Of a stretch of 54,515 nucleotides of DNA, positions 1-54,515 are shown piece after piece. A model generated the notes under the pieces. That model did not search any database and was not told the DNA's origin. It saw nothing but the letters and a program-made list of their open reading frames with translations. The stretch is from positions 1 to 54,515 of the forward strand of contig DATKZC010000007.1 in assembly GCA_035528175.1 (NCBI GenBank), given 5' to 3'. How positions within the stretch are numbered: the first letter of the stretch is position 1; the number at the start of each line of letters is the position of its first letter. The position numbers and the translations under genes are program-made. The DNA comes from Minisyncoccota bacterium (lineage in GTDB: Bacteria; Patescibacteriota; Minisyncoccia; RBG-13-40-8-A).

Positions 1-143
1 TAAAAAGGCAGTTTGTTCAATTGCAATTCTGTGATTCGTTTCTTCTTCTGTGAATTCTTCCTTCTTCTCGTAATCTTAGCTGTTTTTATTGGATTGTAGT
101 ATAGTTTCTTTTCTTCGATTACTTTCTGAATATGCCAAGAATA

Positions 144-181
144 AATAAAAAAGAGGAGTTATTGCTGTCAACAACTCCTCT
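144..181 (-). terminator. Rho-independent terminator downstream of the lipoprotein gene
   Basis: 9-bp stem AGAGGAGTT (152-160) / AACTCCTCT (173-181) with a 12-nt loop. On the minus strand it is followed by a T-run (plus-strand A-run 144-151). It lies 10 nt past the stop at 191-193. Confidence 0.7.
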
Positions 182-190
182 TGCTGCCTG

Positions 191-736
191 CTAATTATCT
201 GTGATTGTTCCATTTTTCAGGAGACGAAAAAGAACCATCATTGAGTTCGGGCCATGATTTGTTATATTGCGCCGGGTGCTCGGAACCACATTGAGCAGCT
301 CTTTTTCAAATCCTGTTTCCATAACCCGAACAAAGAACCTGGCCCCGACAATGGTCATATCCATGTGGTTTAAATCTCCATCCCATCTTGCCCAATCCAT
401 ACCAGTCATGGCAAAAAGAGGACCATCTTCATTATCCGGAACACTTTGCGGTTCGCTCCAAGACCAATGATAGTCATCTATCCTCTCCCAAGGCAGAAAC
501 ATAAAAACAATTGACGAATTCCCCCAATCAGTAGCAGCGAAAAAGTCAGCAGCAACCAACCTGTCTAACATGTCTGGATATAAAATGCTGCCAGGCGGAC
601 GGGTATACTTTAATTGAAGAGTCCACCATTTTTTCTTTTTAGCCGGGGGTTCGGGATTGTCCGGGTTTTTATAGCAAGCAGTTGTAAAGAACGCAAAGAA
701 CAGAAACAAACCAATCAAGCAAAACTTCTTTTTCAT
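191..736 (-). CDS. Putative secreted lipoprotein (Trp-rich, no family recognised)
   Basis: 181-aa ORF. The N-terminal hydrophobic signal ends in a lipobox-like FTTAC. AAGGAGG lies upstream of the ATG. A 120-nt sample is about 47% GC, above its neighbours. Confidence 0.6.
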   Translation of the reverse strand: MKKKFCLIGLFLFFAFFTTACYKNPDNPEPPAKKKKWWTLQLKYTRPPGSILYPDMLDRLVAADFFAATDWGNSSIVFMFLPWERIDDYHWSWSEPQSVPDNEDGPLFAMTGMDWARWDGDLNHMDMTIVGARFFVRVMETGFEKELLNVVPSTRRNITNHGPNSMMVLFRLLKNGTITDN

Positions 737-806
737 CTTATCCTCCTTATACCTATATTCTACTCCGAAGAAATGCTTTTGTCAACCCCTTAGTGAATTT
801 TGGACT

Positions 807-826
807 GCTTCGACTCTAGTCGAAGC
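807..826. repeat. GC-rich perfect hairpin GCTTCGAC-tcta-GTCGAAGC
   Basis: 8-bp stem and 4-nt loop in a non-coding spacer. It shares the 10-mer GTCGAAGCAA with the hairpin at 5312-5333. Confidence 0.6.
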
Positions 827-853
827 AATTTAATAAAATTAGTCTAAAATCTA

Positions 854-973
854 CTAATTTGTTGATCGAACATGGCCTTGATTGTGCTCGTTTAATCGGT
901 TTTTTAAATCAATCGTGTAACCTGTATACAAATTGCCTTTATCAATACTTCTTAAAACATAAACATAAAACAT
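854..973 (-). pseudogene. GIY-YIG nuclease N-terminal fragment (39 codons, then stop)
   Basis: Translates as MFYVYVLRSIDKGNLYTGYTIDLKNRLNEHNQGHVRSTN*. This matches the GIY..YTG..R..EHN core of small GIY-YIG (URI) proteins, but the C-terminal half is absent. TATAAT (980-985) lies 6 nt from the ATG. Confidence 0.6.
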
Positions 974-1240
974 AATTAAATTATAGAACACAATTAGTCG
1001 AAAATCTATCAGATTTTACGAAATCAGGAAAAAAGATTATAAATTCTCAACATAAAAAAATTCTTTGGCTTTGCGGGTATTTAATTTGTCTATTTCTTTT
1101 ATTTTTTGCCCTGCCTTCTTTTTGTCTTGGATTTTCAGTGCACCAAATCTGGTTTTTTTGGTCTTTTTCAGCCATTGAAATAATTGATTTAATAAGAAGT
1201 TTGTTTAGCATGATTTTTATTTATTGTTTTAATTCCATAA

Positions 1241-1864
1241 TCATTTCTTCACCAATGTCCTAATAATACTATGCTCATGTTTGCCTTGAGGCAGATGATT
1301 ATCCTTAATAGAAAATTCGCTTAATTCTAATATTTCATTTTGAGAAAATAATTCTGATATTTCTCCTTTTGTAAAAAAATGATTAAAACTCTGCGTCTTT
1401 TTACTATAAAAAGTATTTTCCTCTCCTGTTTTTTCTGCTATTTCTAAAAATTTATTATACGATGGATCATTTATAGAAAAGACCTGCATATAAAGTAATC
1501 CATTTTCTCTTAATGATTTTATTGTATTATCTATTATTGTTTTTATATCCCTTAACTTGAAAAAGTTTAAAACATTCAAAGCCAAAATTAAATCGTATTT
1601 ATTCTCAGGAAAATCAAAATCGAAAATGCTTTTATTGATGGCACTAATATTCGGATAATTCTGCTTTATCACAGAAATGACCTCGCTATCCTTGTCCACA
1701 CAAGTAACGCTAAAACCCTTTTCAGCTAAAAATATGCTATTCCCGCCAGCCCCGCAACCCAAATCTAAAATATTGCCATTCGCAGGCAATATTCCAGCTA
1801 ATTCTTCAACCTTCTTATTCGGTTTTGTTCCAAATTTAAACATAAGAATGGAGGTAGGGTTCAC
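1241..1864 (-). CDS. Class I SAM-dependent methyltransferase (TehB-like)
   Basis: 207 aa. SAM-binding motif I ILDLGCGAGGNSIFLAEKG followed by the acidic CVDKD. Very AT-rich (a sample is about 23% GC). GTG start with GGAGG upstream. Confidence 0.8.
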   Translation of the reverse strand: MNPTSILMFKFGTKPNKKVEELAGILPANGNILDLGCGAGGNSIFLAEKGFSVTCVDKDSEVISVIKQNYPNISAINKSIFDFDFPENKYDLILALNVLNFFKLRDIKTIIDNTIKSLRENGLLYMQVFSINDPSYNKFLEIAEKTGEENTFYSKKTQSFNHFFTKGEISELFSQNEILELSEFSIKDNHLPQGKHEHSIIRTLVKK

Positions 1865-1882
1865 CTACCTCCATTGTACCAT

Positions 1883-2929
1883 CTAATCAATCGTTTTCCA
1901 ACACTGAGGATCCGGGTCAAAAAACGAACCCGAGTAACCATAGGCAACCGCGCCACAACCCCTGCAGTAATTCAACAATTCGCATTTTTTACACTTCACA
2001 AAATTCTCAACTTGTCTATAATGATTTAGTTTGGGAGATTTTATGAAAATGTCTATCAGCCTTTCTTCTGGAACTCTACCTATGAAACTTGGGAAACGCC
2101 TACAGGCATAAACGGTGCCATCCGACAAGATAGAAAAGTTAGCTATCCCTAAGCCACAACCACCGTAAATCACTTTTTCACCAGAATCAATATCCGGAGA
2201 AAAAATCTTTTGCTCATACAAAAAGAGTTTCCAAAGATGATCTTTTAGGGGAAAAGTTGTTTTATATCCTTTGTTGGTTAACTCCCTGTACAAATTGTAT
2301 GTTTTTCGCAAAAAATTTTTGTATTCCAGAGGAGAAAATGAATTTCTCTTGTAATCGTCTATTGACATCAATTCTGGTCTAACTAGTCGCGCAAAACTAA
2401 AAGCATCAACTTCGTAATCCACCAACAATTTAACAACCGCAGGAAAATCATTCACATTTAATCTGCTCAGGGTAAACATTACGTGAACTTTTATGCCTGC
2501 ATTTTTCAGAACTTTGATAGAAGCCAATGATTTATCAAAGCTTCCCTTCATGCGAATGACATCATGCTTTTCCCTTAATCCGTCTATGCTTATTTGATAT
2601 CTTCCTACGCCTTCTTCTCTTAATTTCCTTGCGCTCTCTGCATTAAGGTGAAAAGGATTACCCATGACATCTATATTCACTTTGTTAAAATGGCTTCTTC
2701 TCGCTTCTCTGTTCACAGCGTCCAAAATCAAGAAGAAATCTCCTCTCAAGAGTGGATCTCCTCCGGTAAAAGCAATACTTGGGACAGCATCCAATTCCAC
2801 GCAGCAATCCATAAGATTCTTAATAACACTCACAACACTACTAAAGTCCAAGTCCTTTTTCTTTTTGTAAGGTTCTTTGGAATTGAATATATAAAAGTCA
2901 CTTGTCAAGGATTTGGGTAATGTATACAC
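1883..2929 (-). CDS. Radical SAM/SPASM-domain protein lacking the canonical CX3CX2C cluster (pseudo-enzyme or decaying gene)
   Basis: 348 aa. It has an FTGGDPLL SAM-binding motif, a TIM-barrel-like middle and a C-terminal SPASM-type Cys pattern (G-x4-C, CKKCELLNYCRGC, PQC). No CX3CX2C occurs anywhere; the expected position reads K-SLT-S-DF-Y. GTG start directly after an in-frame TAG. Confidence 0.7.
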   Translation of the reverse strand: MYTLPKSLTSDFYIFNSKEPYKKKKDLDFSSVVSVIKNLMDCCVELDAVPSIAFTGGDPLLRGDFFLILDAVNREARRSHFNKVNIDVMGNPFHLNAESARKLREEGVGRYQISIDGLREKHDVIRMKGSFDKSLASIKVLKNAGIKVHVMFTLSRLNVNDFPAVVKLLVDYEVDAFSFARLVRPELMSIDDYKRNSFSPLEYKNFLRKTYNLYRELTNKGYKTTFPLKDHLWKLFLYEQKIFSPDIDSGEKVIYGGCGLGIANFSILSDGTVYACRRFPSFIGRVPEERLIDIFIKSPKLNHYRQVENFVKCKKCELLNYCRGCGAVAYGYSGSFFDPDPQCWKTID

Positions 2930-3180
2930 ACATATTGCACTTTTCTGCTAATCTGGGAGCATATGAAAACTATGCCCAAATCAACTAAAGAAGAAAAGTT
3001 TAGATGGATTAAACCAATATTAGATATGGAATACAATAACTTAGAACACTGCGGATTAAATGGATTAACTCCTAACGAAATGCTACAATTATTAACTACT
3101 AACGAACCGACAAATGTCCATGGTTAAAACATAAAGGTAATGCATACACAGATATATACAATTTTTCTCGATCGTGAGGA
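2916..3180. repeat. Imperfect direct repeat of about 45 nt (2916-2960 and 3136-3180) flanking a roughly 220-bp insert at the 5' end of the radical SAM gene
   Basis: GGTAATGTATACACACATAT... versus GGTAATGCATACACAGATAT..., about 75% identical over about 45 nt. Cys-rich remnants (CNMC, C-x3-C) appear in other frames. Confidence 0.55.
2963..3127 (+). mobile_element. Transposase remnant: 54-codon ORF resembling fused N- and C-terminal ends of an rve/DDE transposase
   Basis: MKTMPKSTKEEKFRWIKPILDMEYNNLEHCGLNGLTPNEMLQ... The YNN.EH.GLNGLTPNE segment resembles the conserved C-terminal tail (YN..RPH..L.g.tP.e) of integrase-core transposases. No catalytic core is present. GGGAG lies 5 nt upstream. Confidence 0.45.
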
Positions 3181-3226
3181 ATTGTATATATTGTTTTTTA
3201 ACTCATATCGTAATTGAAAATTAATG

Positions 3227-3248
3227 CGACCCCGCGCTGGCGGGGTCG
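3227..3248. repeat. GC hairpin CGACCCCGC-gctg-GCGGGGTCG downstream of rpsI (weak terminator or repeat element)
   Basis: 9-bp perfect stem 34 nt past the rpsI stop, with only a short T-tract after it on the minus strand. It shares GCGGGGTC with the hairpin at 18646-18663. Confidence 0.5.
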
Positions 3249-3281
3249 ACATGTATTCTTGAAATAAATAATCCAAGTAGT

Positions 3282-3818
3282 TTACCTCTTTGACCACTGC
3301 GGGGCTTTACGGGCTTTTTTAAGTCCGAATTTTCTACGTTCTTTCTCTCTTGGATCTCTTTTCAAAAATCCTAATTTTTTGAGCCGTTTTCTAAAATTAA
3401 TATCAAATAAAATCAATGCTCTTGAAATCCCGTGCCTGACAGCTTCTGCCTGGCCAGAAATACCTCCGCCTTTAACTTTTACCGTACCTCCAAATTTGTT
3501 TGTCGATTTCAACTTAGTAAATGGCGATTCAACTGTTTGTTGTAAAATAGTAGTCGGAAAATATTCTTTATAATTTTTGCCATTAATCGAAAAATTACCA
3601 TTTTCCATTGACTCTACTGAATCAACAGTATACAGCCTCACCCTAGCAACTGCTCTTTTTCTTCTACCAACTGCTTCAAAATACTGAGCTTTCTTTGATT
3701 TCTTGATTGTTTCCCCGCCAACACTTTTAGAGTTAGGCGGACCTGCCTGTTTGTCAGTCGTAGATTGACTTATGGCGGGTTTTTTAGTTTTTTTAGTTTT
3801 CTTTAATTTCTCCGGCAT
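3282..3818 (-). CDS. rpsI: 30S ribosomal protein S9 with a roughly 45-aa Lys-rich N-terminal extension
   Basis: C-terminal 130 aa are typical S9 (GRRK.AVARV, GGG.SGQAEA.RHGISRAL, ends KAPQWSKR). It overlaps the end of rplM by 26 nt. Confidence 0.93.
   Translation of the reverse strand: MPEKLKKTKKTKKPAISQSTTDKQAGPPNSKSVGGETIKKSKKAQYFEAVGRRKRAVARVRLYTVDSVESMENGNFSINGKNYKEYFPTTILQQTVESPFTKLKSTNKFGGTVKVKGGGISGQAEAVRHGISRALILFDINFRKRLKKLGFLKRDPREKERRKFGLKKARKAPQWSKR
3735..3749 (-). repeat. GC-rich core CAGGCAGGTCCGCC (encodes QAGPP) inside the rpsI N-terminal extension
   Basis: The same CAGGCRGGYCCGCC core, with the same QAGPP reading, occurs in the rpsF C-terminal insert (49425-49439). Confidence 0.5.
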
Positions 3819-4158
3819 ATAATTTTAAATTCTTTATAGTTTTACTTCTTAATGTGTTTTTTGGAAGCATATCATAAATTGCCCTTTTTAACGGCACGCT
3901 CGGGTCTTTTTTTAATAAATTCTTTAATATAATTGTGCTTATCCCGCCTGGATAACCGGAATAATGATGGTATTTTTTGTTTTCCATCTTGTTTCCCGTA
4001 TAAACTATTTTTGCAGTATTGAAAACTATCACTTTATTGTCGCTGACTTTATAGGCTGCAAAATTTGTATCATTTTTCCCACGTAAAAAAACAGCAACTT
4101 CGCTTGCCAATCTCCCAAGCACCTTTCCCGAAGCATCAATTGTATATATCTTTGCCAT
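3793..4158 (-). CDS. rplM: 50S ribosomal protein L13
   Basis: 121 aa. The N-terminus IDASGKVLGRLAS.VA..LRGK and the YSGYPGG motif are typical of L13. It sits directly upstream of rpsI, as in most bacteria. Confidence 0.93.
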   Translation of the reverse strand: MAKIYTIDASGKVLGRLASEVAVFLRGKNDTNFAAYKVSDNKVIVFNTAKIVYTGNKMENKKYHHYSGYPGGISTIILKNLLKKDPSVPLKRAIYDMLPKNTLRSKTIKNLKLYAGEIKEN

Positions 4159-4160
4159 AA

Positions 4161-4514
4161 TTATTTTTTAACTAATTCAATCAAGACCATTTTAGCGGCA
4201 TCCGCTTTTCTGGAAGCAGTTTTTATAATTCTGATGTATCCACCTGCTTGATTGATGTATCGCGGACCAATTTCCTTCATTAATTTATCGACTATTCTTA
4301 CTGGAAAAGTTTTTAATAAAATTCTCCTGTCAGCAATAGTATTTTTTCTGGCTCTGGTTATTGCTTTTTCCAAAAACGGCCTCATTTTTTTTGCCTTGCC
4401 CTCGGTGGTAAATATTTTTTCTTTTAAAACCAACGCAGATGCCAAAGAGCGCAGAATTGCTTTGCGCTGATGAAACGAACTTCCCAGTTTTTGTTTCTTT
4501 TTTCTGTGCCGCAT
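4161..4514 (-). CDS. rplQ: 50S ribosomal protein L17
   Basis: 117 aa. MRHRKK..KLG....HRKA.LR.L is typical of L17. It follows rpoA with a TAATG stop/start overlap. Confidence 0.93.
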   Translation of the reverse strand: MRHRKKKQKLGSSFHQRKAILRSLASALVLKEKIFTTEGKAKKMRPFLEKAITRARKNTIADRRILLKTFPVRIVDKLMKEIGPRYINQAGGYIRIIKTASRKADAAKMVLIELVKK

Positions 4515-5302
4515 TATCTTTTCTTAGATTTTTTAACCTTTTTAGCATTCTCAGTCCGGGGTTGACCAGTCTTGGGCTTGTTCTTCTTTTTTTCTTCTAT
4601 TTCTTCAATTTTGGGGCTGGCGAAAACTCCAAAATGTTCAAGTAGAATATCAGCAGCTTTGACAAACGCCTGTTCTGGGTTTATGCTGCCGTCTGTTTCA
4701 ATATCAATTTTAACTTTATTAAAATCGGTTCTTTCTCCGACACGCATATTTTCCACTTCATAATTGACTTTCTTGATTGGAGTAAAAATTGCATCCATGG
4801 CAATCGAACCGATTTCCAGTTTTTCTTCCTTTCTTTGTTCAACAGGCATATAACCGAGTCCTGTTCCAATTTCGATTTCCATTTCTAATTTGGCTTTAGG
4901 ACTGGTAAGAGTAGCGATATGGATATCTTTATTGATAATTTCCACATCAGAAGTCAACTTAATATCTTTTGCCTTGACTTCTTTTTGACCGCTTATTTTT
5001 AATTCAACTTTTATAGGAAAAATTTCTTTTGCAAGCACCTTAAATCTGACTTGCTTTAAATTTAAAATAATCTGAATTGCGTCCTCCAAAACATTTGGTA
5101 TAGTTGAAAATTCGTGGCTCGTTCCTTTTATTTTAACCGAAACAATGGCAGCTCCTTCAAGAGACGATAAAAGCACCCTACGAAAAGCATTACCAATAGT
5201 TATACCATAACCAGGGTAGCAATTATCTATTTCAAAAATCGCGTGATTATCGCCCTTTTTAATTATTTTGGCCTTTAAAGGTAAGGGAATTTTGTATTCC
5301 AT
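4514..5302 (-). CDS. rpoA: RNA polymerase alpha subunit: N-terminal domain only, plus a Lys-rich tail
   Basis: 262 aa. Alpha-NTD motifs are present (GYG.T.GNA.RR.LLSS..G.A). The protein ends ...LLEHFGVFASPKIEEIEEKKKNKPK...KKSKKR with no helix-hairpin-helix alpha-CTD. Confidence 0.9.
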   Translation of the reverse strand: MEYKIPLPLKAKIIKKGDNHAIFEIDNCYPGYGITIGNAFRRVLLSSLEGAAIVSVKIKGTSHEFSTIPNVLEDAIQIILNLKQVRFKVLAKEIFPIKVELKISGQKEVKAKDIKLTSDVEIINKDIHIATLTSPKAKLEMEIEIGTGLGYMPVEQRKEEKLEIGSIAMDAIFTPIKKVNYEVENMRVGERTDFNKVKIDIETDGSINPEQAFVKAADILLEHFGVFASPKIEEIEEKKKNKPKTGQPRTENAKKVKKSKKR

Positions 5303-5311
5303 GTATTTTAA

Positions 5312-5330
5312 CTCCGACGCAAAGTCGAAG
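5312..5330 (-). other. Intercistronic GC hairpin between rpsD and rpoA
   Basis: CTCCGAC-gcaaa-GTCGAAG, a stem with one mismatch, in the 39-nt rpsD-rpoA spacer. It shares GTCGAAGCAA with 819-828. Confidence 0.45.
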
Positions 5331-5341
5331 CAAGTTAATTT

Positions 5342-5974
5342 TTATCTACTATAAAATTCGACAATCATTGCCAAATCAGCAGGAATTTCAATCTCTAATC
5401 TTTCCGGTACATTTAAAACAACTGCCTTGAATTCATTGTTTTCCTTAACTTCCGAAGAAAGCCATAACGGCGTTTTATATTTCTTCAGTTTTACTTGAAG
5501 TTCTTTAAATAATACTTTTTTCGAACTTGATTTATTTATTTCAATTATATCGCCTTTTCTAATATTAATTGAAGGGATGTTAACCTTTCTCCCGTTTAAT
5601 AAAATATGGCCATGACTTACAATCTGGCGCGCCTTGGTTCTAGAGCCGGCAATACCCAATCTAAAGACAATATTATCCAGTCTCATTTCCAGTTTATTTA
5701 CCATAGTGTCGGTTACCACACCCTTTGACCTTAATGCTTCTGCAAAATATCTTCTTAATTGTTTTTCATTAATTCCGTAAATTCTTTTGACTTTCTGCTT
5801 TTCAGCCAGTTGAGAGCCGTATTCAGAAAGCACTGATCTTCGTTTTTTCGCTTTCATGCCTGGGGGATAAGGTTTCTTAATCATGGCACATTTGGCTGTA
5901 AAACAACGTTCCTCTTTTAAAAAGAGTTTTTGTCCTGCCCTCCTGCATTTTTTACAAGCTGATTCTCTTATCAT
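5342..5974 (-). CDS. rpsD: 30S ribosomal protein S4
   Basis: CKKCRR.G.KLFLKG.RC...KCA zinc-ribbon-like N-terminus and an S4 RNA-binding domain. I prefer the ATG at 5974 (MIRES...), which avoids a 35-nt overlap with rpsK. The ORF track extends to 6013. Confidence 0.9.
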   Translation of the reverse strand: MIRESACKKCRRAGQKLFLKEERCFTAKCAMIKKPYPPGMKAKKRRSVLSEYGSQLAEKQKVKRIYGINEKQLRRYFAEALRSKGVVTDTMVNKLEMRLDNIVFRLGIAGSRTKARQIVSHGHILLNGRKVNIPSINIRKGDIIEINKSSSKKVLFKELQVKLKKYKTPLWLSSEVKENNEFKAVVLNVPERLEIEIPADLAMIVEFYSR

Positions 5975-5978
5975 ATGT

Positions 5979-6440
5979 TTAGACGCGACGCGGCTTTCTT
6001 GGCCTGCATCCATTGTGCGGAATCGGAGTAATGTCCTTTAATGAGACAATATCAAGCCCATTAGCAGCTATTGCACGAATGGCGCCTTCGCGTCCGGAAC
6101 CAACTCCCTTCACAAAAATATTAACTTCTTTTACTTCGCTTTTATTAACTTTATTCATTAAAGATTCAACCACTTTTGAGGCTGCGAATGGAGTTGCTTT
6201 CTTAGGACCTTTAAAGCCAACGGCTCCAGCGCTTTCAGAAGCAACAACTTCGCCGTTTAAATCTGTTATAGTAATAATAGTATTATTGTATGTTGCCTGA
6301 ATATAAATATTGGCCTGCTCTAATCTGCGGGTTTTTGCTTCTTTTTTGCCCTTCATTTTCGCATCAGTAATTTCCTTTTCTTTCAAGGCTTCTTCTGTTG
6401 TTTCTTTAAAAACTTTTTTCTTTCCCATATTTTTTAACAA
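5979..6440 (-). CDS. rpsK: 30S ribosomal protein S11 with a Lys-rich N-terminal extension
   Basis: Core I.ATYNNTIITITD..G......SAG..GFKG.KK.TPFAA and the C-terminal PHNGCRP.K.RRV are typical of S11. The track start is TTG at 6440; an ATG at 6428 is also possible. Confidence 0.92.
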   Translation of the reverse strand: MLKNMGKKKVFKETTEEALKEKEITDAKMKGKKEAKTRRLEQANIYIQATYNNTIITITDLNGEVVASESAGAVGFKGPKKATPFAASKVVESLMNKVNKSEVKEVNIFVKGVGSGREGAIRAIAANGLDIVSLKDITPIPHNGCRPRKPRRV

Positions 6441-6452
6441 GTTTGACTTGTT

Positions 6453-6845
6453 TTATGTTTTTTCAGCTGATTTTTTTCGTCCACTACCCATTGTTTTTCT
6501 AATATTGCCCCTGACTGTGCGGTTATTGGTTTTTGTATTCTGACCCCTGACCGGTAACTTTTTAATATGGCGGATTCCACGATAGCAGCCGATTTCTTTC
6601 AATCTTTTAATATTCATCATTTTATCCCTTCTCAAATCTCCTTCGATTTTATATTTTCCGCCCTCAATTGTTGTTCTTAATTTGGCAACTTGGTTTTCGG
6701 TCAGATTTTTTGTCCTGATATTAAAATCAATTTCAGCTTGTTCTAAAATTTTCCTGCTCAAAAATGGACCTATTCCGTAAACATAGGTCAAAGCGATTTC
6801 TATTCTTTTGTTGTCTGGGATATTAATCCCGGCTATCCTAATCAT
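6453..6845 (-). CDS. rpsM: 30S ribosomal protein S13
   Basis: MIRIAGINIP..KRIEIALTYVYGIG is a typical S13 N-terminus, and the position is conserved. Confidence 0.93.
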   Translation of the reverse strand: MIRIAGINIPDNKRIEIALTYVYGIGPFLSRKILEQAEIDFNIRTKNLTENQVAKLRTTIEGGKYKIEGDLRRDKMMNIKRLKEIGCYRGIRHIKKLPVRGQNTKTNNRTVRGNIRKTMGSGRKKSAEKT

Positions 6846-6854
6846 ACTTAAAAA

Positions 6855-6968
6855 TTATCCCTGTCTTTGTTTGTGTTTAGGGTTGCTACAGATAACATAA
6901 ATTCGACTTTTACGTCGAACTATTTTGCATTTATTGCAAATCCTTTTTACCGAAGTTCGAACTTTCAT
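6855..6968 (-). CDS. rpmJ: 50S ribosomal protein L36 (below the ORF-track size cutoff)
   Basis: Manual translation gives [37 protein letters not shown] (37 aa), the canonical L36 zinc-ribbon sequence. It lies between infA and rpsM as expected. Confidence 0.9.
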
Positions 6969-6975
6969 AATATTT

Positions 6976-7191
6976 TTATTTCTCGCGATAAACTATCCTT
7001 CCTCTTTTATTATCATAGGGACTCATTTCTACGGTGACTCTATCCCCGGCCAATATCTTGATATGATTCATTCTCATTTTACCGGAAACATGAGCCAGAA
7101 TTTCTGTCCCTTCGTCCAATTTAACCTTAAAATTTGCGTTGGGTAGACCCTCAACGATTATTCCCTCCTTTTTTATTGCCTGATTTTTCAT
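6976..7191 (-). CDS. infA: Translation initiation factor IF-1
   Basis: 71 aa. The S1-like OB fold G.V.E.LPNA.F.V.L..G.E.LAH.SGKMR...I.IL.GD.V.VE.SPYD...GRI.YR is canonical IF-1. Confidence 0.93.
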
Positions 7192-7247
7192 TTACTTAAA
7201 GTATACTAAGCGTATATGAAATATATTTATTAGTCAATGCTTCTTAT

Positions 7248-8870
7248 TCAATTTACCTTGGTAATTACTTTTATTTTATCTTTGTTTGCGGGGACTTTCT
7301 TTACCCAGAATGGCCAGAATATGACTTTTGCTGTTTCAATCTCCGGAAGCGAAGAAAGGTATTTTCTTACATCCTCTTCGGATTTACCGGCTAAATCATT
7401 TTTGATTTTTTGCTCGTCAATACTCGTAATTGATTCAGCTTCAACTTTACAGGAAAGATCGACTTTGCCCTGGGCTAAATTAAGTTTTGAAACACTGTAA
7501 TCAACTTTAATTGTGGAAAATAATAAAGTTCTATTATTGGGAATCTCGTCGCTGACGGTTTTTTCTATTAAATACAAAGCATCTTCTTCTTTGAATGCCA
7601 ATCCGGAAACTTTTATCCTTACCGTAACAATAAATTTTTCTCCAGGCTGGTTTGCTTTTAAATTCGAAGAGGATTCTATGATCTCTGTGGCCTGGCCGTT
7701 ATCAAGTATTTTCAGGCCTGCTGAAATTTTTGCCTGGAAATCTTTCAGAGCTGCTTCTTTTAATCCCAGAATTACAATATTGGCTGCTCCCTTTATATCG
7801 TCTGCTGTGGCAACTTTCATTTTTCCTTTTGCACCTCCGGTCATCGGTTCAGTTGATTTGCCGTAAAAAGCAGTATATTTAGGACCTCCTTCAAATCCTG
7901 GAATAGTGAAATCAGATGGCCCGATATTATATGCTTCTCCTGCCTCGTCTGCCTCTACATCCACTTCTTTGTTGCTGGCAATGATTTTGCCTTCATCTAT
8001 TGTTGCTCCAGGAATCGTTACTGTACTGATTAATCTGAAAATCTTGCCGTCTTTTGAACGAAATCTGGTTGTTTTTACCAGTGTCTGCGGGCTTGAACTA
8101 AATTGGTTATAGACGGTTATTTTCCCTCTTGCCTTTTCTAAAACATCCCTTTCTCCCGTACTCGGGAATTCCCTGCTCTCCATTTTTTCCGTCTCAAAAT
8201 ATTGGGCCGGAATTATTGCCTCTTCGGCTTTTATCGAATCAACACTTTTATCGGCTGTAATTTCGTCTTCAAACTGCACTTTTTCTCTTTTGGGATTAAT
8301 AACGACCTGGGCACGCGGAAAAATAAAGAAAACAACCCAAGCCAATGCCAATAAACAAAGGACGACCAATAATATTTTAAGTGTAGTTGGGGTAAAAAAC
8401 TTAAATTTAAAACGCCTTATTTTCTTTGGCTTCTCCGGCCTTTCCGGTAGTGGTTCAGAAAAAATTGATTCTGTTCTTGATTCGGGTTCTAACTCTGGTT
8501 CTGGTTGAATTTCCTCTATTGCTTCTTCTTCTTCTATTTTTTCTTCTTTTCTTTGAATCATTATATCAGACATTATTCTTAAATCAACTATTCTTCCTGC
8601 CCTTTCCGGCCTTCTTGTTAATTCTTGTTTTTCTGTTAATTTTATACCCACTTGCTTTGCAAGTTTCTTGATAAATTCGTCGGAAGTTGCTATATAGATA
8701 TTTTTGCCCAAAAATCCTGATTCTTCTTTTAAAATTCTTAAATTAATAATACTGCGCAGAGCAGTTGTCCCCAAAGGAATAACTAAAACAATATTAGTGT
8801 CTTGGCCTAATTTTATTTTATCTATTATTGAAAAAAATTCATCATTTTTTCCTAAAAGAAGATTTTGCAT
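7248..8870 (-). CDS. Hypothetical single-pass membrane protein
   Basis: 540 aa. It has a roughly 90-aa N-terminal cytoplasmic domain, an E/P-rich linker, the TM helix LKILLVVLCLLALAWVVFFIF and a roughly 350-aa extracytoplasmic beta-rich domain. Only 2 nt separate it from the FtsA-like gene. I recognise no family with confidence. Confidence 0.6.
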   Translation of the reverse strand: MQNLLLGKNDEFFSIIDKIKLGQDTNIVLVIPLGTTALRSIINLRILKEESGFLGKNIYIATSDEFIKKLAKQVGIKLTEKQELTRRPERAGRIVDLRIMSDIMIQRKEEKIEEEEAIEEIQPEPELEPESRTESIFSEPLPERPEKPKKIRRFKFKFFTPTTLKILLVVLCLLALAWVVFFIFPRAQVVINPKREKVQFEDEITADKSVDSIKAEEAIIPAQYFETEKMESREFPSTGERDVLEKARGKITVYNQFSSSPQTLVKTTRFRSKDGKIFRLISTVTIPGATIDEGKIIASNKEVDVEADEAGEAYNIGPSDFTIPGFEGGPKYTAFYGKSTEPMTGGAKGKMKVATADDIKGAANIVILGLKEAALKDFQAKISAGLKILDNGQATEIIESSSNLKANQPGEKFIVTVRIKVSGLAFKEEDALYLIEKTVSDEIPNNRTLLFSTIKVDYSVSKLNLAQGKVDLSCKVEAESITSIDEQKIKNDLAGKSEEDVRKYLSSLPEIETAKVIFWPFWVKKVPANKDKIKVITKVN

Positions 8871-8872
8871 AT

Positions 8873-9964
8873 TTACTGATTTTGAATTAATTTTATCACT
8901 CTTTTAAAAATGGGCAAAAATATATTTTCTCCGCCCGGCCAATCCTCATAAACTCTTTTTAGTGCCAAGCGGGAATCATCTTCCAATTTTAAAATCTTAA
9001 ATTCCTTTTCTTTTTTTAAACTGCTTTCTATAAGAGGAAATTTAGATCCCTCGCCACAGAGAAAAATCTTAGAAGGCAAGAATTTATATTTCTTGTAAAA
9101 ATCCTCCAAAACGAACTTCACCCCTTTCTGCCACGAAGAAATATTCGGTGCAAACAATTTATCCAGCTTTCTTTTAACTTCCTGACTTACTTCTTTATTG
9201 CTGTATTTATTCTTCACGGTTTCTGCTTCTGATGGCTTCATTCCCAAAAAATCAGCTAAAACCCGGGTAAGCGCTTGTCCACCTAAGTGAAAACTTCTTG
9301 TTTCTATTACTCCTCCACCATTTTCTATTAAAGTAATTTCGGTGGTTTTCCCTCCGATATCAATAATCAACGCATTTCCTTTTTGTGATTTTTCTAAATC
9401 AAGATAGGAAAACAAGGCATAAGAAATCGGGACAAAACCAACTGATTTTAATTTTAGTGTTCCAATTAATTTTTCTAAACCATCTAAGTTTTTGGAAGCA
9501 ATATATGTATTATAAACACTCAAACAAATTTGCTGGCCATGCGCTCCAATCGGGTCAATAATTGAACGACCGTCAATTTTAATATCAATTACAAATGCAT
9601 CTATTAACCTGGCGTCCGTATCTTTGAACTCTGTTTCCAGAACAAATTCCTTTCTTATAATATCCAACGCTTTCCATTCGATTTTCTGGATTAAATATTT
9701 TAATTCCGCCATATCAAATTTCTGATTTGGATTTTCTCGTTTATAGCAGAGTGTAATTGTTTTACCTTTTAAAATATCGTTTCCGATCCCCCAAAAAACT
9801 CCTTCTGGTTTAATGCCTGATTTTTTCTTTAAAATTTTAATTACTTTCTGGCAAGCTAAAAAAATGTCTTCAGAATTAGATTTTTCAACCGATGTTCTGG
9901 TCTCAGAAATCAATCCTTTTACAAATTGCGTTCCAATATCTAAAACAATAATGTTTTTCATCAA
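8873..9964 (-). CDS. Actin-like ATPase of the FtsA/PilM family (divergent)
   Basis: 363 aa. Phosphate-1 motif VLDIGTQFVKG, phosphate-2/adenosine motifs IIDIGGKTTEI and FLCGEGSKF, and an overall FtsA-like layout. Confidence 0.7.
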   Translation of the reverse strand: MMKNIIVLDIGTQFVKGLISETRTSVEKSNSEDIFLACQKVIKILKKKSGIKPEGVFWGIGNDILKGKTITLCYKRENPNQKFDMAELKYLIQKIEWKALDIIRKEFVLETEFKDTDARLIDAFVIDIKIDGRSIIDPIGAHGQQICLSVYNTYIASKNLDGLEKLIGTLKLKSVGFVPISYALFSYLDLEKSQKGNALIIDIGGKTTEITLIENGGGVIETRSFHLGGQALTRVLADFLGMKPSEAETVKNKYSNKEVSQEVKRKLDKLFAPNISSWQKGVKFVLEDFYKKYKFLPSKIFLCGEGSKFPLIESSLKKEKEFKILKLEDDSRLALKRVYEDWPGGENIFLPIFKRVIKLIQNQ

Positions 9965-9987
9965 TTATTATTATAACAGAAAATATT

Positions 9988-11727
9988 TTATTTTAAAACA
10001 GCCTTGACACGACGCACGCCGGCTGATGATGATTCTTCTTTTAAGATTTTAAAATGTCCGAGCTGGCTGGTTCTTTGCACGTGCGGGCCAGAGCATATTT
10101 CCAAACTGAAAGTTTGCCCCGAGGAATTCGAGGGGGCACTTCCAATTGAATAAACTTTCACTTTGTCTCCATATTTACTTTCAAAAACTCCCATTGCGCC
10201 CATTTTTCTTGCCTCGTCCAAAGGAACCTCACAACAATCAATAGGCAGATTCTTTTTGATTTGTTCATTAACTATATCTTCAATTTCTTTCAATTGTTCT
10301 TTGCTCACTTTTTCCGAGTGGGAAAAATCTAATCTTAATCTTTCCGCAGTAATGTTTGAACCTTTTTGGAAAACATGTTCGCCCAAAACTTTGCGTAATG
10401 CAGCCAAAAGTAAATGCGCAGCAGTATGAAGTTTTGTCACCTGTTCTGAATTATCCGCCAATCCTGATTTAAACTTCCCAGCAGTAGCTGTTCGGGATAA
10501 TTGTTGATGTTTGGCAAATTCCTTTTGAAATCCTTTTGTAATTTCCTCCTCATCGTATTTTATCCCCTTGTTTTTTAATTCTTCTAAATATAGTTCAAAA
10601 GGAATTCCATTGGTTGAAAAAAAATTAAAAGCTGTTCGCCCCGTAATATTCTTTTCTAGTTCTTCTAGTCCCCTTTTAAGTGTTTTAGCAAAAACATTTT
10701 CTTCTTGTATTAGTTGTTTAATAATAAAATCTTTGTTATTTTCCAGTTCTGGCCATTCGTTTTTCATTAAATCAATTACTAATTTTCCAATTTCGTAAAT
10801 AAATAATTTTCTAATTCCAATTTTTTGACCATGTCCAATTGCTCGCCTAATTAATCTTCTTGCCGTGTATCCTTGCTCAATATTTGACGGCACAACTCCA
10901 TCCGCAATAATAAAAACTGATGCACGAATATGGTCAGCAATAATTCTCTCAGATTTTTTATCATAATCAGTTGCCATTTTTTTGATTGCTTCAATAATTG
11001 ATTTTAATGGCTCAATTTCATAAACACTTTTTGTATTATTCCTGCCTGCCGGCAGGCAGGTTAAAATCGCCACAGTTCTTTCAACTCCCATACCCGTATC
11101 AACATTCTTTTGCTTTAATGGTTCATACTTGCCATCCGCGGTTTTATTATATTCCATAAAAACATCATTCCAGATTTCCACGCCATCATAAAACATTTCA
11201 GTGCACGGACCACAAGGACCTGTCTTTCCGGCTGGTCCCCAAAAATTATCTTCTTTATCTAAAAATTTGATTTTTTTAATTCCCAATGATTTCCAGATTT
11301 CAGCGGATTCCAAATCCCGCGGGATTTGTTCCGAGCCTGTCGAGGAACCAGCGAAAACTGAAACTGAAATTCTTTTTTTATCCAATCCTAATTCTTTAGT
11401 CAAAAACTCTAAACTCATCTCTATTGCTTCTTTTTTCCAATAACTTCCAAAACTCCAATTTCCCAGCATTTCAAAAAAAGTTAAGTGCCAGTCATCGCCA
11501 ACTTCATCAATATCGCTGGTTCTAATACATTTTTGCACATTAACTAATTTATCCCCTGCCGGATGCTTTTCGCCCAATAAATACGGCACTAATGGATGCA
11601 TTCCTGCGGTGGTAAATAAAACCGTAGGATCATTTTCCGGAATTAAAGAAGCAGAAGGAATAATTTTATGTCCCCTGCTCTGAAAAAATTTCAAATATTT
11701 TTCTTTTAAATCTTTTGTTGTAATCAT
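9988..11727 (-). CDS. alaS: Alanine--tRNA ligase, short form lacking the C-terminal C-Ala/DHHA1 domain
   Basis: It has the class II catalytic core (FTTAGM, GNWSFGDYWK-like), the editing-domain HTAAHLL...CSGPHV Zn motifs, and ends about 40 aa later. I prefer the ATG at 11727 (the track's TTG is at 11730). Confidence 0.92.
   Translation of the reverse strand: MITTKDLKEKYLKFFQSRGHKIIPSASLIPENDPTVLFTTAGMHPLVPYLLGEKHPAGDKLVNVQKCIRTSDIDEVGDDWHLTFFEMLGNWSFGSYWKKEAIEMSLEFLTKELGLDKKRISVSVFAGSSTGSEQIPRDLESAEIWKSLGIKKIKFLDKEDNFWGPAGKTGPCGPCTEMFYDGVEIWNDVFMEYNKTADGKYEPLKQKNVDTGMGVERTVAILTCLPAGRNNTKSVYEIEPLKSIIEAIKKMATDYDKKSERIIADHIRASVFIIADGVVPSNIEQGYTARRLIRRAIGHGQKIGIRKLFIYEIGKLVIDLMKNEWPELENNKDFIIKQLIQEENVFAKTLKRGLEELEKNITGRTAFNFFSTNGIPFELYLEELKNKGIKYDEEEITKGFQKEFAKHQQLSRTATAGKFKSGLADNSEQVTKLHTAAHLLLAALRKVLGEHVFQKGSNITAERLRLDFSHSEKVSKEQLKEIEDIVNEQIKKNLPIDCCEVPLDEARKMGAMGVFESKYGDKVKVYSIGSAPSNSSGQTFSLEICSGPHVQRTSQLGHFKILKEESSSAGVRRVKAVLK
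10111..10137 (-). repeat. GC-rich element copy (PSxSSGQ family) in-frame in alaS, encoding APSNSSGQT
   Basis: The coding strand GCCCCCTCGAATTCCTCGGGGCAAAC aligns with copies in dnaK, the CsaA-like gene, cysS and the spacer at 38603. Confidence 0.6.
11041..11060. repeat. 20-nt perfect palindrome CCTGCCTGCCGGCAGGCAGG in-frame in alaS (CLPAGR)
   Basis: Self-complementary, 80% GC, and identical to 12687-12706 in mnmA. Confidence 0.8.
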
Positions 11728-11734
11728 CAATTTA

Positions 11735-11763
11735 ATTATAAGCTACAAATAAATCCATAGCAA
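11735..11763 (-). promoter_or_regulatory. Putative sigma70-type promoter of alaS (leaderless)
   Basis: Minus strand reads TTGCTA-17 nt-TATAAT, then 7 nt to the ATG at 11727. No SD is present. Confidence 0.5.
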
Positions 11764-11766
11764 CTA

Positions 11767-11795
11767 TTGACAATAATATGAATATGTATTAGGAT
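11767..11795 (+). promoter_or_regulatory. Putative promoter of the orphan gene at 11814
   Basis: TTGACA-17 nt-TAGGAT, followed by an AAGGAGG SD 5 nt before the ATG. It lies back-to-back with the alaS promoter. Confidence 0.45.
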
Positions 11796-11813
11796 TAGCA
11801 ATAAGGAGGATTC

Positions 11814-12155
11814 ATGAACATTATTAAATATCTGCAGATGCTGACGGAAACGGGACTTCTAGATTGGGTTTCGTTAGAGAAGGGCAAAAAATTCGAACTT
11901 CTATTCGAGCAATTCATCATCACCATCTTTGAAACGAACAAAGAAACGAAGGCCTGTTGGATTCTAGAAATCCACGACACAAAAGGAGGATTAAAAGAAC
12001 TTATTGGGTTCCACGACAAAAACAACGGGTATTGGGATGTTTGTCCTTTATATCACACCATCAAAACAAACTTGAATAAACCCCGTCCTCAATCTCTCTC
12101 CGATCTTCAAGAAAGAGTACTTGAAACCCTCTCAAAAGAACTTTTCTGCTGCTAA
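11814..12155 (+). CDS. Hypothetical protein (orphan, opposite orientation to both neighbours)
   Basis: 113 aa with a strong SD, its own promoter-like and terminator-like signals, and no recognisable motif. Confidence 0.55.
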   Translation: MNIIKYLQMLTETGLLDWVSLEKGKKFELLFEQFIITIFETNKETKACWILEIHDTKGGLKELIGFHDKNNGYWDVCPLYHTIKTNLNKPRPQSLSDLQERVLETLSKELFCC

Positions 12156-12169
12156 AATTGTAGCCAAAC

Positions 12170-12206
12170 AGGCCCCGCGCATAACAGCCGGGGCCTAATT
12201 TTTATT
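12170..12206 (+). terminator. Rho-independent terminator (probably bidirectional, shared with mnmA)
   Basis: Stem AGGCCCCG (12170-12177) / CGGGGCCT (12189-12196) followed by AATTTTTATTT. It lies between convergent stops at 12155 and 12220. Confidence 0.7.
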
Positions 12207-12219
12207 TATTTTTGTTTTA

Positions 12220-13245
12220 TTAAAGAATCACTCCTCCACCCATGAGTTCACCGTCTAAGTAAAACACCGCACTTTGACCAGAGGTAATTGCGCGCTGCGG
12301 TTTTTTAAAAACAATTTTACTGCCTTTAATTATTGCATCCGCCATTTTTGCCATGGAACGAATTTTAACTTTACATTTTCCTGTATATGGTTTTCCACTA
12401 ATCCAATTCATATTTTTCACAGCCATTCCTTTTTGCAATAAATCTTTTTTTGATTTGGATACAATTAAAGTATTTTTTTTATAGTCCTTTTTCACTACAT
12501 AATACGGCCCCCCGCTTAATCCTATGTTTTTTCTCTGTCCGATTGTATAAAAAATTAAGCCCTTATGCTCACCAATTTTTTTATTATCCATCGTAATAAT
12601 CGGGTCTGCCACGCAACTGCTGGGACGGGGTAAATCAAAACAAATATCCTGACTTTCTTTTTTATTGAATACTGGTAATTTGAATCCCTGCCTGCCGGCA
12701 GGCAGGTTTTTTGCCAATCCCCTAACTTGTTCTTTGGTATAATCGCCAAGCGGAAATAAAATCTTTGTTAATTGTTTTTGTTTTAAGGTCCAAAGAAAAT
12801 AACTTTGGTCTTTTTTTATGTCTTTAGCAATAAATAATTTTCCGTCTTTAATTCTGGCGTAATGGCCGGTTGCGATAAAATCAGCTTTTAATTGCACCAT
12901 TTTTTCTAATAAAAACCTGAATTTAATATATTTATTGCATTCTACGCACGGATTTGGCGTATTGCCTGATTCATATTCTTTAAGGGTATAATCAATCACC
13001 TGTTTTTTGAATTCTTTGCGCACATCTAAAACTTTAAAATCAATTTTTAGTTTTTTGGCGACAATCTTCGCATCCTGCGGATTACTATTCTTATGCATTA
13101 ACATAAAAATACCGACGACATTATATCCTCCGCCCAAGGCAGACAAGTCGTTTTTTAACATGGCAGCAGCAACAGAACTATCTACTCCGCCACTCATTGC
13201 AATAATTACCCTGCCTCGCCGGCAGGCGGCCCTTTTATTATCCAT
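12220..13245 (-). CDS. mnmA: tRNA-specific 2-thiouridylase
   Basis: 341 aa. It has the PP-loop IAMSGGVDSS, the catalytic CNK.IKF region and DQSYFL. Confidence 0.92.
   Translation of the reverse strand: MDNKRAACRRGRVIIAMSGGVDSSVAAAMLKNDLSALGGGYNVVGIFMLMHKNSNPQDAKIVAKKLKIDFKVLDVRKEFKKQVIDYTLKEYESGNTPNPCVECNKYIKFRFLLEKMVQLKADFIATGHYARIKDGKLFIAKDIKKDQSYFLWTLKQKQLTKILFPLGDYTKEQVRGLAKNLPAGRQGFKLPVFNKKESQDICFDLPRPSSCVADPIITMDNKKIGEHKGLIFYTIGQRKNIGLSGGPYYVVKKDYKKNTLIVSKSKKDLLQKGMAVKNMNWISGKPYTGKCKVKIRSMAKMADAIIKGSKIVFKKPQRAITSGQSAVFYLDGELMGGGVIL
12687..12706. repeat. 20-nt perfect palindrome CCTGCCTGCCGGCAGGCAGG in-frame in mnmA (LPAGRQ)
   Basis: 20/20 identical to the alaS copy but read in a different frame. 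Confidence 0.8.
13210..13230. repeat. Degenerate copy of the palindrome (CCTGCCTCGCCGGCAGGCGGC) at the mnmA 5' end, encoding AACRRGR
   Basis: It differs from the 20-mer by one inserted C and one lost A. It lies just upstream of the PP-loop codons. Confidence 0.6.
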
Positions 13246-13702
13246 TTCTTTTAAATATCCCGATAAAAATCAATGGCACCAAAAACCACAAAGCCCGGGC
13301 GAGCGATGTATTAAATATTTTTAAAGTCAAATCGCTGAATTGGGAAATTAAATCTTCTGGAAAAAAAGAAAATACCATAGTCAATACAATTCCAACTAAA
13401 AATAATCCGTAAAAAAATATCTGGAAAATTGAGCGTGTTCCTCTTTTTGATTTTAAAACTGACTTTGAAAAAATAATATAAACAATCCCGATTAAAACTA
13501 AAAACAAAACAATCATTACCACAAAATTCTCCTCTTTGCCAAAAAAATCAGGGAACATTTTTTTCACGGGAATCACACTCAATAGAGCGGATGAGATATA
13601 GCTTCCCAGCAGCATCAAAAAAATCCTATTCTTGCCGAGTATTAAACCCAACAAGAATCCTATTCCAGCTAAAAATAAAACAATGATTAAATCCCAAGTC
13701 AT
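13238..13702 (-). CDS. Integral membrane protein, CvpA-like (tentative)
   Basis: 154 aa with 4 predicted TM helices. The N-terminus M.WDLIIVLFL..G...G resembles the CvpA family. It overlaps the dnaJ stop by 4 nt and the mnmA start by 8 nt. Confidence 0.45.
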   Translation of the reverse strand: MTWDLIIVLFLAGIGFLLGLILGKNRIFLMLLGSYISSALLSVIPVKKMFPDFFGKEENFVVMIVLFLVLIGIVYIIFSKSVLKSKRGTRSIFQIFFYGLFLVGIVLTMVFSFFPEDLISQFSDLTLKIFNTSLARALWFLVPLIFIGIFKRNG

Positions 13703-14826
13703 AATCCCTCCTCTTTTAATTTCTCAATTAATTCTTTTTCTTTTTTAGATAATTTTTGCGGGATTTTGATTTTGATACGCACATACTGGTCGCCTCGGCC
13801 ATAAGAATTCAATCTTGGCATACCTTTTCCTGATAATTTAAACATTTTCCCGCCTTCTGTGCCTGCAGGAATTTTTAATTTTAAATCCCCTTCTAATGTT
13901 GAAATATCAATCTTATCTCCTAATACTGCCTGCGAAAATTTTATTTCTGCATCACAATAAATATCGTCTCTTTTCCTGATGAAAATCTTATGCGGCTTTA
14001 AACGTATGCGCACGTATAAATCTCCTGATATTCCGCCTTTTTTCGCTACCTCGCCTTTTCCTGGAAATTTTATTGTCTGTCCATTATCAACTCCTACCGG
14101 TAAATCAACTTTAATTGTTTCAATTTCACTTACCCTTCCTGTGCCCTTACATTCTTTACATTCTTTTTCATGCAGTTCGCCTTCGCCAGAACACTTCGGA
14201 CAAGTTATAACCTGCGAAAATGTTCCGAAAAAAGTTCTTTTTGTCTGTTGAACTTGGCCATTGCCCCCGCATTCAGGACATTTTTTCTTTCCACTTCCAG
14301 GCTCTCCGCCTGTTCCTTTGCAGTGTTTACAAATAATATATTTTTTTAAATTAATTTCTTTTTCAATGCCTGTAAATGCCTCTTCTAAAGTAATTTCCAT
14401 ATCAACCACAATATCTTTGCCGTGTTCCTTTCTCGTTCTTCTGCCTCCTCCACCTCCATTAAAAAATTGGCTGAAAATATCAGAAAAACTTCCGCCTCCA
14501 AAAATATCTCCTAAATCCCAGCCCGAGGATGGTCCGCCTTGGGCGGAAAATTCTCCTCCTTCTTGATAATTCCTGAAAATATCCTCCCAACTCATACCCG
14601 CACCTCCAAAACCAGCTTGATCAAAGCTTGACCCGAACTGGTCGTATTGCTGACGCTTTTCATCATTGGATAAAACTGAATATGCTTCATTAACTTCTTT
14701 AAACTTCTTTTCATCCCCACCTTTATCCGGATGATGTTGATGAGCAAGCTTTCTGAAAGCTTGCTTTATCTCTTCTTTATTCGCATCTTTATTTACTCCA
14801 AGTGTCTTGTAATAATCTTTACTCAT
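13699..14826 (-). CDS. dnaJ: Molecular chaperone DnaJ
   Basis: J domain with HPD (KLAHQHHPDKGG), a G/F-rich region and four CxxCxGxG zinc-finger repeats. Confidence 0.95.
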   Translation of the reverse strand: MSKDYYKTLGVNKDANKEEIKQAFRKLAHQHHPDKGGDEKKFKEVNEAYSVLSNDEKRQQYDQFGSSFDQAGFGGAGMSWEDIFRNYQEGGEFSAQGGPSSGWDLGDIFGGGSFSDIFSQFFNGGGGGRRTRKEHGKDIVVDMEITLEEAFTGIEKEINLKKYIICKHCKGTGGEPGSGKKKCPECGGNGQVQQTKRTFFGTFSQVITCPKCSGEGELHEKECKECKGTGRVSEIETIKVDLPVGVDNGQTIKFPGKGEVAKKGGISGDLYVRIRLKPHKIFIRKRDDIYCDAEIKFSQAVLGDKIDISTLEGDLKLKIPAGTEGGKMFKLSGKGMPRLNSYGRGDQYVRIKIKIPQKLSKKEKELIEKLKEEGL

Positions 14827-15599
14827 AAACTAACTGATTCTACTTCTTTTTGAATTTTTTTCGATTTAACGAATTTAAGTTTTATCAAAATTTTAATTGC
14901 CAACCAACTTAACATTATTACAATCGGCACATAAAACAAGCTCACTAATTTTAAACTTAAAAATAATCCAACTGCCAGACCCAATGGAATCAAATATCTA
15001 AACGGCTCAACAAGATTATTTAATTGTTTGTCAATCAAATTATATACTGTATTTTTGCTTGCATTTATAATGCCAACACTAATCTTATCTTCTAATGGTT
15101 TTAGAACGGAATCAATAATCTCATCTGATACTGATATCCTCGCATCTCTTTTACTAATAAGTCCCGGGGAAAAATAATAAACAACCGAAATAAGTAAAAT
15201 TAGCGTAGTAATAAATATCGGCAATCCCCTTTTCCAAATGCGCCAATAATCTAGATTTGCCTGAATCTCTTCTTCTTTTTTAATCTTTCGTGTTGCCGCC
15301 ATAAATGCTAAAAAAAGCAAAATCAAAACTATAAGGTAATAAAACGGCTCATTGTGAAAGAAAATAAAAAACAAGACAAGGGTTAGTCCTATTGAACTAA
15401 ATAAGATTGCCTTGTTTTTAATCAGAAGCATTGCCAGACATAAAGCAATGCCGAATAAAATAAATAAAATCCCTCCCAGTATCCAGCAACCCGCTGTTAA
15501 TCCGCCGACATAAAAAACATATCGGAGAAAGTACCACGCAAACAGCCCCAATAATACCACAGCTACGCCGAGTATTATTTCTTTATATATTTTTTTCAT
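14823..15599 (-). CDS. Polytopic membrane protein of unknown function inserted between dnaK and dnaJ
   Basis: The ATG at 15599 (MKKIYKEIILG...) lies 1 nt after the dnaK stop, giving 258 aa and about 7 TM helices. The track's longer ORF (to 15740) overlaps the dnaK 3' end and is unlikely. Its stop overlaps the dnaJ ATG. Confidence 0.65.
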   Translation of the reverse strand: MKKIYKEIILGVAVVLLGLFAWYFLRYVFYVGGLTAGCWILGGILFILFGIALCLAMLLIKNKAILFSSIGLTLVLFFIFFHNEPFYYLIVLILLFLAFMAATRKIKKEEEIQANLDYWRIWKRGLPIFITTLILLISVVYYFSPGLISKRDARISVSDEIIDSVLKPLEDKISVGIINASKNTVYNLIDKQLNNLVEPFRYLIPLGLAVGLFLSLKLVSLFYVPIVIMLSWLAIKILIKLKFVKSKKIQKEVESVSL

Positions 15600-15600
15600 A

Positions 15601-17520
15601 TTATTTCTTTTCTGTTTCCCCTTCGGGTATATCCGGATTCTTATCATCTTTTTTCTGCGCGTCTTGCTGGGCTTTATAGAGTTCTGTCCCAACTTTCTGA
15701 ATTGCTTGAGATAATTCATCAGATGCTTTCTTGATTTCACTCACGTAGGAATCTTTTCCGCCCGAGGCGGACTCGCCTTGGGCGAGTATTTTTTTCAGCG
15801 CCTCAATTTTTTCTTCAATTTCTTTTTTGTTCTCTTCTTTTATTTTAGCACCAAATTCTTTTATTGTCCTTTCGGTTGTAAAAACCAAAGTATCGGCGGT
15901 ATTTTTAACATCAACAATTTCTTTTTTCTTCTTGTCTTCTTCGGCGTGGATTTCCGCATCTTTTTTCATTTTTTCAATATCTTCTTTTGACAAACCCGAA
16001 GATGCTTCAATCCTGATTGATTGGATTTTATTTGTGGCTTTATCTTTTGCCGTAACGCTTAAAATCCCATTCGCATCAAGGTCAAAAGTAACCTCAATTT
16101 GGGGAATGCCTTTTGGAGCCGGTGGAATGCCATCCAAAATAAATCTGCCCAATGTTTTATTGTCAGCAGCCATTGGTCTTTCTCCCTGTAGAACATTAAT
16201 TTCAACTGATGGCTGATTATTCGCAGCAGTAGAAAATACTTGCGTTTTAGCAGCAGGAATAGTTGTATTTTTTTCAACCAGTTTCGTCATCACTCCGCCA
16301 AGAGTTTCAATTCCTAATGATAAAGGAGTGATATCCAGAAGCAAAACATCTTTCACATCGCCCTGGAAAATTCCTGCCTGTACAGCAGCGCCCGCTGCAA
16401 CCACTTCGTCAGGATTAATATCTTTATGCGGCTCCTTTCCGAATAATTCCTTTACTTTTTGCTGTATTAACGGCATCCTGGTCTGGCCTCCTACTAAAAC
16501 TACTTCATCAATATCGGACATTTTAAATCCTGAATCATCAACAACTTGTTTAGTGATTTTTGTCGCTTTATCAATATACTCTCCAACTAAATCTTCAAGT
16601 TTTGCGCGGCTAAATTTAATATTTAAGTGTCTTGGCCCATCTGCTCCGCTGGTAATAAAGGGAATATTTACTTCTGTTTCCATTGCCGATGATAATTCGT
16701 GTTTTGCTTTTTCTGCTGAATCTTTTAGTCGTTGCAAAGCCAGCTGGTCTTTTGATAAATCAACTCCTTCCTGTTTTTTAAATTCATCAACCAGCCAATG
16801 CATAATAATCTGGTCAAAATCATCGCCTCCTAAATGCGTATCTCCGCCTGTTGCTTTCACTTCAACTGTATCTTTGGAAACTTCAAGCACTGAAACATCA
16901 AATGTTCCTCCGCCGAAATCAAATACCACAATCTGCTCATCCTTTTTCTTATTTAAGCCATAAGCCAAAGCAGCTGCAGTCGGTTCATTGATAATTCTTT
17001 TCACTTTTAAGCCGGCGATTTCTCCTGCATCTTTGGTTGCTTTTCTCTGCGAATCGTTAAAATAAGCAGGAACAGTGATTACTGCTTCTTCTATTTTTTC
17101 TCCTAAACGGTCTTCGGCATCTTGTTTAAGTTTCTGTAAAATCATTGCGGAAATTTCAGCTGGGCCATACCATTTAGCTTGCCCTGAGCTTGTCGAAGGG
17201 TCACCCAGCTTGATTTCCACCGCTCCTTCTTTTGATTCTCTGATTTCATAAGGTAAAAGTTTTTTATCGCGCTGAACTTCGGCATCAGAATATCTCCTGC
17301 CGATTAATCGCTTTACCGAATAAATTGTGTTTTTGGAATTAGTTACTGCCTGTCTTTTTGCTAAGAGACCAACAAGCCGTTCATTGGCTTTTGAAACAGC
17401 AACAACAGAAGGAGTTGTTCTGTTTCCTTCTTTATTTTCAATTATTCTCGGCTCGCCTGCTTCAACAATCGCCATTGCCGAATTAGTCGTGCCTAAATCA
17501 ATACCTAATATCTTTGACAT
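15601..17520 (-). CDS. dnaK: Molecular chaperone DnaK (Hsp70)
   Basis: 639 aa with canonical [18 protein letters not shown] and [10 protein letters not shown] motifs. Confidence 0.97.
15754..15783 (-). repeat. GC-rich double hairpin in-frame in the dnaK C-terminal lid region, encoding [10 protein letters not shown]
   Basis: Coding strand reads CTCGCCCAAGGCGAG + TCCGCCTCGGGCGGA, two adjacent short hairpins. Its composition resembles the CGCCAAGG..CGGCG family. Confidence 0.5.
17176..17202 (-). repeat. GC-rich element copy (PSxSSGQ family) in-frame in the dnaK N-terminal domain, encoding DPSTSSGQA
   Basis: The coding strand GACCCTTCGACAAGCTCAGGGCAAGC aligns with the alaS, CsaA-like and cysS copies. 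Confidence 0.6.
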
Positions 17521-17544
17521 ATGCTTTTTATTTTTTACTTTTTA

Positions 17545-18096
17545 TTATTTACTTATTTTAACTTTACTTGCTCTTATAACCTTTCCATTTAATTTATACC
17601 CTTTTTGAATCTCTTTGGCGATAATGTTGGTTTCAGTCCCTCGACCAAGCTCGGGACTAATTTCCACTTCGCCTACGGCTTCGTGGAAATTAGGATCAAA
17701 TTTTTCTCCAACAGCATCAATTTCTTCAACTCCGCTGGATTTTAGAATATTTTTAAATTGATTGTAAATCTGTTTAATTTCTTCTTGCCCGAGACCCTCT
17801 GCGTCTTTATGATTATTTTCAAAATGCTTCATTGCCAATTCAAAACTATCCAAAACCGGCAAGATTTCATAAATCAAGCCCTCATTAGCAAACTTAAAAA
17901 TCTCGGAAATTTTCGCTTCCTGTTCTTTTTTATAATTTATCAAATCAGCTTTTGCTCTCTGCCACCCAGCCAAATATTCCGCGCGTTCCTGCTCGGTTTT
18001 TTTCAACTGCTCTTTAATCTTTTTAACCTTATCTTCTACTTTTTCAGAGCCGTCTTCGCTTACATATTCAATTTTTTCCGTCTTTTCTTTACTCAT
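17545..18096 (-). CDS. grpE: Nucleotide exchange factor GrpE
   Basis: 183 aa with a coiled-coil N-terminus. It carries R..AD..N.RKR-like (RAKADLINYKK) and LPVLD.FE.A motifs and sits between hrcA and dnaK. Confidence 0.93.
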   Translation of the reverse strand: MSKEKTEKIEYVSEDGSEKVEDKVKKIKEQLKKTEQERAEYLAGWQRAKADLINYKKEQEAKISEIFKFANEGLIYEILPVLDSFELAMKHFENNHKDAEGLGQEEIKQIYNQFKNILKSSGVEEIDAVGEKFDPNFHEAVGEVEISPELGRGTETNIIAKEIQKGYKLNGKVIRASKVKISK

Positions 18097-18107
18097 AATA
18101 TATTCAT

Positions 18108-18133
18108 CCGCCTACGCCAAGGCTTCGGCGAGA
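18108..18133. repeat. GC-rich hairpin element (CGCCAAGGCTTCGGCG core) filling the hrcA-grpE spacer
   Basis: CCGCCTACGCCAAGGCTTCGGCGAGA, with a 6-bp stem CGCCAA/TTCGGCG-type hairpin at 18115-18130. It aligns with the in-gene copies in recR and trpS. Confidence 0.65.
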
Positions 18134-18583
18134 CTAGGAGAAATCCTCCAACATTTCTTTTAACTTATTTATTAATTCTATATTATAATCGTATCTCATT
18201 CTCGTCGGACTGATTAAACCGATGATTTCGCGCTTTTTATGCAATGTTTTATGCTCTGTGATAATCAAGGAATAACTGTGAGTTCTAATCATCTCAACTC
18301 CAACTTGTCCGCATAAATGATTGAACTGCTTTTCAAATATATCCTTAGACGGCTGACCAATAAAAAACCGATACGCTTTTTCTGTAGGAATTCTTCCCGC
18401 AGACGTGTGCGGCTGAATTAAATAACCCGAGCTTTCCATTTCCGTCATTTCATTTCTTAAGGTAGCAGAACTTAACCCGAGATCGCGGGCTAATGCTTTT
18501 GAACTTACTGGCTTGGGATTATCAACATATTCCTTAACAATAAGCTCCAAAATTTTCTGCTGCCTTTCCGTCATTTTATCCAT
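18134..18583 (-). CDS. hrcA: Heat-inducible repressor HrcA, miniaturised (149 aa versus about 340 aa typical)
   Basis: It has an N-terminal winged helix (RQ..IL..IV..Y.....PVSS..LA.......SSATLRNEM..ME..GYL..PHTSAGRIPT.KAYR) and the conserved C-terminal IG.I.PTRM.Y motif. The central roughly 190 aa are absent. Confidence 0.85.
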   Translation of the reverse strand: MDKMTERQQKILELIVKEYVDNPKPVSSKALARDLGLSSATLRNEMTEMESSGYLIQPHTSAGRIPTEKAYRFFIGQPSKDIFEKQFNHLCGQVGVEMIRTHSYSLIITEHKTLHKKREIIGLISPTRMRYDYNIELINKLKEMLEDFS

Positions 18584-18590
18584 TATATCA

Positions 18591-18619
18591 ATAATAGTAA
18601 ATTAGCACTCCCTTGTCAA
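18591..18619 (-). promoter_or_regulatory. hrcA operon promoter (leaderless)
   Basis: Minus strand reads TTGACA (18614-18619)-17 nt-TATTAT (18591-18596), then 7 nt to the ATG at 18583. The -35 box lies inside the CIRCE spacer. Confidence 0.65.
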
Positions 18620-18628
18620 GAGTGCTAA
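18602..18628. promoter_or_regulatory. CIRCE operator (HrcA binding site), perfect consensus
   Basis: TTAGCACTC-ccttgtcaa-GAGTGCTAA matches TTAGCACTC-N9-GAGTGCTAA exactly. Confidence 0.9.
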
Positions 18629-18677
18629 TCAAAAACTCGTGCCTGCCCCGCAACTGCGGGGTCAAGAGAGTGCTAAT
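18615..18677. repeat. GC hairpin insert flanked by a direct duplication of the CIRCE right arm
   Basis: GTCAAGAGTGCTAAT (18615-18629) and GTCAAGAGAGTGCTAAT (18661-18677) flank a 31-nt segment. That segment contains the hairpin CCCCGC-aact-GCGGGG (18646-18661). Confidence 0.6.
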
Positions 18678-18678
18678 T

Positions 18679-18721
18679 AAAAAAGAGCCCGGGATGCGCT
18701 TGGTGCGCACACGCGGGCTCT
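18679..18721 (-). terminator. Rho-independent terminator of the SPFH gene
   Basis: Stem AGAGCCCG (18684-18691) / CGGGCTCT (18714-18721). The minus-strand hairpin is followed by TTTTTT, 13 nt past the stop at 18734. Confidence 0.7.
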
Positions 18722-18733
18722 ATTGTTTTACTC

Positions 18734-19711
18734 TTACTTTCCTCCCTTTAGGTCTTTTAAAAGCTCGGCAATCGCCGGGATTCCAACTGTTTTGGGATCA
18801 ATAAAGAATTTTCCTTCTCCTTTGGCCCACTCGGCTGACGTAAGAACCAATCCCATTATTTTGGCTCCATCATCTCCCAGCGCCTTTACCTTCAGCTCGA
18901 ACTCTTTTGCCTTGCCTTCTGCTTCTGCGGTCAATTTGTATTTTTCCGCATCTGCCGCAGCTTGCACTCTGTACTTCTGGGCATCGGCTTCGACCTTAAT
19001 GGATTCGGCATTCATTTTGGTCTCAGCGAGTTTTTCTCTCGCTTTGAGAACATCTTTCGGGACCCGAATATTGTCAAACCGAATCTGGGTGATATCCATG
19101 CCCCAAGACAAAACATCTTTATCTAGGGACGTTTCGATTGTGTCGGCTAGCTCCATCCTTTTTGTCAACAGTTCGTCAATCGTCATTGGACCGACTGACG
19201 TGGTAATGCTACCCTTGGCTTTGCCCGTTACCATTCCGACCGGATCCTTCACTGCTGTGAGAAATCTTCCAGCGTCCGTAGTTTTAAAATACAAACGGAT
19301 GTCCATAAAGATATTGCCCTCTTTTGAGTTGACTGACTGTTCGGGAAGATCTACTTCTCTTTCCCACATTTCAACAAAAATCACTTTCTCAAACGGGTAA
19401 GCCATAAAGCCCAGGCCGGGCTTTAAAATTCTCATTAGCTTTCCGAAGCGAAACACAGGGGCGTTTTCCCACTGTTTGACGAATTTCAATGCATGAGAAG
19501 CATACCAAGCCAGAAAAGAACCCATGAACAGAAAAAACGGCCAGGAGCTCTCAATGCCCCGTAGCGGCGTGAAGACCAAAAGAAGAGCGTAACCAAGTAC
19601 TGGTAGAAGCGCAAAAAGCGCTACTTTTCTCAAAAGCTCAATTCTCTTTTTTAATCTTGCCACTTCTTCAATGCTCAGTTTTTTACTTTCATCCATTTCT
19701 TCTTTTTCCAT
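18734..19711 (-). CDS. SPFH/Band 7 (stomatin/prohibitin-like) membrane protein
   Basis: 325 aa with two N-terminal TM helices, then an SPFH core and an Ala/Glu/Lys-rich coiled-coil tail. A sample is about 47% GC. AAGGAGG SD. Confidence 0.8.
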   Translation of the reverse strand: MEKEEMDESKKLSIEEVARLKKRIELLRKVALFALLPVLGYALLLVFTPLRGIESSWPFFLFMGSFLAWYASHALKFVKQWENAPVFRFGKLMRILKPGLGFMAYPFEKVIFVEMWEREVDLPEQSVNSKEGNIFMDIRLYFKTTDAGRFLTAVKDPVGMVTGKAKGSITTSVGPMTIDELLTKRMELADTIETSLDKDVLSWGMDITQIRFDNIRVPKDVLKAREKLAETKMNAESIKVEADAQKYRVQAAADAEKYKLTAEAEGKAKEFELKVKALGDDGAKIMGLVLTSAEWAKGEGKFFIDPKTVGIPAIAELLKDLKGGK

Positions 19712-19774
19712 TTTTCCTCCTTGGAAAATTTTTGGATTTAAGGAACAATTTATATTAACTTTAATCTACTATAG

Positions 19775-19803
19775 ATTATACACATATTAAATAGTTTTGT
19801 CAA
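19775..19803 (-). promoter_or_regulatory. Consensus sigma70 promoter of the SPFH gene
   Basis: Minus strand reads TTGACA-17 nt-TATAAT (perfect hexamers), with a roughly 60-nt leader carrying an SD. Confidence 0.65.
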
Positions 19804-19806
19804 TAG

Positions 19807-19836
19807 TTGTATTGTTTTAATTTATTTTGCTATAAT
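19807..19836 (+). promoter_or_regulatory. Putative extended -10 promoter of corA
   Basis: TTGTAT-18 nt-TGcTATAAT, with the leader carrying AAAGGAGG before the ATG at 19865. Confidence 0.5.
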
Positions 19837-19864
19837 TAAACTATATAATAATTAAAGGAGGATT

Positions 19865-20779
19865 ATGCAAAAAATTCAAATCAAAAATTTAACCTGGATT
19901 GATATCAATGACCCAAATCAAAGCGATATTGATTATTTAAAATCGCTTAATTTTTATCCCGCTGTCCTAAATGAACTTAAATATCCCACGCTCCGGCCAA
20001 AAGTTGAACAATATGACGATTATCTTTATATGGTTTTGCACTTCCCTATTTATCATCCACGAGAAAAAACCAGCAAATCAGTAGAGATTGATTTTTTAAT
20101 TACAAAATACGCTCTGGTTACTGTACGCTATGGGAAAAACCAGCCGCTCCAGGAATTTTGGAATAAATGCAAAAATAACGAAACCGAACCGCATTTTCAG
20201 AATACGAGCGCCTCCCTGCTTTATTATATGCTGCAAGAATTAAATAATTTTTCTTTGCGCCAAATCGACCATATTACTAAAAAAATAGATGTACTTGAAA
20301 AAAAGGTTTTTGGTACGAGAGATCCAAAAGAAGAAGAAAAACTAGTGGAAGAAATTTCTATTATTCGTCGCGATATATTGGATTTCCGCCGAACCATTAA
20401 ACCACAAGATACAATCTTGGATTCTTTGAAAGTCAGGGGTTCGGAATTTTTTGGCCATTTAACCATACCTTATTTTTCCGATATTATCGGCGATCATATG
20501 CGCGTATGGGAATTATTGGAAAACCACAAAGAAACAATTGAATCTTTGCAACAAGCAAATGATTCTTTATTGTCTCATAAAACGAACCGTATTATGAAAT
20601 TAATCACGCTTTTTGCGGTAATCGTCTTCCCATTGACTCTACTTGCTTCTCTTTTCGGAATGAATTCTCAACATACGCCAATTATCGGCACTAATAATGA
20701 TTTTTGGATGATTATCGGATTAATGATGATAGCAACGATATTTATGGTTATTATATTCAAGAGAAAAAAATGGTTATAA
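19865..20779 (+). CDS. corA: Magnesium/cobalt transporter CorA
   Basis: 304 aa. Two C-terminal TM helices carry the signature GMN motif (LFGMNSQH). Confidence 0.92.
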
Positions 20780-22164
20780 GATTATTCAACACTTTAACCA
20801 GAAAAAAGGAAATTTTTAAGCCGATTAAAAAGGGCCGTATAAGAATCTATACTTGTGGTCCGACTGTTTATTCATACCAGCATATCGGCAATTTAAGGTC
20901 TTACATCTTCTCCGATATTCTGAAAAGGGTTTTCTTTTACAATAAATATAAAGTCAAACAAGTGATGAACATAACCGATGTCGGACATCTAACCTCTGAT
21001 GCTGACGAGGGCGAAGACAAAATAGAAAAAGCTGCCAAGTGCGAAAATAAAAAAGCAGAAGATATTGCAAATTATTATTGGAATATATTCAGAAGGGATT
21101 TTAAAAAACTTAATATTCTTGAGCCGGATATTTGGTGCAAAGCAACCAAACACATCAAGGAGCAAATTGAACTTATAAAAAAGCTTGAGAAAAAAGGATA
21201 CACTTATCGCACCTCTGATGGAATTTATTTTAACACTGCAAAATTCAAGAATTACGGCGAAATTGCCCAATTAAAAAGACAAAAATTACAAGCTGGAAAG
21301 AGAATTGATTTAGGTGAAAAGAAGAACATTACTGACTTCGCTTTATGGAAGTTCTCGCCTTCGACCCTTCGACCCGGCTCAGGGCCTAAACGGCAGCAGG
21401 AATGGGATTCGCCTTGGGGAATTGGATTTCCTGGATGGCATATTGAATGCTCGGCAATGTCGATGAAGTACCTGGGAGAGCATTTTGATATTCACACTGG
21501 CGGAATCGACCACATTCCCGTACATCATACTAATGAAATTGCTCAATCCGAGGCCGTAACCGGAAAAAAATTCGTGAATTTTTGGATGCATGGGGAATTT
21601 CTAAACTTTAAAGGCAAAAAGGTTTCAAAAAGCACAGGCGGACTCTACACAATTTCGGATTTAGAGGAAAAGGGATTTAATCCCCTTGCTTTCCGCTATC
21701 TGACTTTTATCACCCATTACCGCGACCCGTTGAATTTTTCTTTAGAATCCTTGCAAAGCGCGCAAGATGCTTATTTGAGATTGAAAAACTTAGTTCAAGA
21801 GAATAAAGATAAAAGAATTAAAAAAGAATATTTGAAAGAATTTCACAAAGCCATTAATGATGACTTAAATATGCCCAAAGCGCTTAGTATCATCTGGAAG
21901 ATATTAAGAGATAAGAAACCCGCCCGCAACGCCAGCAAGTTGTCTTGTGTGGTGGGCGAGATGGACGAAGTTCTAGGCTTAGATTTACTAAAAAAAGAAG
22001 AATTCGAAATCCCGGAACAAATCAAAAAACTTCTTCTTGAACGCGAACAAGCAAGAAAAAATAAAAATTGGAAAGAATCAGACCAACTCCGCGATAAAAT
22101 AAAATCCCTTGGATATTTAATTGAAGACATGTTGAGTGGACAAAAAATAAAGAAAATAATATAA
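20770..22164 (+). CDS. cysS: Cysteine--tRNA ligase
   Basis: HIGH-type motif (YQHIGNLRS), the WHIECSAM zinc site and KMSKS-type KVSKS. I prefer the ATG at 20770 ([14 protein letters not shown]...), which overlaps the corA stop by 10 nt. The track starts at 20704. Confidence 0.93.
21358..21390 (+). repeat. Extended GC-rich element in-frame in cysS, encoding [11 protein letters not shown]
   Basis: CCTTCGACCCTTCGACCCGGCTCAGGGCCTAAA has the same CCTTCGA...CTCAGGGC ends as the PSxSSGQ family, with a longer centre. Confidence 0.55.
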
Positions 22165-22194
22165 TTAAAAAATAATAATTAATAATAATATATT

Positions 22195-22310
22195 ATCCGA
22201 ATGATACGAACATTTATCCGAATCAACGAATTATTTGTAGATTCGCATATCAATTTGCCTGCCCGACATCGCCTTTGGCTTAGTCAAGAGGCGGGCGGGT
22301 AGATTCGAAT
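22195..22310. repeat. Composite repeat: an AT-rich TCGNAT word array interrupted by a GC-rich inverted-repeat element
   Basis: Words ATCCGAAT, GATACGAA, CAACGAAT and TTTGTAGATTCG are shared with 41246-41705 and 49542-49626. The GC segment at 22246-22298 is flanked by the direct repeat GTAGATTCG (22237-22245 and 22299-22307). Confidence 0.6.
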
Positions 22311-22327
22311 AATAAATTTAAAAAAAT

Positions 22328-23659
22328 ATGAAAAACAAAAAAGAATTTCTTAGTGTATTAATAAGCGTTTTGATCTGCGTTTTTGTCTTTGCCGTAATTG
22401 TTTATGCGACGACAACGATAGGGAATAATGTGACAGTAGGCGGTACCTTAACTTCTACAGGATTAGAGTTTACTCTAGTAGATCCTCCTACTGCTTCCAC
22501 TGCGTCGTTAGTTTCAACAAGTTCAGGCAATATAAATAACGGAACGCATTCTTATAGTGTGACGTTTGTAACTGCGACAGGCGAAACTTCTCTGGGGGCA
22601 GGATCCAATCAAATTACAGTAGACGATTCTCATAAACAAGTAGAACTTTCAAATATTCCTATTGGGTCAAGTAGTGTTACTCAGCGAAAACTTTACAGAA
22701 ACTATTATTTTCTTGCGACTTTGGATAATAATACGGATACCACTTATACAGATAATATAAGCAATGCTAGTCTCGGGACAGATAGTGCCTACCTTCGAGT
22801 AAACACAACAGGAGGAAAAATTACAGTAGACGGAAGTTCAGCAGGCATATTGACTGCAGGTAGCACAATTGCTTTAGGCGGAGGAGCGCTTAATGCTCTT
22901 ACAACTGGTTATGCCAATATAGCAATTGGATTAAATACATTGATCCAAAATACGACTGGTTATGATAATCTGGCATTTGGCACACACGCTCTTTCTAAAA
23001 ATGTTTCTGGCCGTAGCAATATTGCTATGGGGGCGGCGGCTCTTTATGTTCTTGGAATGGGATCTCCTGGAAACTTCAATGTCGCTGTTGGAGAAAATGC
23101 GTTGTCCTGGTATTTTGGCGGAAGCAACAATGTTGCTGTTGGTTATGGCGCTCTGATGGGAAATTATAACACAAGCAGCGGAAACGTGGGAATTGGTTAT
23201 AATGCCGGATATTACGAAACTGGTTCCAATAAATTATTTATAGATAATGCAACTCGAGCTTCTGAAGCAGATGCGCGATTAAAAGCATTAATCTATGGTA
23301 TATTTGCCGCAGCCACAGCCAATCAATATTTGACAATAAATGGACAATTACAAGTATCCGGAACTGGAACAAGTTATGTAATGGGTAATTTTGGTATCGG
23401 AGACACAGTTCCTGCTTATACTCTTTCTGTTGACGGCACTGCTTCTGTTTCAGATACTATGTATGTAAAAGATGTTTACTTTAGTGGGGTGGTTTCTGCT
23501 TCGGATACTGGTGGTATATTAATTGGAGAGGGAATAACAATAAAAGCTGGTTTGGCTTCTCCGAGTGGAGCTTGTGGAACAGCGGGAAATTTATACACAG
23601 AAAAAACAACAGGAACATTAAGTGTTTGTGGTGTAGATGGTATCTGGAATCCAAAATAA
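22328..23659 (+). CDS. Secreted surface fibre protein with YadA-head/tail-fibre-like repeats
   Basis: 443 aa. The signal/anchor is LISVLICVFVFAVIVYA. Periodic N.A[IVF]G..AL...T.G repeats are present (NIAIGLNTL, NLAFGTHAL, NIAMGAAAL, NVAVGENAL, NVAVGYGAL, NVGIGYNAG). The C-terminal region resembles those of phage tail-fibre proteins. Confidence 0.6.
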   Translation: MKNKKEFLSVLISVLICVFVFAVIVYATTTIGNNVTVGGTLTSTGLEFTLVDPPTASTASLVSTSSGNINNGTHSYSVTFVTATGETSLGAGSNQITVDDSHKQVELSNIPIGSSSVTQRKLYRNYYFLATLDNNTDTTYTDNISNASLGTDSAYLRVNTTGGKITVDGSSAGILTAGSTIALGGGALNALTTGYANIAIGLNTLIQNTTGYDNLAFGTHALSKNVSGRSNIAMGAAALYVLGMGSPGNFNVAVGENALSWYFGGSNNVAVGYGALMGNYNTSSGNVGIGYNAGYYETGSNKLFIDNATRASEADARLKALIYGIFAAATANQYLTINGQLQVSGTGTSYVMGNFGIGDTVPAYTLSVDGTASVSDTMYVKDVYFSGVVSASDTGGILIGEGITIKAGLASPSGACGTAGNLYTEKTTGTLSVCGVDGIWNPK

Positions 23660-23693
23660 ATTTAACCCCCAGATTACTAACATATTCCCAACA

Positions 23694-23718
23694 AAAGCCC
23701 GTTTGACTGCGGGCTTTT
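23694..23718 (+). terminator. Rho-independent terminator of the fibre gene
   Basis: Stem AAAGCCCG (23694-23701) / CGGGCTTT (23710-23717) followed by a T-run. Confidence 0.7.
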
Positions 23719-23731
23719 CGGTTGATAAGAT
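23703..23731 (+). promoter_or_regulatory. Putative dnaB promoter embedded in the preceding terminator (leaderless)
   Basis: TTGACT (in the terminator loop)-17 nt-TAAGAT, then 6 nt to the ATG at 23738. No SD is present. Confidence 0.5.
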
Positions 23732-23737
23732 TAATTT

Positions 23738-25099
23738 ATGGCAAAAGACAAAGAATTTGATAAATTACCCCCGCAAAGCATTGAAGCCGAACAATCAGTA
23801 CTTGGCTCTTTGCTCTTAAGTAAAAAAGCTATTATTAAAATAGCCGATTTTATAAAACCAGAAGATTTTTATCGCGATAGCCACAGATTCATTTATGAAA
23901 CAATGCTTGAACTTTTTGAAAAAAATGAGCCGATTGATGTTTTGACTGTTTCCACTAAACTTGAGGCAAGAAACTTATTAGAAAAAATAGGCGGTTCAAG
24001 CTATCTAACAACTCTGGTAAATTTCGTCCCTACTGCCTCAAATATTGTCCATTACGCAAAAATCGTCCAAAGGAAAAAAACGCTCCGCGATTTAATTGAA
24101 GCTGCCTACAACATTACCCAATTGAGTTATAACGAACAAGAAGAAATAGAAGGAATTTTGGATCAGGCAGAAAAAAGCGTTTTTTCCGTTTCTCAACGTT
24201 CATTAAGACAATTTTTCACACCGATTAAATCAAGCCTTGAAGAGGCGTTTAACCGAATTGATTCTTTGCACAAACACGAAGGCGGAGCTCTTCGCGGAGT
24301 TCCAACCGGATTTATTGATCTTGATAACAAATTAGCTGGTTTGCAAAAATCTGATTATATCTTGTTAGCAGCTAGGCCGAGTTTAGGAAAAACGACTCTG
24401 GCGCTTGATATTGTAAGAAACGTTGCCGTAAAAGGGAAAAAAACAGTTGGCATCTTCAGTTTGGAAATGGCTTCCTCGCAATTGGTTGACCGCATGCTAT
24501 GCGCTCAGGCCAATATAGATTTATGGAAATTAAGAACCGGCAGATTATCAGATAAAGGCGAAGACAATGATTTTACAAAAATCCAAGAGGCAATGGGCGA
24601 ACTTTCCGAAAGTCCAATTTATATTGACGATTCACCATCAGCAACAGTTATGGAAATCAGAACAAAAGCAAGAAGACTGCAATCAGAACACGAATTAGAT
24701 TTAATAGTTATTGACTACATTCAATTAATTAATCCTTTAGGCAGCTACAACAATCCCGTACAACAAATGACAGAAATTTCACGCTCGTTAAAGGCACTTG
24801 CCAGAGAATTAGAAGTTCCGGTTTTAGCGGTTTCTCAATTATCAAGAGCATCAGAGCAAAGAGAGGATAAACGACCACATTTATCGGATTTACGCGATTC
24901 CGGATCACTTGAACAAGACGCCGATGTAGTTTTACTTATATATAGAGAGGATCTTGCTCATAAAAATTCTGAGAATAAAAATATCGCTGAAATTATTATA
25001 GCAAAACATAGAAATGGTCCAGTTGGAGAAATAAAATTATTTTTCAATCAGGATAAAGTCAGTTTTGAAAATCTTGCAAAACAAGAATATGAAGAATAA
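23738..25099 (+). CDS. dnaB: Replicative DNA helicase DnaB
   Basis: 453 aa. N-terminal PPQSIEAEQSVLGS, Walker A ARPSLGKTT, Walker B IVIDYIQL and the SQLSR motif. No intein. Confidence 0.95.
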   Translation: MAKDKEFDKLPPQSIEAEQSVLGSLLLSKKAIIKIADFIKPEDFYRDSHRFIYETMLELFEKNEPIDVLTVSTKLEARNLLEKIGGSSYLTTLVNFVPTASNIVHYAKIVQRKKTLRDLIEAAYNITQLSYNEQEEIEGILDQAEKSVFSVSQRSLRQFFTPIKSSLEEAFNRIDSLHKHEGGALRGVPTGFIDLDNKLAGLQKSDYILLAARPSLGKTTLALDIVRNVAVKGKKTVGIFSLEMASSQLVDRMLCAQANIDLWKLRTGRLSDKGEDNDFTKIQEAMGELSESPIYIDDSPSATVMEIRTKARRLQSEHELDLIVIDYIQLINPLGSYNNPVQQMTEISRSLKALARELEVPVLAVSQLSRASEQREDKRPHLSDLRDSGSLEQDADVVLLIYREDLAHKNSENKNIAEIIIAKHRNGPVGEIKLFFNQDKVSFENLAKQEYEE

Positions 25100-25106
25100 A
25101 TAATAT

Positions 25107-25730
25107 ATGCTGCCACGACCAATTCAAAATTTAATTGATGAATTTGCCAAACTGCCGTCTGTTGGCCCAAGACAGGCCGCCAGATTTGTTTTCCATCTAC
25201 TTGACCAACCCAAAGAAGAAATAGAAAAATTCGCCAAGAAATTATTCATCCTGAAAAAAGTAAAACAATGCGCTTTCTGTAATCGCTTTACAGAACTTCC
25301 GACTCTCTGCGAAATCTGCAAAAATACCCATCGTGACAGAACCACAGTTTGTATTGTGGAAAAAGATACCGATATAGAATCAATCGAAAAGACAAAAAGA
25401 TATAATGGCATTTATTATGTAATCGGCGCAGAAGATGAAAAACTGCAATTAGGGCGATTAAAAAATTTGATTGAAAGGATAAAAAAAGCCCGCCTTCGCC
25501 AAGGATTCGGCGAGGCAAGCAATAAAGACCTGAAAGAAATAATCATTGCAACCGACGCCACAACCGAAGGCGAAACCATTGCCTTATACTCAACGCGACA
25601 TTTGGAGGAATTAAAAAAAAGTTATCCTCAATTAAGGATAACTCGTCTTGGCCGCGGATTATCTACTGGCTCGGAACTGGAATACATGGACGAGGATACT
25701 TTAGCAAATGCCCTGCTTGGCAGAAAGTGA
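25107..25730 (+). CDS. recR: Recombination protein RecR
   Basis: 207 aa. HhH N-terminus (LP.VGP..A.R), a C4 zinc finger (CAFCNR...CEIC) and a Toprim domain (IIATDATTEGE). Confidence 0.93.
   Translation: MLPRPIQNLIDEFAKLPSVGPRQAARFVFHLLDQPKEEIEKFAKKLFILKKVKQCAFCNRFTELPTLCEICKNTHRDRTTVCIVEKDTDIESIEKTKRYNGIYYVIGAEDEKLQLGRLKNLIERIKKARLRQGFGEASNKDLKEIIIATDATTEGETIALYSTRHLEELKKSYPQLRITRLGRGLSTGSELEYMDEDTLANALLGRK
25488..25520 (+). repeat. GC-rich hairpin element in-frame in recR, encoding ARLRQGFGEAS
   Basis: GCCCGCCTTCGCCAAGGATTCGGCGAGGCAAGC aligns base-for-base with the trpS and hrcA-grpE spacer copies. Confidence 0.7.
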
Positions 25731-25759
25731 TTGACAACGCTTTTTATATAAAATAAAAT
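25731..25759 (+). promoter_or_regulatory. Putative promoter of the coiled-coil gene (leaderless)
   Basis: TTGACA-17 nt-TAAAAT, then 8 nt to the ATG at 25768. It starts directly after the recR stop. Confidence 0.5.
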
Positions 25760-25767
25760 CAAAGTAT

Positions 25768-26070
25768 ATGACTAGAAAACAAAACACAAATTCAACAAAT
25801 ATAGAAAAATTACTGAATCAACAAACAGTGACCATTCTTGATGCTGTTGATAAAAAAATTAATTTTCTTGATAAAAAAATAAATGGAATTGATAATAAAT
25901 TAGAAAAATTTGAAGAAAGGGTAAATATCAAAATCGACAAATTAACAACTCTTATTGATAAGTTTGTAAATCTATACACGAAACAAGAACAAGAATTTAA
26001 GATAATGAAATATGAGTTGAATCAAATTAAAAAAGTTATAAAAGAAAAATTAGGCATAGAAATCAGTTAA
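25768..26070 (+). CDS. Hypothetical coiled-coil protein
   Basis: 100 aa with K/E/I/L-rich heptad-like repeats and no catalytic motif. Its stop lies 1 nt from the convergent rplU stop. Confidence 0.55.
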   Translation: MTRKQNTNSTNIEKLLNQQTVTILDAVDKKINFLDKKINGIDNKLEKFEERVNIKIDKLTTLIDKFVNLYTKQEQEFKIMKYELNQIKKVIKEKLGIEIS

Positions 26071-26071
26071 A

Positions 26072-26389
26072 TTAAGCGGCGAGGATTTCGTTAATCTGGA
26101 CTTCGGTGAAAAACTGGCGATGGCCAGCTTTTTTTTGATATCTTTTCTTGGCTTTATATTTAAAAACAATAACCTTCTTTCCCCTGTCCTGTTTTGAAAT
26201 CGTAGCAGTAACTTTAGCGCCCTTGATAAACGGCTTACCGATTTCAATAATCTTTTTGTCTTCAAAAAGCAAAACTTCGGCGAATTCAACTTTATCACCT
26301 TCTTCGCCTTCAAGTTTTTCAACTTTAATTGTTTGCTTTGGTGAAACAATATATTGCTTCCCACCTGTTTTTATAATCGCTAATTCCAT
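26072..26389 (-). CDS. rplU: 50S ribosomal protein L21
   Basis: 105 aa. The sequence A.I..GGKQY.V.......VEKL, then KV.A......RG.K...FK.K.KK.Y..K.GHRQ..T.V.I is typical L21. No rpmA follows. Confidence 0.9.
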   Translation of the reverse strand: MELAIIKTGGKQYIVSPKQTIKVEKLEGEEGDKVEFAEVLLFEDKKIIEIGKPFIKGAKVTATISKQDRGKKVIVFKYKAKKRYQKKAGHRQFFTEVQINEILAA

Positions 26390-26403
26390 AAATTTTTACC
26401 AAA

Positions 26404-27432
26404 TTAATTTTCTGTATCTATCGGACCTTCGATTTCCAAAGGCTCTATCTTGCCTTCAACATCAATAAGCTTTGCCACGTCCTTATCAATCTTTCCGAAT
26501 TCCTTATACGCTTTATTATAGGCAGAAACCGTGGTCCCAAGATGTGTTCCTATCTTAGCAAGAAAATCATCATAGTTCAAGAGGTGGCGCCTTAAAACCT
26601 CAACTTTCTTCAAAATATCTTTGGCCGACTCCTCGATTTGCAAAGCGCGCAAACCTTGTAAAACCGTCTGTAAATATGCGTAAAAAGAAGTCGGTGAAAC
26701 AATAATCACATGTTTCTCTTTAAAAGCATACTCTATCAGGTCGTAAGTGCTGATTTTTACTGCCCCAACCTGGTTTATTAAAAGATCATAATAAATTCCT
26801 TCTGACGGAATAAACATAAAAGCGAAATCCATTGTGCCTTCTGACGGACGAATATATTTGGCGGTTTCCTCAATGCGATTTTTTAAGTCTTGTTTAAATA
26901 TTTTTTCCAAATCCCCTCGCCTGCTCTCGTCTTTTTCTTCTAAAATGCGATTATAGTTTTCTAAAGAAAACTTTGAATCAATGGGAATAATTTTTTCTTT
27001 AACAAATACAACTGCATCAACCTTTTCTCCATTTTTGAATTTATATTGCAATTGATATTGATTTGGCGCAAAAATATTTTGTAAAAGCGTTTCCAAAAAA
27101 TATTCACCCAAACTTCCTCTTTGTTTGGGATTCGCCAGAACATCGGTTAATTTCCCTAATTGATTTTTTACATCAATTACATGCTTATTATCAGCATGTA
27201 TTTTTTCCAATTGCGTAGTAATATCTCTGATGCGCGTAGTGGCGTCGCGAGATATTCTTCCACTTTCTTCTAATTGTTTTTGCATTGTTGCCAAGCTTTT
27301 TTCTCGCGATTCGGTCATTTCTTTCCTAATTTCTTTTAATTCATCAGCCAACCCTTTTTCTTTTTTGCCAAAAATCAGGTATAGAACAATACCCAATAAA
27401 ACAAAAATAATTATGTATAAAAAATAAGTCAT
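26404..27432 (-). CDS. rmuC: DNA recombination protein RmuC
   Basis: 342 aa with an N-terminal TM helix, a coiled coil, then the RmuC nuclease-like core (KQRG.LGE..LE..L, DA.V......IPIDSKF, FMFIPSEG). Confidence 0.85.
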   Translation of the reverse strand: MTYFLYIIIFVLLGIVLYLIFGKKEKGLADELKEIRKEMTESREKSLATMQKQLEESGRISRDATTRIRDITTQLEKIHADNKHVIDVKNQLGKLTDVLANPKQRGSLGEYFLETLLQNIFAPNQYQLQYKFKNGEKVDAVVFVKEKIIPIDSKFSLENYNRILEEKDESRRGDLEKIFKQDLKNRIEETAKYIRPSEGTMDFAFMFIPSEGIYYDLLINQVGAVKISTYDLIEYAFKEKHVIIVSPTSFYAYLQTVLQGLRALQIEESAKDILKKVEVLRRHLLNYDDFLAKIGTHLGTTVSAYNKAYKEFGKIDKDVAKLIDVEGKIEPLEIEGPIDTEN

Positions 27433-27445
27433 TGATATAACTTTA

Positions 27446-28399
27446 CTATCTAAAAATAAATTCTGCGATTAAAAAAAGAATATATAATCCGACTAAAATC
27501 CAACCCTCTTTGATTGAAATCTTCCTACCACTGGACAAAAAGACATTAGCAAGAATAATTCCCAAAAGCATAAAACCTGCGCCAATGAGAATTACATTTA
27601 GATTTTCCAAGCGTATTGGGCTGATTATCGCAGTTATTCCAAGAATAAATGTTGAATTAATTACAACGCTACCGATTAAATTCCCCAAACTCATGCCTTC
27701 ATGCTTGGTAATCGCTGCCTTAATTCCAAAAACTAATTCCGGCAAAGAAGTTCCAATTGCCACAAGAATTATAGAAATCAATGCAAGCGGAATGTAAAGC
27801 TCCTGGGCAATAAGCTTTGCACTTTCTACTACCCCCCAAGCAGATAAAACCAGAATTGCGACTGATAAGATAAAATAAAAAATTGTTCTCAATAATTTAT
27901 ACTGGGTGGTTGTGATTTTAAGGACATGATTAACCCTATGCTTAAACGCATCTTTTTGTTTTAAAATATACCAAATATACCAGCCAAAAATAATCAATAA
28001 AAGAAATCCTTCTCCGCTGGAAATTTCCTTATCAAAAAGCATTACTAACGGAACCAAGGCAATGAAAAATATAATCCATGTATCCTTTTTCGCAATTCTG
28101 CTTTCTACTCTTAAACCCTTGGAGACTATAGCAACCAAGCCCAAAATAAAAGTCAGATTAATAAAATTAGAGCCAATAACATTTCCCAAAGAAACAATGG
28201 AATTGCCTTTAATACCGGACATTATTCCTACAATTAACTCTGGCAGAGTTGTGGCAAAGGTCATAAGGATAAACGCCAGAACAAATTCAGTCAATCTAAA
28301 ATAATGCGACAATTGTGCTAATAGTTTAACCAATTCAGAACCGCTTCTGACCAAGGTATAACAGAGCAGAACAAAAATCAATAGATATAAAATAATCAT
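27446..28399 (-). CDS. Ca2+/Na+ antiporter family (CaCA, YrbG-like) membrane protein
   Basis: 317 aa with about 10 TM helices and two alpha-repeat motifs: GTTLPEL-type (ATTLPELIVG, GTSLPELVFG) and GN.IGSN/GNLIGS. Confidence 0.85.
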   Translation of the reverse strand: MIILYLLIFVLLCYTLVRSGSELVKLLAQLSHYFRLTEFVLAFILMTFATTLPELIVGIMSGIKGNSIVSLGNVIGSNFINLTFILGLVAIVSKGLRVESRIAKKDTWIIFFIALVPLVMLFDKEISSGEGFLLLIIFGWYIWYILKQKDAFKHRVNHVLKITTTQYKLLRTIFYFILSVAILVLSAWGVVESAKLIAQELYIPLALISIILVAIGTSLPELVFGIKAAITKHEGMSLGNLIGSVVINSTFILGITAIISPIRLENLNVILIGAGFMLLGIILANVFLSSGRKISIKEGWILVGLYILFLIAEFIFR

Positions 28400-28482
28400 C
28401 TTTTAATTTTAACACAAAAAAATCTTTTATTAAACCAAAAAGTGGTCACCAAAAAAGCAACCGCTTTTATATAATCAATCAA

Positions 28483-29688
28483 TTATTTCCATTGTCCGTT
28501 TTTTATGTTTGGATTCTGCAATGAATCCTTTTTTTTGTTTTTCTTTGTAAAAAATAAAATTATCCAATAAATCAGGAGCGCGATAACGGCAATAATAACT
28601 ATTGTTTTTATGCTTTTGCCAAAGGTTGAGAAGTTAAAAATACTTGCCAATAATGACGGCTTTTCAATACTGACAACTTCTAATGTTTGTTCTTCGGCAA
28701 CGGGTTTTTCTTCAATATTGGTTTCTTCTTCGGTTATATTTTCTGTTTCAGTGATTGCGTCAGTTTCTGCAATTTGTGCCGGTATTTCCGTAAAAGCTCC
28801 CGCAACCTCACCCATCGCCTCAATTATTGGTTTAACTCCGGTGGTTATAAACGTAAACTCCTGTCCAATTGCTAATGATCCATGAGAAACTGCTCGATAA
28901 TAATAAATTGTTCCGGAAGTTAATCCAGTGATAGTCACTGAGTGATAAACAACTTTTGTGGCGATATCGTATTCTGGGGTTGTGTGTGCATAACCATAAA
29001 GGGGTGGGATTCCAGTATTATCGCTTAGATTTAATGTATGTGCTTCGTCTCCTGTTCCATAAATCACCTGACTGGTTGCGGCATAACTTGTTGTCCACGT
29101 TATAGTGACACTTGTTTCGCTTGGAATTACACTTGCTTCATTGTAGATGCTTAGGGCCGGTATTCCGGGACTTCCTCCACCACCTGAACCACCACTTGTT
29201 CCACCGCCACCGCCTTGACCTTCTTGCCCCTGAAATCCAATCACGATGTCAAATCCAAGCGTTTTTGCTTGCCAATTATCATTTGCATTGGCGTTAAAAG
29301 TTATAGAAAAATCATATCGAGTGTTGCCATTATTAGCTAAATCAGAAAGATATGTTTCGCCTTGATTAAAAAATTCTTTCAGAGTTTTATTAAAAATTTC
29401 TGTTTCCCCTTCTTTTATAATCAAATTTAATTGTTCAGCAAAATTATTGGAATCAGTTTTGTTTATTGCTTCAACAATAACTTTTTGCGTAGAGCCACTT
29501 GTGTTTCCAATTTTTACCCATTGAGTTGTAGTGTTCCCTGGCGCAAAGTTTGCTTTATTAAATAATGGTGAATTTTCAAATTCAACACTAAGTCCTGCCG
29601 CGCTTGCAACACTGGTTAGGGTTCCCATCCCCAAAATAATTCCCGAAATTATTAAAATGATTTTTAGTTTATTCATATTTTTATTCAC
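28483..29688 (-). CDS. Membrane-anchored fibre-operon protein: TasA-like beta-sandwich + Gly linker + FN3-like domain + C-terminal TM anchor
   Basis: 401 aa with a Sec signal (..TSVASA-AG). The N-domain has a TasA/camelysin-like pattern (PG.....V.IGN.G, F.I.F.A). It continues with a GGGG linker and an FN3-like segment (VTITWTT...YHSVTITGLTSGTIYYYR). The C-terminus is a hydrophobic helix followed by KKNKKK. Confidence 0.6.
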   Translation of the reverse strand: MNKNMNKLKIILIISGIILGMGTLTSVASAAGLSVEFENSPLFNKANFAPGNTTTQWVKIGNTSGSTQKVIVEAINKTDSNNFAEQLNLIIKEGETEIFNKTLKEFFNQGETYLSDLANNGNTRYDFSITFNANANDNWQAKTLGFDIVIGFQGQEGQGGGGGTSGGSGGGGSPGIPALSIYNEASVIPSETSVTITWTTSYAATSQVIYGTGDEAHTLNLSDNTGIPPLYGYAHTTPEYDIATKVVYHSVTITGLTSGTIYYYRAVSHGSLAIGQEFTFITTGVKPIIEAMGEVAGAFTEIPAQIAETDAITETENITEEETNIEEKPVAEEQTLEVVSIEKPSLLASIFNFSTFGKSIKTIVIIAVIALLIYWIILFFTKKNKKKDSLQNPNIKNGQWK

Positions 29689-31831
29689 TTAAAATCGATT
29701 CTTCAATCATTGGTTCTTCGGTTACCAGTTCTTCAACCTTCGGTTCTTCAACCACGGATTCAATTATTGGTTCTGGTTCAGTTATTAACTCTTGAATTGG
29801 CATTTCTTCTGTAATTAGTGTTTCTTCAATTATCGGCACTTCTTCAATCGTCGGTGTTTGTTCTATTGCCGGTTCTTCGGTTGTTATTTGTTCTTCTGTG
29901 GCCAGGATTTCTTCTGTGTTTTCTTCAACAATCTCAATAATCGGTTCTGTTGGCAGTTCGATGTCCTCTAAAATTTCTTCTGGAGTTTCTTCAATTATTT
30001 GCTCGGGTAAGATTTCTTCAACTGTTGATTCTTCAATATTTTCCTGAACAATATTTTCTGCTATTTTACTTACGATTTCATTAATTTCTTCAATAATTGT
30101 TGGTTCAGTGATTTCTATAGACTCTAAAACAATAAATTCATCCAAACCAGTATTGTCAATATTTTCAAATTCTACTTCAAGATCTTCTTGATTATCTATT
30201 TCTATTTGTTCTTCTAATATGTTTGGCTTACCCGGCGTTGGAATTGGGTCAACCCAGATTGAACTGCCATCAGGTATTCTGGCATAAGATTTGTTCTCTG
30301 GAATCTGTCCATAATGGCTTACAACTTCTGAAAAATCTAAAGCCTTATCATAAATTTTAATCTCATCTATTAAACCCTTCCAATAAAATCCATTACCATA
30401 ACTGCCGAGATAAAAATTATTCGAATTGTAAGTAATGTTTACAGTTGTTGCTGTCCCAGATCCGATTTCTGCGCCATCTACATAAAGCCGCACCTTTGAA
30501 CCGTCATAGGTTCCTACAACATGATGCCAGTTGTTGTCCCATATTCCTGCGCCAACAGCAGGAGAGAGAACAAACCCGCCACTATGACCAATATAAAACC
30601 TCAATCCACCACTTGAACCAGTATAGAACGCGTATGATGCGAATGAACCGCTGTAATGTTTATCAATAATATATTTATATGCGCCCGGTGTTTCAGAATT
30701 TTTAACCCAGGCCTCAAGCGTAATCTGTGATGGATTTAGACTACTTGCATCAGCAACCGTTACATTGTCATTGCCATCAAAACTCAAACCATCACTAATT
30801 TTGCCACTTATAAATGTTGCCCCATCATTGATTCCATCGTTGTTGTTTCCGCTTTGGTCTAATAAATCATTATTCAATGGCAAATATAGTACCATATCAT
30901 TTGTTGAGCCTGGTGTATTATTAATATTATATTCGGGCAATGCATAAGTATAAGAATCAACTAAAACATCATTTGAATTATAAAGATCTACTGTATCGCC
31001 AGTATTATTCAAAATATCATCATTCATAAACACAACCAACCAACCATTAGCGCCGATAGTTGTAGAGCTATCCAAAGTATTTGTTGACTGTATAATAATT
31101 TGATTATCTGTCGCATTTTTGATATACCAACCGGCTAAATCTAATGGATTTGATGTTTGATTGTAAATTTCAACCCATTCACCCAAAATACCATTTTGCG
31201 TATCATCGCCGATTGGATTTGGTAAAAATTCATTTAAAACAACTGGCGGGCTCCAATAATTAGCCGAAATAGTGCTTTGTATTTCCTCTGTATCATAAAA
31301 TCCTTGCCCTTCCGATAACCCCTCTTGCCAACCGTTAAAAACAAATTTAAAATTACAAATTTCTCCCTGTAAATCACCTGAAGCGCCTGATGGCAAAGAT
31401 ACGATAAAATTCCAACTCGGCGTACTAGAGAAAGTGAACGGTCCCAGGTCAGTGAAATTCTCTAATAACCCAATATATGTGCCCGCTGTTAATTCTAAAT
31501 CATTACAAAGATCACCAGAAACTTTTTCATAATTAATTTTGTATTGAAACCCCAAAGTGCCATTATTTTGAATGGTTAAATTTTTCGTTGATGAATCGCC
31601 CGGATTTAATCCACTTGGCGAAAAATCACTGCCCGTCAAACTAAAATCTAAAGTCCCAACTGAAAAAGTATTGGTATTAGAATCTTCAATGTCGCTAAAA
31701 TAAGCAGTCGTTCCTCCCAATATAGAAATACCATAAAAAGCAAGACAAATAACTCCGACAAAAATTCCTATTTTGCCTAAGCCTTTTATTGTCTTTCGGA
31801 ATATTCTTTTTTTATAATTTATCCACTTCAT
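29681..31831 (-). CDS. Large secreted fibre-operon protein: SipW-type signal + TasA-like N-domain + lamin-tail domain + LamG domain + acidic repeat tail
   Basis: 716 aa. The signal ends in GGTTAYFSDIED. The LTD signature is LNEFLPNP.GDD...EWVEIYN..S.P.DLAGW. The LamG-like segment is LSFDG.DNV.V....L....T.EAWVK...WHHV.GTYDG...LYVDG. The last roughly 180 aa are degenerate E/I/P/T repeats. Confidence 0.7.
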   Translation of the reverse strand: MKWINYKKRIFRKTIKGLGKIGIFVGVICLAFYGISILGGTTAYFSDIEDSNTNTFSVGTLDFSLTGSDFSPSGLNPGDSSTKNLTIQNNGTLGFQYKINYEKVSGDLCNDLELTAGTYIGLLENFTDLGPFTFSSTPSWNFIVSLPSGASGDLQGEICNFKFVFNGWQEGLSEGQGFYDTEEIQSTISANYWSPPVVLNEFLPNPIGDDTQNGILGEWVEIYNQTSNPLDLAGWYIKNATDNQIIIQSTNTLDSSTTIGANGWLVVFMNDDILNNTGDTVDLYNSNDVLVDSYTYALPEYNINNTPGSTNDMVLYLPLNNDLLDQSGNNNDGINDGATFISGKISDGLSFDGNDNVTVADASSLNPSQITLEAWVKNSETPGAYKYIIDKHYSGSFASYAFYTGSSGGLRFYIGHSGGFVLSPAVGAGIWDNNWHHVVGTYDGSKVRLYVDGAEIGSGTATTVNITYNSNNFYLGSYGNGFYWKGLIDEIKIYDKALDFSEVVSHYGQIPENKSYARIPDGSSIWVDPIPTPGKPNILEEQIEIDNQEDLEVEFENIDNTGLDEFIVLESIEITEPTIIEEINEIVSKIAENIVQENIEESTVEEILPEQIIEETPEEILEDIELPTEPIIEIVEENTEEILATEEQITTEEPAIEQTPTIEEVPIIEETLITEEMPIQELITEPEPIIESVVEEPKVEELVTEEPMIEESILSE

Positions 31832-32423
31832 TTTCTTTTATTTCTTCTTCAACTTTTTTTATTTCTTGTTTTAATTCATTGATTTTTTCATCTTGATTTG
31901 CATCTTTTTCTCTTTTCTTCTTTTTTAATCTCATTATTTCTCTCCAAATTTTCCTGATTTCATCATTTATAATTACAACTGCAGGAATAACAATAATCAA
32001 CACAAATCCCACTGGCTTTCTCACAAAATCAATTACATATCCTAAATATGGAACTTTGATAATTGTTTTGCCAATTATGTCTGATTTCTTAATTTCGCGC
32101 GAATCTACAGAATTATTGGCATCGCCTTTTGTAATATAAACTGGCTCGCCTCCAACAACTTTTATTTCTGCAATTCTGTGTGTTGTTGGTGGTATAGTTT
32201 TGGTTGTTGAGCCAAAAGTGATAATATCTCCAATTTTGTAATCGTTTACCGGCTTAGTCAGAACAATACTTCCGGTTTTTATTGTCGGTTCCATAGAACC
32301 AGACAAAACCGTCATAAATTTTATATTTCCAGTAATCGGTAAAATCGAGATTATCAACAACCCTGCAATTAACAAAATTATAATCAACACAATCCAATAT
32401 AAAATTTTAAATGTTTTTTTCAT
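31812..32423 (-). CDS. sipW: Signal peptidase I, SipW/archaeal-ER type (S26B)
   Basis: 203 aa with an N-terminal TM helix. It carries the catalytic Ser motif SGSMEPT, a TTHRI His motif and GDAN. The C-terminal TM helix is followed by a K/E-rich coiled-coil tail. Confidence 0.8.
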   Translation of the reverse strand: MKKTFKILYWIVLIIILLIAGLLIISILPITGNIKFMTVLSGSMEPTIKTGSIVLTKPVNDYKIGDIITFGSTTKTIPPTTHRIAEIKVVGGEPVYITKGDANNSVDSREIKKSDIIGKTIIKVPYLGYVIDFVRKPVGFVLIIVIPAVVIINDEIRKIWREIMRLKKKKREKDANQDEKINELKQEIKKVEEEIKENEVDKL

Positions 32424-32439
32424 GATTAAGGTCTTTACA

Positions 32440-32479
32440 AGTTGCTTAAATTATCCCACAAGCATAAACTTAAGCAACT
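32440..32479 (-). other. Intercistronic stem-loop between the tasA-like gene and sipW
   Basis: Perfect 10-bp stem AGTTGCTTAA / TTAAGCAACT with a 20-nt loop in a 71-nt spacer. No T-run follows it on the minus strand. Confidence 0.55.
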
Positions 32480-32494
32480 AAAAAAACTTTAAAG

Positions 32495-33100
32495 TTAGTG
32501 AGGAACCTGATTAAGTTCAACAGTGAAACTCAAATCAGCAATATCTCCCTGAACATCATTACCGGTAGAAGTGGGCAATTCCCAATGAACGCGCAAAATA
32601 ACACTAGCCCCGCTAGCCAAAAAGTAATTTGTGTTATAGGCTGTTGCTAGGCTATTTAAGGCAACCCAATTACTAACAAGTACATCACCACTTCCATTAT
32701 AAATGCCATTAGCATTCTTATCAAAAAATATCATTACTTGCAGATTGTCTCCCAATTCACCTGGTTCTCCTTTGTCTCCAGTTTCAGATTCTGGATTATA
32801 CCCTTCAGTGTTTGTCGCAATGATATTCAACAAATTGATATAACCGTCTACAGAACCAACATTTCTAAGAGTCAATGGTTCACCTTCAAAGTGGCCAGGA
32901 GCCATATTTGAGAAACGGAACGTACCCGTCTCGCCTTCGGTTCCGTCCTCGCTCGAATCGGTTAGGTCAAGATCTAATGTTCCTGCTGTAAATGTATTTC
33001 CAGTTGAAGTTTCTGTATCGCTAAAATATGCAATGGTTCCACCGATTACAATAGCTCCCACTACCCCCACGATTGCTAAACTTAATATAATTTTTTTCAT
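32495..33100 (-). CDS. TasA/camelysin-family (peptidase M73-like) secreted protein with a SipW-cognate signal peptide; candidate major fibre subunit
   Basis: 201 aa. The signal region is MKKIILSLAIVGVVGAIVIGGTIAYFSDTETSTGNTFTAGTLDLDL. The AYFSD(T/K)E plus GTLDL pattern is the SipW-dependent signal class. Confidence 0.75.
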   Translation of the reverse strand: MKKIILSLAIVGVVGAIVIGGTIAYFSDTETSTGNTFTAGTLDLDLTDSSEDGTEGETGTFRFSNMAPGHFEGEPLTLRNVGSVDGYINLLNIIATNTEGYNPESETGDKGEPGELGDNLQVMIFFDKNANGIYNGSGDVLVSNWVALNSLATAYNTNYFLASGASVILRVHWELPTSTGNDVQGDIADLSFTVELNQVPH

Positions 33101-33114
33101 ATTTTTTATTTTTA

Positions 33115-33164
33115 CCCTGTTAAATTTCGCCTACGGCGAACCCGCTTCGCGGGATTTAACGGGG
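33115..33164 (-). repeat. Perfectly nested three-way GC-rich structure 14 nt upstream of the tasA-like start codon
   Basis: Outer 11-bp stem CCCTGTTAAAT/ATTTAACGGGG encloses the hairpins TTCGCC-tac-GGCGAA and CCCGC-ttc-GCGGG, with no unpaired junction bases. Confidence 0.6.
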
Positions 33165-33297
33165 TGAACTTAATTTATTATTTTATTGTTTTCCTCTTAT
33201 CCCGACCTTTGGAATTGTTTATAAGCGAAACAAAAAACCCTTTCTTTGACCCCTCAAAAGAGGGCTTTGGAAAAGGTCCCTAACTCGCTCTGATAAG

Positions 33298-33312
33298 TTA
33301 GACATTGTCTAA
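33298..33312. promoter_or_regulatory. 15-bp perfect palindrome TTAGACA-T-TGTCTAA in the fibre-operon leader (candidate operator)
   Basis: The 7-1-7 inverted repeat is too tight to be an RNA hairpin, and its geometry is typical of a dimeric DNA-binding site. Confidence 0.4.
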
Positions 33313-33393
33313 TTATCATTTATTTAAAAACTACCAAATCAAACTCCCTCCTAATGGATAAAGTCCTCCTTGGTAGCTTTGTCTTACAATCTT

Positions 33394-33421
33394 AGTTTAG
33401 CGCATTTAAAACCCTTGTCAA
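33394..33421 (-). promoter_or_regulatory. Putative promoter of the tasA-like operon
   Basis: Minus strand reads TTGACA-16 nt-TAAACT, directly after the upstream terminator. This implies a roughly 290-nt leader. Confidence 0.4.
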
Positions 33422-33424
33422 TAG

Positions 33425-33458
33425 ACAAAATAAAAATAAGGCGGGAACAAGCGTTCCC
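33425..33458 (-). terminator. Rho-independent terminator of the 97-aa gene
   Basis: Stem GGGAAC (33443-33448) / GTTCCC (33453-33458). On the minus strand it is followed by CCTTATTTTTATTTT. Confidence 0.65.
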
Positions 33459-33470
33459 ACCTTTCATTGA

Positions 33471-33764
33471 TCAAAATCTTTCCCAAGGATTCCTCTTCTT
33501 GCAAGATAGTAGTATGTCATAATAAATATGAACTAAAACTGCCTCAATTTGTGTTTGTTTTAATGTTTTTGACAAAGATACACCCTCCCTACATACCATA
33601 ACTTCTTTGCCGATTTTGAATTCGCTTTTTGTCCCATTAGACGTAAACTTAAGAACTAATTCTCCTTCTAAAATATTGGCAAATAAATTGAATTTCCTTA
33701 ATCCTCCTTCTTTGGAAATTACAATTCCTTTTTCCAATACTTCTAAACTCATAATCATTATCAT
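33471..33764 (-). CDS. Hypothetical protein
   Basis: 97 aa with a GGGAGG SD 8 nt upstream and its own promoter and terminator. No motif recognised. Confidence 0.5.
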   Translation of the reverse strand: MIMIMSLEVLEKGIVISKEGGLRKFNLFANILEGELVLKFTSNGTKSEFKIGKEVMVCREGVSLSKTLKQTQIEAVLVHIYYDILLSCKKRNPWERF

Positions 33765-33805
33765 TATTATGTGCCTCCCTTTTAAATGTTCAATTTGAGT
33801 TTTAT

Positions 33806-33834
33806 ATTATAGACAAAATAAAAAGAAAAGTAAA
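33806..33834 (-). promoter_or_regulatory. Putative promoter of the 97-aa gene
   Basis: Minus strand reads TTTACT-17 nt-TATAAT. It shares the upstream 16-mer TTTTTATTTTGTCTAT with the region before the tasA-operon promoter (33421-33436 versus 33811-33826). Confidence 0.5.
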
Positions 33835-33840
33835 GATTGA

Positions 33841-33912
33841 TAGCCCCAACCGGAGTTGAACCGGTGTTTTCAGAATGAGAATCTGATGTCCTAACCACTA
33901 GACGATGGGGCC
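33841..33912 (-). tRNA. tRNA-Glu (anticodon CTC)
   Basis: 72 nt: GGCCCCA-TC-GTCT-AGTGGTTA-GGAC-A-TCAGA-TTCTCAT-TCTGA-AAAC-ACCGG-TTCAACT-CCGGT-TGGGGCT-A. It forms a cloverleaf with a G1-U72 pair. No CCA is encoded. Confidence 0.9.
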
Positions 33913-33918
33913 TTAATA

Positions 33919-35163
33919 CTAAATTTTCACTATTTCTTCAATCACCTTCTCCATTTCCATTGACCGCGAACCCTTTACTAAAATTATATCATTTTCTTTC
34001 AATTCTTTTTGCACTGCCAATTTTGCTTGTTCAGAATTCGGAAACTGGAAAATTTTATTGCTGTCAAAGCCAACGCTTATTGCGCCCTCAGTAACAAACC
34101 CAGCGCGATTGCCAACAGTAAAAATCAAATCAGCAATTCCTGCTGCCTTTTTACCAATTTTTATATGCGCTTCCGACGAGTATCTGCCAATTTCCAACAT
34201 ATCTCCCAAAACAACTATTTTACGTTTCCCTTCAAAAATTCTCAAAGCATCTAAACCAGCTTCCATTGAAAGCAAAGCTGCATTATAAGAATCATCAACA
34301 ATTAGAGTATTTTTGATACCTCTTAATAGGCGCATTCTGCCTGGCATTGGTTCAATCTGTTTCAATGCTTCGGAAATTTCAACCAAGTTCACATTGAAAA
34401 TAATTCCAACTGCCGCAGCTGCCATGGCTGAGTATAAATGCTGGTAGCCCAGGACATTTATCAATTTTGCCGGAACGCTACTTCCTTTAAAATCTAATTT
34501 AAAATTCAACTCGCTGATATTTTTACCCTGGTTAATAATCTTTAATTCGTAGTTTGTTGCTTTAACATCAGCCTTTTTATCTAAACCATAAGTCATTGTT
34601 TTGACATTTATATTTCCTGGCATTCTTCTTACTCTTTCATCATCATAATTTAAAACTGCAATCCCTCCTTTATCCATCATTTTCAACAAAGTTCCTTTCT
34701 CTTCAGCAACTTTTTCCGGACTTTCAAAAAATTCAACATGCACTGGAATTTCACCGACTGCGGTTATTACGCCGACTTTATAATGCACAAAATCCAATAA
34801 ATATTTTATATCCCCTGGCTTATCAGCTCCCATTTCTAAAATCAAAAAATCGGGATAATTAACTCTGAAAATAATCATCCAGAACATCTTTATAAATTTC
34901 GGAATCCAGAGAAAAATTGACCTACCGGCAGTTTCCAGATTAAAAATTGTCAGAGGCACGCCAAACTCGTTATTATAATTCCTGTAATTGCGCCTTACTC
35001 TTTTTTCTCCAAAATGGCTTTTTAAAACAGAATAAATCGCCTCCTTTGTTGAGGTTTTTCCAACGCTGCCAGTAATAGCAATAACCACTGGCTTATATTT
35101 ATTAAGCGCAATTTTAGCCAATATTTTTAATATTTTCTGTAAAATTTTTCTCATATTATTCAC
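33919..35163 (-). CDS. murF: UDP-N-acetylmuramoyl-tripeptide--D-alanyl-D-alanine ligase
   Basis: 414 aa. It has the Mur ligase P-loop ITGSVGKTSTKE and the central and C-terminal Mur ligase domains. It sits at the end of the dcw cluster. Confidence 0.85.
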   Translation of the reverse strand: MNNMRKILQKILKILAKIALNKYKPVVIAITGSVGKTSTKEAIYSVLKSHFGEKRVRRNYRNYNNEFGVPLTIFNLETAGRSIFLWIPKFIKMFWMIIFRVNYPDFLILEMGADKPGDIKYLLDFVHYKVGVITAVGEIPVHVEFFESPEKVAEEKGTLLKMMDKGGIAVLNYDDERVRRMPGNINVKTMTYGLDKKADVKATNYELKIINQGKNISELNFKLDFKGSSVPAKLINVLGYQHLYSAMAAAAVGIIFNVNLVEISEALKQIEPMPGRMRLLRGIKNTLIVDDSYNAALLSMEAGLDALRIFEGKRKIVVLGDMLEIGRYSSEAHIKIGKKAAGIADLIFTVGNRAGFVTEGAISVGFDSNKIFQFPNSEQAKLAVQKELKENDIILVKGSRSMEMEKVIEEIVKI

Positions 35164-36835
35164 TCGGCGGAATTCCGTAATAATTCAAAATATATTTTGT
35201 TATTTCGCCAAACAATGGAGCTGCAGTACTCTCAGCGAAACGCGCGCCAATCGGCTTGTCCAATTTAACTATCATTGAAAATCTAGCTTCAAAAGCCGGA
35301 AAAAATCCAGCCACAGTATGAATTGTTTCCTCGGAATATCCTCCCTTTTCAGGAATCTGTGCTGTTCCGGTCTTGGCAGCAATTGAATATCCATCAACCC
35401 CAGCTCTCTCTGTGTGACCGTTTTCCACCACACTTACTAATATTGCAGTCAAGCGCGAAGTTGTTTCTGATGAAATTACTCTTCTTACTTCTTGCGGTTC
35501 AATTGTTTCTTCTTTGTCTTTTTTAATAATTTTATCAACCACATAGGGTTTCATTAATACTCCGTCATTGGCAATCGCGCCGAAAGCAACAACAATCTGA
35601 AGCGGAGTAATGGCAATCCCCTGGCCAAAAGAAGCAGTAGCAAATTCCAAGTCCCTGTTTGTTTTTAAGTTTGAAATATTTCCGTTGACTTCTCCATTTA
35701 AATCTATGCCCGTTTTGTTCGCAAAACCGAATTTCTCAACATATTCTTTAAAAGCTGATTTGCCTAATTTCTGTTGAGCAAACACTGCACCGGTATTTAA
35801 GGATTTTTCCAGAACCTGAGTCATGGTCTGAATCCCCTCCCCTTTCTGTAGGGCATTTTCTATAACATGCCCGCTGATTTCTACTTTTCCTTTATCATTA
35901 TAGGTAGTTTGGGGATTAACAACTCCCTTGTCAAGCGCCCCCGCCATGGTAATCGCCTTAAAAACAGACCCTGGCTCATATAAATCATGAATTGCGGAAT
36001 TGGCAAAAACGCTTATGTTTTCTACGCTACCGTATTCGTTCGGATTGAATTTCGGCCAGTTAGCCATTGCCTTAATTGCCCCAGTTTTAACATCCATCAC
36101 GATTATTGTACCGCCAGTTGAATGGAATTTATCAATATATTCTTTTAATTTTTGCTCCGCAAAGAATTGGATATTAGAATCAACGGTCAAAACCAAATCA
36201 GCGCCATCTTCTGCTTTTTTGATTATTTCTTTATTTACAGTAATTAATTGACCCTTGCTGTCTCTCTCGACTATTGCCACTCCTATTTTGCCGGAAAGAT
36301 ATTCATTATAGGACTCTTCAATTCCGTATTGACCTTCGCTCTCTTCTTCTTCATTCTGACGCACAAAACCGAGTAAATGACAGGCTAATTCATCTGAAGG
36401 AAAATATCTTTTTGGCTCGGTTTCAAAATATATCCCTTCTAAATTTAAATTTTTTATTTCTTTAATTGTATATTCGTCAACTTTACTTTTTAGCGGCTCG
36501 TATGGATCGTTATCCTTATATATTCTTTCTTTTATTTTTTCTGCATCAATTCCTAAAAGAGGAGATAACAATTCTGCGGTCTCCTCTTTCTCTAAAATAT
36601 CTTTAGGGACAGCGTATACTTTATAAAAATCTTTGTTTATCGCAACCAAATATTCATCCTGTAGAATAATTTCTCCCCTTTTAGGAAGAATTTTTTTAGT
36701 TGTCTGCTGCTGCTCGATTGCCCTAGATTCGTAAGAACTATGTTTTAAAATTTGAAGCGTAAATAGGCGAAAAGTTACAGCTGAAAAACAAAAAAAAATT
36801 ACAAAAATCAATATATAAAAACGCCAATTTTTCAT
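35156..36835 (-). CDS. ftsI: Class B penicillin-binding protein (FtsI/PBP2-type transpeptidase)
   Basis: 559 aa with an N-terminal TM helix, a PBP dimerisation domain, and SxxK (SVFK), SxN (SLN) and KTGTA motifs. Confidence 0.9.
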   Translation of the reverse strand: MKNWRFYILIFVIFFCFSAVTFRLFTLQILKHSSYESRAIEQQQTTKKILPKRGEIILQDEYLVAINKDFYKVYAVPKDILEKEETAELLSPLLGIDAEKIKERIYKDNDPYEPLKSKVDEYTIKEIKNLNLEGIYFETEPKRYFPSDELACHLLGFVRQNEEEESEGQYGIEESYNEYLSGKIGVAIVERDSKGQLITVNKEIIKKAEDGADLVLTVDSNIQFFAEQKLKEYIDKFHSTGGTIIVMDVKTGAIKAMANWPKFNPNEYGSVENISVFANSAIHDLYEPGSVFKAITMAGALDKGVVNPQTTYNDKGKVEISGHVIENALQKGEGIQTMTQVLEKSLNTGAVFAQQKLGKSAFKEYVEKFGFANKTGIDLNGEVNGNISNLKTNRDLEFATASFGQGIAITPLQIVVAFGAIANDGVLMKPYVVDKIIKKDKEETIEPQEVRRVISSETTSRLTAILVSVVENGHTERAGVDGYSIAAKTGTAQIPEKGGYSEETIHTVAGFFPAFEARFSMIVKLDKPIGARFAESTAAPLFGEITKYILNYYGIPPSE

Positions 36836-36842
36836 ACTTATT

Positions 36843-37202
36843 TTATTTCATTGCACTGACTTTAGGCAAGGATACATATTCAATCTTCTGTGCCTTGACC
36901 ATCTCCAAATCTTCGCTCATCGCCTCTAAAACATTAATTGATTTTAAATTAGAAACTTCAACTTGAAGACTTTTATTTATTGTATCCAATTCATTTGCCT
37001 GTTTTTGTAAGCTTCTTATTTTATATCCTTTTACAGCAATATTATTCGTTGCAAAAACATATAAAAAACCAGCAAGAAAAACAGTAAAAATCAAAACACT
37101 AGCCGTGCATTTTCTGGTTTTTCTAGTTTGAAAAGATTCTGTTTTGTAAACAGAGCACCGTGAATGGACAATATTTGAATGGACTAAATTTGCTACAGTC
37201 AT
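36843..37202 (-). CDS. ftsL: FtsL-like cell division protein (called by position and architecture)
   Basis: 119 aa with a single TM helix followed by a coiled coil. It lies between rsmH and ftsI. Confidence 0.6.
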   Translation of the reverse strand: MTVANLVHSNIVHSRCSVYKTESFQTRKTRKCTASVLIFTVFLAGFLYVFATNNIAVKGYKIRSLQKQANELDTINKSLQVEVSNLKSINVLEAMSEDLEMVKAQKIEYVSLPKVSAMK

Positions 37203-38071
37203 ATACTTATCGCTGCTCGCAGTTTTGCGCTGCGGCTACGAGGATTAACTTCATTTTCTGCCTTTCCGGCAGTAATTGGCTTTTTGGTTAAAATCCGCAA
37301 TATACCTTGCTTTTCTTTTTCTTTAAAGAACCTTTTGACAACTCCATCTTCTAACGAGTGAAAAGAAACCACTACGATTCTACCCTCCTTGTTTAAAATT
37401 TGAAGTGCTTGTTCTAATCCTTTTTTCAGATTTTCCAATTCATCATTAACCACAATTCTTAATGCCTGAAAGATTCTTGCTGCCACGCGGGTAATATTAC
37501 CTCTTCTTGTTTTGGAATATGGAATACTTCTTTTAATTATCTCAAATAATTGTAATGTTGTTTTGATTGGACTCAACCCTCTTTGTCGGACAATCTTCTG
37601 TACAATCTTTCTGGCAAATCGTTCTTCTCCGTATTTTTTAAAAATCTCCAATAAGCTTTCTTCCGGCCAGGTATTGATTATTTCCTGGGCAGTGACCACT
37701 TGTCCGCCGTTTAAAATCATTGTCAGGGGTTCGTCTTTTTTAAATGTAAATCCTTTCCCGCTTTCCTCTATCTGCCAACTTGACAAACCAAGGTCAAATA
37801 AGATTCCGTCTATTTTATTAAAATTATTTTCTTCGGCAATTCTTTTTAAATCTTTGAAATTCCCTCCCACCAATACAAATCCTTCTATGGCTTTGATTCT
37901 TTTCAGTGATTCGTAATCAATATCTATTCCTAAAACTTTTCCGTCGGGCTTTGTTTTTTCCAAGATTACCGAACTATGTCCAGCATCTCCAATTGTGCAA
38001 TCTATAAAATTCTGTCCTGGTTGAGGATTTAAATATTCAATTACTTCCTTTAAAAGGACTGATTTGTGCAT
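37199..38071 (-). CDS. rsmH: 16S rRNA (cytosine1402-N4)-methyltransferase
   Basis: 290 aa. HKSVLL.E....L, D.T.G.AGHS, DLG.SS.Q and the C-terminal NPRSRSAKLR are canonical RsmH/MraW motifs. Confidence 0.93.
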   Translation of the reverse strand: MHKSVLLKEVIEYLNPQPGQNFIDCTIGDAGHSSVILEKTKPDGKVLGIDIDYESLKRIKAIEGFVLVGGNFKDLKRIAEENNFNKIDGILFDLGLSSWQIEESGKGFTFKKDEPLTMILNGGQVVTAQEIINTWPEESLLEIFKKYGEERFARKIVQKIVRQRGLSPIKTTLQLFEIIKRSIPYSKTRRGNITRVAARIFQALRIVVNDELENLKKGLEQALQILNKEGRIVVVSFHSLEDGVVKRFFKEKEKQGILRILTKKPITAGKAENEVNPRSRSAKLRAAISI

Positions 38072-38077
38072 AGAATG

Positions 38078-38509
38078 TTAAACGCCCAGTTCGCCCAATC
38101 GTTCAGCAATATTATCAACTTCCTTTTCGCTTTGACTCTTAAACAGATTCCATCTGGCTTGATCCCAAATTTCCAAACGATTATAAATTCCGGCGATTAC
38201 CACATTCTTTTTTAATTGGGCGTATTTTTTTAAATAATCAGGGACAAGAACCCTACCTAAAGTATCTAAGTCAACTTCGCTTGCTCCTGCAAGCATTAAC
38301 CTACTAAAACCTCTGGGGTCTTTTTGACTAATCGGCAAATTACTTAATTTTTCTGCTAGTTTCTGCCATTCTTTTGACGGAAAAACAAAAAGACAGTTAT
38401 CCAGTCCCCTGGTAATAACTGCCTTAGCACCAAGCTCCTTCCTTAGTTTGGAAGGTATAGCTAATCTCTTTTTATCATCTATCGTGTGTACGTATTCGCC
38501 AATTAACAT
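38078..38509 (-). CDS. mraZ: Transcriptional regulator MraZ
   Basis: 143 aa. MLIGEY.H.ID.K.R..IP.K.R and duplicated SpoVT/AbrB-like halves. It is the first gene of the dcw cluster. Confidence 0.92.
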   Translation of the reverse strand: MLIGEYVHTIDDKKRLAIPSKLRKELGAKAVITRGLDNCLFVFPSKEWQKLAEKLSNLPISQKDPRGFSRLMLAGASEVDLDTLGRVLVPDYLKKYAQLKKNVVIAGIYNRLEIWDQARWNLFKSQSEKEVDNIAERLGELGV

Positions 38510-38571
38510 AACTTATCCCCCGTTTGTTTTAATTATTAACACTTTTATCCACAATCTAACACTCTATTTAA

Positions 38572-38600
38572 ATCTTATTCCACTTAATTACCATTGTCAA
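38572..38600 (-). promoter_or_regulatory. Putative dcw (mraZ) promoter
   Basis: Minus strand reads TTGACA-17 nt-TAAGAT, with a roughly 60-nt leader carrying a GGGGGA SD. Confidence 0.55.
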
Positions 38601-38602
38601 CC

Positions 38603-38632
38603 CCCCGACTACGCTCGGGGCAAGTCCCTTGC
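38603..38632. repeat. Intergenic GC-rich element copy (two hairpins) of the ...CTCGGGGCAAG family
   Basis: CCCCGA-ctacgc-TCGGGG followed by GCAAG-tcc-CTTGC. The string GACTACGCTCGGGGCAAG aligns with the alaS and dnaK in-gene copies and with GACTCCGCTCGGGATAA in ftsK. Confidence 0.6.
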
Positions 38633-38639
38633 GAAAACT

Positions 38640-38667
38640 AAAAATTAGCTTTAAAAAGCTAATTTTT
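38640..38667 (-). terminator. AT-rich hairpin terminator after the clp-like gene
   Basis: 12-13-bp perfect palindrome AAAAATTAGCTT(T)...AAGCTAATTTTT 34 nt past the stop at 38701. On the minus strand it is followed by AGTTTT. Confidence 0.5.
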
Positions 38668-38700
38668 AAGCATCCGCTAAAAAACTTATACACATTTTAT

Positions 38701-41238
38701 TCACATTGGCTCTTTTATCTCATTTGTATTTATTTCCACAAAGTCCCCACGTTTCAAATTCTGTTCAAGAATTATTTTCGCCACCCTGCTTTCAACTTCA
38801 TCCTGAATTACTCTTCTCATTGGTCTAGCTCCGAATTCAGGTTTATATCCCAATTTTACAATTTTTTCTACCAAATCCGAATTCACTATTAAACGCACTC
38901 CTGTTCCTTCCATTAATCGCTTAGACAAATCATTCATCATCAAAACTGCAATCTTAATTAAATCATCGTGAGACAATGGCTTAAATACCACCACCGCATC
39001 AAAACGATTTAAAAATTCTGCTCTGAAAATTTTCTCTTTCATTAGATAATCAACCAAATCTTCTTTAAAAGACGCCAAATTCCTTCCTTGCCTTACGCAC
39101 TGTCTAATTAATTCTGAGCCCGCATTCGAAGTACCGATAATAATTGATTCGGCAAAATTTACTCTCTTGCCAAAAGCATCAGTCAGCCAGCCCTCGTCTA
39201 AAACCTGAAGAAAAAGATTCAAAATATTGGGATGGGCTTTTTCAATTTCATCCAAAAGAATTAAGGAAAAGGGGTCATCATTCACCGCATTGGTCAAAAG
39301 CCCTGACTCGCCTTTTTCCTCTGACCCGATTAATCTGTTAATAGTAGAAATTTCCTGATATTCAGACATATCAAATCTAATCATTTTACTATCTGAACCA
39401 AAATACGCTTCAGCCAAAGCTTTTGAGGTTTCGGTCTTGCCAACTCCAGTCGGCCCAAGAAATAAGAAACTGCCAATTGGCCTTTTCTTGGATTTCATTC
39501 CAACCCTTGCCCTTCTCATTGCCTGGGAGATGACTTTCACTGCTTCTTCCTGGTCAATAATTCTTTCATGAATTCTTTCTTCAAGATGCAGAAGTTTTTT
39601 CTTTTCATCCTCTTGGATTGCGCCTATTGGTATTTCGACCCGCTCTGAAATAATTTTATTTACATACTCCGGCAAAACTGCCTTTTCTCTTTTTTGTTTT
39701 GTATAAACCAAAACCTCGGTTAAAATATCAACAGCTTTGGCAGGAAACGGCTTATCTGCCATATAACGGTCTGTCAGTTTGATAATGTCTCGCAAAATCC
39801 GATAACTTATAAAAATATCATATCTTTTTTCAAGTCCTGGCAGCATGTCCTCAAGAATAAAGATTGTCTGTTTTGGGGTCGGCTGGCTCATCTCTACTTT
39901 AACGAACAAATTTTTGACCGAGGTATTGTTTTTAATGTATTTATGCCAGCCATCAATAGTGGTTAATCCGATAATCTGAAAATTCGGCGAATTCAGATAC
40001 GGCAACAGGACTGAAGTAATATCAACAGCGCCCGGACCCTTTTCGTAGCCCAAATAATTGTGAATCTCGTCAATAATCAAAATAATGTTGCCGGCGCTTA
40101 TTGCTTCGGTAAATATTATTCTTAATCTTTCCAGAATGTCGCCAGAACTGTTTAGCCCTGCCAATACTGCCTGCATATCCAGTTCCAATACTCGCTTATC
40201 ATTTAAATTCTGAAAACTTCTTCCTTCAACAACTTTTTTGGCAAAGCCGTAAGCAATAGTTGAACGACCCGAACCTGGCTCGCCAATAAGCAAAACATTG
40301 TTTTCTCCGCTTCGGGAAAGAATTCTTTCAATGGCATAAATTTCTTTTTTATGACCGATGAGATTAATTGATAAATCTTCTTTTTTGATAATTTCAGTGA
40401 CTTCAACGCTATAATGATCCAAGTTGACGGTATAGCCGGCTGCCCAGCGTTTGCCCACTCCCCTTCTGCGCAATAAATTCTCCAAGAGCCAGAATTGTTT
40501 TCTTTTTAATATTTCGTGTTCAGTATAATCTTCCCAGATTGCCATGTGGTCAACATCCTCAAAAGTCATTTCTGAAGCAGATAAAATATTTCTGAAATTA
40601 TCATTTCCTTCGGCCGCAGCAACCAAGAAATCTCTTGCTTCAATGGTTCTATGGAAACTGGAAATAGCCAAGACAGCAGCATTTTTCAAAATTGACATGA
40701 ATTTCTGCTCGTCATCGCCTGGTTCAATTGTTTGCTTGATTTCTATTTTTAATTTTTCCCTGAATAAATCCTGGTCTAAGCCGAGATTATTAAAAATATA
40801 TTTGCCTTTAGCATCTCCCCAAAAATAATACACGACCGCAAAAGTATTCAGTCCTCTCTTTTTCTTTTGGCAGAATTTTAACGCCCGGACAATTGCCCTG
40901 GCCACACGGAAATCCAGATATTGCGCTAAATTAACATCTTTTACTTTTTCTACTGAAAGCCGATTAGCCAGAGACGATTTTATTAAAAAATTCTGGCGCA
41001 AAGCATCAACAAAGGCCAAGTAAATCGAAAAAATAACAAAAAAGCAGATAAGAATTATAAACAAGGCAAAACTTTGCTGCGAAGACAATTCCAAAAATCC
41101 CGACTTTAAAAACCCAGCAAGAAAAACCAAAGCAAGAAGAATAAAAATAATATTCAGAATTTTTATAATTTTTGGCGGGAAAACTCTTTCCAACTGGATT
41201 GCCCGATACATTAGATTTCTTTTTTCTAAATCAAACAT
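38701..41238 (-). CDS. Membrane-anchored ClpB/ClpA-family AAA+ ATPase (two AAA modules, no M-domain, no ClpP loop)
   Basis: 845 aa. Two N-terminal TM helices (aa about 24-44 and 57-77) are followed by a Clp-N-like region. D1 has GEPGSGRST (Lys to Arg in Walker A) and IIDEIH. D2 has GPTGVGKTE, LLDEIEKAH and FRAEFLNRFD. Confidence 0.85.
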   Translation of the reverse strand: MFDLEKRNLMYRAIQLERVFPPKIIKILNIIFILLALVFLAGFLKSGFLELSSQQSFALFIILICFFVIFSIYLAFVDALRQNFLIKSSLANRLSVEKVKDVNLAQYLDFRVARAIVRALKFCQKKKRGLNTFAVVYYFWGDAKGKYIFNNLGLDQDLFREKLKIEIKQTIEPGDDEQKFMSILKNAAVLAISSFHRTIEARDFLVAAAEGNDNFRNILSASEMTFEDVDHMAIWEDYTEHEILKRKQFWLLENLLRRRGVGKRWAAGYTVNLDHYSVEVTEIIKKEDLSINLIGHKKEIYAIERILSRSGENNVLLIGEPGSGRSTIAYGFAKKVVEGRSFQNLNDKRVLELDMQAVLAGLNSSGDILERLRIIFTEAISAGNIILIIDEIHNYLGYEKGPGAVDITSVLLPYLNSPNFQIIGLTTIDGWHKYIKNNTSVKNLFVKVEMSQPTPKQTIFILEDMLPGLEKRYDIFISYRILRDIIKLTDRYMADKPFPAKAVDILTEVLVYTKQKREKAVLPEYVNKIISERVEIPIGAIQEDEKKKLLHLEERIHERIIDQEEAVKVISQAMRRARVGMKSKKRPIGSFLFLGPTGVGKTETSKALAEAYFGSDSKMIRFDMSEYQEISTINRLIGSEEKGESGLLTNAVNDDPFSLILLDEIEKAHPNILNLFLQVLDEGWLTDAFGKRVNFAESIIIGTSNAGSELIRQCVRQGRNLASFKEDLVDYLMKEKIFRAEFLNRFDAVVVFKPLSHDDLIKIAVLMMNDLSKRLMEGTGVRLIVNSDLVEKIVKLGYKPEFGARPMRRVIQDEVESRVAKIILEQNLKRGDFVEINTNEIKEPM

Positions 41239-41245
41239 ATTTGTT

Positions 41246-41705
41246 CCGATACAAATCTACAAATGGTATACGAATGCTACAAATCTTAATTAAGAATTCT
41301 TTTTGGTTTTATATAAGAATCTCTAAAATTCACAATTAACCCTAATCGCAACTTAGCGGCTCCAAGATATCTTTTCATCTGATAATAATCTTCTCTTAAA
41401 ATAAACTTTTTCGCCTTTAAATCAATTATGATTTTATCATCTATTAAAAAATCTACTTTATTCCCCTTGATTTCATAATCGTCATTATGAATTGGCACCT
41501 CTTTTTCTCTCTCGTATTTTATATTGTCTTTTTTAAATTTAATCTCAAGTAAATCAGCATACTGTCTTTCTTTACAAAATCTGCCTAATTCGTTATGTAC
41601 ATCAAAGAATAGACCCGTTAATTTATAAGAAACATCTGGATAAATAATTTTCACATTTTTTCTCATTTGTAGATTCGTATAAAAATTCGTTGATTCGTAT
41701 CGGGG
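41246..41705. mobile_element. GxxExxY-nuclease cassette bounded by roughly 40-bp imperfect inverted repeats
   Basis: The left end CCGATACAAATCTACAAATGGTATACGAATGCTACAAATC (41246-41285) matches the reverse complement of the right end (41667-41705), CCCCGATACGAATCAACGAATTTTTATACGAATCTACAA. Identity is about 80%, and the ORF fills the interior exactly. Confidence 0.6.
41286..41666 (-). CDS. GxxExxY protein (PD-(D/E)XK nuclease superfamily)
   Basis: 126 aa. LTGLFFDVHNELGRFCKERQYADLL fits the G....E..Y helix, and D.(D/E)xK-like VDFLIDDKIIIDLKA and GLIVNF are typical of the family. Confidence 0.75.
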   Translation of the reverse strand: MRKNVKIIYPDVSYKLTGLFFDVHNELGRFCKERQYADLLEIKFKKDNIKYEREKEVPIHNDDYEIKGNKVDFLIDDKIIIDLKAKKFILREDYYQMKRYLGAAKLRLGLIVNFRDSYIKPKRILN

Positions 41706-41719
41706 CTACAGTGCTAAAT

Positions 41720-42097
41720 TTAAATTATAAGCACTGCAGCAAAAATTAAAAGCCCCAGTAGAACTAGAGGCATGACCAGCCAAAGCGCGAAAAATATCGC
41801 TCCGACAACAGTTACTAAAATTAAAAATACAATACCAACTAAAATTGTAATCAATCTCACCAAAAATCCCAAACCGCGGGAAATTAGATTAAAGGCTAGG
41901 TAATCAAGAAATTTTTTAATATCCAATCCTCTCGGTTTACGGGTAATGTCTCTTTTCCAAGGCGCGAATAATGTTTTTAAAAGTAAGGGAATGGAAAAAT
42001 AATTCAGAGCAAAAATAACAAAATTCCTCCAAGCATCTAAAACGTTCCCAGCCGCTTCGCCATAATACCATTTCCAAAACACCAACAAAATAGCCAT
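41720..42097 (-). CDS. Hypothetical small membrane protein
   Basis: 125 aa with about 3 TM helices and no motif recognised. Confidence 0.55.
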   Translation of the reverse strand: MAILLVFWKWYYGEAAGNVLDAWRNFVIFALNYFSIPLLLKTLFAPWKRDITRKPRGLDIKKFLDYLAFNLISRGLGFLVRLITILVGIVFLILVTVVGAIFFALWLVMPLVLLGLLIFAAVLII

Positions 42098-42136
42098 ATG
42101 CTTATATTATACAATATTTCAAAAGAAATAAAAAAT

Positions 42137-42208
42137 TGCGCATGCATGGAATTGAACCATGGACCCCTTCAATGTGAATGAAGTGCTCTACCGCTGAGCT
42201 ACATGCGC
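42137..42208 (-). tRNA. tRNA-Val (anticodon CAC)
   Basis: 72 nt: GCGCATG-TA-GCTC-AGCGGTA-GAGC-A-CTTCA-TTCACAT-TGAAG-GGGTC-CATGG-TTCAATT-CCATG-CATGCGC-A. No CCA is encoded. Confidence 0.9.
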
Positions 42209-42212
42209 GAAC

Positions 42213-43040
42213 TTACCACAAATTCAACTTGTTTATTAAAACGTCGCTGTTCTCGGAAATTAAATCGCGAACAAAACGGTCATACATGTCATAACGGTAA
42301 TTGAATTCTTTTGACGACATCAAGACGCATTTCAATTCCTTGCCCACCTCGGCTTCCAAATCTTTTAAGAATACTGAAAACTTTCTTTGGTTTATTTTGT
42401 CCCCCACAGCCAATAAATCTGCATCTGTACTATCGTCCCCTTTAAAAATTCCTGCCAGAACCAAAAGTTTTATATTTCCGGTTTTCCTGATATTTTCTAT
42501 TAATTCCCCCTTTGAAGAAATGGTTGATTTTAAAACCAAATCCTTCAGTTCATTAAGAAAATCAAAGTTGGGATTAAGATAAAAAACCCTTTTTCCTTGC
42601 GCAGTTTTTTTCCTAATTAAATCAATCTTTTCCAATTTTTTCATTTCCTGACGCAAAGCAAAAGGATTCGTTCTTAACATCTTTAAAATATCCCTTAACT
42701 GGAAATTATCACTAACATTCCTTAAAAAGAATTTCATCAGCTTTACCTTGGCCTGGGATTCGAATAATTGTTCCAAAATCCCTTTTCCAATATAAACTCT
42801 TGCTGTCTTTGCAGCCTTTCTGCGCTTTTTTATAGTTCTTTGTTTTTTTACTGTTCTTTTCCTTCGTTTCAAAACTTTCTTCGGCTTTCTGACCGCTCCT
42901 TTCTTTCTTTTCACCTGTTTTCTGATTTTTTTGCGCTTTTTGTGTCTTCCCGAAAAAAGCTTCGCATTTTGACGGGCTCTCCCACTTAGCCGCTTTGCGG
43001 CTTTGCGGCGGGTTTTCTTTCTTTTCTTCATATATCCCAT
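42213..43040 (-). CDS. Hypothetical basic protein, probably a winged-helix DNA-binding regulator
   Basis: I prefer the ATG at 43040 (MGYMKKRKK...), which has AAGAGG 5 nt upstream. The first 80 aa are Lys/Arg-rich. A wHTH-like segment (QLRDI..ML......LRQEM..LEKIDLI) follows. The track ORF extends to 43229 across a divergent promoter. Confidence 0.55.
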   Translation of the reverse strand: MGYMKKRKKTRRKAAKRLSGRARQNAKLFSGRHKKRKKIRKQVKRKKGAVRKPKKVLKRRKRTVKKQRTIKKRRKAAKTARVYIGKGILEQLFESQAKVKLMKFFLRNVSDNFQLRDILKMLRTNPFALRQEMKKLEKIDLIRKKTAQGKRVFYLNPNFDFLNELKDLVLKSTISSKGELIENIRKTGNIKLLVLAGIFKGDDSTDADLLAVGDKINQRKFSVFLKDLEAEVGKELKCVLMSSKEFNYRYDMYDRFVRDLISENSDVLINKLNLW

Positions 43041-43095
43041 AATACCTCTTTGCTTTAAATTTGTAAACCCTATAGATCGAGAATTCACTACAGAT

Positions 43096-43124
43096 TTGAT
43101 TTGAAGATTATATTTTGATATAAT
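43096..43124 (+). promoter_or_regulatory. Near-consensus promoter of the secG operon (leaderless)
   Basis: TTGATT-17 nt-TATAAT, then 6 nt to the ATG at 43131. Confidence 0.6.
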
Positions 43125-43130
43125 CAATTT

Positions 43131-43253
43131 ATGGATAAAACCATAGAAGAGACATTGGAAGAAAAAATCAAACGCAGAGAAAAAAGGAAAAAACCGAAAA
43201 TGAGGGTTTCGGGTAAAAGGGTATTCCAATTAAAAAAATTAATAAATAAATAA
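43131..43253 (+). CDS. Small basic ORF (40 aa), candidate leaderless first gene of the operon
   Basis: MDKTIEETLEEKIKRREKRKKPKMRVSGKRVFQLKKLINK*. It stops 1 nt before the next ATG and is below the ORF-track cutoff. No family recognised. Confidence 0.4.
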   Translation: MDKTIEETLEEKIKRREKRKKPKMRVSGKRVFQLKKLINK

Positions 43254-43254
43254 T

Positions 43255-43632
43255 ATGCGCTTTATTACCAAGCTTATTTTACAAATTCTGGCAAATGCTT
43301 TGGCAATATTCATTGCTGTCAGATATGTTCACGGTGCCAGCTTTGGCATAGGTTTTACAGGCGATTTGATGGATTATTTAATAGTCGGCCTGATTTTAGC
43401 TCTTGCGAATACCTTCGCCAGACCAATTTTAAAAATCGTCTCCGCTCCTCTGATTTTCATTACTATGGGATTATTCTTGATTGTGATAAATGCCATCATT
43501 CTTTTTGCAGTTGATTGGTTTGTTGAGGCATTGACGATTACCGGATTCATGGGATATTTCTGGGGCATAATCATAATTTCTATAGTTAATGCGGTTATCG
43601 TCGGCGGATTCAAAAAAAAAACAAAAAATTAA
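43255..43632 (+). CDS. DUF360/YvlD-type (phage holin 4-2 family) membrane protein
   Basis: 125 aa with 4 TM helices. The N-terminus MRFI.KL.LQ.LANALA....A resembles this family. Confidence 0.55.
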   Translation: MRFITKLILQILANALAIFIAVRYVHGASFGIGFTGDLMDYLIVGLILALANTFARPILKIVSAPLIFITMGLFLIVINAIILFAVDWFVEALTITGFMGYFWGIIIISIVNAVIVGGFKKKTKN

Positions 43633-43656
43633 GAGTTGAGTAAAAATAAATATAAT

Positions 43657-43878
43657 ATGGATAAAATATTAAATATAGTCCAAATAGTTATTGCTGTTTT
43701 GTTAAGTATTTTAATTCTGATTCAGCAGCGAGGCACTGGCCTTTCGTCCGCATTCGGCGGCGAAGGAGGCGTCTACTTCAAAAAAAGAGGCGCGGAGAAA
43801 GTGATTTTCATCGCCACGATTATCATGGCAATACTTTTTATATTGAGCGCAATCTTAAGAATGGTGATTGTAAAATGA
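43657..43878 (+). CDS. secG: Preprotein translocase subunit SecG
   Basis: It has two TM helices and the signature LIQ...G.GLS.AFGG. I prefer the ATG at 43657 (the track's TTG is at 43636). Confidence 0.8.
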   Translation: MDKILNIVQIVIAVLLSILILIQQRGTGLSSAFGGEGGVYFKKRGAEKVIFIATIIMAILFILSAILRMVIVK

Positions 43879-45572
43879 TTAAATTTCCAACTTTACACCA
43901 ATGGCAAAAACTTTCGGGTGTTCTTAATAAAAAAGAACGTTATTTTATAATTGGGTTCCTAATTCTGATAATTACTTCTCTTTTCGGCTGGGTAATAGTG
44001 CATAAAATCCAGACCACAACAATAGCCCCTAATTTTGGTGGTAGTTTTTCCGAAGGAATTGTCGGAAACCCGCAATACCTTAATCCCGTCCTAAGCCAAG
44101 CCAATGATTCTGACAGGGATGTTGCGGAACTAATTTTCTCGGGACTGACCCATTATAACAGCAAAGGAGAAATAGTCCCCGACCTTGCGGAAAAATACAA
44201 TATTGGCGACAATGGTAAAACCTATGAATTCTTTTTAAAAAAAGACCTTAAATGGCACGATGGCGAACCATTTACAGCAGATGATATTATTTTTACAATC
44301 AACCGCATCCAGAATCCTGACTTCCGCAGTCCATTAAGAGTAAACTGGATTGGAATTGAAACGGAAAAAATTGACGATTTCACAATTCGCTTCAAAATGA
44401 AAACCGCATATGCTTCTTTTTTGACGAATACTACCACTGGTATAATTGCTAAGCATATTTGGGAAAAAATCCAGCCAGTAAATTTCTCTTCGGCCTTGGA
44501 AAATCTTGAGCCAATCGGAACCGGACCATATAAACTAGACAAAATCGAAAAAGACAAAGAAGGATTTGTAACATACATTGGATTAGAAGCATTCGGTGAT
44601 TATAAATCCGGCAGGAGACCGTTTATAGAAAAAATAAATCTGTATTTTTATCCGGATGAAGAGAGCGCAATTAAAGCATATAATCGTGGAAAAATCGATA
44701 ATTTGAGTTTAATTTCGATTAAAAATAAATCTTTGTTAAAAGGCGAGAATAGATCGAACATAAGAAAGTTGAAACTCCCCAGATATTTTTCCGTTTTCTT
44801 CAATCAAAGCAAAAGCACCGTTCTTTCCGATAAAACCGTCCGCCTTGCCCTAAATTATGCCACTAATAAAAAGCAGATTATTGAAGATGTATTAGAAGGC
44901 GAAGGAGACCCGGTTGACTCACCTATCCCAAATGGGGTTTGGGGACATGCCGATGATTTAAAAATTTACGATTTCGCGCAAGAGCATGCGAATAATATTT
45001 TGGAAGCAGCCGGATGGAAAGACGAAGACAATGACGGAGTTCGGGAAAAAAATGGAGAAAAATTGGAAATTGAATTAGTAACCACGGAATTAAAAGAGCT
45101 CCAACAAGTGGCAAATATTCTACAGGAGCAGTGGTCAAAAATTGGAGCTAAAACTAATGTTAAAATCATAGATATCGGCGAAATCCAACAGAACTATATC
45201 AGGCCACGCGAATATCAGGCATTATTATTCGGCGAAGTTTTGGGACTAGACCCGGACCCATACAGCTTCTGGTACTCAACCCAGAAAAAAGACCCGGGAC
45301 TGAATCTGTCTTTGTATGATAATAAAAAAGTTGACGATTTATTGAAAGATGGCAGACAGATTCTGGAAAAAGATTTAAGATTAAAGAAATACAAAGATTT
45401 CCAGCAGTTGGTTATTGATGATGCGCCAGTTGTGTTTCTTTACAATTCGTATCAGATTTATCTGACTTCCAAAAAAATCAAGGGTTTTGAAAACGAAAAC
45501 ATTGTCCTGCCCTCAAAAAGATTTGCAGACATAGAAAAGTGGTACATAAAGACGCAAAGGGTAAAAAAATAG
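43875..45572 (+). CDS. ABC transporter substrate-binding protein, family 5 (peptide/nickel type), membrane-anchored and orphan
   Basis: 565 aa with an N-terminal TM anchor and an SBP_bac_5-like layout (L..NP........D.....IF.GL, KWHDG.PFTADD). No permease or ATPase gene is adjacent. Confidence 0.8.
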   Translation: MIKFPTLHQWQKLSGVLNKKERYFIIGFLILIITSLFGWVIVHKIQTTTIAPNFGGSFSEGIVGNPQYLNPVLSQANDSDRDVAELIFSGLTHYNSKGEIVPDLAEKYNIGDNGKTYEFFLKKDLKWHDGEPFTADDIIFTINRIQNPDFRSPLRVNWIGIETEKIDDFTIRFKMKTAYASFLTNTTTGIIAKHIWEKIQPVNFSSALENLEPIGTGPYKLDKIEKDKEGFVTYIGLEAFGDYKSGRRPFIEKINLYFYPDEESAIKAYNRGKIDNLSLISIKNKSLLKGENRSNIRKLKLPRYFSVFFNQSKSTVLSDKTVRLALNYATNKKQIIEDVLEGEGDPVDSPIPNGVWGHADDLKIYDFAQEHANNILEAAGWKDEDNDGVREKNGEKLEIELVTTELKELQQVANILQEQWSKIGAKTNVKIIDIGEIQQNYIRPREYQALLFGEVLGLDPDPYSFWYSTQKKDPGLNLSLYDNKKVDDLLKDGRQILEKDLRLKKYKDFQQLVIDDAPVVFLYNSYQIYLTSKKIKGFENENIVLPSKRFADIEKWYIKTQRVKK

Positions 45573-45574
45573 AA

Positions 45575-46282
45575 ATGAATCTCAATAAATTAGAACCAGA
45601 TATTAGATATTTAGAAGATATGCAAAGCGTACTCTACGATAGGAAATGGTTGAAAACAGCTCCGAACATGGAGCTGTATTATATGTATCGCGATTTTATT
45701 GAAACTGAAAATGATTTTATGAGAGTAATTAAACATGATTTGCGCTATGACATTACAATTTTAAAACCAGTCCGATTGGGCAAAGAATTCAATAAAACCA
45801 TGGGTCACGACCATCCCATTGTTCCCGGAACAGACATCACCTATCCCGAATTATATGAAGTATTGGAAGGCAAGGCAGTTTTCATCTTGCAAGATTCAGA
45901 AGAAAACAAAATAAAAGATATTATTGCAATTAAAGCTAAAAAAGGAGACAAAATTATTGTTCCACCGAATTGCGAGCATCTAATTATTAATATCGGAAAA
46001 AAAGATTTAAAAACATGTAATTGGATTTCTCGCTCTTTTTCCACACATATTTACAAACCATTTAAAATGAAGCATGGATTCGGTTATTATGCATTAAAAG
46101 GATTGTTCGGAATAAAATGGGTTAAGAATTTAAATTATGAATCAGTTCCCTCTTTAAAATTTGAGAAGCCGAATAAATTCTATAATTTCAAAATCTCTAA
46201 AGACCAACCGAGTTATAGGCTGGTTAATAATTTGGATAAGCTTGATTTTTTAAAATCTCCGCAGAGATATAAATGGAATTAG
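45575..46282 (+). CDS. Cupin-type (archaeal-type) glucose-6-phosphate isomerase
   Basis: The sequence GKEFNKTMGHDHP......ELYEVLEGKA, then PP...H...N.G matches the cupin PGI metal site (T.GH.H...E.Y). I prefer the ATG at 45575 (the track starts at 45539, inside the previous gene). Confidence 0.7.
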   Translation: MNLNKLEPDIRYLEDMQSVLYDRKWLKTAPNMELYYMYRDFIETENDFMRVIKHDLRYDITILKPVRLGKEFNKTMGHDHPIVPGTDITYPELYEVLEGKAVFILQDSEENKIKDIIAIKAKKGDKIIVPPNCEHLIINIGKKDLKTCNWISRSFSTHIYKPFKMKHGFGYYALKGLFGIKWVKNLNYESVPSLKFEKPNKFYNFKISKDQPSYRLVNNLDKLDFLKSPQRYKWN

Positions 46283-46365
46283 CCGATGTGGTGAAACCGG
46301 TAGACACGCAGCGTTCAGGGCGCTGTGAGCGTAAGCTCATGAGAGTTCGAATCTCTCCATCGGCA
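46282..46365 (+). tRNA. tRNA-Leu (anticodon CAG), long variable arm
   Basis: 84 nt: acceptor GCCGATG/CATCGGC, anticodon stem-loop CAGCG-TTCAGGG-CGCTG, variable arm TGAGCGTAAGCTCAT, T-arm GAGAG-TTCGAAT-CTCTC. Confidence 0.9.
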
Positions 46366-46419
46366 CTAAGCCCGCTCTCGACACTTTTATAAAATAATTG
46401 AATATTGTATAATTTATTT

Positions 46420-46761
46420 ATGATAAACTATGATGATTTTCAAAAATTAGATATACGCATTGGAACGATTTTGGAAGCAGAAAAAATTGAAAATGCTGAT
46501 AAATTATTAAAGTTAAAAGTAGACTTAGGTCCCTCGAGTACTTCAGGACAACCAGAACTGCGTGTTCTGGTTGCAGGAATCGCAGAATCTTACAAACCGC
46601 AATCCTTGATTAATAAACAGATTCCTATTTTAATTAATTTAGAACCACGCACTTTGCGCGGAGTTGAAAGCCAGGGAATGATTCTGGCATGCGTTGTTAA
46701 TAAAAAAGCTATCTTATTAAAACCAATTAAAAAGGTTCCAAATGGAACTAAAATAAAATAA
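46420..46761 (+). CDS. tRNA-binding domain protein (CsaA/EMAP-II-like)
   Basis: F.KLDIR.G.I..AE.I..ADKLL.L.VDLG, then GI...Y.P..L..K......NL.PR.LRGVES.GMIL are typical motifs. The ATG at 46420 has TATAAT (46408-46413) 6 nt upstream. Confidence 0.8.
   Translation: MINYDDFQKLDIRIGTILEAEKIENADKLLKLKVDLGPSSTSGQPELRVLVAGIAESYKPQSLINKQIPILINLEPRTLRGVESQGMILACVVNKKAILLKPIKKVPNGTKIK
46531..46551 (+). repeat. GC-rich element copy (PSxSSGQ family) in-frame, encoding PSSTSGQ
   Basis: GGTCCCTCGAGTACTTCAGGACAACC aligns with the dnaK and alaS copies. It interrupts the conserved VDLG-E..R.IV segment. Confidence 0.6.
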
Positions 46762-46766
46762 AATTT

Positions 46767-47774
46767 ATGCGAATATTCAGCGGAATACAACCAACTGGAG
46801 AATTACATATCGGAAATTATTTAGCGGTGATTAAACAATGGGTTAATTTACAAAAAAAAGCAAAATGCGTTTTTTCTGTTGTTGATTTGCATGCAATTAC
46901 CATTCTATATAATCCAAAGCAAATGCAGAAAAATATCCTTTCCGTGACAATGGACTATTTGGCAGCAGGAATAGATTTTAAGAAAAATATTATTTTTGTC
47001 CAATCGCATATCAAGGAACATTCCGAATTGGCATGGCTCTTGGAAACCATCACTCCAATGGGCGAGTTGCAGAGAATGACCCAATTTAAAGAAAAATCAG
47101 AACAAAATAAAACGAATATTAACGCAGGGCTTTTTTCTTATCCTGTGTTGATGGCAGCTGATATTTTATTATACAAGGCTGACACTGTGCCGGTTGGCGA
47201 AGACCAACAACAGCACGTGGAATTAAGCAGAACTTTGGCAAGAAAATTCAACAACAAATTTGGGAAAATCTTTCCCGAACCAAAAACGCAACTCCCTGAA
47301 TTCGGCGCAAGAATAATGTCGCTAGTTGACCCGTCGCAAAAAATGAGTAAATCAATTCCGCAGGGATGCGTTTTCCTTTCCGATAAGCCGGAAATAATCA
47401 GGCAGAAAATAAGAGCTGCGGTCACGGACTCCGACAAAGAAGTGAAATTCGACGAAAAAAACAAACCAGCAATTTCTAATCTGCTTACTATTTATCACCT
47501 TTTCTCTAATAAATCCATCTCTGATATTGAAAAGAGATATCAAAACAAAGGCCCCGCCTTCGCCGAGGCTTCGGCGGGCAAGTATGCGGAATTTAAAAAA
47601 GATTTAGCGGAAATAGTGGTTAATGGATTAAAAAAATTCCAAGAAAAAAGAAAACAGCTTGAAAAAAATCCCCAGCAGATTAAAAAAATTCTTGCTGACG
47701 GAGCAAGAAAAGCGCAAAAAATCGCAACCCAAACAATGAAAGAAATTAAGGTAAAAATGGGGTTAATTCCTTAA
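46767..47774 (+). CDS. trpS: Tryptophan--tRNA ligase
   Basis: 335 aa. GIQPTGELHIGNY (HIGH region), GEDQ.QH.EL.R and KMSKS are canonical. Confidence 0.95.
   Translation: MRIFSGIQPTGELHIGNYLAVIKQWVNLQKKAKCVFSVVDLHAITILYNPKQMQKNILSVTMDYLAAGIDFKKNIIFVQSHIKEHSELAWLLETITPMGELQRMTQFKEKSEQNKTNINAGLFSYPVLMAADILLYKADTVPVGEDQQQHVELSRTLARKFNNKFGKIFPEPKTQLPEFGARIMSLVDPSQKMSKSIPQGCVFLSDKPEIIRQKIRAAVTDSDKEVKFDEKNKPAISNLLTIYHLFSNKSISDIEKRYQNKGPAFAEASAGKYAEFKKDLAEIVVNGLKKFQEKRKQLEKNPQQIKKILADGARKAQKIATQTMKEIKVKMGLIP
47550..47582 (+). repeat. GC-rich hairpin element in-frame in trpS, encoding (G)PAFAEASAGK
   Basis: GGCCCCGCCTTCGCCGAGGCTTCGGCGGGCAAG contains the hairpin CGCCGA-ggct-TCGGCG. It is the same element as in recR but read in another frame. 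Confidence 0.7.
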
Positions 47775-49002
47775 TTTTTTCCTTTAATAGTTCCTTTGTA
47801 TCCGCTTCAATTGTCAAACGCATCACTTGTTCGGTATTTGAAGCGCGGAGATTAAACCACCAATTGTCATATTCCACAGTCAATCCGTCAAAATGAGAAA
47901 TCTTACCAGTTCGTCCGAAAGAGCGGATTTTTTTAAACAAACTTGCCTGCGTTGTATTTTTAATTTTGATTTTTATTTCTTCCTTGTAATATTTTTCGAA
48001 TTGATTTGTTAAATCCGCCAAAGACATTTTGGTCTGGGACATAATTTCCAAAATCTTCAGAAACACGACAAGCGGAGAGTCGACACAATATATATTTTTG
48101 AAATAATAATGGCCCGACGGCTCACAACCAAATACGGCTTCTTCTTTGGCCATTGATTCCTCTACATGGCTATGACCTACTTTTGAACAAATCGCTTCAT
48201 TCCCACTGCTTTCTGCTTCTTTTTTTATAATCTTGCTGCTCGCGGCAGTATAAATAATTTTTCCGCTATTGCCAAAATAATAACGGATTAAAATTGCGGC
48301 AATCAAATCAGGGTCAATTTCCCCCCTTTTTTTATCTATAAATAATAATCTGTCGCCGTCCCTGTCAAAAACAACTCCCAAATCAGCATCTTTAGGCAAG
48401 ATTTTTTTCTGGGTCAATTTTATCGGTAACTTAGAAGCCAATTTAGATACAACTTCTTTTGCTGTTCCATTGCTTGTATCAATATTAATTCTGAATTTAT
48501 TTATGCTCTCAGGATGACAAAAACTTAGTATATTATCAATATAATCATCAAGCATGTCTTTTTTGATAATTGAACCACTTTTCCCAGAATCCCCTGCTAA
48601 TTGCCCGGATTTCACAATTTTTTTTATTTTATCTAGGTCATTTTTATCTGCCGGCTCTGCGCCTTTTTTGACGATTTTAAAACCATTGTATTTTAAGGGA
48701 TTATGCGAAGCAGTAACCATTATCCCACCATCCGAATTTAATTTAACAACAGCATAATAAAACATCGGCGTGGTTGTTAAGCCAATGTCTATAATATCAA
48801 CACCTTTTGCGCTGATTCCTTCGCAAATTGCCTTAAATAATCCCCTTGACGAAGGACGATTATCCCGACCAATAACCAAATTTTTGATTTTTCCTGTTTT
48901 TACGAATGCTCTAACAATCTTATCTGCAATTTTCCCATTAACCTCGTCTGGATAAACTCCCCTGATATCATATGCCTTGAAAATTTTATCAATCCTGTTC
49001 AT
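47746..49002 (-). CDS. Phosphomannomutase/phosphoglucomutase
   Basis: IFKAYDIRG, the active-site TASHNP, DRDGDRL Mg-binding and GCEPSGH sugar-binding loops are present. I prefer the ATG at 49002 (TACAAT 8 nt upstream; the track starts at 49020). It overlaps the trpS 3' end by 29 nt. Confidence 0.88.
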   Translation of the reverse strand: MNRIDKIFKAYDIRGVYPDEVNGKIADKIVRAFVKTGKIKNLVIGRDNRPSSRGLFKAICEGISAKGVDIIDIGLTTTPMFYYAVVKLNSDGGIMVTASHNPLKYNGFKIVKKGAEPADKNDLDKIKKIVKSGQLAGDSGKSGSIIKKDMLDDYIDNILSFCHPESINKFRINIDTSNGTAKEVVSKLASKLPIKLTQKKILPKDADLGVVFDRDGDRLLFIDKKRGEIDPDLIAAILIRYYFGNSGKIIYTAASSKIIKKEAESSGNEAICSKVGHSHVEESMAKEEAVFGCEPSGHYYFKNIYCVDSPLVVFLKILEIMSQTKMSLADLTNQFEKYYKEEIKIKIKNTTQASLFKKIRSFGRTGKISHFDGLTVEYDNWWFNLRASNTEQVMRLTIEADTKELLKEKIKELTPFLP

Positions 49003-49024
49003 ATTGTTTAATTGTAGCATAGAT

Positions 49025-49052
49025 TTGACTTTTTTTATTTTTTTGATAAGAT
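49025..49052 (+). promoter_or_regulatory. Putative rpsF-ssb-rpsR promoter (leaderless)
   Basis: TTGACT-16 nt-TAAGAT, then 6 nt to the ATG at 49059. No SD is present. Confidence 0.55.
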
Positions 49053-49058
49053 ATATAC

Positions 49059-49541
49059 ATGGAGAGCGAAGTAAAACAATATGAATTAATTTGTATTTTA
49101 GAGCCTCATTTAGAAGAGGCTGATTTAGATAATTTCAAGCAATCATTTGAGAAGATTGTGAGCGACAACAATGGCCGGATTATCCATTTTATGGACTCAA
49201 AAAAATGCAACCTTATTTACCCTATTAACAAACAGAAACAAGGTATTTATCTCGTATCTCATATTTCACTGGAGCCGAAAAACATTGCCAATATTTCTAA
49301 TGAACTAAAAACAAATAAAAATGTTTTAAGGAGTTTAATCACTATTTTGGAAACCCCGTCAGAGCCAATAACCGAAAAGCCGAGAAAGATTATAAAAAAA
49401 TACGCCACCAACGCAAAACGCAGACAGGCGGGCCCGCCCGCTTCGCAGCGAGACGAGCCACGATCCGAAAGTTCGAGTAAAGATGATAAAATAAAACTAG
49501 AAGAAATCGATAAAAAATTAGACGAATTGGTAGGTCTATAA
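49059..49541 (+). CDS. rpsF: 30S ribosomal protein S6 with a roughly 60-aa C-terminal extension
   Basis: The first roughly 95 aa are S6-like (YE...IL.P.L.E......). It sits in the conserved rpsF-ssb-rpsR order. The tail is basic/acidic and carries a GC-rich insert. Confidence 0.85.
   Translation: MESEVKQYELICILEPHLEEADLDNFKQSFEKIVSDNNGRIIHFMDSKKCNLIYPINKQKQGIYLVSHISLEPKNIANISNELKTNKNVLRSLITILETPSEPITEKPRKIIKKYATNAKRRQAGPPASQRDEPRSESSSKDDKIKLEEIDKKLDELVGL
49419..49478 (+). repeat. 60-nt GC-rich insert in the rpsF tail, encoding RRQAGPPASQRDEPRSESSS
   Basis: It contains the 12-nt perfect palindrome GGCGGGCCCGCC (49427-49438) and the CGCT-tcgc-AGCG hairpin. The CAGGCGGGCCCGCC core matches rpsI 3735-3749. 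Confidence 0.6.
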
Positions 49542-49626
49542 CCCGATACCAATCAACGAATCACATCCGAATCTACAAATCTAAAAATATTCGTAGCATT
49601 CGTATCATATTTGTAAATTAGTATCG
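49542..49626. mobile_element. MITE-like ORF-less copy of the GxxExxY cassette ends
   Basis: The left half CCCGATACCAATCAACGAATCACATCCGAATCTACAAATC is about 80% identical to one cassette end. The right half ATTCGTAGCATTCGTATCATATTTGTAAATTAGTATCG matches the other end. The outer bases CGATAC/GTATCG are complementary. It fills the rpsF-ssb spacer. Confidence 0.6.
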
Positions 49627-49635
49627 AAAAAATAT

Positions 49636-50091
49636 ATGAATTTAAATAAAGCTTTTTTAATCGGCAATTTAACCAGGGATCCGGAATCAAGAACTCTTCC
49701 CAGCGGGCAAAGCGTATCAAGTTTCGGATTAGCAACAAATAGAATGTGGACTGATTCTGAAAGCAAAGAAAAAAAACAGCAAGTTGAATTCCATAATGTC
49801 GTGGCTTTCGGCAAATTAGCTGAAATCTGCAACCAATATCTTAAAAAGGGTTCATTGACTATGATTGAAGGCAGAATCCAGACCCGCAACTGGCAAGGAC
49901 AGAACGGTGAAACAAAATACAAAACCGAGATTATTGCTGAAAGGTTGCAGATGGGACCAAGAAAAGACAGCCAAGTAGGAGGAAGAGGAAAAGAAGGTTC
50001 AGAAACAGAGCCAACGGAACAACTTGATGAAATACAGGTCGAAGAAGAAAGTCCGGCTGATGAAATTAAAACTGAGGATATACCATTTTAA
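49636..50091 (+). CDS. ssb: Single-stranded DNA-binding protein
   Basis: MNLNKAFLIGNLTRDPE.R..PSG..V..F.LA.NR begins the OB fold. The protein ends in an acidic tail, ...EDIPF. Confidence 0.93.
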   Translation: MNLNKAFLIGNLTRDPESRTLPSGQSVSSFGLATNRMWTDSESKEKKQQVEFHNVVAFGKLAEICNQYLKKGSLTMIEGRIQTRNWQGQNGETKYKTEIIAERLQMGPRKDSQVGGRGKEGSETEPTEQLDEIQVEEESPADEIKTEDIPF

Positions 50092-50093
50092 TT

Positions 50094-50282
50094 ATGCACA
50101 GAAATTGTTATTTTTGCAAAAATAATATCGCAGAAATTGATTACAAAGACGCAGATATGCTGTCGAGGTATTTGGACCCTCTGAAAAAAATAAAGTCACC
50201 GCGATATACAGGGACATGCGCAACACACCAACGCAAACTCTCTAAAGCCATCAAACGCGCCAGAATAATAGGATTGATATAA
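50094..50282 (+). CDS. rpsR: 30S ribosomal protein S18
   Basis: 62 aa. C.FC......IDYKD...L.....P..KI...R.TG.CA.HQR.L..AIKRAR is canonical S18. Confidence 0.92.
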   Translation: MHRNCYFCKNNIAEIDYKDADMLSRYLDPLKKIKSPRYTGTCATHQRKLSKAIKRARIIGLI

Positions 50283-50305
50283 GATAAATTCTTACGGATT
50301 TTAAA

Positions 50306-50339
50306 AGAACGATAATCCGATTATCGTTCTTTTTGTTTT
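50306..50339 (+). terminator. Bidirectional rho-independent terminator between rpsR and recA
   Basis: 10-bp stem AGAACGATAA / TTATCGTTCT with a 5-nt loop, followed by TTTTGTTTT on plus. An A-run precedes it, giving a T-run on minus. Confidence 0.75.
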
Positions 50340-50370
50340 AACTTTAAAATTTTATCAACGTTCACTCATC

Positions 50371-51402
50371 TCACGATCGTAGCTTTTCCTCCGATGCCTT
50401 TTTGATATCAGAAAGGATTTGTTTGGCAATTGGCTTGTTTTGTTTCAAAAATTCTCTGGCTTTTTCCAATCCCACGCCGAGTTTTTCACTGCCAAAACTT
50501 AAGGTTGATGCTGTTTTTTTGACCACCCCGTACTTTAATCCCGTATTAATCAAATCCGCCTCATAGGAAATTCCTTCATTAAACATAATATCAAATTCAG
50601 CTGATTGGAATGGAGCTGCAACTTTATTTTTTACAACCTTTACTTTTACCCTATTACCGATTGATTCCTCTCCCCTCTTAATTTGGGCGATTCTTTTTAA
50701 TTCTACTCTTACCGAAGAATAAAACTTTAATGCCTTGCCACCAGGAGTTGTTTCCGGATTGCCGAACATCATTCCAATTTTCATCCTAATTTGATTTATA
50801 AAAATAACAATACAATTCGCTTTGGCGATTACAGAATTTAACTTTCTCATTGCCTGAGACATCAACCGCGCTTGCAAACCAATAAATTGGTCCCCTATCT
50901 CGCCTTCAATTTCCGCCTGGGGCGTTAAAGCAGCAACAGAATCAACAATTATCACATCAACGGTTCCGGACTTAACCAATGATTCCACAATCTGTAATGC
51001 CTGCTCCCCTGAATCCGGCTGGGATATAAGAAGGTCATCAATCTTTACCCCAATGCGCTTCGCATATTCCGGGTCCAATGCGTGCTCTGCGTCAATAAAA
51101 GCAGCCATACCGCCTTTTTTCTGCGCCTCAGCCACCATATGCAAAGCCAGAGTGGTTTTACCAGAGCTTTCAGCGCCAAAAACCTCAATGATTCTTCCTC
51201 TCGGCATTCCACCTACCCCAAGAGCAAGATCAAGTGACGGCGAGCCCGTAGAAATCACATCCACGTCAACTTTTCTCGCTTCACCAAGTTTCATAATCGA
51301 ACCTTCTCCGAATCTCTGCTTCAGGTCATTGACAGTTTCTTCCAAGATTTTTGATTTGTTATCAACTTCATTTTTCTTATTTGTTTTCATTTGTTTTTTC
51401 AT
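50371..51402 (-). CDS. recA: Recombinase RecA
   Basis: 343 aa. It has Walker [10 protein letters not shown], Walker [11 protein letters not shown] and the L1/L2 loop regions. It overlaps the upstream gene by 26 nt, and an alternative ATG at 51390 is possible. Confidence 0.96.
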
Positions 51403-51802
51403 AAATTATTCTTCTTATTACTGTATTAATTTTATTAAAACGATTTTTGGATTCTATTTTGATTGTATTCACGCCGTCAATAAGATTAATTTCTACTTTA
51501 AAATTTCCTTCGCGGTCCAGATATGTTTCTTGTCCATCAATCAATAAATATGCTGTTGAATCGGTTTTGCCGATAATCTCGAAAGTCTTCTGGGTTATTG
51601 ATATGTCGGCTGGCGGCTGGAATACTTCCAGCTTTGGCGCTTTGATTAAAAAACAAATTTCACGATAAAAATACCACGCCACAAAAATCAAGAAAATTGT
51701 AAAAACAATTAAAGCAATTCTTTTCGGCGTAATTATCCAAATTTTGCTTCCTTTAATCGGCTGCAAAGGGCTGTCTTTAATTTCAATCTTCATTTTCCTC
51801 AT
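51377..51802 (-). CDS. Hypothetical membrane-anchored protein with a beta-rich ectodomain
   Basis: 141 aa with one TM helix ([17 protein letters not shown]), then an Ig-like-looking segment (F.I.GKTD....L.I.G......EGNF...I.L..G.N.I). Confidence 0.55.
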
Positions 51803-51804
51803 AT

Positions 51805-54051
51805 TTAAAACTCATCTTCTTTGGGTTCAGATTCTTTCAGCTTTTCTTCATCTTCCTCAATTTCCTCTTCTATTTCTTCTTTTTCTTCCTCATTTATGTT
51901 TTCTTCAACAACTTCATCTAAATCGCTTAATGGTTCTCTCGACTCCGCTCGGGATAAATCTTCTTTTCCTATTAAAACATCTCTTGGCTTGGCTCCGTCT
52001 GCAGGACCGACAATCCCCTGCATTTCTAGCATGTCCAATAAACTTGCCGCGCGCGCATAACCGATTCTAAACATTCTTTGTAAATATGATGCTGAGGCCT
52101 TGCCAGTTTTAATTACCATATCTTTTGCCTCATCTAACAACGGGTCATCCAATGCTAATCCACTGCTACCCATTACTCCTTTTTCTTCCGGCGCTTTAGT
52201 GATTTCTTCCTCATACTCAACCTCACCAGCTTCCTTTTTTAGAAATTTAACCACGCGCTGGACTTCTTTTTCAGAAACATAAACACCCTGAATTCTGCGT
52301 GGCTTGCCCACATCACCTGCCATAAACAACATATCGCCATTGCCGAGCAATCTCTCGGCTCCAGACGTATCCAAAATAGTTCGAGAATCAACATTTGAAG
52401 CAACCTGGAAAGCAAGTCTACAAGTAATATTTGCTTTAATCAAACCAGTAATGACTTCAACAGACGGGCGCTGAGTAGATAAGACCAAATGAATGCCCAC
52501 AGCGCGCGACATTTGCGCTAAACGCACAATCGAACCTTCAACTTCTTTACCATAAGCAGCCATAATGTCAGCAAGTTCATCAACAATAATTACAATAAAC
52601 GGCAGAATATCAGCCGGAGATTTTTTCACAATTTTCTCATTATAAGAAGCCAAATCTCTTGCTCCTATACTGGATAAAAGCTTATACCTCTCCTCCATTT
52701 CTTTAATCGCCCATTTAAAAGCATTGATGGTCTTATTCGTATCAACAATAACCGGAGTTAATAAATGAGGGATACCATTATATAAAGGAAGCTCAACTCG
52801 TTTCGGGTCAATCATAATAAATTTTAATTCCCAAGGTGACTTTTGATAAAGCAAGCTGCTGATAATTGTATTGATGCAAACGCTTTTTCCGGTTCCTGTT
52901 GCTCCGGCAATCAACATATGCGGCATTTTAATAAGATTTGCCCAGACAGATTCACCCGCAACATCGCGACCTAAAGCAAGATTAAGATTGTGGCCATTTT
53001 TCTTATAATTGTATTCGTCCATCATATTCCTCAAACGGACTAAAGTTGCGCTCTTGTTCGGAATTTCAATGCCAACCAAGGAACGTCCGGGAATCGGCGC
53101 TTCAATCCTAATAGGATGAGCTGCCAAAGATAAAGAAATATCGCGGTGCAAAGTAGTAATTTTTGAAAGCTTTACCCCGCCCGCGGGTCTTAAGGTATAT
53201 TGAGTAACGGTTGGACCAACATTAACTTCTGCCATTTCCACTGGAATACCGAAATTATTCAATGTTTTTTCAATAATACTCTGATTAAGTTTTATATCCC
53301 CGCTCGCCGGGCATCCTCTATCCTCTTCCAGTAAATCCAAGGGCGGAAAAGTATAATCCTTGATATTTGTAGGAGTTGTGGCTAATAATTCTTCCCTATT
53401 TCCTTCTTCCGATTCTTTTACATCAAGCTTTTGCTTAGAAAATATATTTTTCACCAAACTGGCAACCTTCTTTTCTGACTGGTCAAAACCGATTCCTTTG
53501 ATTTCCTTAGAAAGTTTTTCTGCAATTACTTCTTCCTCTTCTTTCTCTTCTTTTGGGGCCCTTTTTAAAGGAATATTAAAAGCAATAAGCACGGAAATAA
53601 AAAGCCCGGCTGCAAAAACAACCAAACTCGCCCACTTACCAATAAGTTTTAAAAATGGCCAAGAAAAAATATATCCGAGCCAGCCGGCAATACGAGTATC
53701 ATTCGGAAAAAATATCTGAATAATCGCCAGAAAACAAAGAATAAAAAGAAGTATTCCTAATAAAGTTGAAAGATAAACATTTTTGTGAATCTCTTTTAAA
53801 ATTGCGATACCTGCAGAGACAAAAGCCAATGGCACCAACCACAGGCATTTACCAAAAATAAACCTTGAACCATCAAGCAGATACTTACCCAACACCCCAC
53901 TGGCTGACTGGAAACTTAAAACAAAAAGTACTGCTAGAGTGAAAAGCACAACCACGATTACACCGTGTTTGGTTTCGGGGCTGATATTCAAATAAACCTT
54001 CTTTTTTTCTCTATATTCTTTCTTGTATTTCTTGCGCTTTCTTTTCGACAT
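51805..54051 (-). CDS. ftsK: DNA translocase FtsK/SpoIIIE
   Basis: 748 aa with 4 N-terminal TM helices, a linker, a motor domain (Walker A GATGTGKS, Walker B VIIVDELAD) and a gamma wHTH (ASYLQRMFRIGYARAA.L.D.LE). The tail is acidic. Confidence 0.94.
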   Translation of the reverse strand: MSKRKRKKYKKEYREKKKVYLNISPETKHGVIVVVLFTLAVLFVLSFQSASGVLGKYLLDGSRFIFGKCLWLVPLAFVSAGIAILKEIHKNVYLSTLLGILLFILCFLAIIQIFFPNDTRIAGWLGYIFSWPFLKLIGKWASLVVFAAGLFISVLIAFNIPLKRAPKEEKEEEEVIAEKLSKEIKGIGFDQSEKKVASLVKNIFSKQKLDVKESEEGNREELLATTPTNIKDYTFPPLDLLEEDRGCPASGDIKLNQSIIEKTLNNFGIPVEMAEVNVGPTVTQYTLRPAGGVKLSKITTLHRDISLSLAAHPIRIEAPIPGRSLVGIEIPNKSATLVRLRNMMDEYNYKKNGHNLNLALGRDVAGESVWANLIKMPHMLIAGATGTGKSVCINTIISSLLYQKSPWELKFIMIDPKRVELPLYNGIPHLLTPVIVDTNKTINAFKWAIKEMEERYKLLSSIGARDLASYNEKIVKKSPADILPFIVIIVDELADIMAAYGKEVEGSIVRLAQMSRAVGIHLVLSTQRPSVEVITGLIKANITCRLAFQVASNVDSRTILDTSGAERLLGNGDMLFMAGDVGKPRRIQGVYVSEKEVQRVVKFLKKEAGEVEYEEEITKAPEEKGVMGSSGLALDDPLLDEAKDMVIKTGKASASYLQRMFRIGYARAASLLDMLEMQGIVGPADGAKPRDVLIGKEDLSRAESREPLSDLDEVVEENINEEEKEEIEEEIEEDEEKLKESEPKEDEF
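51931..51957 (+). repeat. GC-rich element copy inside ftsK in antisense orientation to the gene, read as LSRAESREP
   Basis: The plus strand GACTCCGCTCGGGATAA aligns with the intergenic GACTACGCTCGGGGCAAG at 38607-38624. Confidence 0.45.
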
Positions 54052-54059
54052 ATGTTTAT

Positions 54060-54068
54060 ATTATAGCA
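54060..54068 (-). promoter_or_regulatory. Extended -10 promoter of ftsK (leaderless)
   Basis: Minus strand reads TGcTATAAT, then 8 nt to the ATG at 54051. There is no SD and no good -35. Confidence 0.5.
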
Positions 54069-54080
54069 CAAATTTTTTGT

Positions 54081-54112
54081 AAACAAAAAAGCGGAGAGAC
54101 AATGCTCTCCGC
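54081..54112 (-). terminator. Rho-independent terminator of the 59-aa membrane protein gene
   Basis: Stem GCGGAGAG (54091-54098) / CTCTCCGC (54105-54112). On the minus strand it is followed by TTTTTTGTTT. Confidence 0.75.
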
Positions 54113-54120
54113 CCACGAAC

Positions 54121-54300
54121 CTATCTCCAATTAGGAGATCCTATTCTTATTACCCCAATTACAACAATTGCCAGGGAACAAGCGACATAAAAAGGCCAAA
54201 GATAAAACAAAACTATTAAAATAACAAAATCTCGTATGAGTCCCTTTTTGTTTCGCTTTAACGAAATTTTTAAATTATTCCACGAGTTTTTAAAGTTCAT
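54121..54300 (-). CDS. Small membrane protein (59 aa)
   Basis: I prefer the ATG at 54300 (MNFKNSWNN...), which has AAGGAGG 5 nt upstream. It has one or two TM helices. The track's TTG start at 54354 lies upstream of the predicted -10. Confidence 0.55.
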   Translation of the reverse strand: MNFKNSWNNLKISLKRNKKGLIRDFVILIVLFYLWPFYVACSLAIVVIGVIRIGSPNWR

Positions 54301-54334
54301 TCTTTCCTCCTTTAATTTTATAGAACTAATATTA

Positions 54335-54364
54335 ATAATAGCACAGGAACACAATAATTGTCAA
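54335..54364 (-). promoter_or_regulatory. Putative promoter of the 59-aa gene, abutting the IS30-type transposase stop
   Basis: Minus strand reads TTGACA-18 nt-TATTAT. The -35 lies inside a 20-mer that is also found at the SPFH promoter (19797-19815). Confidence 0.5.
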
Positions 54365-54381
54365 GTAGTTGTATTGTGAAT

Positions 54382-54515
54382 TCAATCTACAAGTGCAACA
54401 CTTGGTATATTAATACTAATATTAAACTTGTTTAATTCTTTTGAAAATACTTCTAAAGGAGTTAACCATCCAAACCGTTTTCTCGGTCGATCATTAAGTA
54501 GGTTTTCAACTTTCT
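54382..54515 (-). mobile_element. IS30-family transposase, C-terminal 43 codons (gene continues beyond the window)
   Basis: Translates as KVENLLNDRPRKRFGWLTPLEVFSKELNKFNISINIPSVALVD*. LN.RPRK.LG..TP.EVF is the conserved IS30 transposase C-terminal motif. Confidence 0.7.

Follow-up and report, generated by a model that had tools for sequence, protein, structure and literature searches.

The GC-rich islands in the window (the whole 54,515-nt stretch of DNA that was analysed) probably represent several families of DNA insertion elements that are ultrashort, GC-rich and non-autonomous. The window has a GC content of 36% and derives from a Parcubacteria-type member of the Patescibacteria, whose small, AT-rich and gene-dense genome is, judging from relatives, likely to measure ~0.6 Mb. 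An earlier note had reported about 20 such islands, the majority within housekeeping genes, and these are indeed present: 12 stretches of 20 nt with a GC of at least 0.8 are observed versus 4.6 (maximum 9) in triplet shuffles, and 33 stretches of 18 nt with at least 14 G+C versus 16 ± 4 expected. The grouping into alignable families also holds, as the window has two occurrences of the F1 20-mer (at most three mismatches) and three of the F4 24-mer, with 0.00 expected for either from 100 dinucleotide-preserving shuffles.

GC-rich islands and their families

The units range from 21 to 48 nt and fall into several nucleotide families. F1 is a perfect 20-nt palindrome (CCTGCCTGCCGGCAGGCAGG) plus 1 nt; F2, the commonest family, is a non-palindromic 24-nt unit (CCNTTCGACARGCTCAGGGCARGC) with sharp ends; F3 and F4 are 30-nt hairpin or double-hairpin units, and F5 comprises palindromes of 29-39 nt. 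In a logo of 44 distinct F2 copies, conservation drops from ~2 bits to ~0 bits exactly at the 24-nt boundary. The in-gene islands listed by the earlier note are real, although it overlooked those in dnaJ and grpE (two copies) as well as the third in mnmA, all of which are included here:

rpsI N-terminal extension, 3705-3770, minus strand: 66 nt, ISQSTTDKQAGPPNSKSVGGETIK, with an F5-like GC core at 3736-3749
alaS-2, 10114-10137, minus strand: degenerate F2-like, GCCCCCTCGAATTCCTCGGGGCAA; peptide APSNSSGQ
alaS-1, 11040-11060, minus strand: F1, 21 nt, CCTGCCTGCCGGCAGGCAGG + A; peptide TCLPAGR
mnmA-2, 12686-12706, minus strand: F1, 21 nt; LPAGRQG, in a frame that differs from alaS-1
mnmA-3, 13129-13146, minus strand: 18 nt, LSALGG; TCCGCCCAAGGCAGA-like, resembling half of F3
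mnmA-1, 13207-13233, minus strand: F1 variant, 27 nt; KRAACRRGR, in the third frame
dnaJ, 14518-14547, minus strand: F3, 30 nt, TCCGCCCAAGGCGGACCATCCTCGGGCTGG; peptide SAQGGPSSGW, in the G/F-rich region
dnaK-2, 15757-15786, minus strand: F3 double hairpin, 30 nt, CTCGCCCAAGGCGAG TCCGCCTCGGGCGGA
dnaK-1, 17177-17200, minus strand: F2, 24 nt, CCCTTCGACAAGCTCAGGGCAAGC; peptide PSTSSGQA, inserted at GA^T AAA
grpE-1, 17635-17658, minus strand: F2/F6-type, antisense strand, AGTCCCGAGCTTGGTCGAGGGACT; peptide SPELGRGT
grpE-2, 17785-17817, minus strand: older insert of moderate GC, NNHKDAEGLGQ; not assignable to a family
cysS-1, 21358-21387, plus strand: F2 with duplicated head, CCTTCGAC CCTTCGAC CCGGCTCAGGGCCT
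recR, 25488-25517, plus strand: F4, 30 nt, GCCCGCCTTCGCCAAGGATTCGGCGAGGCA; peptide ARLRQGFGEA
CsaA-like gene (tRNA_bind), 46531-46551, plus strand: decayed F2-like, CCCTCGAGTACTTCAGGACAA; peptide PSSTSGQ
trpS, 47553-47582, plus strand: F4, 30 nt, CCCGCCTTCGCCGAGGCTTCGGCGGGCAAG; peptide PAFAEASAGK
rpsF C-terminal extension, 49431-49459, plus strand: F5 copy, GGCCCGCCCGCTTCGCAGCGAGACGAGCC; peptide GPPASQRDEP
ftsK C-terminal tail, 51935-51954, minus strand: F6-type, antisense strand, SRAESRE; assigned by cluster membership only

Among the genes run, Pfam supports the identities of rpsI, alaS, mnmA, dnaJ, grpE, a truncated hrcA, cysS, recR, the tRNA_bind/CsaA-like gene and trpS, and PDB matches support dnaK; the names rpsF and ftsK are taken solely from the translations. 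A further ftsK segment at 53169-53189 (RPAGGVK) is presumably a native, conserved FtsK motif.

Islands were also found in non-coding DNA:

hrcA-grpE spacer, 18109-18132, plus strand: F4 copy, 1 mismatch to the F4 24-mer
region upstream of CIRCE, 18641-18663, no strand assigned: GC hairpin flanked by repeated TTAGCACTC(TC)TTGAC
cysS-fibre spacer, 22257-22299, no strand assigned: GC-rich imperfect inverted repeat
upstream of the tasA-like gene, 33128-33153, no strand assigned: double hairpin
clp-mraZ spacer, 38598-38634, plus strand: F2/F6-like CCCCCCGACTACGCTCGGGGCAAG with a short hairpin after it, in antisense orientation to the neighbouring genes

All five had been proposed as related copies, which is retained for the hrcA-grpE (F4) and clp-mraZ (F2/F6-like) spacers; the other three are GC-rich and have no clear family. 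In L001 and L002, hrcA abuts grpE with no such spacer, and the hairpin upstream of CIRCE is missing, as is the 443-aa ORF that adjoins the cysS-fibre inverted repeat. The grpE-1 insert clusters with the copies at 38601 and 51936. Three candidates (3226-3250, 12169-12195 and 18685-18720) were rejected as element copies, each being a hairpin followed by a T-run, as in ordinary terminators; the first of these terminators lies at the start coordinate of the earlier finding.

The earlier description of the islands as hairpins applies to F1 (alaS-1: dG -15.0, z = -4.5), F3 (dnaK-2: dG -20.3, z = -3.9) and F4 (recR: z = -2.8), the fold z-scores thus spanning -2.8 to -4.5, but not to F2, rpsF, trpS or ftsK; the F2 copy dnaK-1 has no significant hairpin (z = +0.7).

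Copies of the families recur across the Patescibacteria in other genes, sites, frames and strands. The exact F1 20-mer is also found at another mnmA site in L285, and a 39-nt F5 palindrome is shared by alaS of L278 and mnmA of L285, which read it from opposite strands and in different frames. The rpsF copy agrees with the insert in grpE of L005 (28 of 29 positions, one 3-nt gap), and it matches the rpsI core, both being read as RQAGPP in the same frame. The dnaJ F3 string is present in dnaJ of L005, L014 (twice) and L024, and the trpS F4 string recurs with its frame unchanged in grpE of L050. In an alignment of 119 patescibacterial MnmA homologs, over 20 positions hold rare insertions, at least 10 of them with recognisable element-family peptides. 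F2 is not restricted to Patescibacteria: an Acidobacteriota-type contig also carries it, as do contigs whose GC spans 35-73%.

Stepwise, lineage-specific gains

Polarity was obtained from a series of three genomes: the window, L278 (85-88% nucleotide identity over 14 kb) and the outgroup L001, which is syntenic with the window over about 22 kb and has a DnaK that is 88% identical. No inserts occur in L001, three are common to the window and L278, seven are found only in the window and two only in L278, one of the latter being the 39-nt palindrome in alaS. Gains were therefore stepwise and lineage-specific, with L278 reciprocally acquiring inserts of its own. Insertions of at least 5 aa that are specific to the window relative to L001 have a GC of 0.50-0.77 in 10 of 10 cases; the 10 that are specific to L001 span 0.26-0.60.

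The claim that the islands are in frame and free of stops is true of every in-gene island compared with orthologs, and the islands are missing in close relatives; at least 15 are clean multiple-of-3 insertions with empty ortholog sites. L278, L001 and nine other AlaS orthologs have no insert at the alaS-1 site, and alaS-2 is confined to the window, with GD---FSCE at this position in L278 and GTPDC--PYSC in L001. The mnmA-2 site is empty in L278, L001 and 44/44 of the closest MnmA homologs inspected; mnmA-3 is missing in L278 and L001, the same site being filled in P0020, P0026 and P0117. The mnmA-1 insert is common to the window and L278, missing in L001 and patchy among MnmA homologs (present in P0018, P0048 and P0050). 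Likewise, dnaK-1 is common to the window and L278 and missing in L001 and other close relatives, and dnaK-2 is found only in the window among 81 DnaK sequences and is missing in L278 and L001. The dnaJ insert is missing in P0004 and P0005 (91% identical), L278 and L001; grpE-1 is missing in P0008 (88% identical), L278 and L001, and grpE-2 is common to the window, L278 and P0008 and missing in L001. The rpsI segment is missing in P0015 and P0016 (~90% identical), and the recR insert in L001, L002 and 15 other RecR orthologs. Relative to L002, trpS and the CsaA-like gene (seven residues, SSTSGQP) carry an insert, and cysS-1 is an 8-residue insertion with respect to L002, L006 and others; at this position L001 has an AT-rich segment of similar length that is probably a decayed copy.

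Distant homologs of solved structure lack the insert wherever the structure aligned (DnaK, MnmA and TrpRS): E. coli DnaK has 8 residues fewer at dnaK-1, MnmA structures have gaps of 7 and 6 residues at mnmA-2 and mnmA-3, respectively, and TrpRS structures an exact 10-residue gap. In a structural model of MnmA (mean pLDDT 87.8), all three inserts map to loops, in coil with lowered pLDDT; mnmA-2 has a pLDDT < 50 and mnmA-3 is situated in the loop between H21-31 and E42-49. As the sequences come solely from metagenome assemblies, an artefact of assembly, binning or sequencing might be suspected; this is exceedingly improbable, as the same inserts and families appear in frame in independent assemblies of different projects (NCBI, ENA, JGI and Logan among the sources) and the proteins of the window are identical in two or three contigs.

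Target preference and nesting of F2

F2 is found at GAY^AAR junctions, at two DnaK sites and recurrently in unrelated lineages. Each of the two internal DnaK sites is a conserved D|K junction (GGN GAY ^ AAR), a type that accounts for 0.8% of DnaK junctions, and a GlyRS copy on an AT-rich metagenome contig likewise lies at D|K. In the 48-nt forms of L013 and L024, a second F2 variant is nested at the internal GAC^AAG of the first copy; as this GAC^AAG is out of frame relative to D|K, the specificity of F2 resides at the nucleotide level. Neither terminal inverted repeats nor target-site duplications were found at the element copies. The dnaK-1 site is also occupied in L012, L013, L022, L036 and L037, and on a neighbour-joining tree its distribution needs either 6 gains or 1 gain and 21 precise losses. 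In principle, an element that had been present at the site since ancient times and was then precisely lost on many occasions could also give such recurrence across unrelated lineages.

Recombination instead of transposition would offer another account, in which the units are DNA-uptake or gene-conversion signals. Patescibacteria rely on competence, and given their need for DNA uptake, uptake or conversion would favour alleles bearing a GC-rich motif, with ectopic gene conversion among dispersed copies keeping the families homogeneous. This would fit the repeated occupation of single sites by one element in several lineages (dnaK-1, mnmA-1, mnmA-3 and dnaJ), the 24-nt versus 48-nt forms at one site in L020 and L024, whose DnaK distance is only 0.02, and the window, which encodes no transposase or RAYT. 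However, the sequences on either side of DnaK site 1 track the species tree and show no extra similarity among carriers (local minus global identity +0.014 for carrier pairs and +0.006 for carrier/non-carrier pairs). Known uptake sequences (USS/DUS) arise by point substitution, unlike F2, which is a discrete insertion with sharp 24-nt ends. Arrival at new sites, as in the seven window-only inserts, still requires an insertion step, and the nested copies, at one specific internal junction, speak for targeted insertion. We therefore regard recombination as an unlikely source of the islands.

Reading frames, strands and translation

The earlier note held that the conserved unit is DNA and not a peptide, and identical strings across frames, strands, genes and spacers corroborate this. 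F1 is read as TCLPAGR in alaS, LPAGRQG in mnmA and AACRRGR at the mnmA N-terminus. F4 is read on one strand as ARLRQGFGEA in recR and PAFAEASAGK in trpS, and on the other as APAEASAKAG in mnmA of L286. Use of both strands extends to the F2/F6 type, which is sense in dnaK, alaS, csaA and cysS and antisense in grpE and ftsK. Frame use is nonetheless biased: F3 occurs in one frame in 8/8 cases, F2 mainly in the PSTSSGQA frame, and F2 lies on the sense strand in 10/10 long ORFs of AT-rich contigs. This implies a peptide-level filter on top of a DNA-level process. The differences among F2 copies in DnaK fall 7/5/19 at codon positions 1/2/3 (p = 0.0013), a third-position bias that, as a substitution pattern, indicates selection on the encoded peptide and suggests that the inserts are translated.

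These biases could mean that the islands are peptide-level features, i.e. flexible Gly/Pro/Ser/Ala-rich loops, ancestral or convergent, that relatives have lost and whose high GC merely follows from the GC-rich codons of loop residues. G, S, A, P and R are over-represented in the inserts, the frames favour the most loop-friendly peptide, the DnaK copies differ mostly by synonymous substitutions, and in a tricorn protease of Acidobacteriota type F2 lies within a hypervariable low-complexity linker. This explanation is nevertheless improbable, being largely refuted by strings of 20-30 nt that are identical in unrelated genes, frames, strands and spacers. Insert GC3 is 0.625, well above the 0.377 that the codon usage of the host would give for these residues (p < 5e-5), an excess biased upward because the inserts were partly chosen for their GC. 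Moreover, the outgroup polarises the inserts as gains, including the reciprocal gains of L278, a single origin at DnaK site 1 would demand the 21 precise losses, and the F2 logo boundaries are sharp at the nucleotide level whatever the frame.

If, instead, the inserts were skipped by translational bypass (as with mitochondrial byp or T4 gene 60) or cut from the RNA, they would not reach the protein. The mobile GC-rich clusters of yeast mitochondria, thought to be the source of bypass elements, offer a precedent (PMC4464245), and several units fold into stable hairpins. The in-gene copies are, however, all stop-free multiples of 3, which neither bypass nor splicing demands, no matched take-off/landing codons lie beside the inserts (the dnaK-1 flanks are GAC and AAA), and the third-position bias argues for a translated peptide. 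Such skipping is thus very improbable.

Proposed origin and relation to known systems

As insertion elements, existing copies would give rise to new ones at the DNA level, inserted into A/T-rich sites and, for F2, specifically at GAY^AAR without target duplication. The visible copies would be survivors that kept the frame, lacked stops and fell in tolerant loops with small or flexible residues; multiple-of-3 lengths and frame bias would then be selection filters, since only surviving copies are visible. Copies would be transcribed and translated as additional loop residues and would afterwards decay through the AT-biased mutation of the genome. We infer that the most likely candidate for the copying activity is a trans-acting single-strand enzyme, HUH/RAYT- or IS200/IS605-like. 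Counting against the insertion-element reading are the absence of a transposase or RAYT from the window, the lack of terminal inverted repeats and target-site duplications, and the missing hairpin of F2. In addition, the strong frame bias needs strong selection or some coupling, and the cross-phylum conservation of F2 is hard to reconcile with decay in place; it needs a conserved master copy or a recognition requirement, neither of which was found.

A literature search on Patescibacteria returned no description of such elements, in agreement with the earlier note. Its likening of the islands to Rickettsia palindromic elements (RPEs) captures their behaviour as in-frame selfish DNA that is retained and gained in a lineage-specific manner, but they are not members of the RPE families: RPEs are ~150 bp (PMC10969869), whereas the present units are far shorter and F2 is non-palindromic. 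REPs, the short intragenic CGTC/GTAG REPs described by Di Nocera et al. (PMC3733652) and the yeast mitochondrial GC clusters (PMC4464245) all resemble them more in size and composition than RPEs do. Apparently kept as extra protein surface loops, the units seem to be a bacterial equivalent, so far undescribed, of both the Rickettsia palindromic elements and the GC clusters of yeast mitochondria.

Genomic setting and relatives

The window (54.5 kb, 36% GC) carries densely packed housekeeping genes, and the dnaK operon, the genes for ribosomal proteins and the relatives among Patescibacteria mark the host genome as bacterial. Pfam matches support rpsI, alaS, mnmA, dnaJ, grpE, a truncated hrcA, cysS, recR, a tRNA_bind/CsaA-like gene and trpS, and PDB matches support the identities of dnaK, mnmA, trpS and recR. 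A dnaK-centred scan of species-representative genomes provided 80 loci for comparison, almost all labelled Patescibacteria, Parcubacteria or Paceibacterota. The outgroup, L001, is a 626-kb chromosome (OZ246412.1) with a DnaK that is 88% identical and synteny with the window at ~6–28 kb; L278 (GCA_018897295.1), found via 90%-identity protein clusters, is nearer, with 85–88% nucleotide identity across 14 kb. Across positions 1–54515, GC skew follows the coding strand, flipping sign with gene orientation (negative at minus-strand genes, positive at ~20–26 kb and 43–50 kb). Three features of the window bear on its gene content:

18134–18583: hrcA, 149 aa, N-terminal winged-helix domain alone
22257–22299: GC-rich inverted repeat, unassigned to a family, just upstream of the next ORF
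22328–23659: 443-aa ORF between cysS and dnaB ('fibre' in the earlier note), beginning with a signal or transmembrane segment and lacking Pfam matches

A short hrcA is also present in L278 (150 aa), and the version in the related locus L286 (172 aa) matches the HrcA domain. Directly upstream of hrcA, L278 has a 92-aa GIY-YIG-domain ORF (L278 740–1018) that is without counterpart at that place in the window. As cysS and dnaB are adjacent in L001 and in a further compared locus, L002, the 443-aa gene is a lineage-specific insertion.

GC-rich segments are insertions into the host genes

The GC-rich islands to which the earlier note drew attention are real, as strong islands are 2–2.6 times commoner in the window than in triplet shuffles, and the family strings F1 and F4 occur twice and three times, respectively, at a chance expectation of 0.00 (100 shuffles). 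For a check that does not depend on GC content, every indel between the window and L001 was listed for all shared proteins; the 10 insertions of ≥5 residues that are specific to the window all have a GC content of 0.50–0.77, compared with 0.26–0.60 for the L001-specific insertions of the same comparison (n = 10). The GC3 of the inserts is 0.625, whereas host codon usage would give 0.377 for those amino acids, a difference subject to ascertainment in that some inserts were picked for their GC content. Distant orthologs do not share the inserted residues, the opposite of the first outcome that the earlier note named as refuting its reading: 8 residues of the first dnaK insert (dnaK-1) are missing from E. 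coli DnaK, MnmA structures are without 7 and 6 residues at the window insert sites, and Bacillus TrpRS is without exactly 10 residues at the trpS insert.

The inventory changes in several respects. The copies first listed are joined by one in dnaJ, two in grpE and a third in mnmA, and one of the ftsK islands is probably native, being what we take to be an FtsK motif. Two of the five proposed non-coding copies are firm family members, and the rest are without firm family membership. Three intergenic islands consist of a hairpin followed by a T-run and are terminators:

3226–3250: terminator
12169–12195: terminator
18685–18720: terminator

Rfam at gathering thresholds assigns no family to any island, two tRNAs being the sole matches. 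GC-island density per locus was discarded as a measure of element load; it is too noisy, and conserved G/P/A-rich coding segments score too.

Families, folding and ends

The units fall into six nucleotide families (table), and the inserts that are bounded by empty sites measure 18–39 nt, or 48 nt if nested. About 16 of the 19 assigned window copies sit within genes, and all in-gene copies are stop-free and a multiple of 3 in length. A GGGCAAG 3′ end is common to F2, F4 and F6.

Table. Families of GC-rich units and their location in the window.
Family; sequence or structure; location
F1; CCTGCCTGCCGGCAGGCAGG, perfect 20-nt palindrome, inserted as 21 nt; alaS, mnmA, with a 27-nt variant at the mnmA N-terminus
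F2; CCNTTCGACARGCTCAGGGCARGC, 24 nt; dnaK-1, with degenerate copies in alaS, csaA and cysS
F3; two tandem stem-loops, 30 nt; dnaK-2, dnaJ
F4; 30 nt; recR, trpS, hrcA-grpE spacer
F5; GGCCCGCCCGCTTCG...GCGAGCC; rpsF, rpsI
F6, related to F2; CTCGACNNNGCTCGGG; antisense in grpE and ftsK, clp-mraZ spacer
F4, peptides predicted across the insert junctions; TrpRS ...GPAFAEASAGK; RecR ...ARLRQGFGEASNK

The description of all these elements as hairpins holds in part. Folding is strong for F1, the dnaK-2 copy of F3 and the recR copy of F4 (z-scores of −2.8 to −4.5), weak for the dnaJ copy of F3 (z = −1.3) and the trpS copy of F4 (z = −0.7), and not seen for F2 (z = +0.7) or the rpsF copy of F5 (z = +0.4). 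Since F2 and the rpsF, trpS and ftsK copies fold no better than shuffles, the hairpin was rejected as the unifying feature. Inspection of the family sequences reveals no terminal GTAG or CGTC tag in F1–F5, CGTC being confined to the interior of the 39-nt F5 palindrome and GTAG to the loop on the reverse strand of F6. No target-site duplication is evident in the filled/empty comparison of alaS-1, mnmA-2, dnaK-1, dnaK-2 and recR, and F2 has no terminal inverted repeats.

Polarity and tempo of insertion

With L001 as the outgroup, dnaK-1, mnmA-1 and grpE-2 are common to the window and L278, and grpE-1, dnaK-2, dnaJ, mnmA-2, mnmA-3, alaS-1 and alaS-2 are confined to the window. L278 has alaS insertions of its own, a 39-nt palindrome and an F4-like segment read SSYAKASEDK. 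The dnaJ, grpE and rpsI inserts are missing from proteins ~90% identical to those of the window. At the position of the cysS insert, L001 carries an AT-rich counterpart of similar length, which we read as a decayed older copy. The overall pattern is one of ongoing gain followed by decay, rather than loss of ancestral loops.

Spread across genes, frames and strands

The conserved unit is the DNA, as first proposed: F1 is read in all three frames inside the window, and F4 lies on the opposite strand in the mnmA of L286, where it is read APAEASAKAG; F4 also fills that site in ~11 other MnmA homologs. The exact F1 20-mer occurs at another mnmA site in a further related locus, L285, whose mnmA also contains the 39-nt palindrome of L278 alaS, there on the opposite strand and read in a different frame. 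Tandem repetition is seen in L014 dnaJ, in the four 33-nt units of L287 mnmA and in F2 arrays. Among 119 Patescibacteria MnmA homologs, rare insertions are present at >20 alignment positions, at least 10 of which have recognisable element peptides (LSALGG, LPAGRQG, PACRQAG, NLPAGR, GPASTR.., WLAWRAGN, PPAGG and PAEASAKEG). The MnmA-wide insertions, together with the copies shared between genomes, indicate that the phenomenon is general in the phylum.

In an AlphaFold model of the window MnmA built from the 119-sequence alignment (mean pLDDT 87.8), all three inserts are placed in coil. The N-terminal insert has a pLDDT below 50, the second lies in the loop between H21–31 and E42–49, and the third lies in the loop after H171–178, with pLDDT below 50 at residues 182–184. 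Location of the inserts in loops is thus predicted by this model for MnmA alone.

A second, AT-rich kind of in-frame MnmA insertion, unlike the GC-rich families, is seen at L286 10361–10414 and in the homologs P0030, P0036, P0042, P0054, P0075, P0110 and others. These insertions are simple-repeat-like, for example (AAATCC)n read KSEIQNPKSK, with QRNSKFKI and YESRIKNC as further peptides, and recur at fixed sites in several lineages.

F2 has sharp ends and a defined target

A logo of 44 distinct F2 copies exhibits conservation that stops abruptly at both ends of the 24-nt unit. In DnaK, F2 occupies one internal site (site 1) in six scattered lineages, whose sister taxa at a distance of 0.06–0.11 are empty, a second internal site in L020 and L024, and the C-terminal region in L012 and L075. 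Both internal sites share the empty sequence GGN GAY^AAR, that is, conserved D|K junctions, a type that accounts for only 0.8% of DnaK junctions. In the 48-nt forms, a second F2 variant sits at the internal GAC^AAG of the first copy, and as this GAC^AAG is not D|K in the frame read, the target preference of F2 lies at the nucleotide level.

For site 1, 6 gains stand against a single origin with 21 precise losses. The flanks of site 1 follow the species tree, making recent transfer of the filled allele unlikely, and horizontal transfer of this allele was dropped as an explanation. Differences among the F2 copies in DnaK are distributed 7/5/19 over the three codon positions (third-position excess, p = 0.0013), a concentration which suggests that the DnaK insert is translated and under purifying selection. 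On this codon-level argument, the inserts are probably translated.

F2 beyond Patescibacteria

The 21-nt F2 core matches 42 viral-contig stretches and at least 120 metagenome-contig stretches, on contigs of 35–73% GC. On AT-rich contigs, F2 lies within long ORFs that include GlyRS (ADD|PSTGSGQA|KKYF) and ProRS, with the sense strand used in 10/10 cases and three reading frames. One carrier of 65% GC encodes a tricorn protease whose nearest homologs, 75–82% identical, are labelled Acidobacteriota; here F2 sits in a hypervariable linker and is missing from 17/17 aligned homologs. On GC-rich contigs, F2 forms head-to-tail arrays of 24-nt period, the longest of which, within a 704-aa ORF, has at least 5 units, and is often followed by other recurrent modules (GCTCTGGGGCACCC; CTCGACTACGCTCGGG). 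The array loci are as follows:

L162 1914–2078: F2 array
L187 1162–1230: F2 array
L200 4641–4751: F2 array
L121, L122 and L157: F2 arrays

F2 is not evident in cultured plasmids or phages, as all matches were weak when a dimer of F2 was compared by BLAST with PLSDB plasmids and GenBank phages (20–26 nt or lower identity, E ~0.01–0.3). Long F3, F4 and F6 patterns gave 0 matches in the viral-contig scans. A shorter F4 pattern gave 5, all at 65–70% GC and two with an extended F4 arm, which we judge too few to interpret. The exact F1 20-mer matches 35 viral-contig stretches, mostly of high GC, and these were not counted as homologous because F1 is built from CCTG/CAGG repeats.

Tentatively, and with rather more doubt than confidence, we propose that F2, and perhaps the other families sharing the GGGCAAG 3′ end, may be unrecognised 'nano-elements', sharply bounded units of ~24 nt without coding capacity, conserved across phyla (Patescibacteria, Acidobacteriota and contigs of 35–73% GC) and integrated at GAY^AAR by a putative widespread enzyme, and that they may be a major ongoing source of loops in essential proteins (chaperones, aminoacyl-tRNA synthetases, ribosomal and recombination proteins) of streamlined Patescibacteria.

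Hairpins near the CIRCE operator and in a possible leader

Two regions of the window combine GC hairpins with repeats in upstream positions:

18601–18680, minus strand: CIRCE operator TTAGCACTC-N9-GAGTGCTAA upstream of hrcA
33117–33165, minus strand: adjacent GC hairpins CCCGCGAAGCGGG and TTCGCCGTAGGCGAA upstream of the tasA-like gene

The CIRCE operator is preceded by a second half-site, TTAGCACTCTCTTGAC, and a GC hairpin, CCCCGCAGTTGCGGGG, lies between the repeats of TTAGCACTC..TTGAC. This repeat looks like a duplication tied to an insertion; in L001 and L002, CIRCE is single. The hairpin pair upstream of the tasA-like gene is enclosed by an 11-nt inverted repeat (CCCCGTTAAAT / ATTTAACAGGG), has no Rfam match and may form a structured 5′ leader.

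Comparison with known systems

The behaviour of the elements matches that of Rickettsia palindromic elements (RPEs; PMC10969869), intragenic REPs (PMC3733652) and yeast mitochondrial GC clusters (PMC4464245), the F2 properties being the part most likely to be new. In the literature searched, such elements have no description for Patescibacteria, and neither the F2 string nor its peptides are printed; a search by nucleotide and peptide strings returned nothing.

The likeness to RPEs drawn in the earlier note extends to multiple selfish-repeat families inserted in-frame and retained in unrelated housekeeping ORFs, RPEs being kept as added peptide stretches that folding can accommodate (PMC10969869, PMC1779305), but does not extend to length. 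Classic RPEs are ~150 bp (PMC10969869) and each encodes its own conserved peptide, whereas the inserts here, 5–7 times shorter, fall outside the ~100–150 bp range with a conserved family peptide. RPEs are confined to Rickettsia and relatives, whereas F2 crosses phyla, and the CGTC tag of RPE-4 and RPE-6, which are short REPs (PMC3733652), is missing here.

REPs and REPINs are 20–40-nt GC-rich palindromes, a form shared by F1 and by the dnaK-2 and recR copies; as here, several families coexist per genome, present as single units, dimers and arrays. REPs are presumed to move via single-stranded DNA. Intragenic REPs are known from Opitutus terrae, R. conorii and others, and some of them occupy one and the same gene position across species (PMC3733652). 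REPs are mainly extragenic, whereas the window elements are mainly intragenic, F1–F5 are without the REP end tags, F2 is without a palindrome, and a RAYT is not seen in the window.

The yeast clusters (M1–M4, G, V) are, as here, GC-rich islands in an AT-rich genome, of several consensus classes and partly palindromic, mobile and strain- or lineage-specific, with tandem arrays and degenerate copies, and sometimes lie in genes (in yeast VAR1/rps3 and rRNA), altering product size; no dedicated enzyme is known for them (PMC4464245). The likeness is one of properties. Yeast clusters are organellar, 30–80 bp and mostly intergenic, whereas the window elements are in free bacterial genomes, 21–48 nt and mostly in essential protein genes, and F2 is non-palindromic and shared across bacterial phyla.

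Three further classes fit poorly. MITEs have terminal inverted repeats and target-site duplication, whereas F2 is without such repeats and the five filled/empty comparisons show no duplication. Bypass elements (byp, T4 gene 60) require matching take-off and landing codons and impose no constraint on length modulo 3 or on stops, whereas here the flanking codons differ and the copies are multiples of 3, stop-free and biased to third-position differences. DNA uptake sequences (USS/DUS) accumulate by substitution, whereas these copies are discrete indels with sharp ends.

IS200/IS605 elements, as known from IS608 and ISDra2, would serve as a mechanistic analogue only: like the units here, they insert beside a short specific target without duplication and with orientation bias, and hold their own target-like copy (TCGAC in F2), which would permit nesting as in F2. 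Unlike them, the units here are 24 nt and without a transposase gene, F2 is without evident subterminal hairpins, and no Y1 enzyme was identified.

Possible mode of movement

The data demonstrate discrete insertions from sequence families at A/T-rich targets, the target being specific in the case of F2, along with self-nesting, lineage-specific bursts and, in relatives, tandem arrays. A trans-acting enzyme would copy single units, and the multiple-of-3 lengths, freedom from stops and frame bias would be survivorship filters where a genome leaves next to no non-coding space. As an analogue, single-strand transposition of the REP/RAYT or IS200/IS605 type would fit best because of the short-target insertion without duplication and the orientation bias.

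Pfam scans of 20 window ORFs gave no RAYT or Y1 HUH transposase, and the remaining large ORFs look like common housekeeping or membrane genes. No mobilising gene was found within the window, with one possible exception, the sole nuclease-like ORF among those scanned, whose tie to the elements is putative at most:

41286–41666: small PD-(D/E)XK nuclease-superfamily protein (PF13366, E = 2e-25), adjoining tRNA-Val

Implications

The sharp ends, defined target, self-nesting and cross-phylum spread of F2 make the search for an enzyme concrete, and the elements provide a tractable bacterial system comparable to mitochondrial GC clusters, whose mobility has long been unsolved. The window / L278 / L001 series provides dated insertions for studying the uptake of random loops by proteins. 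If the present reading is true, a sizeable share of the length variation of core proteins in candidate-phyla-radiation bacteria, affecting DnaK, DnaJ, GrpE, the Ala-, Cys- and Trp-tRNA synthetases, MnmA, RecR, S6 and S9, as well as GlyRS and ProRS in related contigs, would be selfish DNA a few codons long rather than adaptive change, and this would bear on protein alignment, on phylogenies, on the judgement of gene calls in MAGs and on the reading of 'CPR-specific insertions'.

Follow-up and report, generated by a model that had tools for sequence, protein, structure and literature searches.

A 20-nucleotide palindrome accompanies a family of small GIY-YIG nuclease genes and recurs inside essential bacterial genes

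A perfect 20-nt palindrome, CCTGCCTGCCGGCAGGCAGG (PAL), is the conserved cis-partner of a gene family encoding GIY-YIG nucleases of ~80 amino acids. Its occurrence in many phyla, and beside most members of this tiny nuclease family in duplicated tRNA genes, points to an unusually small mobile element. In the literature searched, we found no description of PAL, its peptides or the GIY-YIG/tRNA palindrome cassette. We analysed PAL in a 54,515-nt stretch of a Minisyncoccota genome (the window), where it interrupts two essential genes, and across bacterial genomes and viral contigs.

Results

Three copies of PAL lie within 2.2 kb of the window, in alaS and mnmA (Table 1). PAL is 80% GC in a window of 36% GC. 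The initial annotation had reported two identical, self-complementary 20-mers, and exact search confirmed both. It had also noted a degenerate third copy ahead of the MnmA PP-loop, which an edit-distance search recovered at 13210-13229 (CCTGCCTCGCCGGCAGGCGG), differing from PAL by one insertion and one deletion. Beyond these three, nothing within four edits of PAL occurs in the 54.5 kb or in 50 shuffles, and none of 100 dinucleotide shuffles of the window gave a match with up to three mismatches.

Table 1. Positions of the PAL copies, their host genes and a truncated nuclease gene in the window
Feature	Position	Strand	Description
PAL copy 1	11041..11060	.	exact CCTGCCTGCCGGCAGGCAGG within alaS
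PAL copy 2	12686..12706	.	exact 20-mer (12687-12706) plus extra base, in mnmA
PAL copy 3	13210..13230	.	decayed 21-nt copy, mnmA 5' end
alaS, host of copy 1	9988..11730	-	short AlaRS, 580 codons; PF01411, PF07973
mnmA (tRNA 2-thiouridine synthase), host of copies 2 and 3	12220..13245	-	ORF
Truncated member of the PAL-associated GIY-YIG family	854..973	-	39 codons then stop, MFYVYVLRSIDKGNLYTGYTIDLKNRLNEHNQGHVRSTN*; family HMM E = 1e-12

Each copy carries one base more than the palindrome: alaS has A+PAL, copy 2 in mnmA has PAL+G, and the copy at the 5' end of mnmA has its additional base within PAL. In alaS, the additional A/T base makes a 21-nt, seven-codon insertion, T-CLPAGR, between GMGVERTVAIL and NNTKSVYE (frame ..ILT CLPAGR NN..). 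In mnmA, the extra base of copy 2 is a C at 12686 on the + strand, and the insertion adds LPAGRQG between GLAK(K>N) and FKLPVF (frame ..AKN LPAGRQ GFK..). The ORF translations thus agree with the frames first proposed, CLPAGR and LPAGRQ. Copy 3 (sense strand GCCGCCTGCCGGCGAGGCAGG) reads AACRRGR directly before the SGGVDS PP-loop and may lie upstream of the true mnmA start, because many homologues begin at MSGGVDSS. None of the six reading frames of PAL contains a stop codon. In its raw form PAL inserts as exactly 20 bp, and within ORFs only 21-nt derivatives survive, so each would add seven residues and, judging from the preserved frame, is probably translated through.

The copies occupy tolerated parts of these essential genes: a modelled loop (copy 1), an alignment gap region (copy 2) and the 5' end (copy 3). 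In an AlphaFold model of AlaRS, copy 1 forms coil after helix 215-222, with pLDDT 68 against 86 and 83 for its neighbours. A 113-aa ORF between alaS and mnmA (11814-12155) has no Pfam or PHROG match. The sole trace of the putative partner enzyme within the window is the truncated family member, 10 kb from the PAL copies; neither PAL nor a tRNA gene adjoins it.

Comparison with homologues identifies all three copies as secondary insertions of 21 nt (seven codons) each. The initial annotation had described AlaRS as about seven residues longer at copy 1 than in E. coli, and 118 of 119 AlaRS homologues lack exactly seven residues there. At copy 2, nothing is inserted in the closest MnmA homologues (P0122-P0128) or, at the DNA level, in three relatives (L156, L158, L159). 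At copy 3, L158 reads MDNKR/VIVAMSGG, encoded ATG GAT AAT AAA AGG/GTA ATT, where the window has 21 nt more. Codon-level comparison of syntenic relatives gave further clean empty sites, GCG AAA AAA/TTT in L156 and L158 and TTG/AAT in L159. The proposal of an inserted palindromic 20-mer holds for the palindrome, but the insertion measures 21 nt at each site rather than 20. The accompanying view that inserted DNA, not protein-level selection, accounts for the copies is supported by the empty sites in both protein and codon comparisons. That CLPAGR and LPAGRQ are instead ancestral or convergently selected protein motifs has nothing in its favour beyond their mere presence; these alignments, and the reading of one DNA sequence in three frames, refute it and leave it virtually no probability.

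The insertions are inherited and decay in relatives. Related genomes carry SACRRGR, PACRRGR and LARRGGR in place of copy 3, and the decayed inherited forms in relatives from independent studies also include TCLPVGR and LPVGRQG. In neighbour-joining trees, filled sites fall in separate clades amid empty-site relatives. Where distant lineages have filled sites at the same nucleotide, selection for sites that tolerate an in-frame insert, and not targeting, may be the reason. A short GC-rich palindrome shared by unrelated taxa would ordinarily raise suspicion of a sequencing, adapter or assembly artefact, and the records are mostly metagenome-assembled genomes. Yet gene sequence runs on without a break on either side, none of the three window copies shifts the reading frame, inherited and mutated copies come from different assembling groups, and PAL is present in isolate and complete genomes while 9.6 Gb of cultured phage and plasmid DNA hold no exact copy. 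We reject an artefact as extremely improbable.

PAL is not confined to this genome. The exact 20-mer occurs at no fewer than 120 loci in the species-representative genomes of many phyla, including Patescibacteria, Bacteroidota, Planctomycetota and Omnitrophota, and at 42 places in viral contigs. PAL was found in 35 viral stretches, compared with 0 and 0 for two composition-matched control palindromes. One control was folded and proved as stable as PAL; pure hairpin stability is thus rejected as the cause of enrichment, since neither this control nor the second had any match. Further copies lie within ORFs that we read by eye as FtsK, GatB and RfbB, and many intergenic copies sit just 3' of stop codons or extend existing hairpins. 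PAL is also inserted at hairpin loops (L079, L067, L019, L025) and within itself, as nested copies (L018, L042, L021). No Rfam family covers it.

PAL insertions lack a regular sequence signature at their borders. Across 123 copies, the only flank preference is A before and T after PAL, with no conserved tetranucleotide (a GTAG-type head) or other conserved flank, and just five are bounded by a direct repeat of at least 5 nt. A regular target-site duplication is unsupported by this profile and by the clean insertions in tRNA copies described below.

PAL accompanies a family of minimal nucleases. Among 80 loci picked solely for encoding an ~80-aa GIY-YIG (UPF0213/Slx1-like) nuclease, the interval from -130 to +330 nt of the ORF start contained exact PAL in 32, PAL within two edits in 55 and PAL within four edits in 67, against 0.1 of 80 in a shuffled control. 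In the reverse direction, from PAL to protein, 1.23 Mb contained 11 family ORFs, of which 7 had a copy of PAL no more than 150 nt away. The family matches Pfam GIY-YIG PF01541 (E = 2.5e-8 to 2.6e-12) and, in the PDB, the UPF0213 structures 1zg2 (E = 3e-10) and 1ywl, with a weak match to SLX1. Its proteins, ~77-90 aa long, consist of the catalytic domain alone, without a separate DNA-binding domain. One member (L093) is located inside a 23S rRNA insertion.

The nuclease gene lies between two copies of a tRNA gene, one intact and the other interrupted by PAL. An intact tRNA directly adjoins the nuclease ORF in 14 of 15 loci by Rfam and in 51 of 80 by ARAGORN, the remainder of the 80 being mostly truncated contigs or type B. 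In at least nine tRNA copies, PAL is a clean 20-nt insertion between adjoining tRNA nucleotides, without target duplication. The insertion point is the 3' junction of the D-loop in 27 of 47 cases, usually between A21 and G22 of the D-arm. ARAGORN and Rfam both show an intact copy beside each interrupted one, and we therefore rejected the reading of PAL as an insertion in functional tRNAs or as a new tRNA intron. One possible exception to the redundant-copy rule is a viral tRNA-Met (L145), in which PAL occupies the variable-arm position. The isolate Croceiramulus getboli (CP123444.1) carries a tandem double cassette with exact PAL.

Both the sequence of PAL and its folding are constrained. In 27 exact-PAL loci with GC contents of 32-54%, the adjacent nucleases average 54% identity (minimum 33%) while PAL is 100% identical at the nucleotide level. 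Its variants covary to keep a 6-bp stem pairing positions 1-6 with 11-16: compensated double variants number 36 at positions 5-12 and 1 for the symmetric partner. Frequent single variants map to the loop of this slipped hairpin, of which CCTGTCTGCCGACAGGCAGG is a slipped-stem variant. A perfect 10-bp symmetric stem is not supported as the selected structure, since covariation favours the slipped stem. A further covariation scan at positions 3/14/18 was noisy.

Such conservation and stem covariation, like the intergenic copies past stop codons or lengthening hairpins, would suit a functional cis-element (for instance a binding site for a protein, a terminator or a hairpin that stabilises RNA) that selection maintains wherever it occurs and that is not mobile. 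We consider this improbable. Copies interrupt essential ORFs in more than one frame, close relatives lack them, and the copies decay through single uncompensated changes. An RNA role is disfavoured by the asymmetric variant, which is found in either orientation with respect to the neighbouring ORF.

Discussion

Given the link between PAL and the GIY-YIG/tRNA cassette, we read the window copies, with moderate confidence, as orphans of a 20-bp hairpin-forming micro-element, the cis-element of that cassette, and we infer that the nuclease mobilised them. The GIY-YIG nuclease would be a structure-specific nicking enzyme with a cis or local preference that recognises the PAL hairpin or cruciform and cuts at stem-loop junctions. 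PAL hairpins would be excised and then re-inserted, or copied, at nicks in nearby DNA; such local movement would give orphan clusters like that of the window. Within the cassette, PAL would in addition break up the direct repeat of the tRNA and disrupt any nuclease site that the redundant copy contains. We know of no GIY-YIG enzyme that catalyses transposition or ligation, and the association of PAL with the nuclease would also arise with another mobiliser, combined with accumulation or selection in the dispensable tRNA copy.

Alternatively, PAL might be a selfish palindrome in its own right that spreads through replication or repair in its hosts, or by means of a different enzyme, for example a Y1/HUH REP-type transposase; we give this possibility limited weight. 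Cassettes would then merely collect PAL, the redundant tRNA copy being a neutral hairpin-rich sink or selection favouring interruption of the repeat, which would stabilise the nuclease gene against repeat-mediated deletion or destroy a nuclease target. Most copies are indeed orphans far from any GIY-YIG gene: in the species-representative genomes, ~95% have none within 150 nt. In many cassettes PAL lies roughly halfway along the duplicated tRNA segment, as expected of a repeat-breaker, and in a minority the same tRNA positions hold GC-rich palindromes other than PAL, so any hairpin insert may suffice. Against a passive sink, a single sequence family fills 67 of 80 cassettes, exactly in 32, despite the range of host GC and the divergence of the nucleases, because a sink would gather each host's own repeats. 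Nor does any enzyme or transposase family recur among the 110 largest neighbours of orphan copies, and the GTAG-type head or other conserved flank is likewise missing.

Extending the nuclease-driven reading, PAL could be the smallest autonomous-partnered mobile DNA known, a 20-nt hairpin cut and pasted by an ~80-aa structure-specific GIY-YIG nuclease that reads cruciform or hairpin junctions. The nuclease gene would cross phyla on duplicated tRNA genes, with universal D- and T-loop sequences as portable homology. We put this forward as speculative and doubtful. If true, it would represent a transposition chemistry unrelated to that of DDE, HUH, serine or tyrosine enzymes and a general source of seven-residue loop insertions in essential proteins of small-genome bacteria.

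PAL resembles several families of palindromic repeats and differs from each. Like REP/REPIN sequences and their RAYT (Y1/HUH) partners, it forms a non-autonomous population of short GC-rich hairpin repeats, linked to a nuclease gene of single-copy type that the repeat flanks, and the hairpin is constrained as well as the sequence. Its partner is a GIY-YIG domain instead of a Y1 transposase, and a GTAG-type head is missing. Unlike REPs, which lie outside genes and are specific to individual species, PAL is inserted into ORFs, is identical across phyla and lodges in tRNA copies. Rickettsia palindromic elements are also in-frame palindromic insertions in conserved protein genes, translated as extra loop residues, but they reportedly measure 100-150 bp and occur solely in Rickettsia and its relatives, with no partner enzyme known; PAL, at 20-21 bp, is found in many phyla. 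The GC clusters of yeast and fungal mitochondrial DNA are likewise small GC-rich palindromes spreading in an AT-rich genome, optional between strains and sometimes in frame within a protein gene (var1). These organellar elements are 30-50 bp long, are usually flanked by short target duplications, and have no tie to a GIY-YIG gene at tRNA loci. MITEs share with PAL their non-autonomy, inverted repeats and capacity to add in-frame peptides, but PAL lacks a target-site duplication, has no known DDE-transposase parent and, to our knowledge, measures about one fifth to one half as much as the shortest MITEs. MITE parentage is judged by the ends of an autonomous DDE-type IS; the equivalent for PAL would be a longer element bounded by CCTGCCTGCC...GGCAGGCAGG.

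The cassette likewise differs from known GIY-YIG and tRNA-borne elements. It shares with free-standing GIY-YIG homing cassettes the catalytic domain and a place beside a conserved target gene whose host function is preserved, but its nucleases have no DNA-binding domain for a long asymmetric site. Group I or bulge-helix-bulge tRNA introns differ from PAL, which lies in a redundant copy beside an intact tRNA. A tRNA gene cluster of phage T4 encodes SegB, a free-standing GIY-YIG homing endonuclease that targets a conserved tRNA loop motif, the T-psi-C stem-loop (PMC2330249). Both systems place a GIY-YIG gene amid tRNA genes, and loop recognition by SegB parallels the place of PAL in the disrupted copy, where it sits at the junctions of the D- and T-loops. 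SegB, however, has a DNA-binding region and a 27-bp asymmetric site, compared with the catalytic domain alone of the PAL-linked proteins, and neither a palindromic companion nor a tRNA duplication is described for it. In CPR bacteria, rRNA-gene insertions hold GIY-YIG ORFs that are sparse, fit neither intron class and are probably outside homing (PMC11270868). These are the same kind of small GIY-YIG ORF in the same phylum, and a term search of that text found no mention of palindromes or tRNA.

These observations offer a first testable role for a widespread, uncharacterised UPF0213/Slx1-like branch whose sole annotation is "GIY-YIG nuclease family protein". Because a cultured flavobacterium carries the cassette, the question can be approached experimentally, and a 20-bp site recognised by an 80-aa nuclease could find practical use. 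PAL also accounts for a sequence that recurs in spurious metagenome ORFs (PACRQAG, LPAGRQ, CLPAGR), which aids annotation. If our reading is correct, very short hairpins, and not just elements of 100 bp or more, act as mobile DNA and remodel essential proteins of streamlined genomes, among them AlaRS, MnmA and probably DnaK and DnaJ.

PAL is a frame-preserving insertion in alaS and mnmA

All three window copies of PAL, a 20-nt perfect palindrome (CCTGCCTGCCGGCAGGCAGG), are hairpin-element insertions that entered secondarily and keep the reading frame. Besides two exact copies, a search allowing up to four edits returned one more in the 54.5 kb; all three lie inside 2.2 kb, and the remaining 52 kb of this 36% GC sequence holds none. 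Dinucleotide-preserving shuffles of the window gave no match in that search, and 0 of 100 matched PAL even with three mismatches. No frame of PAL contains a stop codon (PACRQAG, LPAGRQ or CLPAGR), and the opposite strand reads identically; ORF translation bore out the frames that the initial annotation assigned in alaS and mnmA.

Positions of PAL copies and other features in the window and in compared loci (L-numbers)
Feature	DNA	Positions	Strand	Context
PAL copy 1, exact	window	11041-11060		within alaS (ORF 9988..11730, minus strand)
PAL copy 2, exact	window	12687-12706		within mnmA (ORF 12220..13245, minus strand)
PAL copy 3	window	13210-13229		within mnmA (ORF 12220..13245, minus strand)
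Truncated GIY-YIG family member	window	854-973		no PAL adjoining
113-aa orphan ORF	window	11814-12155	+	between alaS and mnmA
Hairpin insert	window	~14518-14562		dnaJ, in frame
Hairpin insert	window	15757-15786		dnaK, in frame
24-nt GC-rich insert	window	17176-17199		dnaK, in frame
CIRCE operator region	window	18620-18700	-	upstream of hrcA
GC-rich hairpin islands	window	47549-47579, 49419-49450, 53172-53191		within ORFs
PAL with GIY-YIG domain	L060	~3861-4100		Thermodesulfobacteriota genome
GIY-YIG family member	L093	4758-5042		23S rRNA gene insertion
tRNA-Met with PAL	L145	2239-2330		viral contig
Nested double palindrome	L159	alaS nt 269-323		alaS

Relatives retain the vacant sites. The initial annotation held that protein-level selection does not explain the copies, and the alignments agree. 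In an alignment of 120 AlaRS homologues, 118 of the 119 sequences other than the window's are shorter by exactly seven residues between GMGVERTVAIL and NNxKSVY, including the relatives nearest to the window protein (75-77% identity). The internal LPAGRQG is absent from the closest MnmA homologues, and the N-terminal AACRRGR from P0125 and P0127, both MDNKR/VIVAMSGG (slash, junction). Codon-level comparison of syntenic contigs makes the vacant sites directly visible. At the mnmA 5' site, L158 reads ATG GAT AAT AAA AGG/GTA ATT and the window carries an extra GCCGCCTGCCGGCGAGGCAGG; at the internal site, L156 and L158 read GCG AAA AAA/TTT and the window GCA AAA AA(PAL+G)A TTC; in alaS, L159 reads ATT TTG/AAT and the window ATT TTA (A+PAL) AAT. 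All coding insertions are 21 nt, with an added base that varies by site (A; G; internal G or C). An AlphaFold model places the AlaRS insert in a coil after helix 215-222, at lower confidence than its neighbours.

The same sites have been filled repeatedly, as judged from rough neighbour-joining trees. P0017 (locus L156) carries A+PAL, altered by a single C-to-T change, at the very alaS position used in the window, and it and the window AlaRS fall in different clades, each amid empty-site relatives. The window has PAL at the internal mnmA site, as do, independently, the sisters P0185 and P0189, with two tandem copies in P0189; filled 5' sites fall into at least five distinct clades. Such recurrence reflects either a strong insertion-site preference or a small number of in-frame positions that tolerate the element.

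In the MnmA homologues P0124, P0132 and P0177, the N-terminus is extended at this 5' site by MKI(V/K/E)N(C/S)KLKI.., which resembles a translated AT-rich heptamer repeat common in these genomes and is a further sign that insertions accumulate just upstream of MSGGVDSS.

Other inserts in the window and its relatives

Other GC-rich elements occur in this AT-rich window. The 24-nt dnaK insert CCTTCGACAAGCTCAGGGCAAGCT (PSTSSGQA), which L159 and L160 share and L158 dnaK lacks, is one we take to be the widespread 'FDKLRAG / LRQAQG / PSTSSGQ' repeat of spurious ORFs in many phyla. Hairpin inserts in dnaK (ACTCGCC-CAA-GGCGAGT plus TCCGCC-TCG-GGCGGA) and dnaJ (TCCGCC-CAAG-GCGGA; FSAQGGP) are absent in relatives; the TCCGCC..GGCGGA hairpin also adjoins PAL in L016 and L086 and occurs in a tRNA copy of cassette L163. 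The hairpin islands encode KGPAFAEASAG, RRQAGPPASQR and LRPAGGVK. Upstream of hrcA, the CIRCE region holds a GC-rich hairpin insert, CCCCGCAGTTGCGGGG then CAGGCACGAG, between two TTAGCACTC half-sites.

A second palindrome family, TGTAGGACGTC-C-GACGTCCTACA (CRTSDVLH) and TGTGGGACG-TCGTA-CGTCCCACA (CGTSYVPH), forms in-frame inserts in AlaRS of relatives (L241 and L242 alaS), where changes in the arms are compensated; a hairpin resembling these, GTAGCACGTCTGACGTGCTCAC, occurs twice upstream of GIY-YIG genes without PAL (L198, L224). The nested palindrome of L159, CCCGCCTCG(ACTCGCGGAGACGAGTCGA)CGCGAGGCGGG, adds 14 residues within the conserved GNWS.G.YW motif region of AlaRS. The 113-aa ORF, on the opposite strand to alaS and mnmA and without a Pfam or PHROG match, is also in L159 and is absent from L156 and L157, in which alaS and mnmA directly adjoin each other. 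Three other ORFs occupy this gap in L242, so the gap takes up accessory genes.

PAL is enriched across phyla

PAL is specifically enriched across phyla. The exact sequence occurs in at least 120 stretches of a one-genome-per-species collection; by record title, the hosts include Patescibacteria, Omnitrophota, Bacteroidota (including the isolates Winogradskyella, Flagellimonas, Longitalea and Flavivirga), Planctomycetota, Gamma- and Deltaproteobacteria, Thermodesulfovibrionia and Chloroflexi. GC content of PAL-bearing stretches ranges from 30% to 72% among the matches listed. IMG/VR holds exact PAL in 35 stretches (42 places) and neither of two composition-matched control palindromes; one of the two, an arm-swapped control, folds as stably as PAL. 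Exact PAL was not found in 9.6 Gb of cultured-phage and plasmid records.

About one-fifth of genome copies among the matches listed lie in long open frames (including FtsK, GatB and RfbB, identified by eye) and the others are intergenic, frequently on the tip of a pre-existing hairpin, within another PAL or amid 7-9-nt tandem repeats.

Such arrays commonly surround intergenic PAL (L101, L082, L050, L058, L129, L123, L139 and others). Their unit changes by locus (AATTACG, TCTAAAA, GAGTGATC and others), and the array at times resembles a flanking direct repeat of 7-14 nt. Such arrays could arise by slippage at a stalled hairpin or by successive rounds of cutting and repair.

PAL accompanies a GIY-YIG nuclease at tRNA loci

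Some PAL copies looked like interruptions of tRNA genes, but ARAGORN identified the interrupted tRNAs as partial copies, each accompanied by an intact tRNA at a distance of 60-280 nt.

At duplicated tRNA genes, PAL accompanies in cis a minimal GIY-YIG nuclease gene that lies between the two copies. This small ORF carries a GIY-YIG domain (Pfam E = 1e-8 to 1e-12), and its association with PAL holds from either side. In 1.23 Mb of PAL-selected DNA, 11 ORFs belong to this family, and 7 of them have PAL within 150 nt. When metagenome contigs were scanned with the protein profile alone, PAL lay from -130 to +330 nt of the ORF start in 32 (exact), 55 (up to two edits) and 67 (up to four edits) of the best 80 of 517 relatives, against 0.1 per 80 in shuffled sequence; the other 13 mostly have a different GC-rich palindrome in the same place. 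Structural matches of the family are to UPF0213 (1zg2, E = 3e-10) and, weakly, to SLX1. Its annotations go no further than "GIY-YIG nuclease family protein" or "endonuclease", and its named records come from Patescibacteria and Bacteroidota, two PAL-holding phyla. The window's only member is truncated. Among the 110 largest neighbours of orphan copies, those without an adjoining GIY-YIG gene, no other enzyme family recurs.

Two cassette types recur. Type A comprises a 5' tRNA fragment with PAL, the ORF (frequently ending within the tRNA) and an intact tRNA; type B comprises an intact tRNA, the ORF and a 3' or full tRNA copy with PAL. At least nine loci show PAL as a clean 20-nt insert between adjacent tRNA nucleotides, without duplication. 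The D-loop/D-stem junction received 27 of 47 insertions in tRNA copies (..GGTA/PAL/GAGC.., ..GGCAGA/PAL/CGCG..), and the remainder occupy junctions between loop and stem elsewhere in the D, anticodon and T arms. Among the tRNAs that host cassettes are those for Arg, Leu, Lys, Phe, Gly, Met, Asn and Thr. In the isolate Croceiramulus getboli, whose genome is complete, two tandem cassettes with exact PAL occur at tRNA-Arg(TCG).

Variations on this arrangement exist. PAL lies ~60 nt upstream of the L060 GIY-YIG domain, itself an in-frame fusion to an upstream ORF of 370 residues, and the L093 member has no PAL adjoining. In L145, PAL sits exactly in the long-variable-arm position of a 92-nt tRNA accepted by ARAGORN, which may be a functional tRNA tolerating PAL; the related L122 has the same junction and a partly missing T arm.

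PAL is constrained in sequence and structure

Across 27 loci with exact PAL upstream (host GC 32-54%), the nucleases average 54% identity (minimum 33%), so PAL is conserved far above its adjacent gene. Variants are mostly single uncompensated departures from consensus. A scan leaving positions 5, 12 and 16 free yielded 42 exact copies, together with 30 of CCTGTCTGCCGACAGGCAGG and 4 of CCTGACTGCCGTCAGGCAGG. Compensated variants number 36 for the 5-12 pair versus one for the symmetric 5-16 pair, indicating that the selected structure is a 6-bp stem (1-6 with 11-16) with TGCC as its loop and CAGG as its tail, a form that the perfect palindrome meets on both strands. The common single variants G8A, C9A and C13T fall in the TGCC loop of one strand or the other. 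The asymmetric variant is found facing either way with respect to the ORF, a pattern that favours a DNA-level over an RNA-level role.

A possible route of mobilization

The nuclease, probably structure-specific like Slx1, would act on PAL and on stem-loop junctions, and this action could spread orphan copies locally. Within the cassette, PAL may also disable the spare tRNA copy, as nuclease target or recombination repeat. The main alternative is that PAL moves by other means and that the spare copy only collects it or is where it is selected. Among characterised proteins, the closest analogue of the PAL-linked nuclease is T4 SegB, a GIY-YIG endonuclease within a tRNA cluster that targets a tRNA loop motif (PMC2330249).

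Searches of full-text literature, whose coverage is incomplete, for the PAL sequence, its peptides and related keywords found no description of the system. Both hairpin repeats that have a partner nuclease and free-standing GIY-YIG genes located at tRNA loci are known kinds, and we classify the PAL system as a variant of both. That its mobilization chemistry is new is a real possibility.

Follow-up and report, generated by a model that had tools for sequence, protein, structure and literature searches.

The window, that is the whole 54.5-kb stretch of DNA analysed here, belongs to a small, gene-dense Patescibacteria genome of 35% GC and contains eight copies of a short element, termed family A, which lie in sense orientation in dnaK, alaS (two copies), cysS and a Trbp111/CsaA-like gene, in antisense orientation in grpE and in the tail of ftsK, and once in a spacer. 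In the consensus of about 24 nt, C-CCTTCGACAAGCTCAGGGCAAG-C, a conserved 11-nt loop (TCGACAAGCTC) is closed by a short GC stem (CCCT/AGGG), and a CAAGC tail comes next; the conserved flank is CAAG(C), read as CTTG in reverse. Searching both strands with up to 2 mismatches, the motif CCYTCGA-N3-7-YTCRGGRCAA is found 8 times, 7 of them within genes, against 0.2 expected (mean of 200 second-order Markov simulations of the window, with a maximum of 2), a contrast that is optimistic because the pattern was derived from the data; the 3' half of the motif alone (up to 1 mismatch) gives 15 matches versus 7.0 ± 2.6. The presence/absence and cross-genome evidence presented below is independent of this pattern. 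A first-pass annotation of the same DNA had described a recurring nucleotide element, seen as the peptide PSxSSGQ in several housekeeping genes, and this description holds: its five quoted sequences are all present at the positions and on the strands it gave, and the similarity lies far above, and remains after correction for, composition.

The identities of the genes carrying the copies were confirmed with Pfam, and all the interrupted ORFs are still open with complete Pfam domains. For comparison by codon-level alignment three syntenic relatives were available, L001 (DnaK 93% identical) and L002 and L003 (92%). The dnaK copy (17176..17202, reverse strand; GACCCTTCGACAAGCTCAGGGCAAGCT, peptide DPSTSSGQA) matches the 24-nt consensus exactly and adds a net 24 nt (8 aa) to the β-hairpin turn of nucleotide-binding subdomain IB, where the empty allele of L002 and L003 reads CTG GGC GAA AAA TGG. 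Aligned with E. coli DnaK (PDB 1DKG), the window protein is 8 residues longer at this hairpin of the N-terminal ATPase domain, in agreement with the earlier proposal of an insert without E. coli counterpart, and in the AF2 model the added residues form a loop (107-114, pLDDT <50) between strands 100-106 and 115-118. In alaS, a 27-nt insertion in the tRNA_SAD/editing region (10111..10137, reverse strand, sense, APSNSSGQT) is missing in L001, while L002 has only EKER there; a degenerate copy in the N-terminal half (11326..11352, reverse strand, sense, SSTGSEQ) corresponds to DPSTCSEQ in L001 and to no insert in L002 (GE-DG). The gene for a tRNA-binding domain (Trbp111/MetRS C-terminal domain/CsaA-like; PF01588) carries a sense copy of 7 aa (46531..46551, forward strand, PSSTSGQ), inserted between KVDLG and E(L/V)R relative to 1MKH and 1RQG. 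The cysS copy (21354..21387, forward strand), which the title of the first-pass annotation named, is indeed present, in sense orientation but in another reading frame (STLRPGSG/TLRPGSGP); its 5' half, CCTTCGAC, is tandemly duplicated, and it amounts to an 8-aa insertion versus the CysS of L002, the inserted DNA being 71% GC.

Antisense and non-coding relatives, also reported earlier, are equally real. In grpE, an antisense copy (17638..17661, forward strand, read as ISPELGRG) is a 21-nt insertion missing from the GrpE of L001, L002 and L003, with a 6-bp stem (AGTCCC/GGGACT) and a hairpin fold of -4.0 kcal/mol; like the second alaS copy, it had escaped the first-pass annotation. The family A-like copy of ftsK (51936..51957, forward strand, antisense, read as LSRAESRE) occupies aa 699-706 of the C-terminal tail, just past the FtsK_gamma domain (aa 635-694). 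The intergenic copy (38602..38634, forward strand; CCCCGA-CTACGC-TCGGGG), between a clpB-like gene and mraZ, is adjoined 3' by a second small hairpin (GCAAG-TCC-CTTGC), and the two tandem hairpins fold at -6.6 kcal/mol. A permissive Rfam search around this spacer copy returned nothing credible, a terminator-like site was not found there, and an Rfam search of the whole window returned two tRNAs only.

The stems observed among the copies are CCCT/AGGG (22), GGCT/AGCC (6), TCCT/AGGA (5), CGGT/ACCG (3) and others, i.e. CCCT/AGGG is freely swapped for other complementary pairs while the 11-nt loop stays constant, and a stem of at least 4 bp is present in 43% of copies versus 9% with shuffled partners. 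All eight window copies share the same predicted fold, with stems of 4-6 bp. The fold energies are weak (-1.3 to -6.6 kcal/mol), mostly no better than those of shuffled sequences and with mostly non-significant z-scores, so that the case for the stem rests on covariation. A CAAG/GAAC target is a trait of IS91-type elements, and such a target was considered for family A and dropped, since the tail varies (GGGCAAG, GGGACC, GCCCGAACGG, GGGCAAACGG). Inverted repeats of 7 nt or more flank 7% of the copies versus 2.2%, and a preference for the loops of larger locus-specific hairpins was rejected because this enrichment is modest.

At the sites compared with relatives (dnaK, grpE, both alaS sites and cysS), family A copies appear as clean additions of 21-27 nt (21, 24 or 27 nt), with no visible target-site duplication and, at the dnaK, alaS and grpE junctions, no evident microhomology. 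Copies are gained and lost between close relatives, one of the two alaS sites being common to the window and L001. The strain is present in samples ERZ27256834, ERZ27256828 and SRR8554512. Three contigs assembled from other samples, two in ENA and one in Logan, offer no filled/empty contrast between strains because all are 100% identical to the window; family A copies are identical in these near-identical strains, and no direct mobility event was seen among the strains compared. On a larger scale, the DnaK turn carries an insert in 18 of 120 homologues, with at least 13 state changes on the DnaK tree and "absent" as the root state; the segment is not conserved across phyla, being absent from the 92%-identity DnaKs and from 102/120 homologues. 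At the DNA level, these inserts are family A copies or other hairpins with a GGGGCAAG tail. In AlaS, PSTxSGQx-type inserts occupy the first loop of about 33/120 CPR homologues, and DPSTxSGQ-type inserts occupy the second loop (the 11326..11352 site) in about 18/120; L109, a genome of 68% GC, also has PSTSSGQA in the first loop. The distribution at the DnaK loop and the two AlaS loops is patchy over CPR lineages, and the same codon positions being hit repeatedly could reflect target specificity, gene conversion or selection, all alike compatible. The insert DNA is 67-96% identical, against 36-47% at the 4-fold sites of the same genes, and synonymous sites of the insert-bearing genes are saturated, which suggests, as far as sequence comparison goes, that the inserts are either young or constrained. 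Rare GC-rich codons of the insert (TCG, GGG, CCT) are likewise identical across genomes with 24-36% GC at 4-fold sites. All copies that could be mapped, by PDB alignments or on the AF2 model, lie in β-turns, surface loops or tails.

Unrelated genomes and viral contigs contain the same family A sequence. The core 22-mer occurs exactly in at least 119 genome stretches of 31-70% GC, belonging to more than 20 phyla among the matches listed, and in 13 viral contig stretches, while fewer than one exact match (about 0.3, by our own estimate) is expected by chance. Cultured isolates are among the carriers (Sphingopyxis granuli NBRC 100800, Citromicrobium, Chakrabartia, Microcoleus). In L076 (Microcoleus), L080 and L009 the 22-mer is a clean insertion of 23-24 nt within tandem heptamer arrays, and beyond Microcoleus it is seen in such arrays in several unrelated genome and viral contigs; in other genomes the element forms tandem arrays of period 24, and in sphingomonads it occurs as inverted doublets. 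A plasmid collection gave one weak match, in Novosphingobium, and a dimer of the element, searched against 5,426 E. coli genomes with E values up to 10 allowed, found no match, a result for which an origin from universal RNA (rRNA, tRNA or tmRNA) was dropped; the resemblance to the tRNA T-loop, the D-arm and the tmRNA 5' end is one that we take to extend over short stretches only. A full-text literature search with the nucleotide string and six peptide strings returned no match, a search on CPR and repeats nothing relevant, and no published description of the element was found.

Family A is accompanied in the window by at least two other families of GC-rich mini-inserts. A census of about 20 kb counted 12 or more GC-rich inserts specific to the window, 12-30 nt long and with 52-86% GC, while the relatives' own indels are mostly AT-rich; to judge from these alignments, the excess is a burst in the window's lineage. 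A 30-nt insert of a different family, 77% GC, in the C-terminal lid of dnaK (15757..15786, reverse strand) is composed of two 15-nt hairpins (CTCGCC-CAA-GGCGAG and TCCGCC-TCG-GGCGGA), and a 21-nt hairpin (TCCGCC-CAA-GGCGGA, peptide FSAQGGP) lies in dnaJ (14530..14550, reverse strand); L001, L002 and L003 are without either. Family B in alaS (11041..11061) is a perfect 20-nt palindrome, CCTGCCTGCCGGCAGGCAGG, plus one base, read as TCLPAGR and found in 2/120 homologues, and its 20-mer recurs in 35 viral contig stretches of 38-68% GC. Another family B palindrome (12682..12705, LPAGRQG) and a family B-like one (13213..13233, CCTGCCTCGCCGGCAGGCGGCCC, RAACRRG) lie in mnmA, and copies of the family are also found within tRNA genes. 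Family C is a 30-nt insert in recR (25488..25517, forward strand, GCCCGCCTTCGCCAAGGATTCGGCGAGGCA, ARLRQGFGEA), missing in the 91% identical RecR of L002; related 23-mers occur in 13 viral contig stretches, and the skeleton CTTCG..CAAG..GGCAAG is common to families C and A. These families, the covarying stem-loop and the cosmopolitan spread were not part of the first-pass annotation.

Among known systems, the small dispersed repeats of heterocyst-forming cyanobacteria (SDR1-8) reportedly measure 21-27 nt, are predicted to form hairpins, and were recognized as mobile from presence/absence at orthologous sites; they are also said to insert within tandem heptamer repeats and to be confined to a subset of cyanobacteria, and they are not known to have a transposase. 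SDR5 is precisely inserted inside HIP1. Family A is likewise dispersed, 21-27 nt long, hairpin-forming and present or absent at orthologous sites, and its 22-mer is precisely inserted in tandem heptamers, in other genomes rather than in the window. It differs, with SDRs taken by their description, in lying here mostly in frame within essential protein genes and in being identical in more than 20 phyla among the matches listed instead of taxonomically restricted. The mobile GC clusters, or double-hairpin elements, of fungal mitochondria populate AT-rich genomes, sometimes within coding and rRNA genes, and are strain-polymorphic; they are organellar, of about 30-80 nt, lineage-specific and often flanked by short target duplications. 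Family A shares with them the scatter of GC-rich hairpins in a compact AT-rich genome, but is bacterial, 24 nt long, cosmopolitan and without visible target duplication. Rickettsia palindromic elements (RPE) are reportedly selfish and sit in frame in genes that continue to function, the genome around them being reduced and AT-rich; the segments they encode are said to lie on protein surfaces, and RPE-1 to measure about 100-150 bp and to occur in one genus only. Palindromic DNA in frame with intact host ORFs is also what family A represents, at 24 nt, cosmopolitan and here in Patescibacteria.

REP/REPIN sequences carry a GTAG or CGTC tetranucleotide at one end and are mostly extragenic (Di Nocera et al., 2013, PMC3733652), although the same paper documents intragenic in-frame REPs for Opitutus terrae and Rickettsia conorii and mentions the Rickettsia palindromic elements alongside them; REP/REPIN elements are associated with RAYT (Y1 HUH) transposases (Bertels and Rainey, 2011, PMC3116915). 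Like REPs, family A is a multi-copy, short, GC-rich stem-loop with a conserved tetranucleotide (CTTG in reverse, CAAG in forward orientation) adjoining the stem, it forms inverted doublets in sphingomonads, and some REP families are common to different species. The GTAG/CGTC tag, however, is missing, the stem has only 4-6 bp, the 11-nt loop is conserved and the stem variable where typical REPs show the reverse, 7/8 window copies are intragenic, identity over phyla is exact, and no RAYT gene was seen in the 54.5-kb window. A MITE would have terminal inverted repeats, a target-site duplication and 70-300 bp, in place of which clean insertions of 21-30 nt are found. DUS/USS, which are very dense, species-specific and arise by substitution without indels, do not fit either, because family A copies are insertions, 8 per 54 kb, in more than 20 phyla among the matches listed.

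Taken together, family A is probably a cosmopolitan, non-coding, non-autonomous, REP/SDR-like hairpin mini-insertion element of about 24 nt, and few mobile DNA elements appear to be as small and as widespread. The copies visible within genes would be the survivors of selection, having a length that is a multiple of three, using one of five stop-free frames, most often the hydrophilic PSTSSGQA, and lying in β-turns, surface loops or tails where 7-9 added residues may be harmless; the frame containing TGA is used by none of the coding copies in the window. DnaK, AlaS, GrpE, CysS, the tRNA-binding protein and FtsK probably stay functional, merely with an extra loop. As the weakest step, the element may be propagated as single-stranded DNA, and a candidate enzyme supplied in trans would recognize the hairpin and the flanking tetranucleotide, in analogy with REP/RAYT and IS200/IS605 (HUH Y1); such HUH-type mobilisation is a tentative proposal, and we consider it somewhat unlikely. 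Neither a Y1_Tnp family nor a RAYT gene is annotated on the window's contigs or in the relatives, and no consistent neighbour accompanies the non-coding copies (a GIY-YIG gene and a PDDEXK_3 gene once each). The exact identity over phyla is also hard to explain by lineage-specific trans-acting enzymes. A bolder version, which appears rather doubtful, regards the 24-nt hairpin and sister families such as the family B palindrome as "infectious" ultra-small elements, active today in most bacterial phyla and phages and propagated by a widely shared or housekeeping hairpin-acting enzyme activity instead of a lineage-specific transposase; it includes a real target preference, because insertions recur independently at the same DnaK and AlaS turns.

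The same element could also do without any dedicated transposase and spread through errors of host replication and repair, candidate routes being a template switch onto a second copy, gene conversion over short patches, or a nick or gap capturing a stable hairpin oligonucleotide, while transfer between phyla would proceed via taken-up DNA or phages. That no transposase or other candidate mobilising gene was seen in the window or in the fetched neighbourhoods speaks for this route, as do the clean boundaries lacking target duplication, the presence of the element in viral contigs, and the half-elements that form slippage-like tandem partial duplications (the doubled half in cysS, CAGGGCAAG arrays). 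Several unrelated hairpin families moreover behave alike, which suggests a process that heeds hairpins more than sequence. Template switching, however, depends on microhomology at both junctions, which is not evident for dnaK, alaS or grpE, and the strict conservation of the 11-nt loop over phyla is left unexplained; we regard transposase-free spread as unlikely. If instead each copy were maintained in place by selection as a signal beneficial to the host (a binding site for a DNA- or RNA-binding protein, a DNA-uptake-type tag, or an RNA hairpin tuning translation or mRNA decay are candidates), the covarying stems, the DNA identity well above that of synonymous sites and the repeated occupation of the same loops in many lineages would be accounted for, together with the prevalence of the sense orientation in long ORFs (71 sense versus 20 antisense). 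Yet the copies are insertions and not substitutions, relatives with 92-93% identical DnaK are without them, their density is low, and within genes both orientations occur. The element, furthermore, sits in genes unrelated to each other, in tandem heptamer arrays and in tandem arrays of itself, with family B even in tRNA genes; Rfam gives no match, and none of the 5,426 E. coli genomes has the element, all of which makes a host signal quite improbable.

Selection on the PSxSSGQ peptide itself, gained by many proteins to serve, say, as a modification site or flexible Ser/Gly linker, is disfavoured and scarcely credible, even though this frame is the commonest (4 of the 7 coding copies in the window, 43 of 91 elsewhere) and all mapped copies fall in surface loops: other frames are used (LRPGSG in cysS, PELGRG and SRAESR in antisense), the element occurs in non-coding DNA and heptamer arrays, its TCG, GGG and CCT codons are kept against the composition of 4-fold sites, and close relatives manage without the peptide. 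That GC-rich patches resemble each other by chance, or that the copies are artefacts of assembly or chimerism, might be suspected from a motif defined only after its copies had been seen and from source genomes that are mostly metagenome bins. This explanation is refuted by the number of copies in the window and of exact 22-mers elsewhere relative to expectation, by the three identical contigs assembled from other samples, by the cultured isolates carrying the 22-mer and by the preserved reading frames.

Should the mobile mini-element be confirmed, DNA of only 24 nt would cross phylum boundaries unchanged, and this would demand either a mobilising activity of great generality or an unusual transfer route; were the "infectious" version true, no known mobile DNA would be smaller or more broadly distributed, and it would be a general means by which conserved proteins in streamlined bacteria acquire inserted loops. 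Confirmation would also explain a class of short loop insertions, rich in Ser/Gly or Arg/Ala, that CPR/Patescibacteria proteins contain, show where insertions are naturally tolerated in DnaK, AlaS, GrpE, CysS and further essential proteins, and turn the presence or absence of copies into a fine-scale strain marker for uncultured lineages. Such insertions would inflate alignments, mislead both gene callers and phylogenies, and give rise to spurious "hypothetical proteins", since FDKLRAS, LRQAQGK and PELVEG, for example, are other frames of the element.

The first-pass annotation had reported a short element recurring in several genes, and the five sequences that it quoted were all found at the positions assigned to them. 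A pattern search tolerating up to two mismatches found eight copies of this element (family A) on both strands of the window, as against a mean of 0.2 and a maximum of 2 in simulated sequences, and the recurrence is thus upheld. The window has a GC content of 35%, and a DnaK search shows its source to be a member of the Patescibacteria (CPR) close to Candidatus Portnoybacteria. The copies lie in dnaK (17179-17199, – strand), twice in alaS (10114-10134 and 11326-11346, both –), in a tRNA-binding ORF (46531-46551, +) and in cysS (21366-21387, +), antisense to grpE (17638-17659, +) and to the tail of ftsK (51936-51957, +), and in the spacer between a clpB-like gene and mraZ (38602-38623, +), all host gene names being confirmed by Pfam. 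Four coding copies are translated as P-S-x-S-S-G-Q and the cysS copy as LRPGSG, while the antisense copies give SPELGRG (grpE) and SRAESRE (ftsK); the only frame of the element that contains a stop is used by none of the coding copies in the window.

Codon alignments were made with three syntenic relatives, L001 (GCA_018897295.1; DnaK 93% identical) and L002 and L003 (DnaK 92% identical). In dnaK, L002 and L003 carry the empty allele CTG GGC GAA AAA TGG, and the window and L001 the filled allele CTG GGT GAC CCT TCG ACA AGC TCA GGG CAA GCT AAA TGG. A 21-nt insert in grpE and a 27-nt insert in alaS are unique to the window, the second alaS copy is common to the window and L001 and missing from L002, and the 24-nt cysS insert is likewise missing from L002; the dnaK, grpE, alaS and cysS junctions that were compared show no visible target duplication. 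An indel census against the three relatives counted at least 12 inserts specific to the window, 12-30 nt long and of 52-86% GC, over about 20 kb (two in dnaK, one in grpE, three in alaS, three in mnmA, one each in dnaJ and recR, two in cysS). The indels of the relatives themselves are for the most part AT-rich, and the window lineage has thus undergone a burst of GC-rich mini-insertions. Contigs from other samples (two ENA assemblies and one Logan assembly) match the window at 100% identity, which excludes assembly artefacts as the source of the inserts.

Family A is just one among several families in this burst. Family B, a perfect 20-nt palindrome, CCTGCCTGCCGGCAGGCAGG, forms in-frame inserts in alaS (11041-11061, TCLPAGR) and mnmA (12682-12705, LPAGRQG), with a relative at 13213-13233 in mnmA (RAACRRG), and close relatives lack the alaS and mnmA inserts. 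The 20-mer also occurs in 35 viral contig stretches (38-68% GC), in heptamer arrays, hairpin loops and even tRNA genes. The tRNA sites (L174 ~515-534, L144 ~8616-8635 and L167 ~2284-2303, all viral contig stretches) fall in one case between GGTA and GAGC of a D-arm and in two within the variable loop of a tRNA whose anticodon is CAT, which suggests that structured RNAs, too, can tolerate the hairpins as additional arms. Family C, GCCTTCGCCRAGGMTTCGGCGRG (a GCCTTCGCCAAGGCTTCGGCGRG-type hairpin), has three window copies, at 25488-25517 (a 30-nt insert in recR, missing from a RecR 91% identical), at 47544-47589 (within a tRNA-synt_1b gene) and at 18107-18135 (grpE/hrcA junction), as well as matches in 13 viral contig stretches (51-68% GC), and shares with family A the skeleton CTTCG..CAAG..GGCAAG. 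Three window genes hold inserted mini-hairpins of 15 nt (TCCGCC-CAA-GGCGGA or CTCGCC-CAA-GGCGAG in form), namely dnaK, with two in tandem in the lid (15757-15786), dnaJ (14530-14550, FSAQGGP) and mnmA (13129-13149); all three relatives lack them at these sites. The alaS of L001 (locus 8433-10157) has an insert of its own, GGPASTRGDESTR (39 nt, 74% GC), containing the palindrome TCGACTCG...CGAGTCGA and missing from the window and L002.

The conserved unit of family A is 24 nt long, C-CCTTCGACAAGCTCAGGGCAAG-C, and the flanks past it are unconstrained, except for an enrichment of A at –2 in low-GC genomes. When copies were gathered through the 11-nt loop alone, with seed matches excluded, the four bases on each side of the loop were complementary in 43% of copies versus 9% with shuffled partners, and at least eight stem types were present (for example CCCT/AGGG, GGCT/AGCC, TCCT/AGGA and CGGT/ACCG). 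Compensated stems are found in the window too, as GCCCC/GGGGC (alaS), AGTCCC/GGGACT (grpE) and TCCC/GGA (tRNA-binding gene). One predicted fold topology is shared by all eight window copies, but stability is low (–1.3 to –6.6 kcal/mol) and in most cases does not exceed that of shuffles, so that the evidence for the stem is comparative and not energetic.

In the proteins, the mapped inserts are found at turns or in a tail. The first-pass annotation had placed the DnaK insert in the ATPase domain, relative to a shorter E. coli protein, and the alignment with 1DKG agrees, with eight additional residues between V105 and K106; in an AlphaFold model of residues 1-390 they form a predicted loop (107-114) linking strands 100-106 and 115-118, with pLDDT <50 at 108-112. 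The Trbp111/MetRS C-terminal domain/CsaA-like protein has seven inserted residues at the turn between KVDLG and ELR (versus 1MKH), and the ftsK copy directly follows the gamma domain (Pfam). The DnaK segment is not a conserved part of the protein, being present in 18 of 120 homologues and missing from L002 and L003, and a neighbour-joining tree of the 120 requires at least 13 state changes at this identical turn, with "absent" at the root. Insert DNA was fetched for four of the 18 genes, three of which carry family A variants (CCT TCG GCA AGC TCG GGA CAA, TCG ACA AGC TCA GGT CAA and CCT TCG AAG GGC TCG GGG CAA) and the remaining one a different hairpin that shares their tail, CCCCGC-CAATA-GCGGGG-CAAG. 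At conserved residues, 4-fold sites are 36-47% identical from one of these lineages to another, that is, saturated, whereas the inserts show 67-96% identity (20 of 21 nt between the window and homologue P0058). The flanking codons differ, so no exchange of whole segments took place. Two possibilities follow for the inserts, namely that they are young and independent, or that constraint acts at the DNA level. AlaS homologues likewise carry PSTxSGQx-type inserts in a C-terminal loop (about 33 of 120) and DPSTxSGQ-type inserts at an N-terminal site (about 18 of 120), and the C-terminal loop also holds PSTSSGQA in the AlaS of L109, whose genome has 68% GC. In the window (9988-11730) and its relatives, AlaS is short, at 546-580 aa, and terminates directly past the tRNA_SAD domain, without the C-terminal (C-Ala) extension. 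A distinct 13-residue insert, GQ(S/P)RLADASRREA, after ESKE near residue 98, is shared by three DnaK homologues that lie apart on the tree (P0043, P0061 and P0063) and is probably another GC-rich element.

Within IMG/VR, 13 viral contig stretches of 56-70% GC, whose flanks are unrelated, hold the exact 22-mer CCYTCGACAAGCTCRGGGCAAG, as do at least 119 stretches from species-representative genomes, for chance expectations of about 0.03 and 0.3, respectively, by our own estimate under uniform base composition. Among the matches listed, loci range from 31 to 70% GC and carriers include, within the CPR, Saccharibacteria, Parcubacteria, Nealson-, Jorgensen-, Portnoy-, Davies-, Nomura- and Adlerbacteria, Peri- and Peregrinibacteria and Microgenomates, and elsewhere Acidobacteriota, Chloroflexota, Planctomycetota, Bacteroidota, Cyanobacteria, Deinococcota, Spirochaetes, Elusimicrobia, Omnitrophota, Alpha- and Deltaproteobacteria and more, with Sphingopyxis granuli NBRC 100800, Citromicrobium bathyomarinum, Chakrabartia godavariana and Microcoleus sp. 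as cultured examples; the element was not found in the E. coli genomes searched. The listed matches include in-frame copies within housekeeping genes, read from translated flanks as putative PNPase, AspRS, GyrB and RNase J-like genes, AlaS being the sole host that is clear by alignment to the window gene. In long ORFs elsewhere, the sense orientation and the PSTSSGQ frame predominate. Clean 23-24 nt insertions of the element interrupt tandem heptamer arrays in three stretches (L076, L080 and L009), two others (L032 and L034) hold it in tandem arrays of period 24, and sphingomonads carry it as inverted doublets. Many composite arrays of half-elements, of formula (CCTTCGAC)n(AAGCTCAGGGCAAGC)n, occur in the Pseudomonadota MAG JBCCYM01 (L017, L027, L031 and L056; 38-44% GC).

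The data as a whole fit a mobile mini-element of the non-autonomous kind, of which the copies now seen would be those that survived a selective filter for a length in multiples of three, a stop-free frame and a position in a loop. Five observations carry this reading, namely clean insertions, turnover between close relatives, a burst in one lineage, DNA identity far above neutral, and occurrence both in unrelated genomes and in viral contigs. By analogy with REP/RAYT and IS200/IS605, movement may depend on an enzyme supplied in trans, which would recognise the single-stranded hairpin and an adjacent tetranucleotide; no gene for a mobilising enzyme was seen in the 54 kb of the window or in the fetched neighbourhoods. 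Spread without a transposase must be taken seriously as a rival; its routes would be slippage, template switching or the capture of hairpin oligonucleotides. It is favoured by the partial duplication of either half of the element at some loci and by the like behaviour of unrelated hairpin families. A host function or the encoded peptide as the explanation of the copies is disfavoured, because copies occur in both orientations, in several reading frames and in non-coding DNA, and close relatives do without them.

If family A is such a mobile mini-element, its kind is already known, with REPs and SDRs as precedents. Cyanobacterial SDRs, as reported by Elhai in 2008, are mobile repeats of 21-27 nt, and other analogues are RPEs and the GC clusters of mitochondria. 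REPs include in-frame intragenic members in Opitutus and Rickettsia (PMC3733652). Family A falls outside the REP definition, since it has no GTAG or CGTC tag, is mostly intragenic and conserves the loop and not the stem. Its identity from phylum to phylum takes it beyond what is described for SDRs as well. Full-text literature searches gave no match for its nucleotide string or peptide translations, and CPR-focused searches did not turn up a description of it. Two features would be unexpected to a specialist, namely that the element is spread over many phyla letter for letter, and that the same turns of essential proteins are hit repeatedly.

The window also holds, in the region 41240-41720, a small PDDEXK_3 (PF13366) gene (41286-41666, –) with short ATTCGTA/TACGAAT-like repeats at both flanks.

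Follow-up and report, generated by a model that had tools for sequence, protein, structure and literature searches.

A GC-rich element of about 30 nucleotides, which we name E1 (consensus CCCGCCTTCGCCAAGGCTTCGGCGGGCAAGCC), occurs three times in the window, that is, in the whole stretch of 54,515 nucleotides (54.5 kb) of DNA analyzed here: inside recR, inside trpS, and at the junction of hrcA with grpE. All three copies are insertions, and the corresponding loci of the closest relatives have empty sites. Elsewhere, E1 has sharp borders, is free in its orientation and reading frame, is present across phyla and in viral contigs, and turns over among orthologs. The presence of 30 near-identical bases in many phyla and in phage contigs gives E1 the appearance of selfish DNA, rather than of a part of a protein, and it is quite probable that E1 is a miniature selfish insertion of the REP or RPE kind. 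The explanation as a whole, that of a selfish palindrome gained and lost at the level of DNA, with incidental effects on protein and RNA, is likely.

The window has a GC content of 36%, and by protein comparison its proteins are nearest to those of Patescibacteria (CPR), with Candidatus Portnoybacteria as the named relatives (identity to Portnoybacteria RBG_13_40_8 is 77% for RecR and 69% for TrpRS). The two host genes are recR (25107-25730, + strand; Pfam RecR_HhH, Toprim_4 and RecR_C) and trpS (46767-47774, + strand; Pfam tRNA-synt_1b, E = 1.4e-78). The non-coding copy is flanked by grpE (17545-18096, - strand; Pfam GrpE) and a short hrcA-like gene (18134-18583, - strand; Pfam HrcA_DNA-bdg). 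The E1 copies in recR (CCCGCCTTCGCCAAGGATTCGGCGAGGCAAG, 25489-25519, + strand) and at the hrcA-grpE junction (TCCGCCTACGCCAAGGCTTCGGCGAGACTAG, 18107-18137, + strand) were found by the consensus and profile searches, that in trpS (CCCGCCTTCGCCGAGGCTTCGGCGGGCAAG, 47553-47582, + strand) by a 16-nt core and the profile. The three sequences quoted in the initial annotation are each present where it placed them, and the agreement of the consensus, core and profile searches bears out its proposal that recR, trpS and the hrcA-grpE spacer share one nucleotide element. The 30-nt consensus, at ≤3 mismatches, recovered 25490-25519 and 18108-18137 and gave no match in 100 shuffles. The trpS copy, which is one base off the cross-phylum consensus, is offset from the 30-nt consensus by a 1-nt indel and was caught by the core (CGCCRAGGMTTCGGCG); the core is exact at all three window sites and has no fourth site, with 0.36 expected at ≤3 mismatches. 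A profile built only from the copies of other genomes identified exactly three sites in the window, all on the + strand (E = 3e-10, 8e-9 and 8e-9), the next-best match having E = 2.3. Thus, the nucleotide similarity survives formal scoring. By direct reading, the window copies are 1, 2 and 5 edits from the cross-phylum consensus and 3-6 edits from one another. Their GC content is 70-77%. The insert and its surroundings read RIKK-ARLRQGFGEA-SNKD in RecR and NKG-PAFAEASAGK-YAEF in TrpRS, the latter in another frame of E1, just as had been noted at the outset; because their frames differ, the two coding copies have the DNA in common, not the peptide.

The net insertion in recR is 30 nt (25488-25517) and encodes ARLRQGFGEA, residues 128-137 of RecR. 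The 30 bases are missing from a 90% identical ortholog (locus L005), whose empty site reads ATTAAAAAAAGCAATAAGG. Of the 120 best-matching RecR homologs, 101 have RIKK-S-NKDLKEIIIATDAT without an insert, and five of these share 88-90% identity with the RecR of the window; eight have an E1-type insert (for example SRLRQGSGGQAK), and a different insert, of the PSTSSGQ type, is at the same place in 11. The recR site of another locus, L006, reads CCCGCCTACGCCAAGGCTCCGGCGGGCAAGCC, which is nearer to the spacer copy of the window than to its recR copy. The frame of E1 in RecR is frame b in the window, in L006 and in Amesbacteria, and frame a in Uhrbacteria; the inserts of the Amesbacterium and Uhrbacterium proteins are in the same helix-to-Toprim loop, at slightly different residues. 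The differing frames and residues point to independent insertions in a permissive loop. Fitch parsimony on a neighbor-joining tree of the 120 orthologs, a rough tree, gave at least 17 state changes for this site. In the AlphaFold2 model of RecR, which is of moderate confidence (mean pLDDT of only 68.5), residues 128-137 are a low-confidence segment between the helix of residues 111-133 and the first Toprim strand (144-148), with pLDDT <50 at 130-139.

The E1 peptide of TrpRS, PAFAEASAGK, corresponds to residues 263-272. The site is empty (AAAGGA/TACGCA) in an 87% identical trpS (L001), and in a second ortholog (L002) a different hairpin of 21 nt, CCTGCCTGCCGGCAAGGTAGG, is at the site of the 30-nt E1 of the window. 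KG-YAEFK without an insert is the state of 108 of 120 TrpRS homologs, E1 is present in four (PAFAKASAGK/R, LAFAEASAGR), and shorter hairpins are present at the same codon in the remaining eight (PACRQGR, PALPAGR, PAQAGR). Orthologs of both proteins thus generally lack the E1-encoded residues, so that the objection which the initial annotation had raised against its own proposal, general presence of these residues in orthologs, does not hold. The same parsimony analysis of 120 TrpRS orthologs, again on a rough tree, gave at least 10 state changes. In the AlphaFold2 model, the insert is in a loop between the helices of residues 251-256 and 272-299, with pLDDT <50 at 266-269. A metagenome scan for the trpS site with a degenerate flank pattern returned 11 loci; of the 10 with flanks read, all distant (68-77% nucleotide identity), nine run directly from KG to Y and the tenth has 6 additional nt, and neither E1 nor a recent empty/filled polymorphism was found in these 10. 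In four divergent trpS orthologs the E1 insert is 83-93% identical, compared to 66-78% for the rest of the gene; for the pair of the window and L203, 28 of the 30 insert positions match at a background of 66% (binomial p ~5e-4, by our estimate). As the insert is more conserved than its flanks, the copies may be younger than the genes, may have been homogenized by conversion, or may be constrained at the nucleotide level.

The hrcA and grpE genes overlap by 8 nt (ATGAGTAA) in L003 and L006. In the window they are separated by a block of ~45 nt (18100-18144) that contains E1 and, in the alignment of the window with L003 and L006, is absent from the relatives. The C-terminus of HrcA, EDYE before the stop codon in the relatives, is EDFS in the window. 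E1 is here antisense to the transcription of hrcA and grpE, and its 3' tail forms the stop codon of hrcA (CTA at 18134-18136; TAG on the - strand). An intrinsic terminator was considered for this copy and rejected: no T-tract follows any of the copies, the terminator scan at this place calls only the CIRCE palindrome, and two of the copies are inside ORFs. The nearest empty sites are in genomes that are 10-13% diverged, and no near-identical pair of genomes that differ only by the insert was found.

The window has other GC-rich inserts. The tail of DnaK and the structure at 33115-33164 had been suggested as looser relatives of E1; the E1 profile detects neither, and both were set aside as copies. 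The former is an independent GC-rich insertion of another type, a 30-nt double hairpin in the C-terminal tail of DnaK (dnaK, 15601-17520) that is an insertion relative to L006 and L003, encodes a 10-residue peptide (15757-15786, - strand; CTCGCCCAAGGCGAGTCCGCCTCGGGCGGA) and folds with z = -4.1; the latter is an intergenic pair of small hairpins. A second family, E2, is represented in DnaK by a 24-nt insert encoding PSTSSGQA (17176-17199, - strand; CCTTCGACAAGCTCAGGGCAAGCT); its motif PSTSSGQ is the one that occupies the RecR site in the 11 orthologs mentioned above, and it also occurs in viral contigs (16 stretches). The gene cysS has a GC-rich insert of 27 nt (21358-21384, + strand), which encodes PSTLRPGSG and has an internal 9-nt duplication, CTTCGACCC. 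The dnaK-tail, E2 and cysS inserts are insertions of the same kind as E1, from other families, and the hairpin pair at 33115-33164 is likewise similar in kind to E1.

E1 was taken initially for a feature of this one genome, a view that has to be abandoned, as the family spans many phyla. When one genome of each GTDB species was scanned for exact matches to the pattern CCGCCTWCGCCRAGGMTYCGGCGRG, at least 120 loci across many phyla were returned, where at most ~1 chance match is expected by our estimate from base composition. Among the matches listed, those from CPR are of Kaiser-, Gottesman-, Komeili-, Taga-, Nomura-, Staskawicz-, Ames- and Uhrbacteria and of Saccharibacteria. Also among the matches listed are Acidobacteriota (many of them Vicinamibacterales), Verrucomicrobiota/Opitutales, Planctomycetota, Alphaproteobacteria, Bacteroidota, Myxococcota, Chloroflexota and others, and the isolates Bradyrhizobium sp. 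NAS80.1, Reyranella soli and Niastella soli. E1 is also present in viral contigs of IMG/VR, in 14 stretches. Annotated plasmids and the genomes of cultured phages yielded only partial matches at the level of chance, the best with 29 aligned bases at 93% identity, and no named annotation. The sequence surrounding the collected loci contributed only 19 further copies. These data bear on whether the similarity could have arisen by chance, from codon usage, from an ancestral linker peptide or as an assembly artefact. GC-rich peptides of Ala, Gly and Arg are common low-complexity linkers, and most of the E1 matches are from metagenome-assembled genomes; nonetheless, no match is expected in shuffles, the two coding copies use different frames, orthologs lack the insert, the inserts keep the reading frame, and E1 is present in independent assemblies and in isolate genomes. 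We regard these causes as ruled out, a return to any of them being extremely improbable.

In the 121 copies collected from other genomes, the conserved stretch has sharp limits, -1 and +30, outside which the sequences are random and unrelated; the unit is 30-32 nt long. Long ORFs of AT-rich genomes contain E1 in either orientation and in each of the six frames, giving the peptides PAFAKASAG, RLRQGFGG, PPSPRLRRA, PAEALAKAG, CPPKPWRRR and ARRSLGEGG. Direct reading of the majority consensus reveals no stop codon in any of the six frames; the CTAC variant, which the spacer copy of the window carries, has TAG in one reverse frame. A Pfam check of ten E1-bearing ORFs gave clear domains in nine (a GT4 glycosyltransferase, PriA, Lnt, PheT, HsdS, RadA, Fpg and two more RecR genes) and none in the tenth (L054). 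Other copies are outside protein genes. E1 is the P3 hairpin of RNase P RNA, with the stem CCCGCC/GGCGGG, in two genomes of Desulfuromonadales (including Geobacter), it adjoins or separates tRNA genes in several genomes, and in four phage loci (L139, L146, L148, L149) a non-coding E1 directly follows a stop codon. Tandem arrays of E1 without spacers are present in four loci (L060, L063, L084, L090), and in GC-rich genomes many of the copies are arranged as inverted doublets (L105, L112, L117, L122, L125, L089). A CRISPR repeat was considered and rejected, as the window copies are not regularly spaced (distances of 7 kb and 22 kb) and the tandem arrays elsewhere have no spacers.

The predicted fold of E1 has an outer stem of 6 bp (CCCGCC/GGCGGG), with -14.2 kcal/mol and z = -1.4 relative to shuffles for the consensus and z = -0.5 to -2.5 for the window copies. 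As the folding is only modestly better than that of shuffles, the hairpin is real as sequence and is not thermodynamically exceptional. Of the hairpin proposed initially for all three window copies, the CGCC...GGCG inverted repeat is indeed present in each, but its stability is unexceptional and no base-pair covariation was seen. In the 121 copies the loop positions are as invariant across phyla as the stem positions, and the four variable positions of E1 vary independently of one another; the 19 extra copies have one compensatory pair (CTCGCC/GGCGAG in L061) against several mismatches. This lack of covariation offers no support for a structure-constrained RNA. In searches with Rfam 15, only two tRNAs of the window reached the gathering score, and E1 itself had no credible match at E ≤ 10. 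The fold, the covariation, the Rfam searches and the free orientation in genes argue against a conserved RNA structure being what is selected.

The invariance of the loop has nonetheless to be weighed, as a loop that is as conserved across phyla as the stem suggests sequence-specific recognition. E1 could be a selected element that acts in cis, either as a protein-binding site in DNA, in the manner in which REPs bind gyrase or IHF, or as an RNA hairpin for mRNA stability, processing or pausing, for instance by uncoupling hrcA from grpE. The higher conservation of the insert relative to its host gene in the four trpS orthologs, the persistence of high GC in an AT-rich genome, the non-coding copies right after stops (the phage loci and the hrcA stop of the window) and the use of the stem as the P3 helix of Geobacter RNase P RNA are all in line with such a function. 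However, E1 has both orientations and all six frames inside genes, which leaves no one RNA strand conserved. The majority of orthologs manage without E1, unrelated hairpin families substitute for it at the same codon, and the spacer copy is accompanied by neither a T-tract nor a terminator call. Selection for a function in cis is therefore a reading to which we assign a low probability.

For E1 as a selfish palindrome in a compact, AT-rich CPR genome, copies would be expected to persist only where they do no harm, which would be in frame (in multiples of three) in flexible surface loops, of which the RecR linker and the inter-helix loop of TrpRS are examples, and at intercistronic junctions, with hairpin loops of structural RNAs as further permissive spots in other organisms. 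A new copy could be made from an existing one through microhomology-mediated template switching as DNA is replicated or repaired, and a copy could be lost precisely by slippage between short flanking repeats. The host machinery alone would perform both the copying and the loss, while horizontal transfer, with phages as possible carriers, would take E1 from one lineage to another. This movement by template switching and slippage with the host machinery is the route that we favor over a trans-acting HUH enzyme, its main rival, but it is a tentative model, which taken by itself we would sooner doubt than accept. Several observations are consistent with it. Direct repeats of 6-8 nt flank E1 more often than expected (12 observed vs 2.7 expected), are variable in length and accompany ~10% of the copies; the tandem arrays and the AAG(C) microhomology at the recR junction also fit. 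A Pfam scan of 28 window ORFs gave no transposase-like or Y1 (RAYT) domain, and all-against-all clustering of 4,494 ORFs from 134 E1 loci revealed no recurrent neighbor gene besides related phage genes. Other observations weigh against the selfish reading or against this model of movement. That a 30-mer should be nearly identical in different phyla is not easily accounted for if the DNA is neutral; AT-biased mutation, which is the usual bias, should decay a sequence of 70-77% GC in a genome of 36% GC. The same codon is reused in Portnoybacteria-like orthologs, suggesting a site preference that is not obvious from template switching. The flanking repeats could also mean insertion into pre-existing short tandem repeats. 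Some of the flanking repeats do reflect short tandem repeats around E1, and in other genomes heptamer-like tandem repeats are found beside E1 as well as beside its companion elements. A fixed target-site duplication is unsupported, the recR and trpS junctions showing only microhomology of the AAG(C) type.

The closest published description is that of the REPs tagged by GTAG or CGTC, including intragenic ones, by Di Nocera et al. 2013 (PMC3733652). Intragenic REPs are abundant in Opitutus terrae and Rickettsia conorii, often in DNA-repair and tRNA-synthetase genes, and those of R. conorii are RPE-4 and RPE-6, which were equated with CGTC REPs (PMC3733652). E1 resembles REPs and REPINs as a GC-rich imperfect palindrome of the 20-40-nt class that occurs as singletons, inverted doublets and clusters, is sometimes intragenic, notably in DNA-repair and tRNA-synthetase genes, and can supply the stop codon of a neighbor. 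It also has the layout of a CGTC REP: a 4-nt head, a stem of ~8 positions (TTCGCCAA/TCGGCGRG), a 4-nt loop (GGCT) and a short tail. With this layout, with inverted doublets in GC-rich genomes that resemble REPINs, and with intragenic REPs described for the same gene classes (PMC3733652), E1 might be a classical REP that is moved in trans by an HUH/Y1 transposase (RAYT-like or IS200/IS605-like) acting on the single-stranded hairpin, the enzyme being encoded elsewhere in the genome or on a mobile element. The window ORFs and the 134 loci described above, with neither a Y1 transposase nor a recurrent gene, speak against this explanation, and the CGTC REPs are themselves without a dedicated transposase (PMC3733652). 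The head of E1 is CGCC in the consensus and in the collected copies, not CGTC or GTAG, though the scan pattern required CCGCC there; CGTC is found in the variants L060 and L027. CTAC, the reverse complement of GTAG, is in 19% of the copies, inside E1 and not at its end. REP families are normally restricted to a lineage, a species or genus, whereas E1 is found across many phyla and in viral contigs, and the flanking repeats of E1 vary in length, unlike those of HUH insertion beside a fixed target. E1 is also only 30 nt long, is often intragenic in CPR genomes and is of low density (three in 54.5 kb, two of these intragenic), whereas REPs are high-copy and mainly extragenic. Mobilization by a transposase in trans is unlikely on these grounds.

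Considered again as a selfish insertion, E1 shares features with other small elements. The Rickettsia palindromic elements (RPE), as Ogata et al. reportedly described them in 2000, are selfish and are in frame in housekeeping genes of a small AT-rich genome. E1 likewise is in frame in conserved genes, adds a peptide at permissive positions and has orthologs with and without the insert; the difference is that RPE-1 is 100-150 nt long and confined to Rickettsia, whereas E1 is 30-32 nt, GC-rich and cross-phylum. The GC clusters of yeast mitochondria are GC-rich palindromes of 30-50 nt in a very AT-rich genome, polymorphic among strains, occasionally in frame (var1) and with short target repeats. 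They resemble E1 as short GC-rich palindromes scattered in an AT-rich genome, but theirs is an organelle genome and their sequences are unrelated to E1. The small dispersed repeats (SDR) of Nostoc and other cyanobacteria, attributed to Elhai et al. in 2008, are said to be 21-27 nt long, some of them hairpins, with no encoded function and an association with tandem heptamers. E1 is similar in its mobile appearance, in its length far below 100 nt and in its proximity to heptamer-like tandem repeats; SDRs differ from E1 in sequence and were reportedly described only in cyanobacteria. MITEs, like E1, are non-autonomous and small and can be intragenic. However, MITEs are generally at least 50-100 nt long, with terminal inverted repeats that match a parent IS and a target duplication of fixed length; E1 has none of these and is a single hairpin. 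In the full-text literature searched, the E1 sequence, its reverse complement and the six derived peptides had no match, and no description of palindromic or in-frame repeats in CPR/Patescibacteria was found.

For the annotation and phylogenomics of CPR, short segments rich in Ala, Gly, Arg and Ser, such as ...PAFAKASAGK..., ...RLRQGFGGQA..., ...PSTSSGQA... and ...LPAGRQ..., are repeat-derived insertions and not lineage-specific protein features; such inserts, in all six frames, can mislead both alignments and gene calling. Patescibacteria, Acidobacteriota, Verrucomicrobiota, Bradyrhizobium and phage contigs all have a nearly identical 30-mer, with no obvious vehicle or enzyme, which poses the question of how so short a DNA spreads and how it is kept up against AT-biased mutation. 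The RecR linker and the KG/Y loop of TrpRS are hit again and again, and such hits chart, in nature itself, where essential proteins tolerate insertions. More speculatively, E1 and its companions CCTGCCTGCCGGCAGGCAGG and CCTTCGACAAGCTCAGGGCAAG might be 'nano' mobile elements of 20-32 nt that travel between phyla, CPR and phages included, are copied by the host machinery without a transposase, and enter protein genes, tRNA genes and RNase P RNA non-destructively. If this were true, no smaller and no more widely distributed mobile DNA would be known, and essential proteins would repeatedly gain new loops from these elements.

Palindrome A (CCTGCCTGCCGGCAGGCAGG), 20 nt long and perfectly symmetrical, occurs within two genes, alaS (11041-11060), where it encodes TCLPAGR, and mnmA (12687-12706), where it encodes NLPAGRQG; a degenerate copy is present at the mnmA N-terminus, near the gene start (~13208-13234). 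The identical 20-mer is present in 35 viral-contig stretches of widely differing GC content, and in these contigs direct repeats of 7-14 nt often stand on both sides of it. In three loci (L169, L191 and L198) phage tRNA genes appear to contain it as well, at a variable-loop or D-loop position.

The second insert family, E2, is represented in the window by CCTTCGACAAGCTCAGGGCAAG (17176-17199), an insertion in dnaK that encodes PSTSSGQA, and by a relative inserted in cysS (21358-21384). E2 was also found in 16 viral-contig stretches, whose GC contents span 32-70%. It also fills the RecR hot spot, the loop between helix and Toprim strand into which the ~30-nt GC-rich palindrome E1 inserts, in 11 orthologs (among P0135-P0229), and the ends CCTTCG.CAAG...GGCAAG are common to the two elements. 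In two Geobacter-like genomes (L015, 2586-2977; L079, 5963-6354), RNase P RNA has E1 itself as its P3 stem-loop, the loop of this P3 being 8 nucleotides longer than in the Rfam model.

Shorter GC-rich insertions, extra relative to the syntenic relative L003, are seen in mnmA (18 nt, CTTGTCTGCCTTGGGCGG, 13130-13147) and in the G/F region of dnaJ (14514-14548, a GGPSS segment). Both share the motif CGCCCAAGGCG with the 30-nt insert in the dnaK tail. In GrpE of the relatives L003 and L006, GC-type segments (PPTGGQAGE and PDDEQAGK) occupy a site whose sequence differs in the window protein, which suggests that this site is one more insertion-prone loop. The neighboring hrcA-like gene is preceded by a CIRCE-type operator on the minus strand (TTAGCACTC-N9-GAGTGCTAA, 18600-18630), which overlaps what is, by sequence, a good sigma-70-like promoter (TTGACA-17-TATTAT). 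The window HrcA has only 149 aa; that of L003 has 160 aa and that of L006 has 230 aa.

Two GC-rich hairpin pairs, TTCGCCTACGGCGAA with CCCGCTTCGCGGG (33115-33164) and one containing CCCCGACTACGCTCGGGG (38595-38635), are intergenic, each downstream of a minus-strand gene, and may be terminator- or REP-like. Neither belongs to E1, of which the initial annotation had taken the former for a looser relative. Another GC-rich inverted repeat (22256-22300) lies ahead of a plus-strand ORF of 443 aa (22328-23659), for which a search for a Pfam match returned none and which stands between cysS and dnaB. These two genes are adjacent in L003, L004 and L006, all syntenic relatives, and the ORF may be an inserted gene.

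Tandem repeats of ~6-8 nt, such as (CCTGTTC)n, (GCCTAAA)n, (CATGAAG)n and (GAATCAC)n, surround or flank the small hairpin elements in many genomes, at loci of E1 (L016, L027, L034, L057, L084, L086, L111), palindrome A (L168, L170, L176, L186, L190) and E2 (L159, L166); in Uhrbacteria recR they accompany the element even within the gene. Cyanobacterial small dispersed repeats are surrounded by heptamer repeats, of which the arrangement at all three elements is reminiscent.
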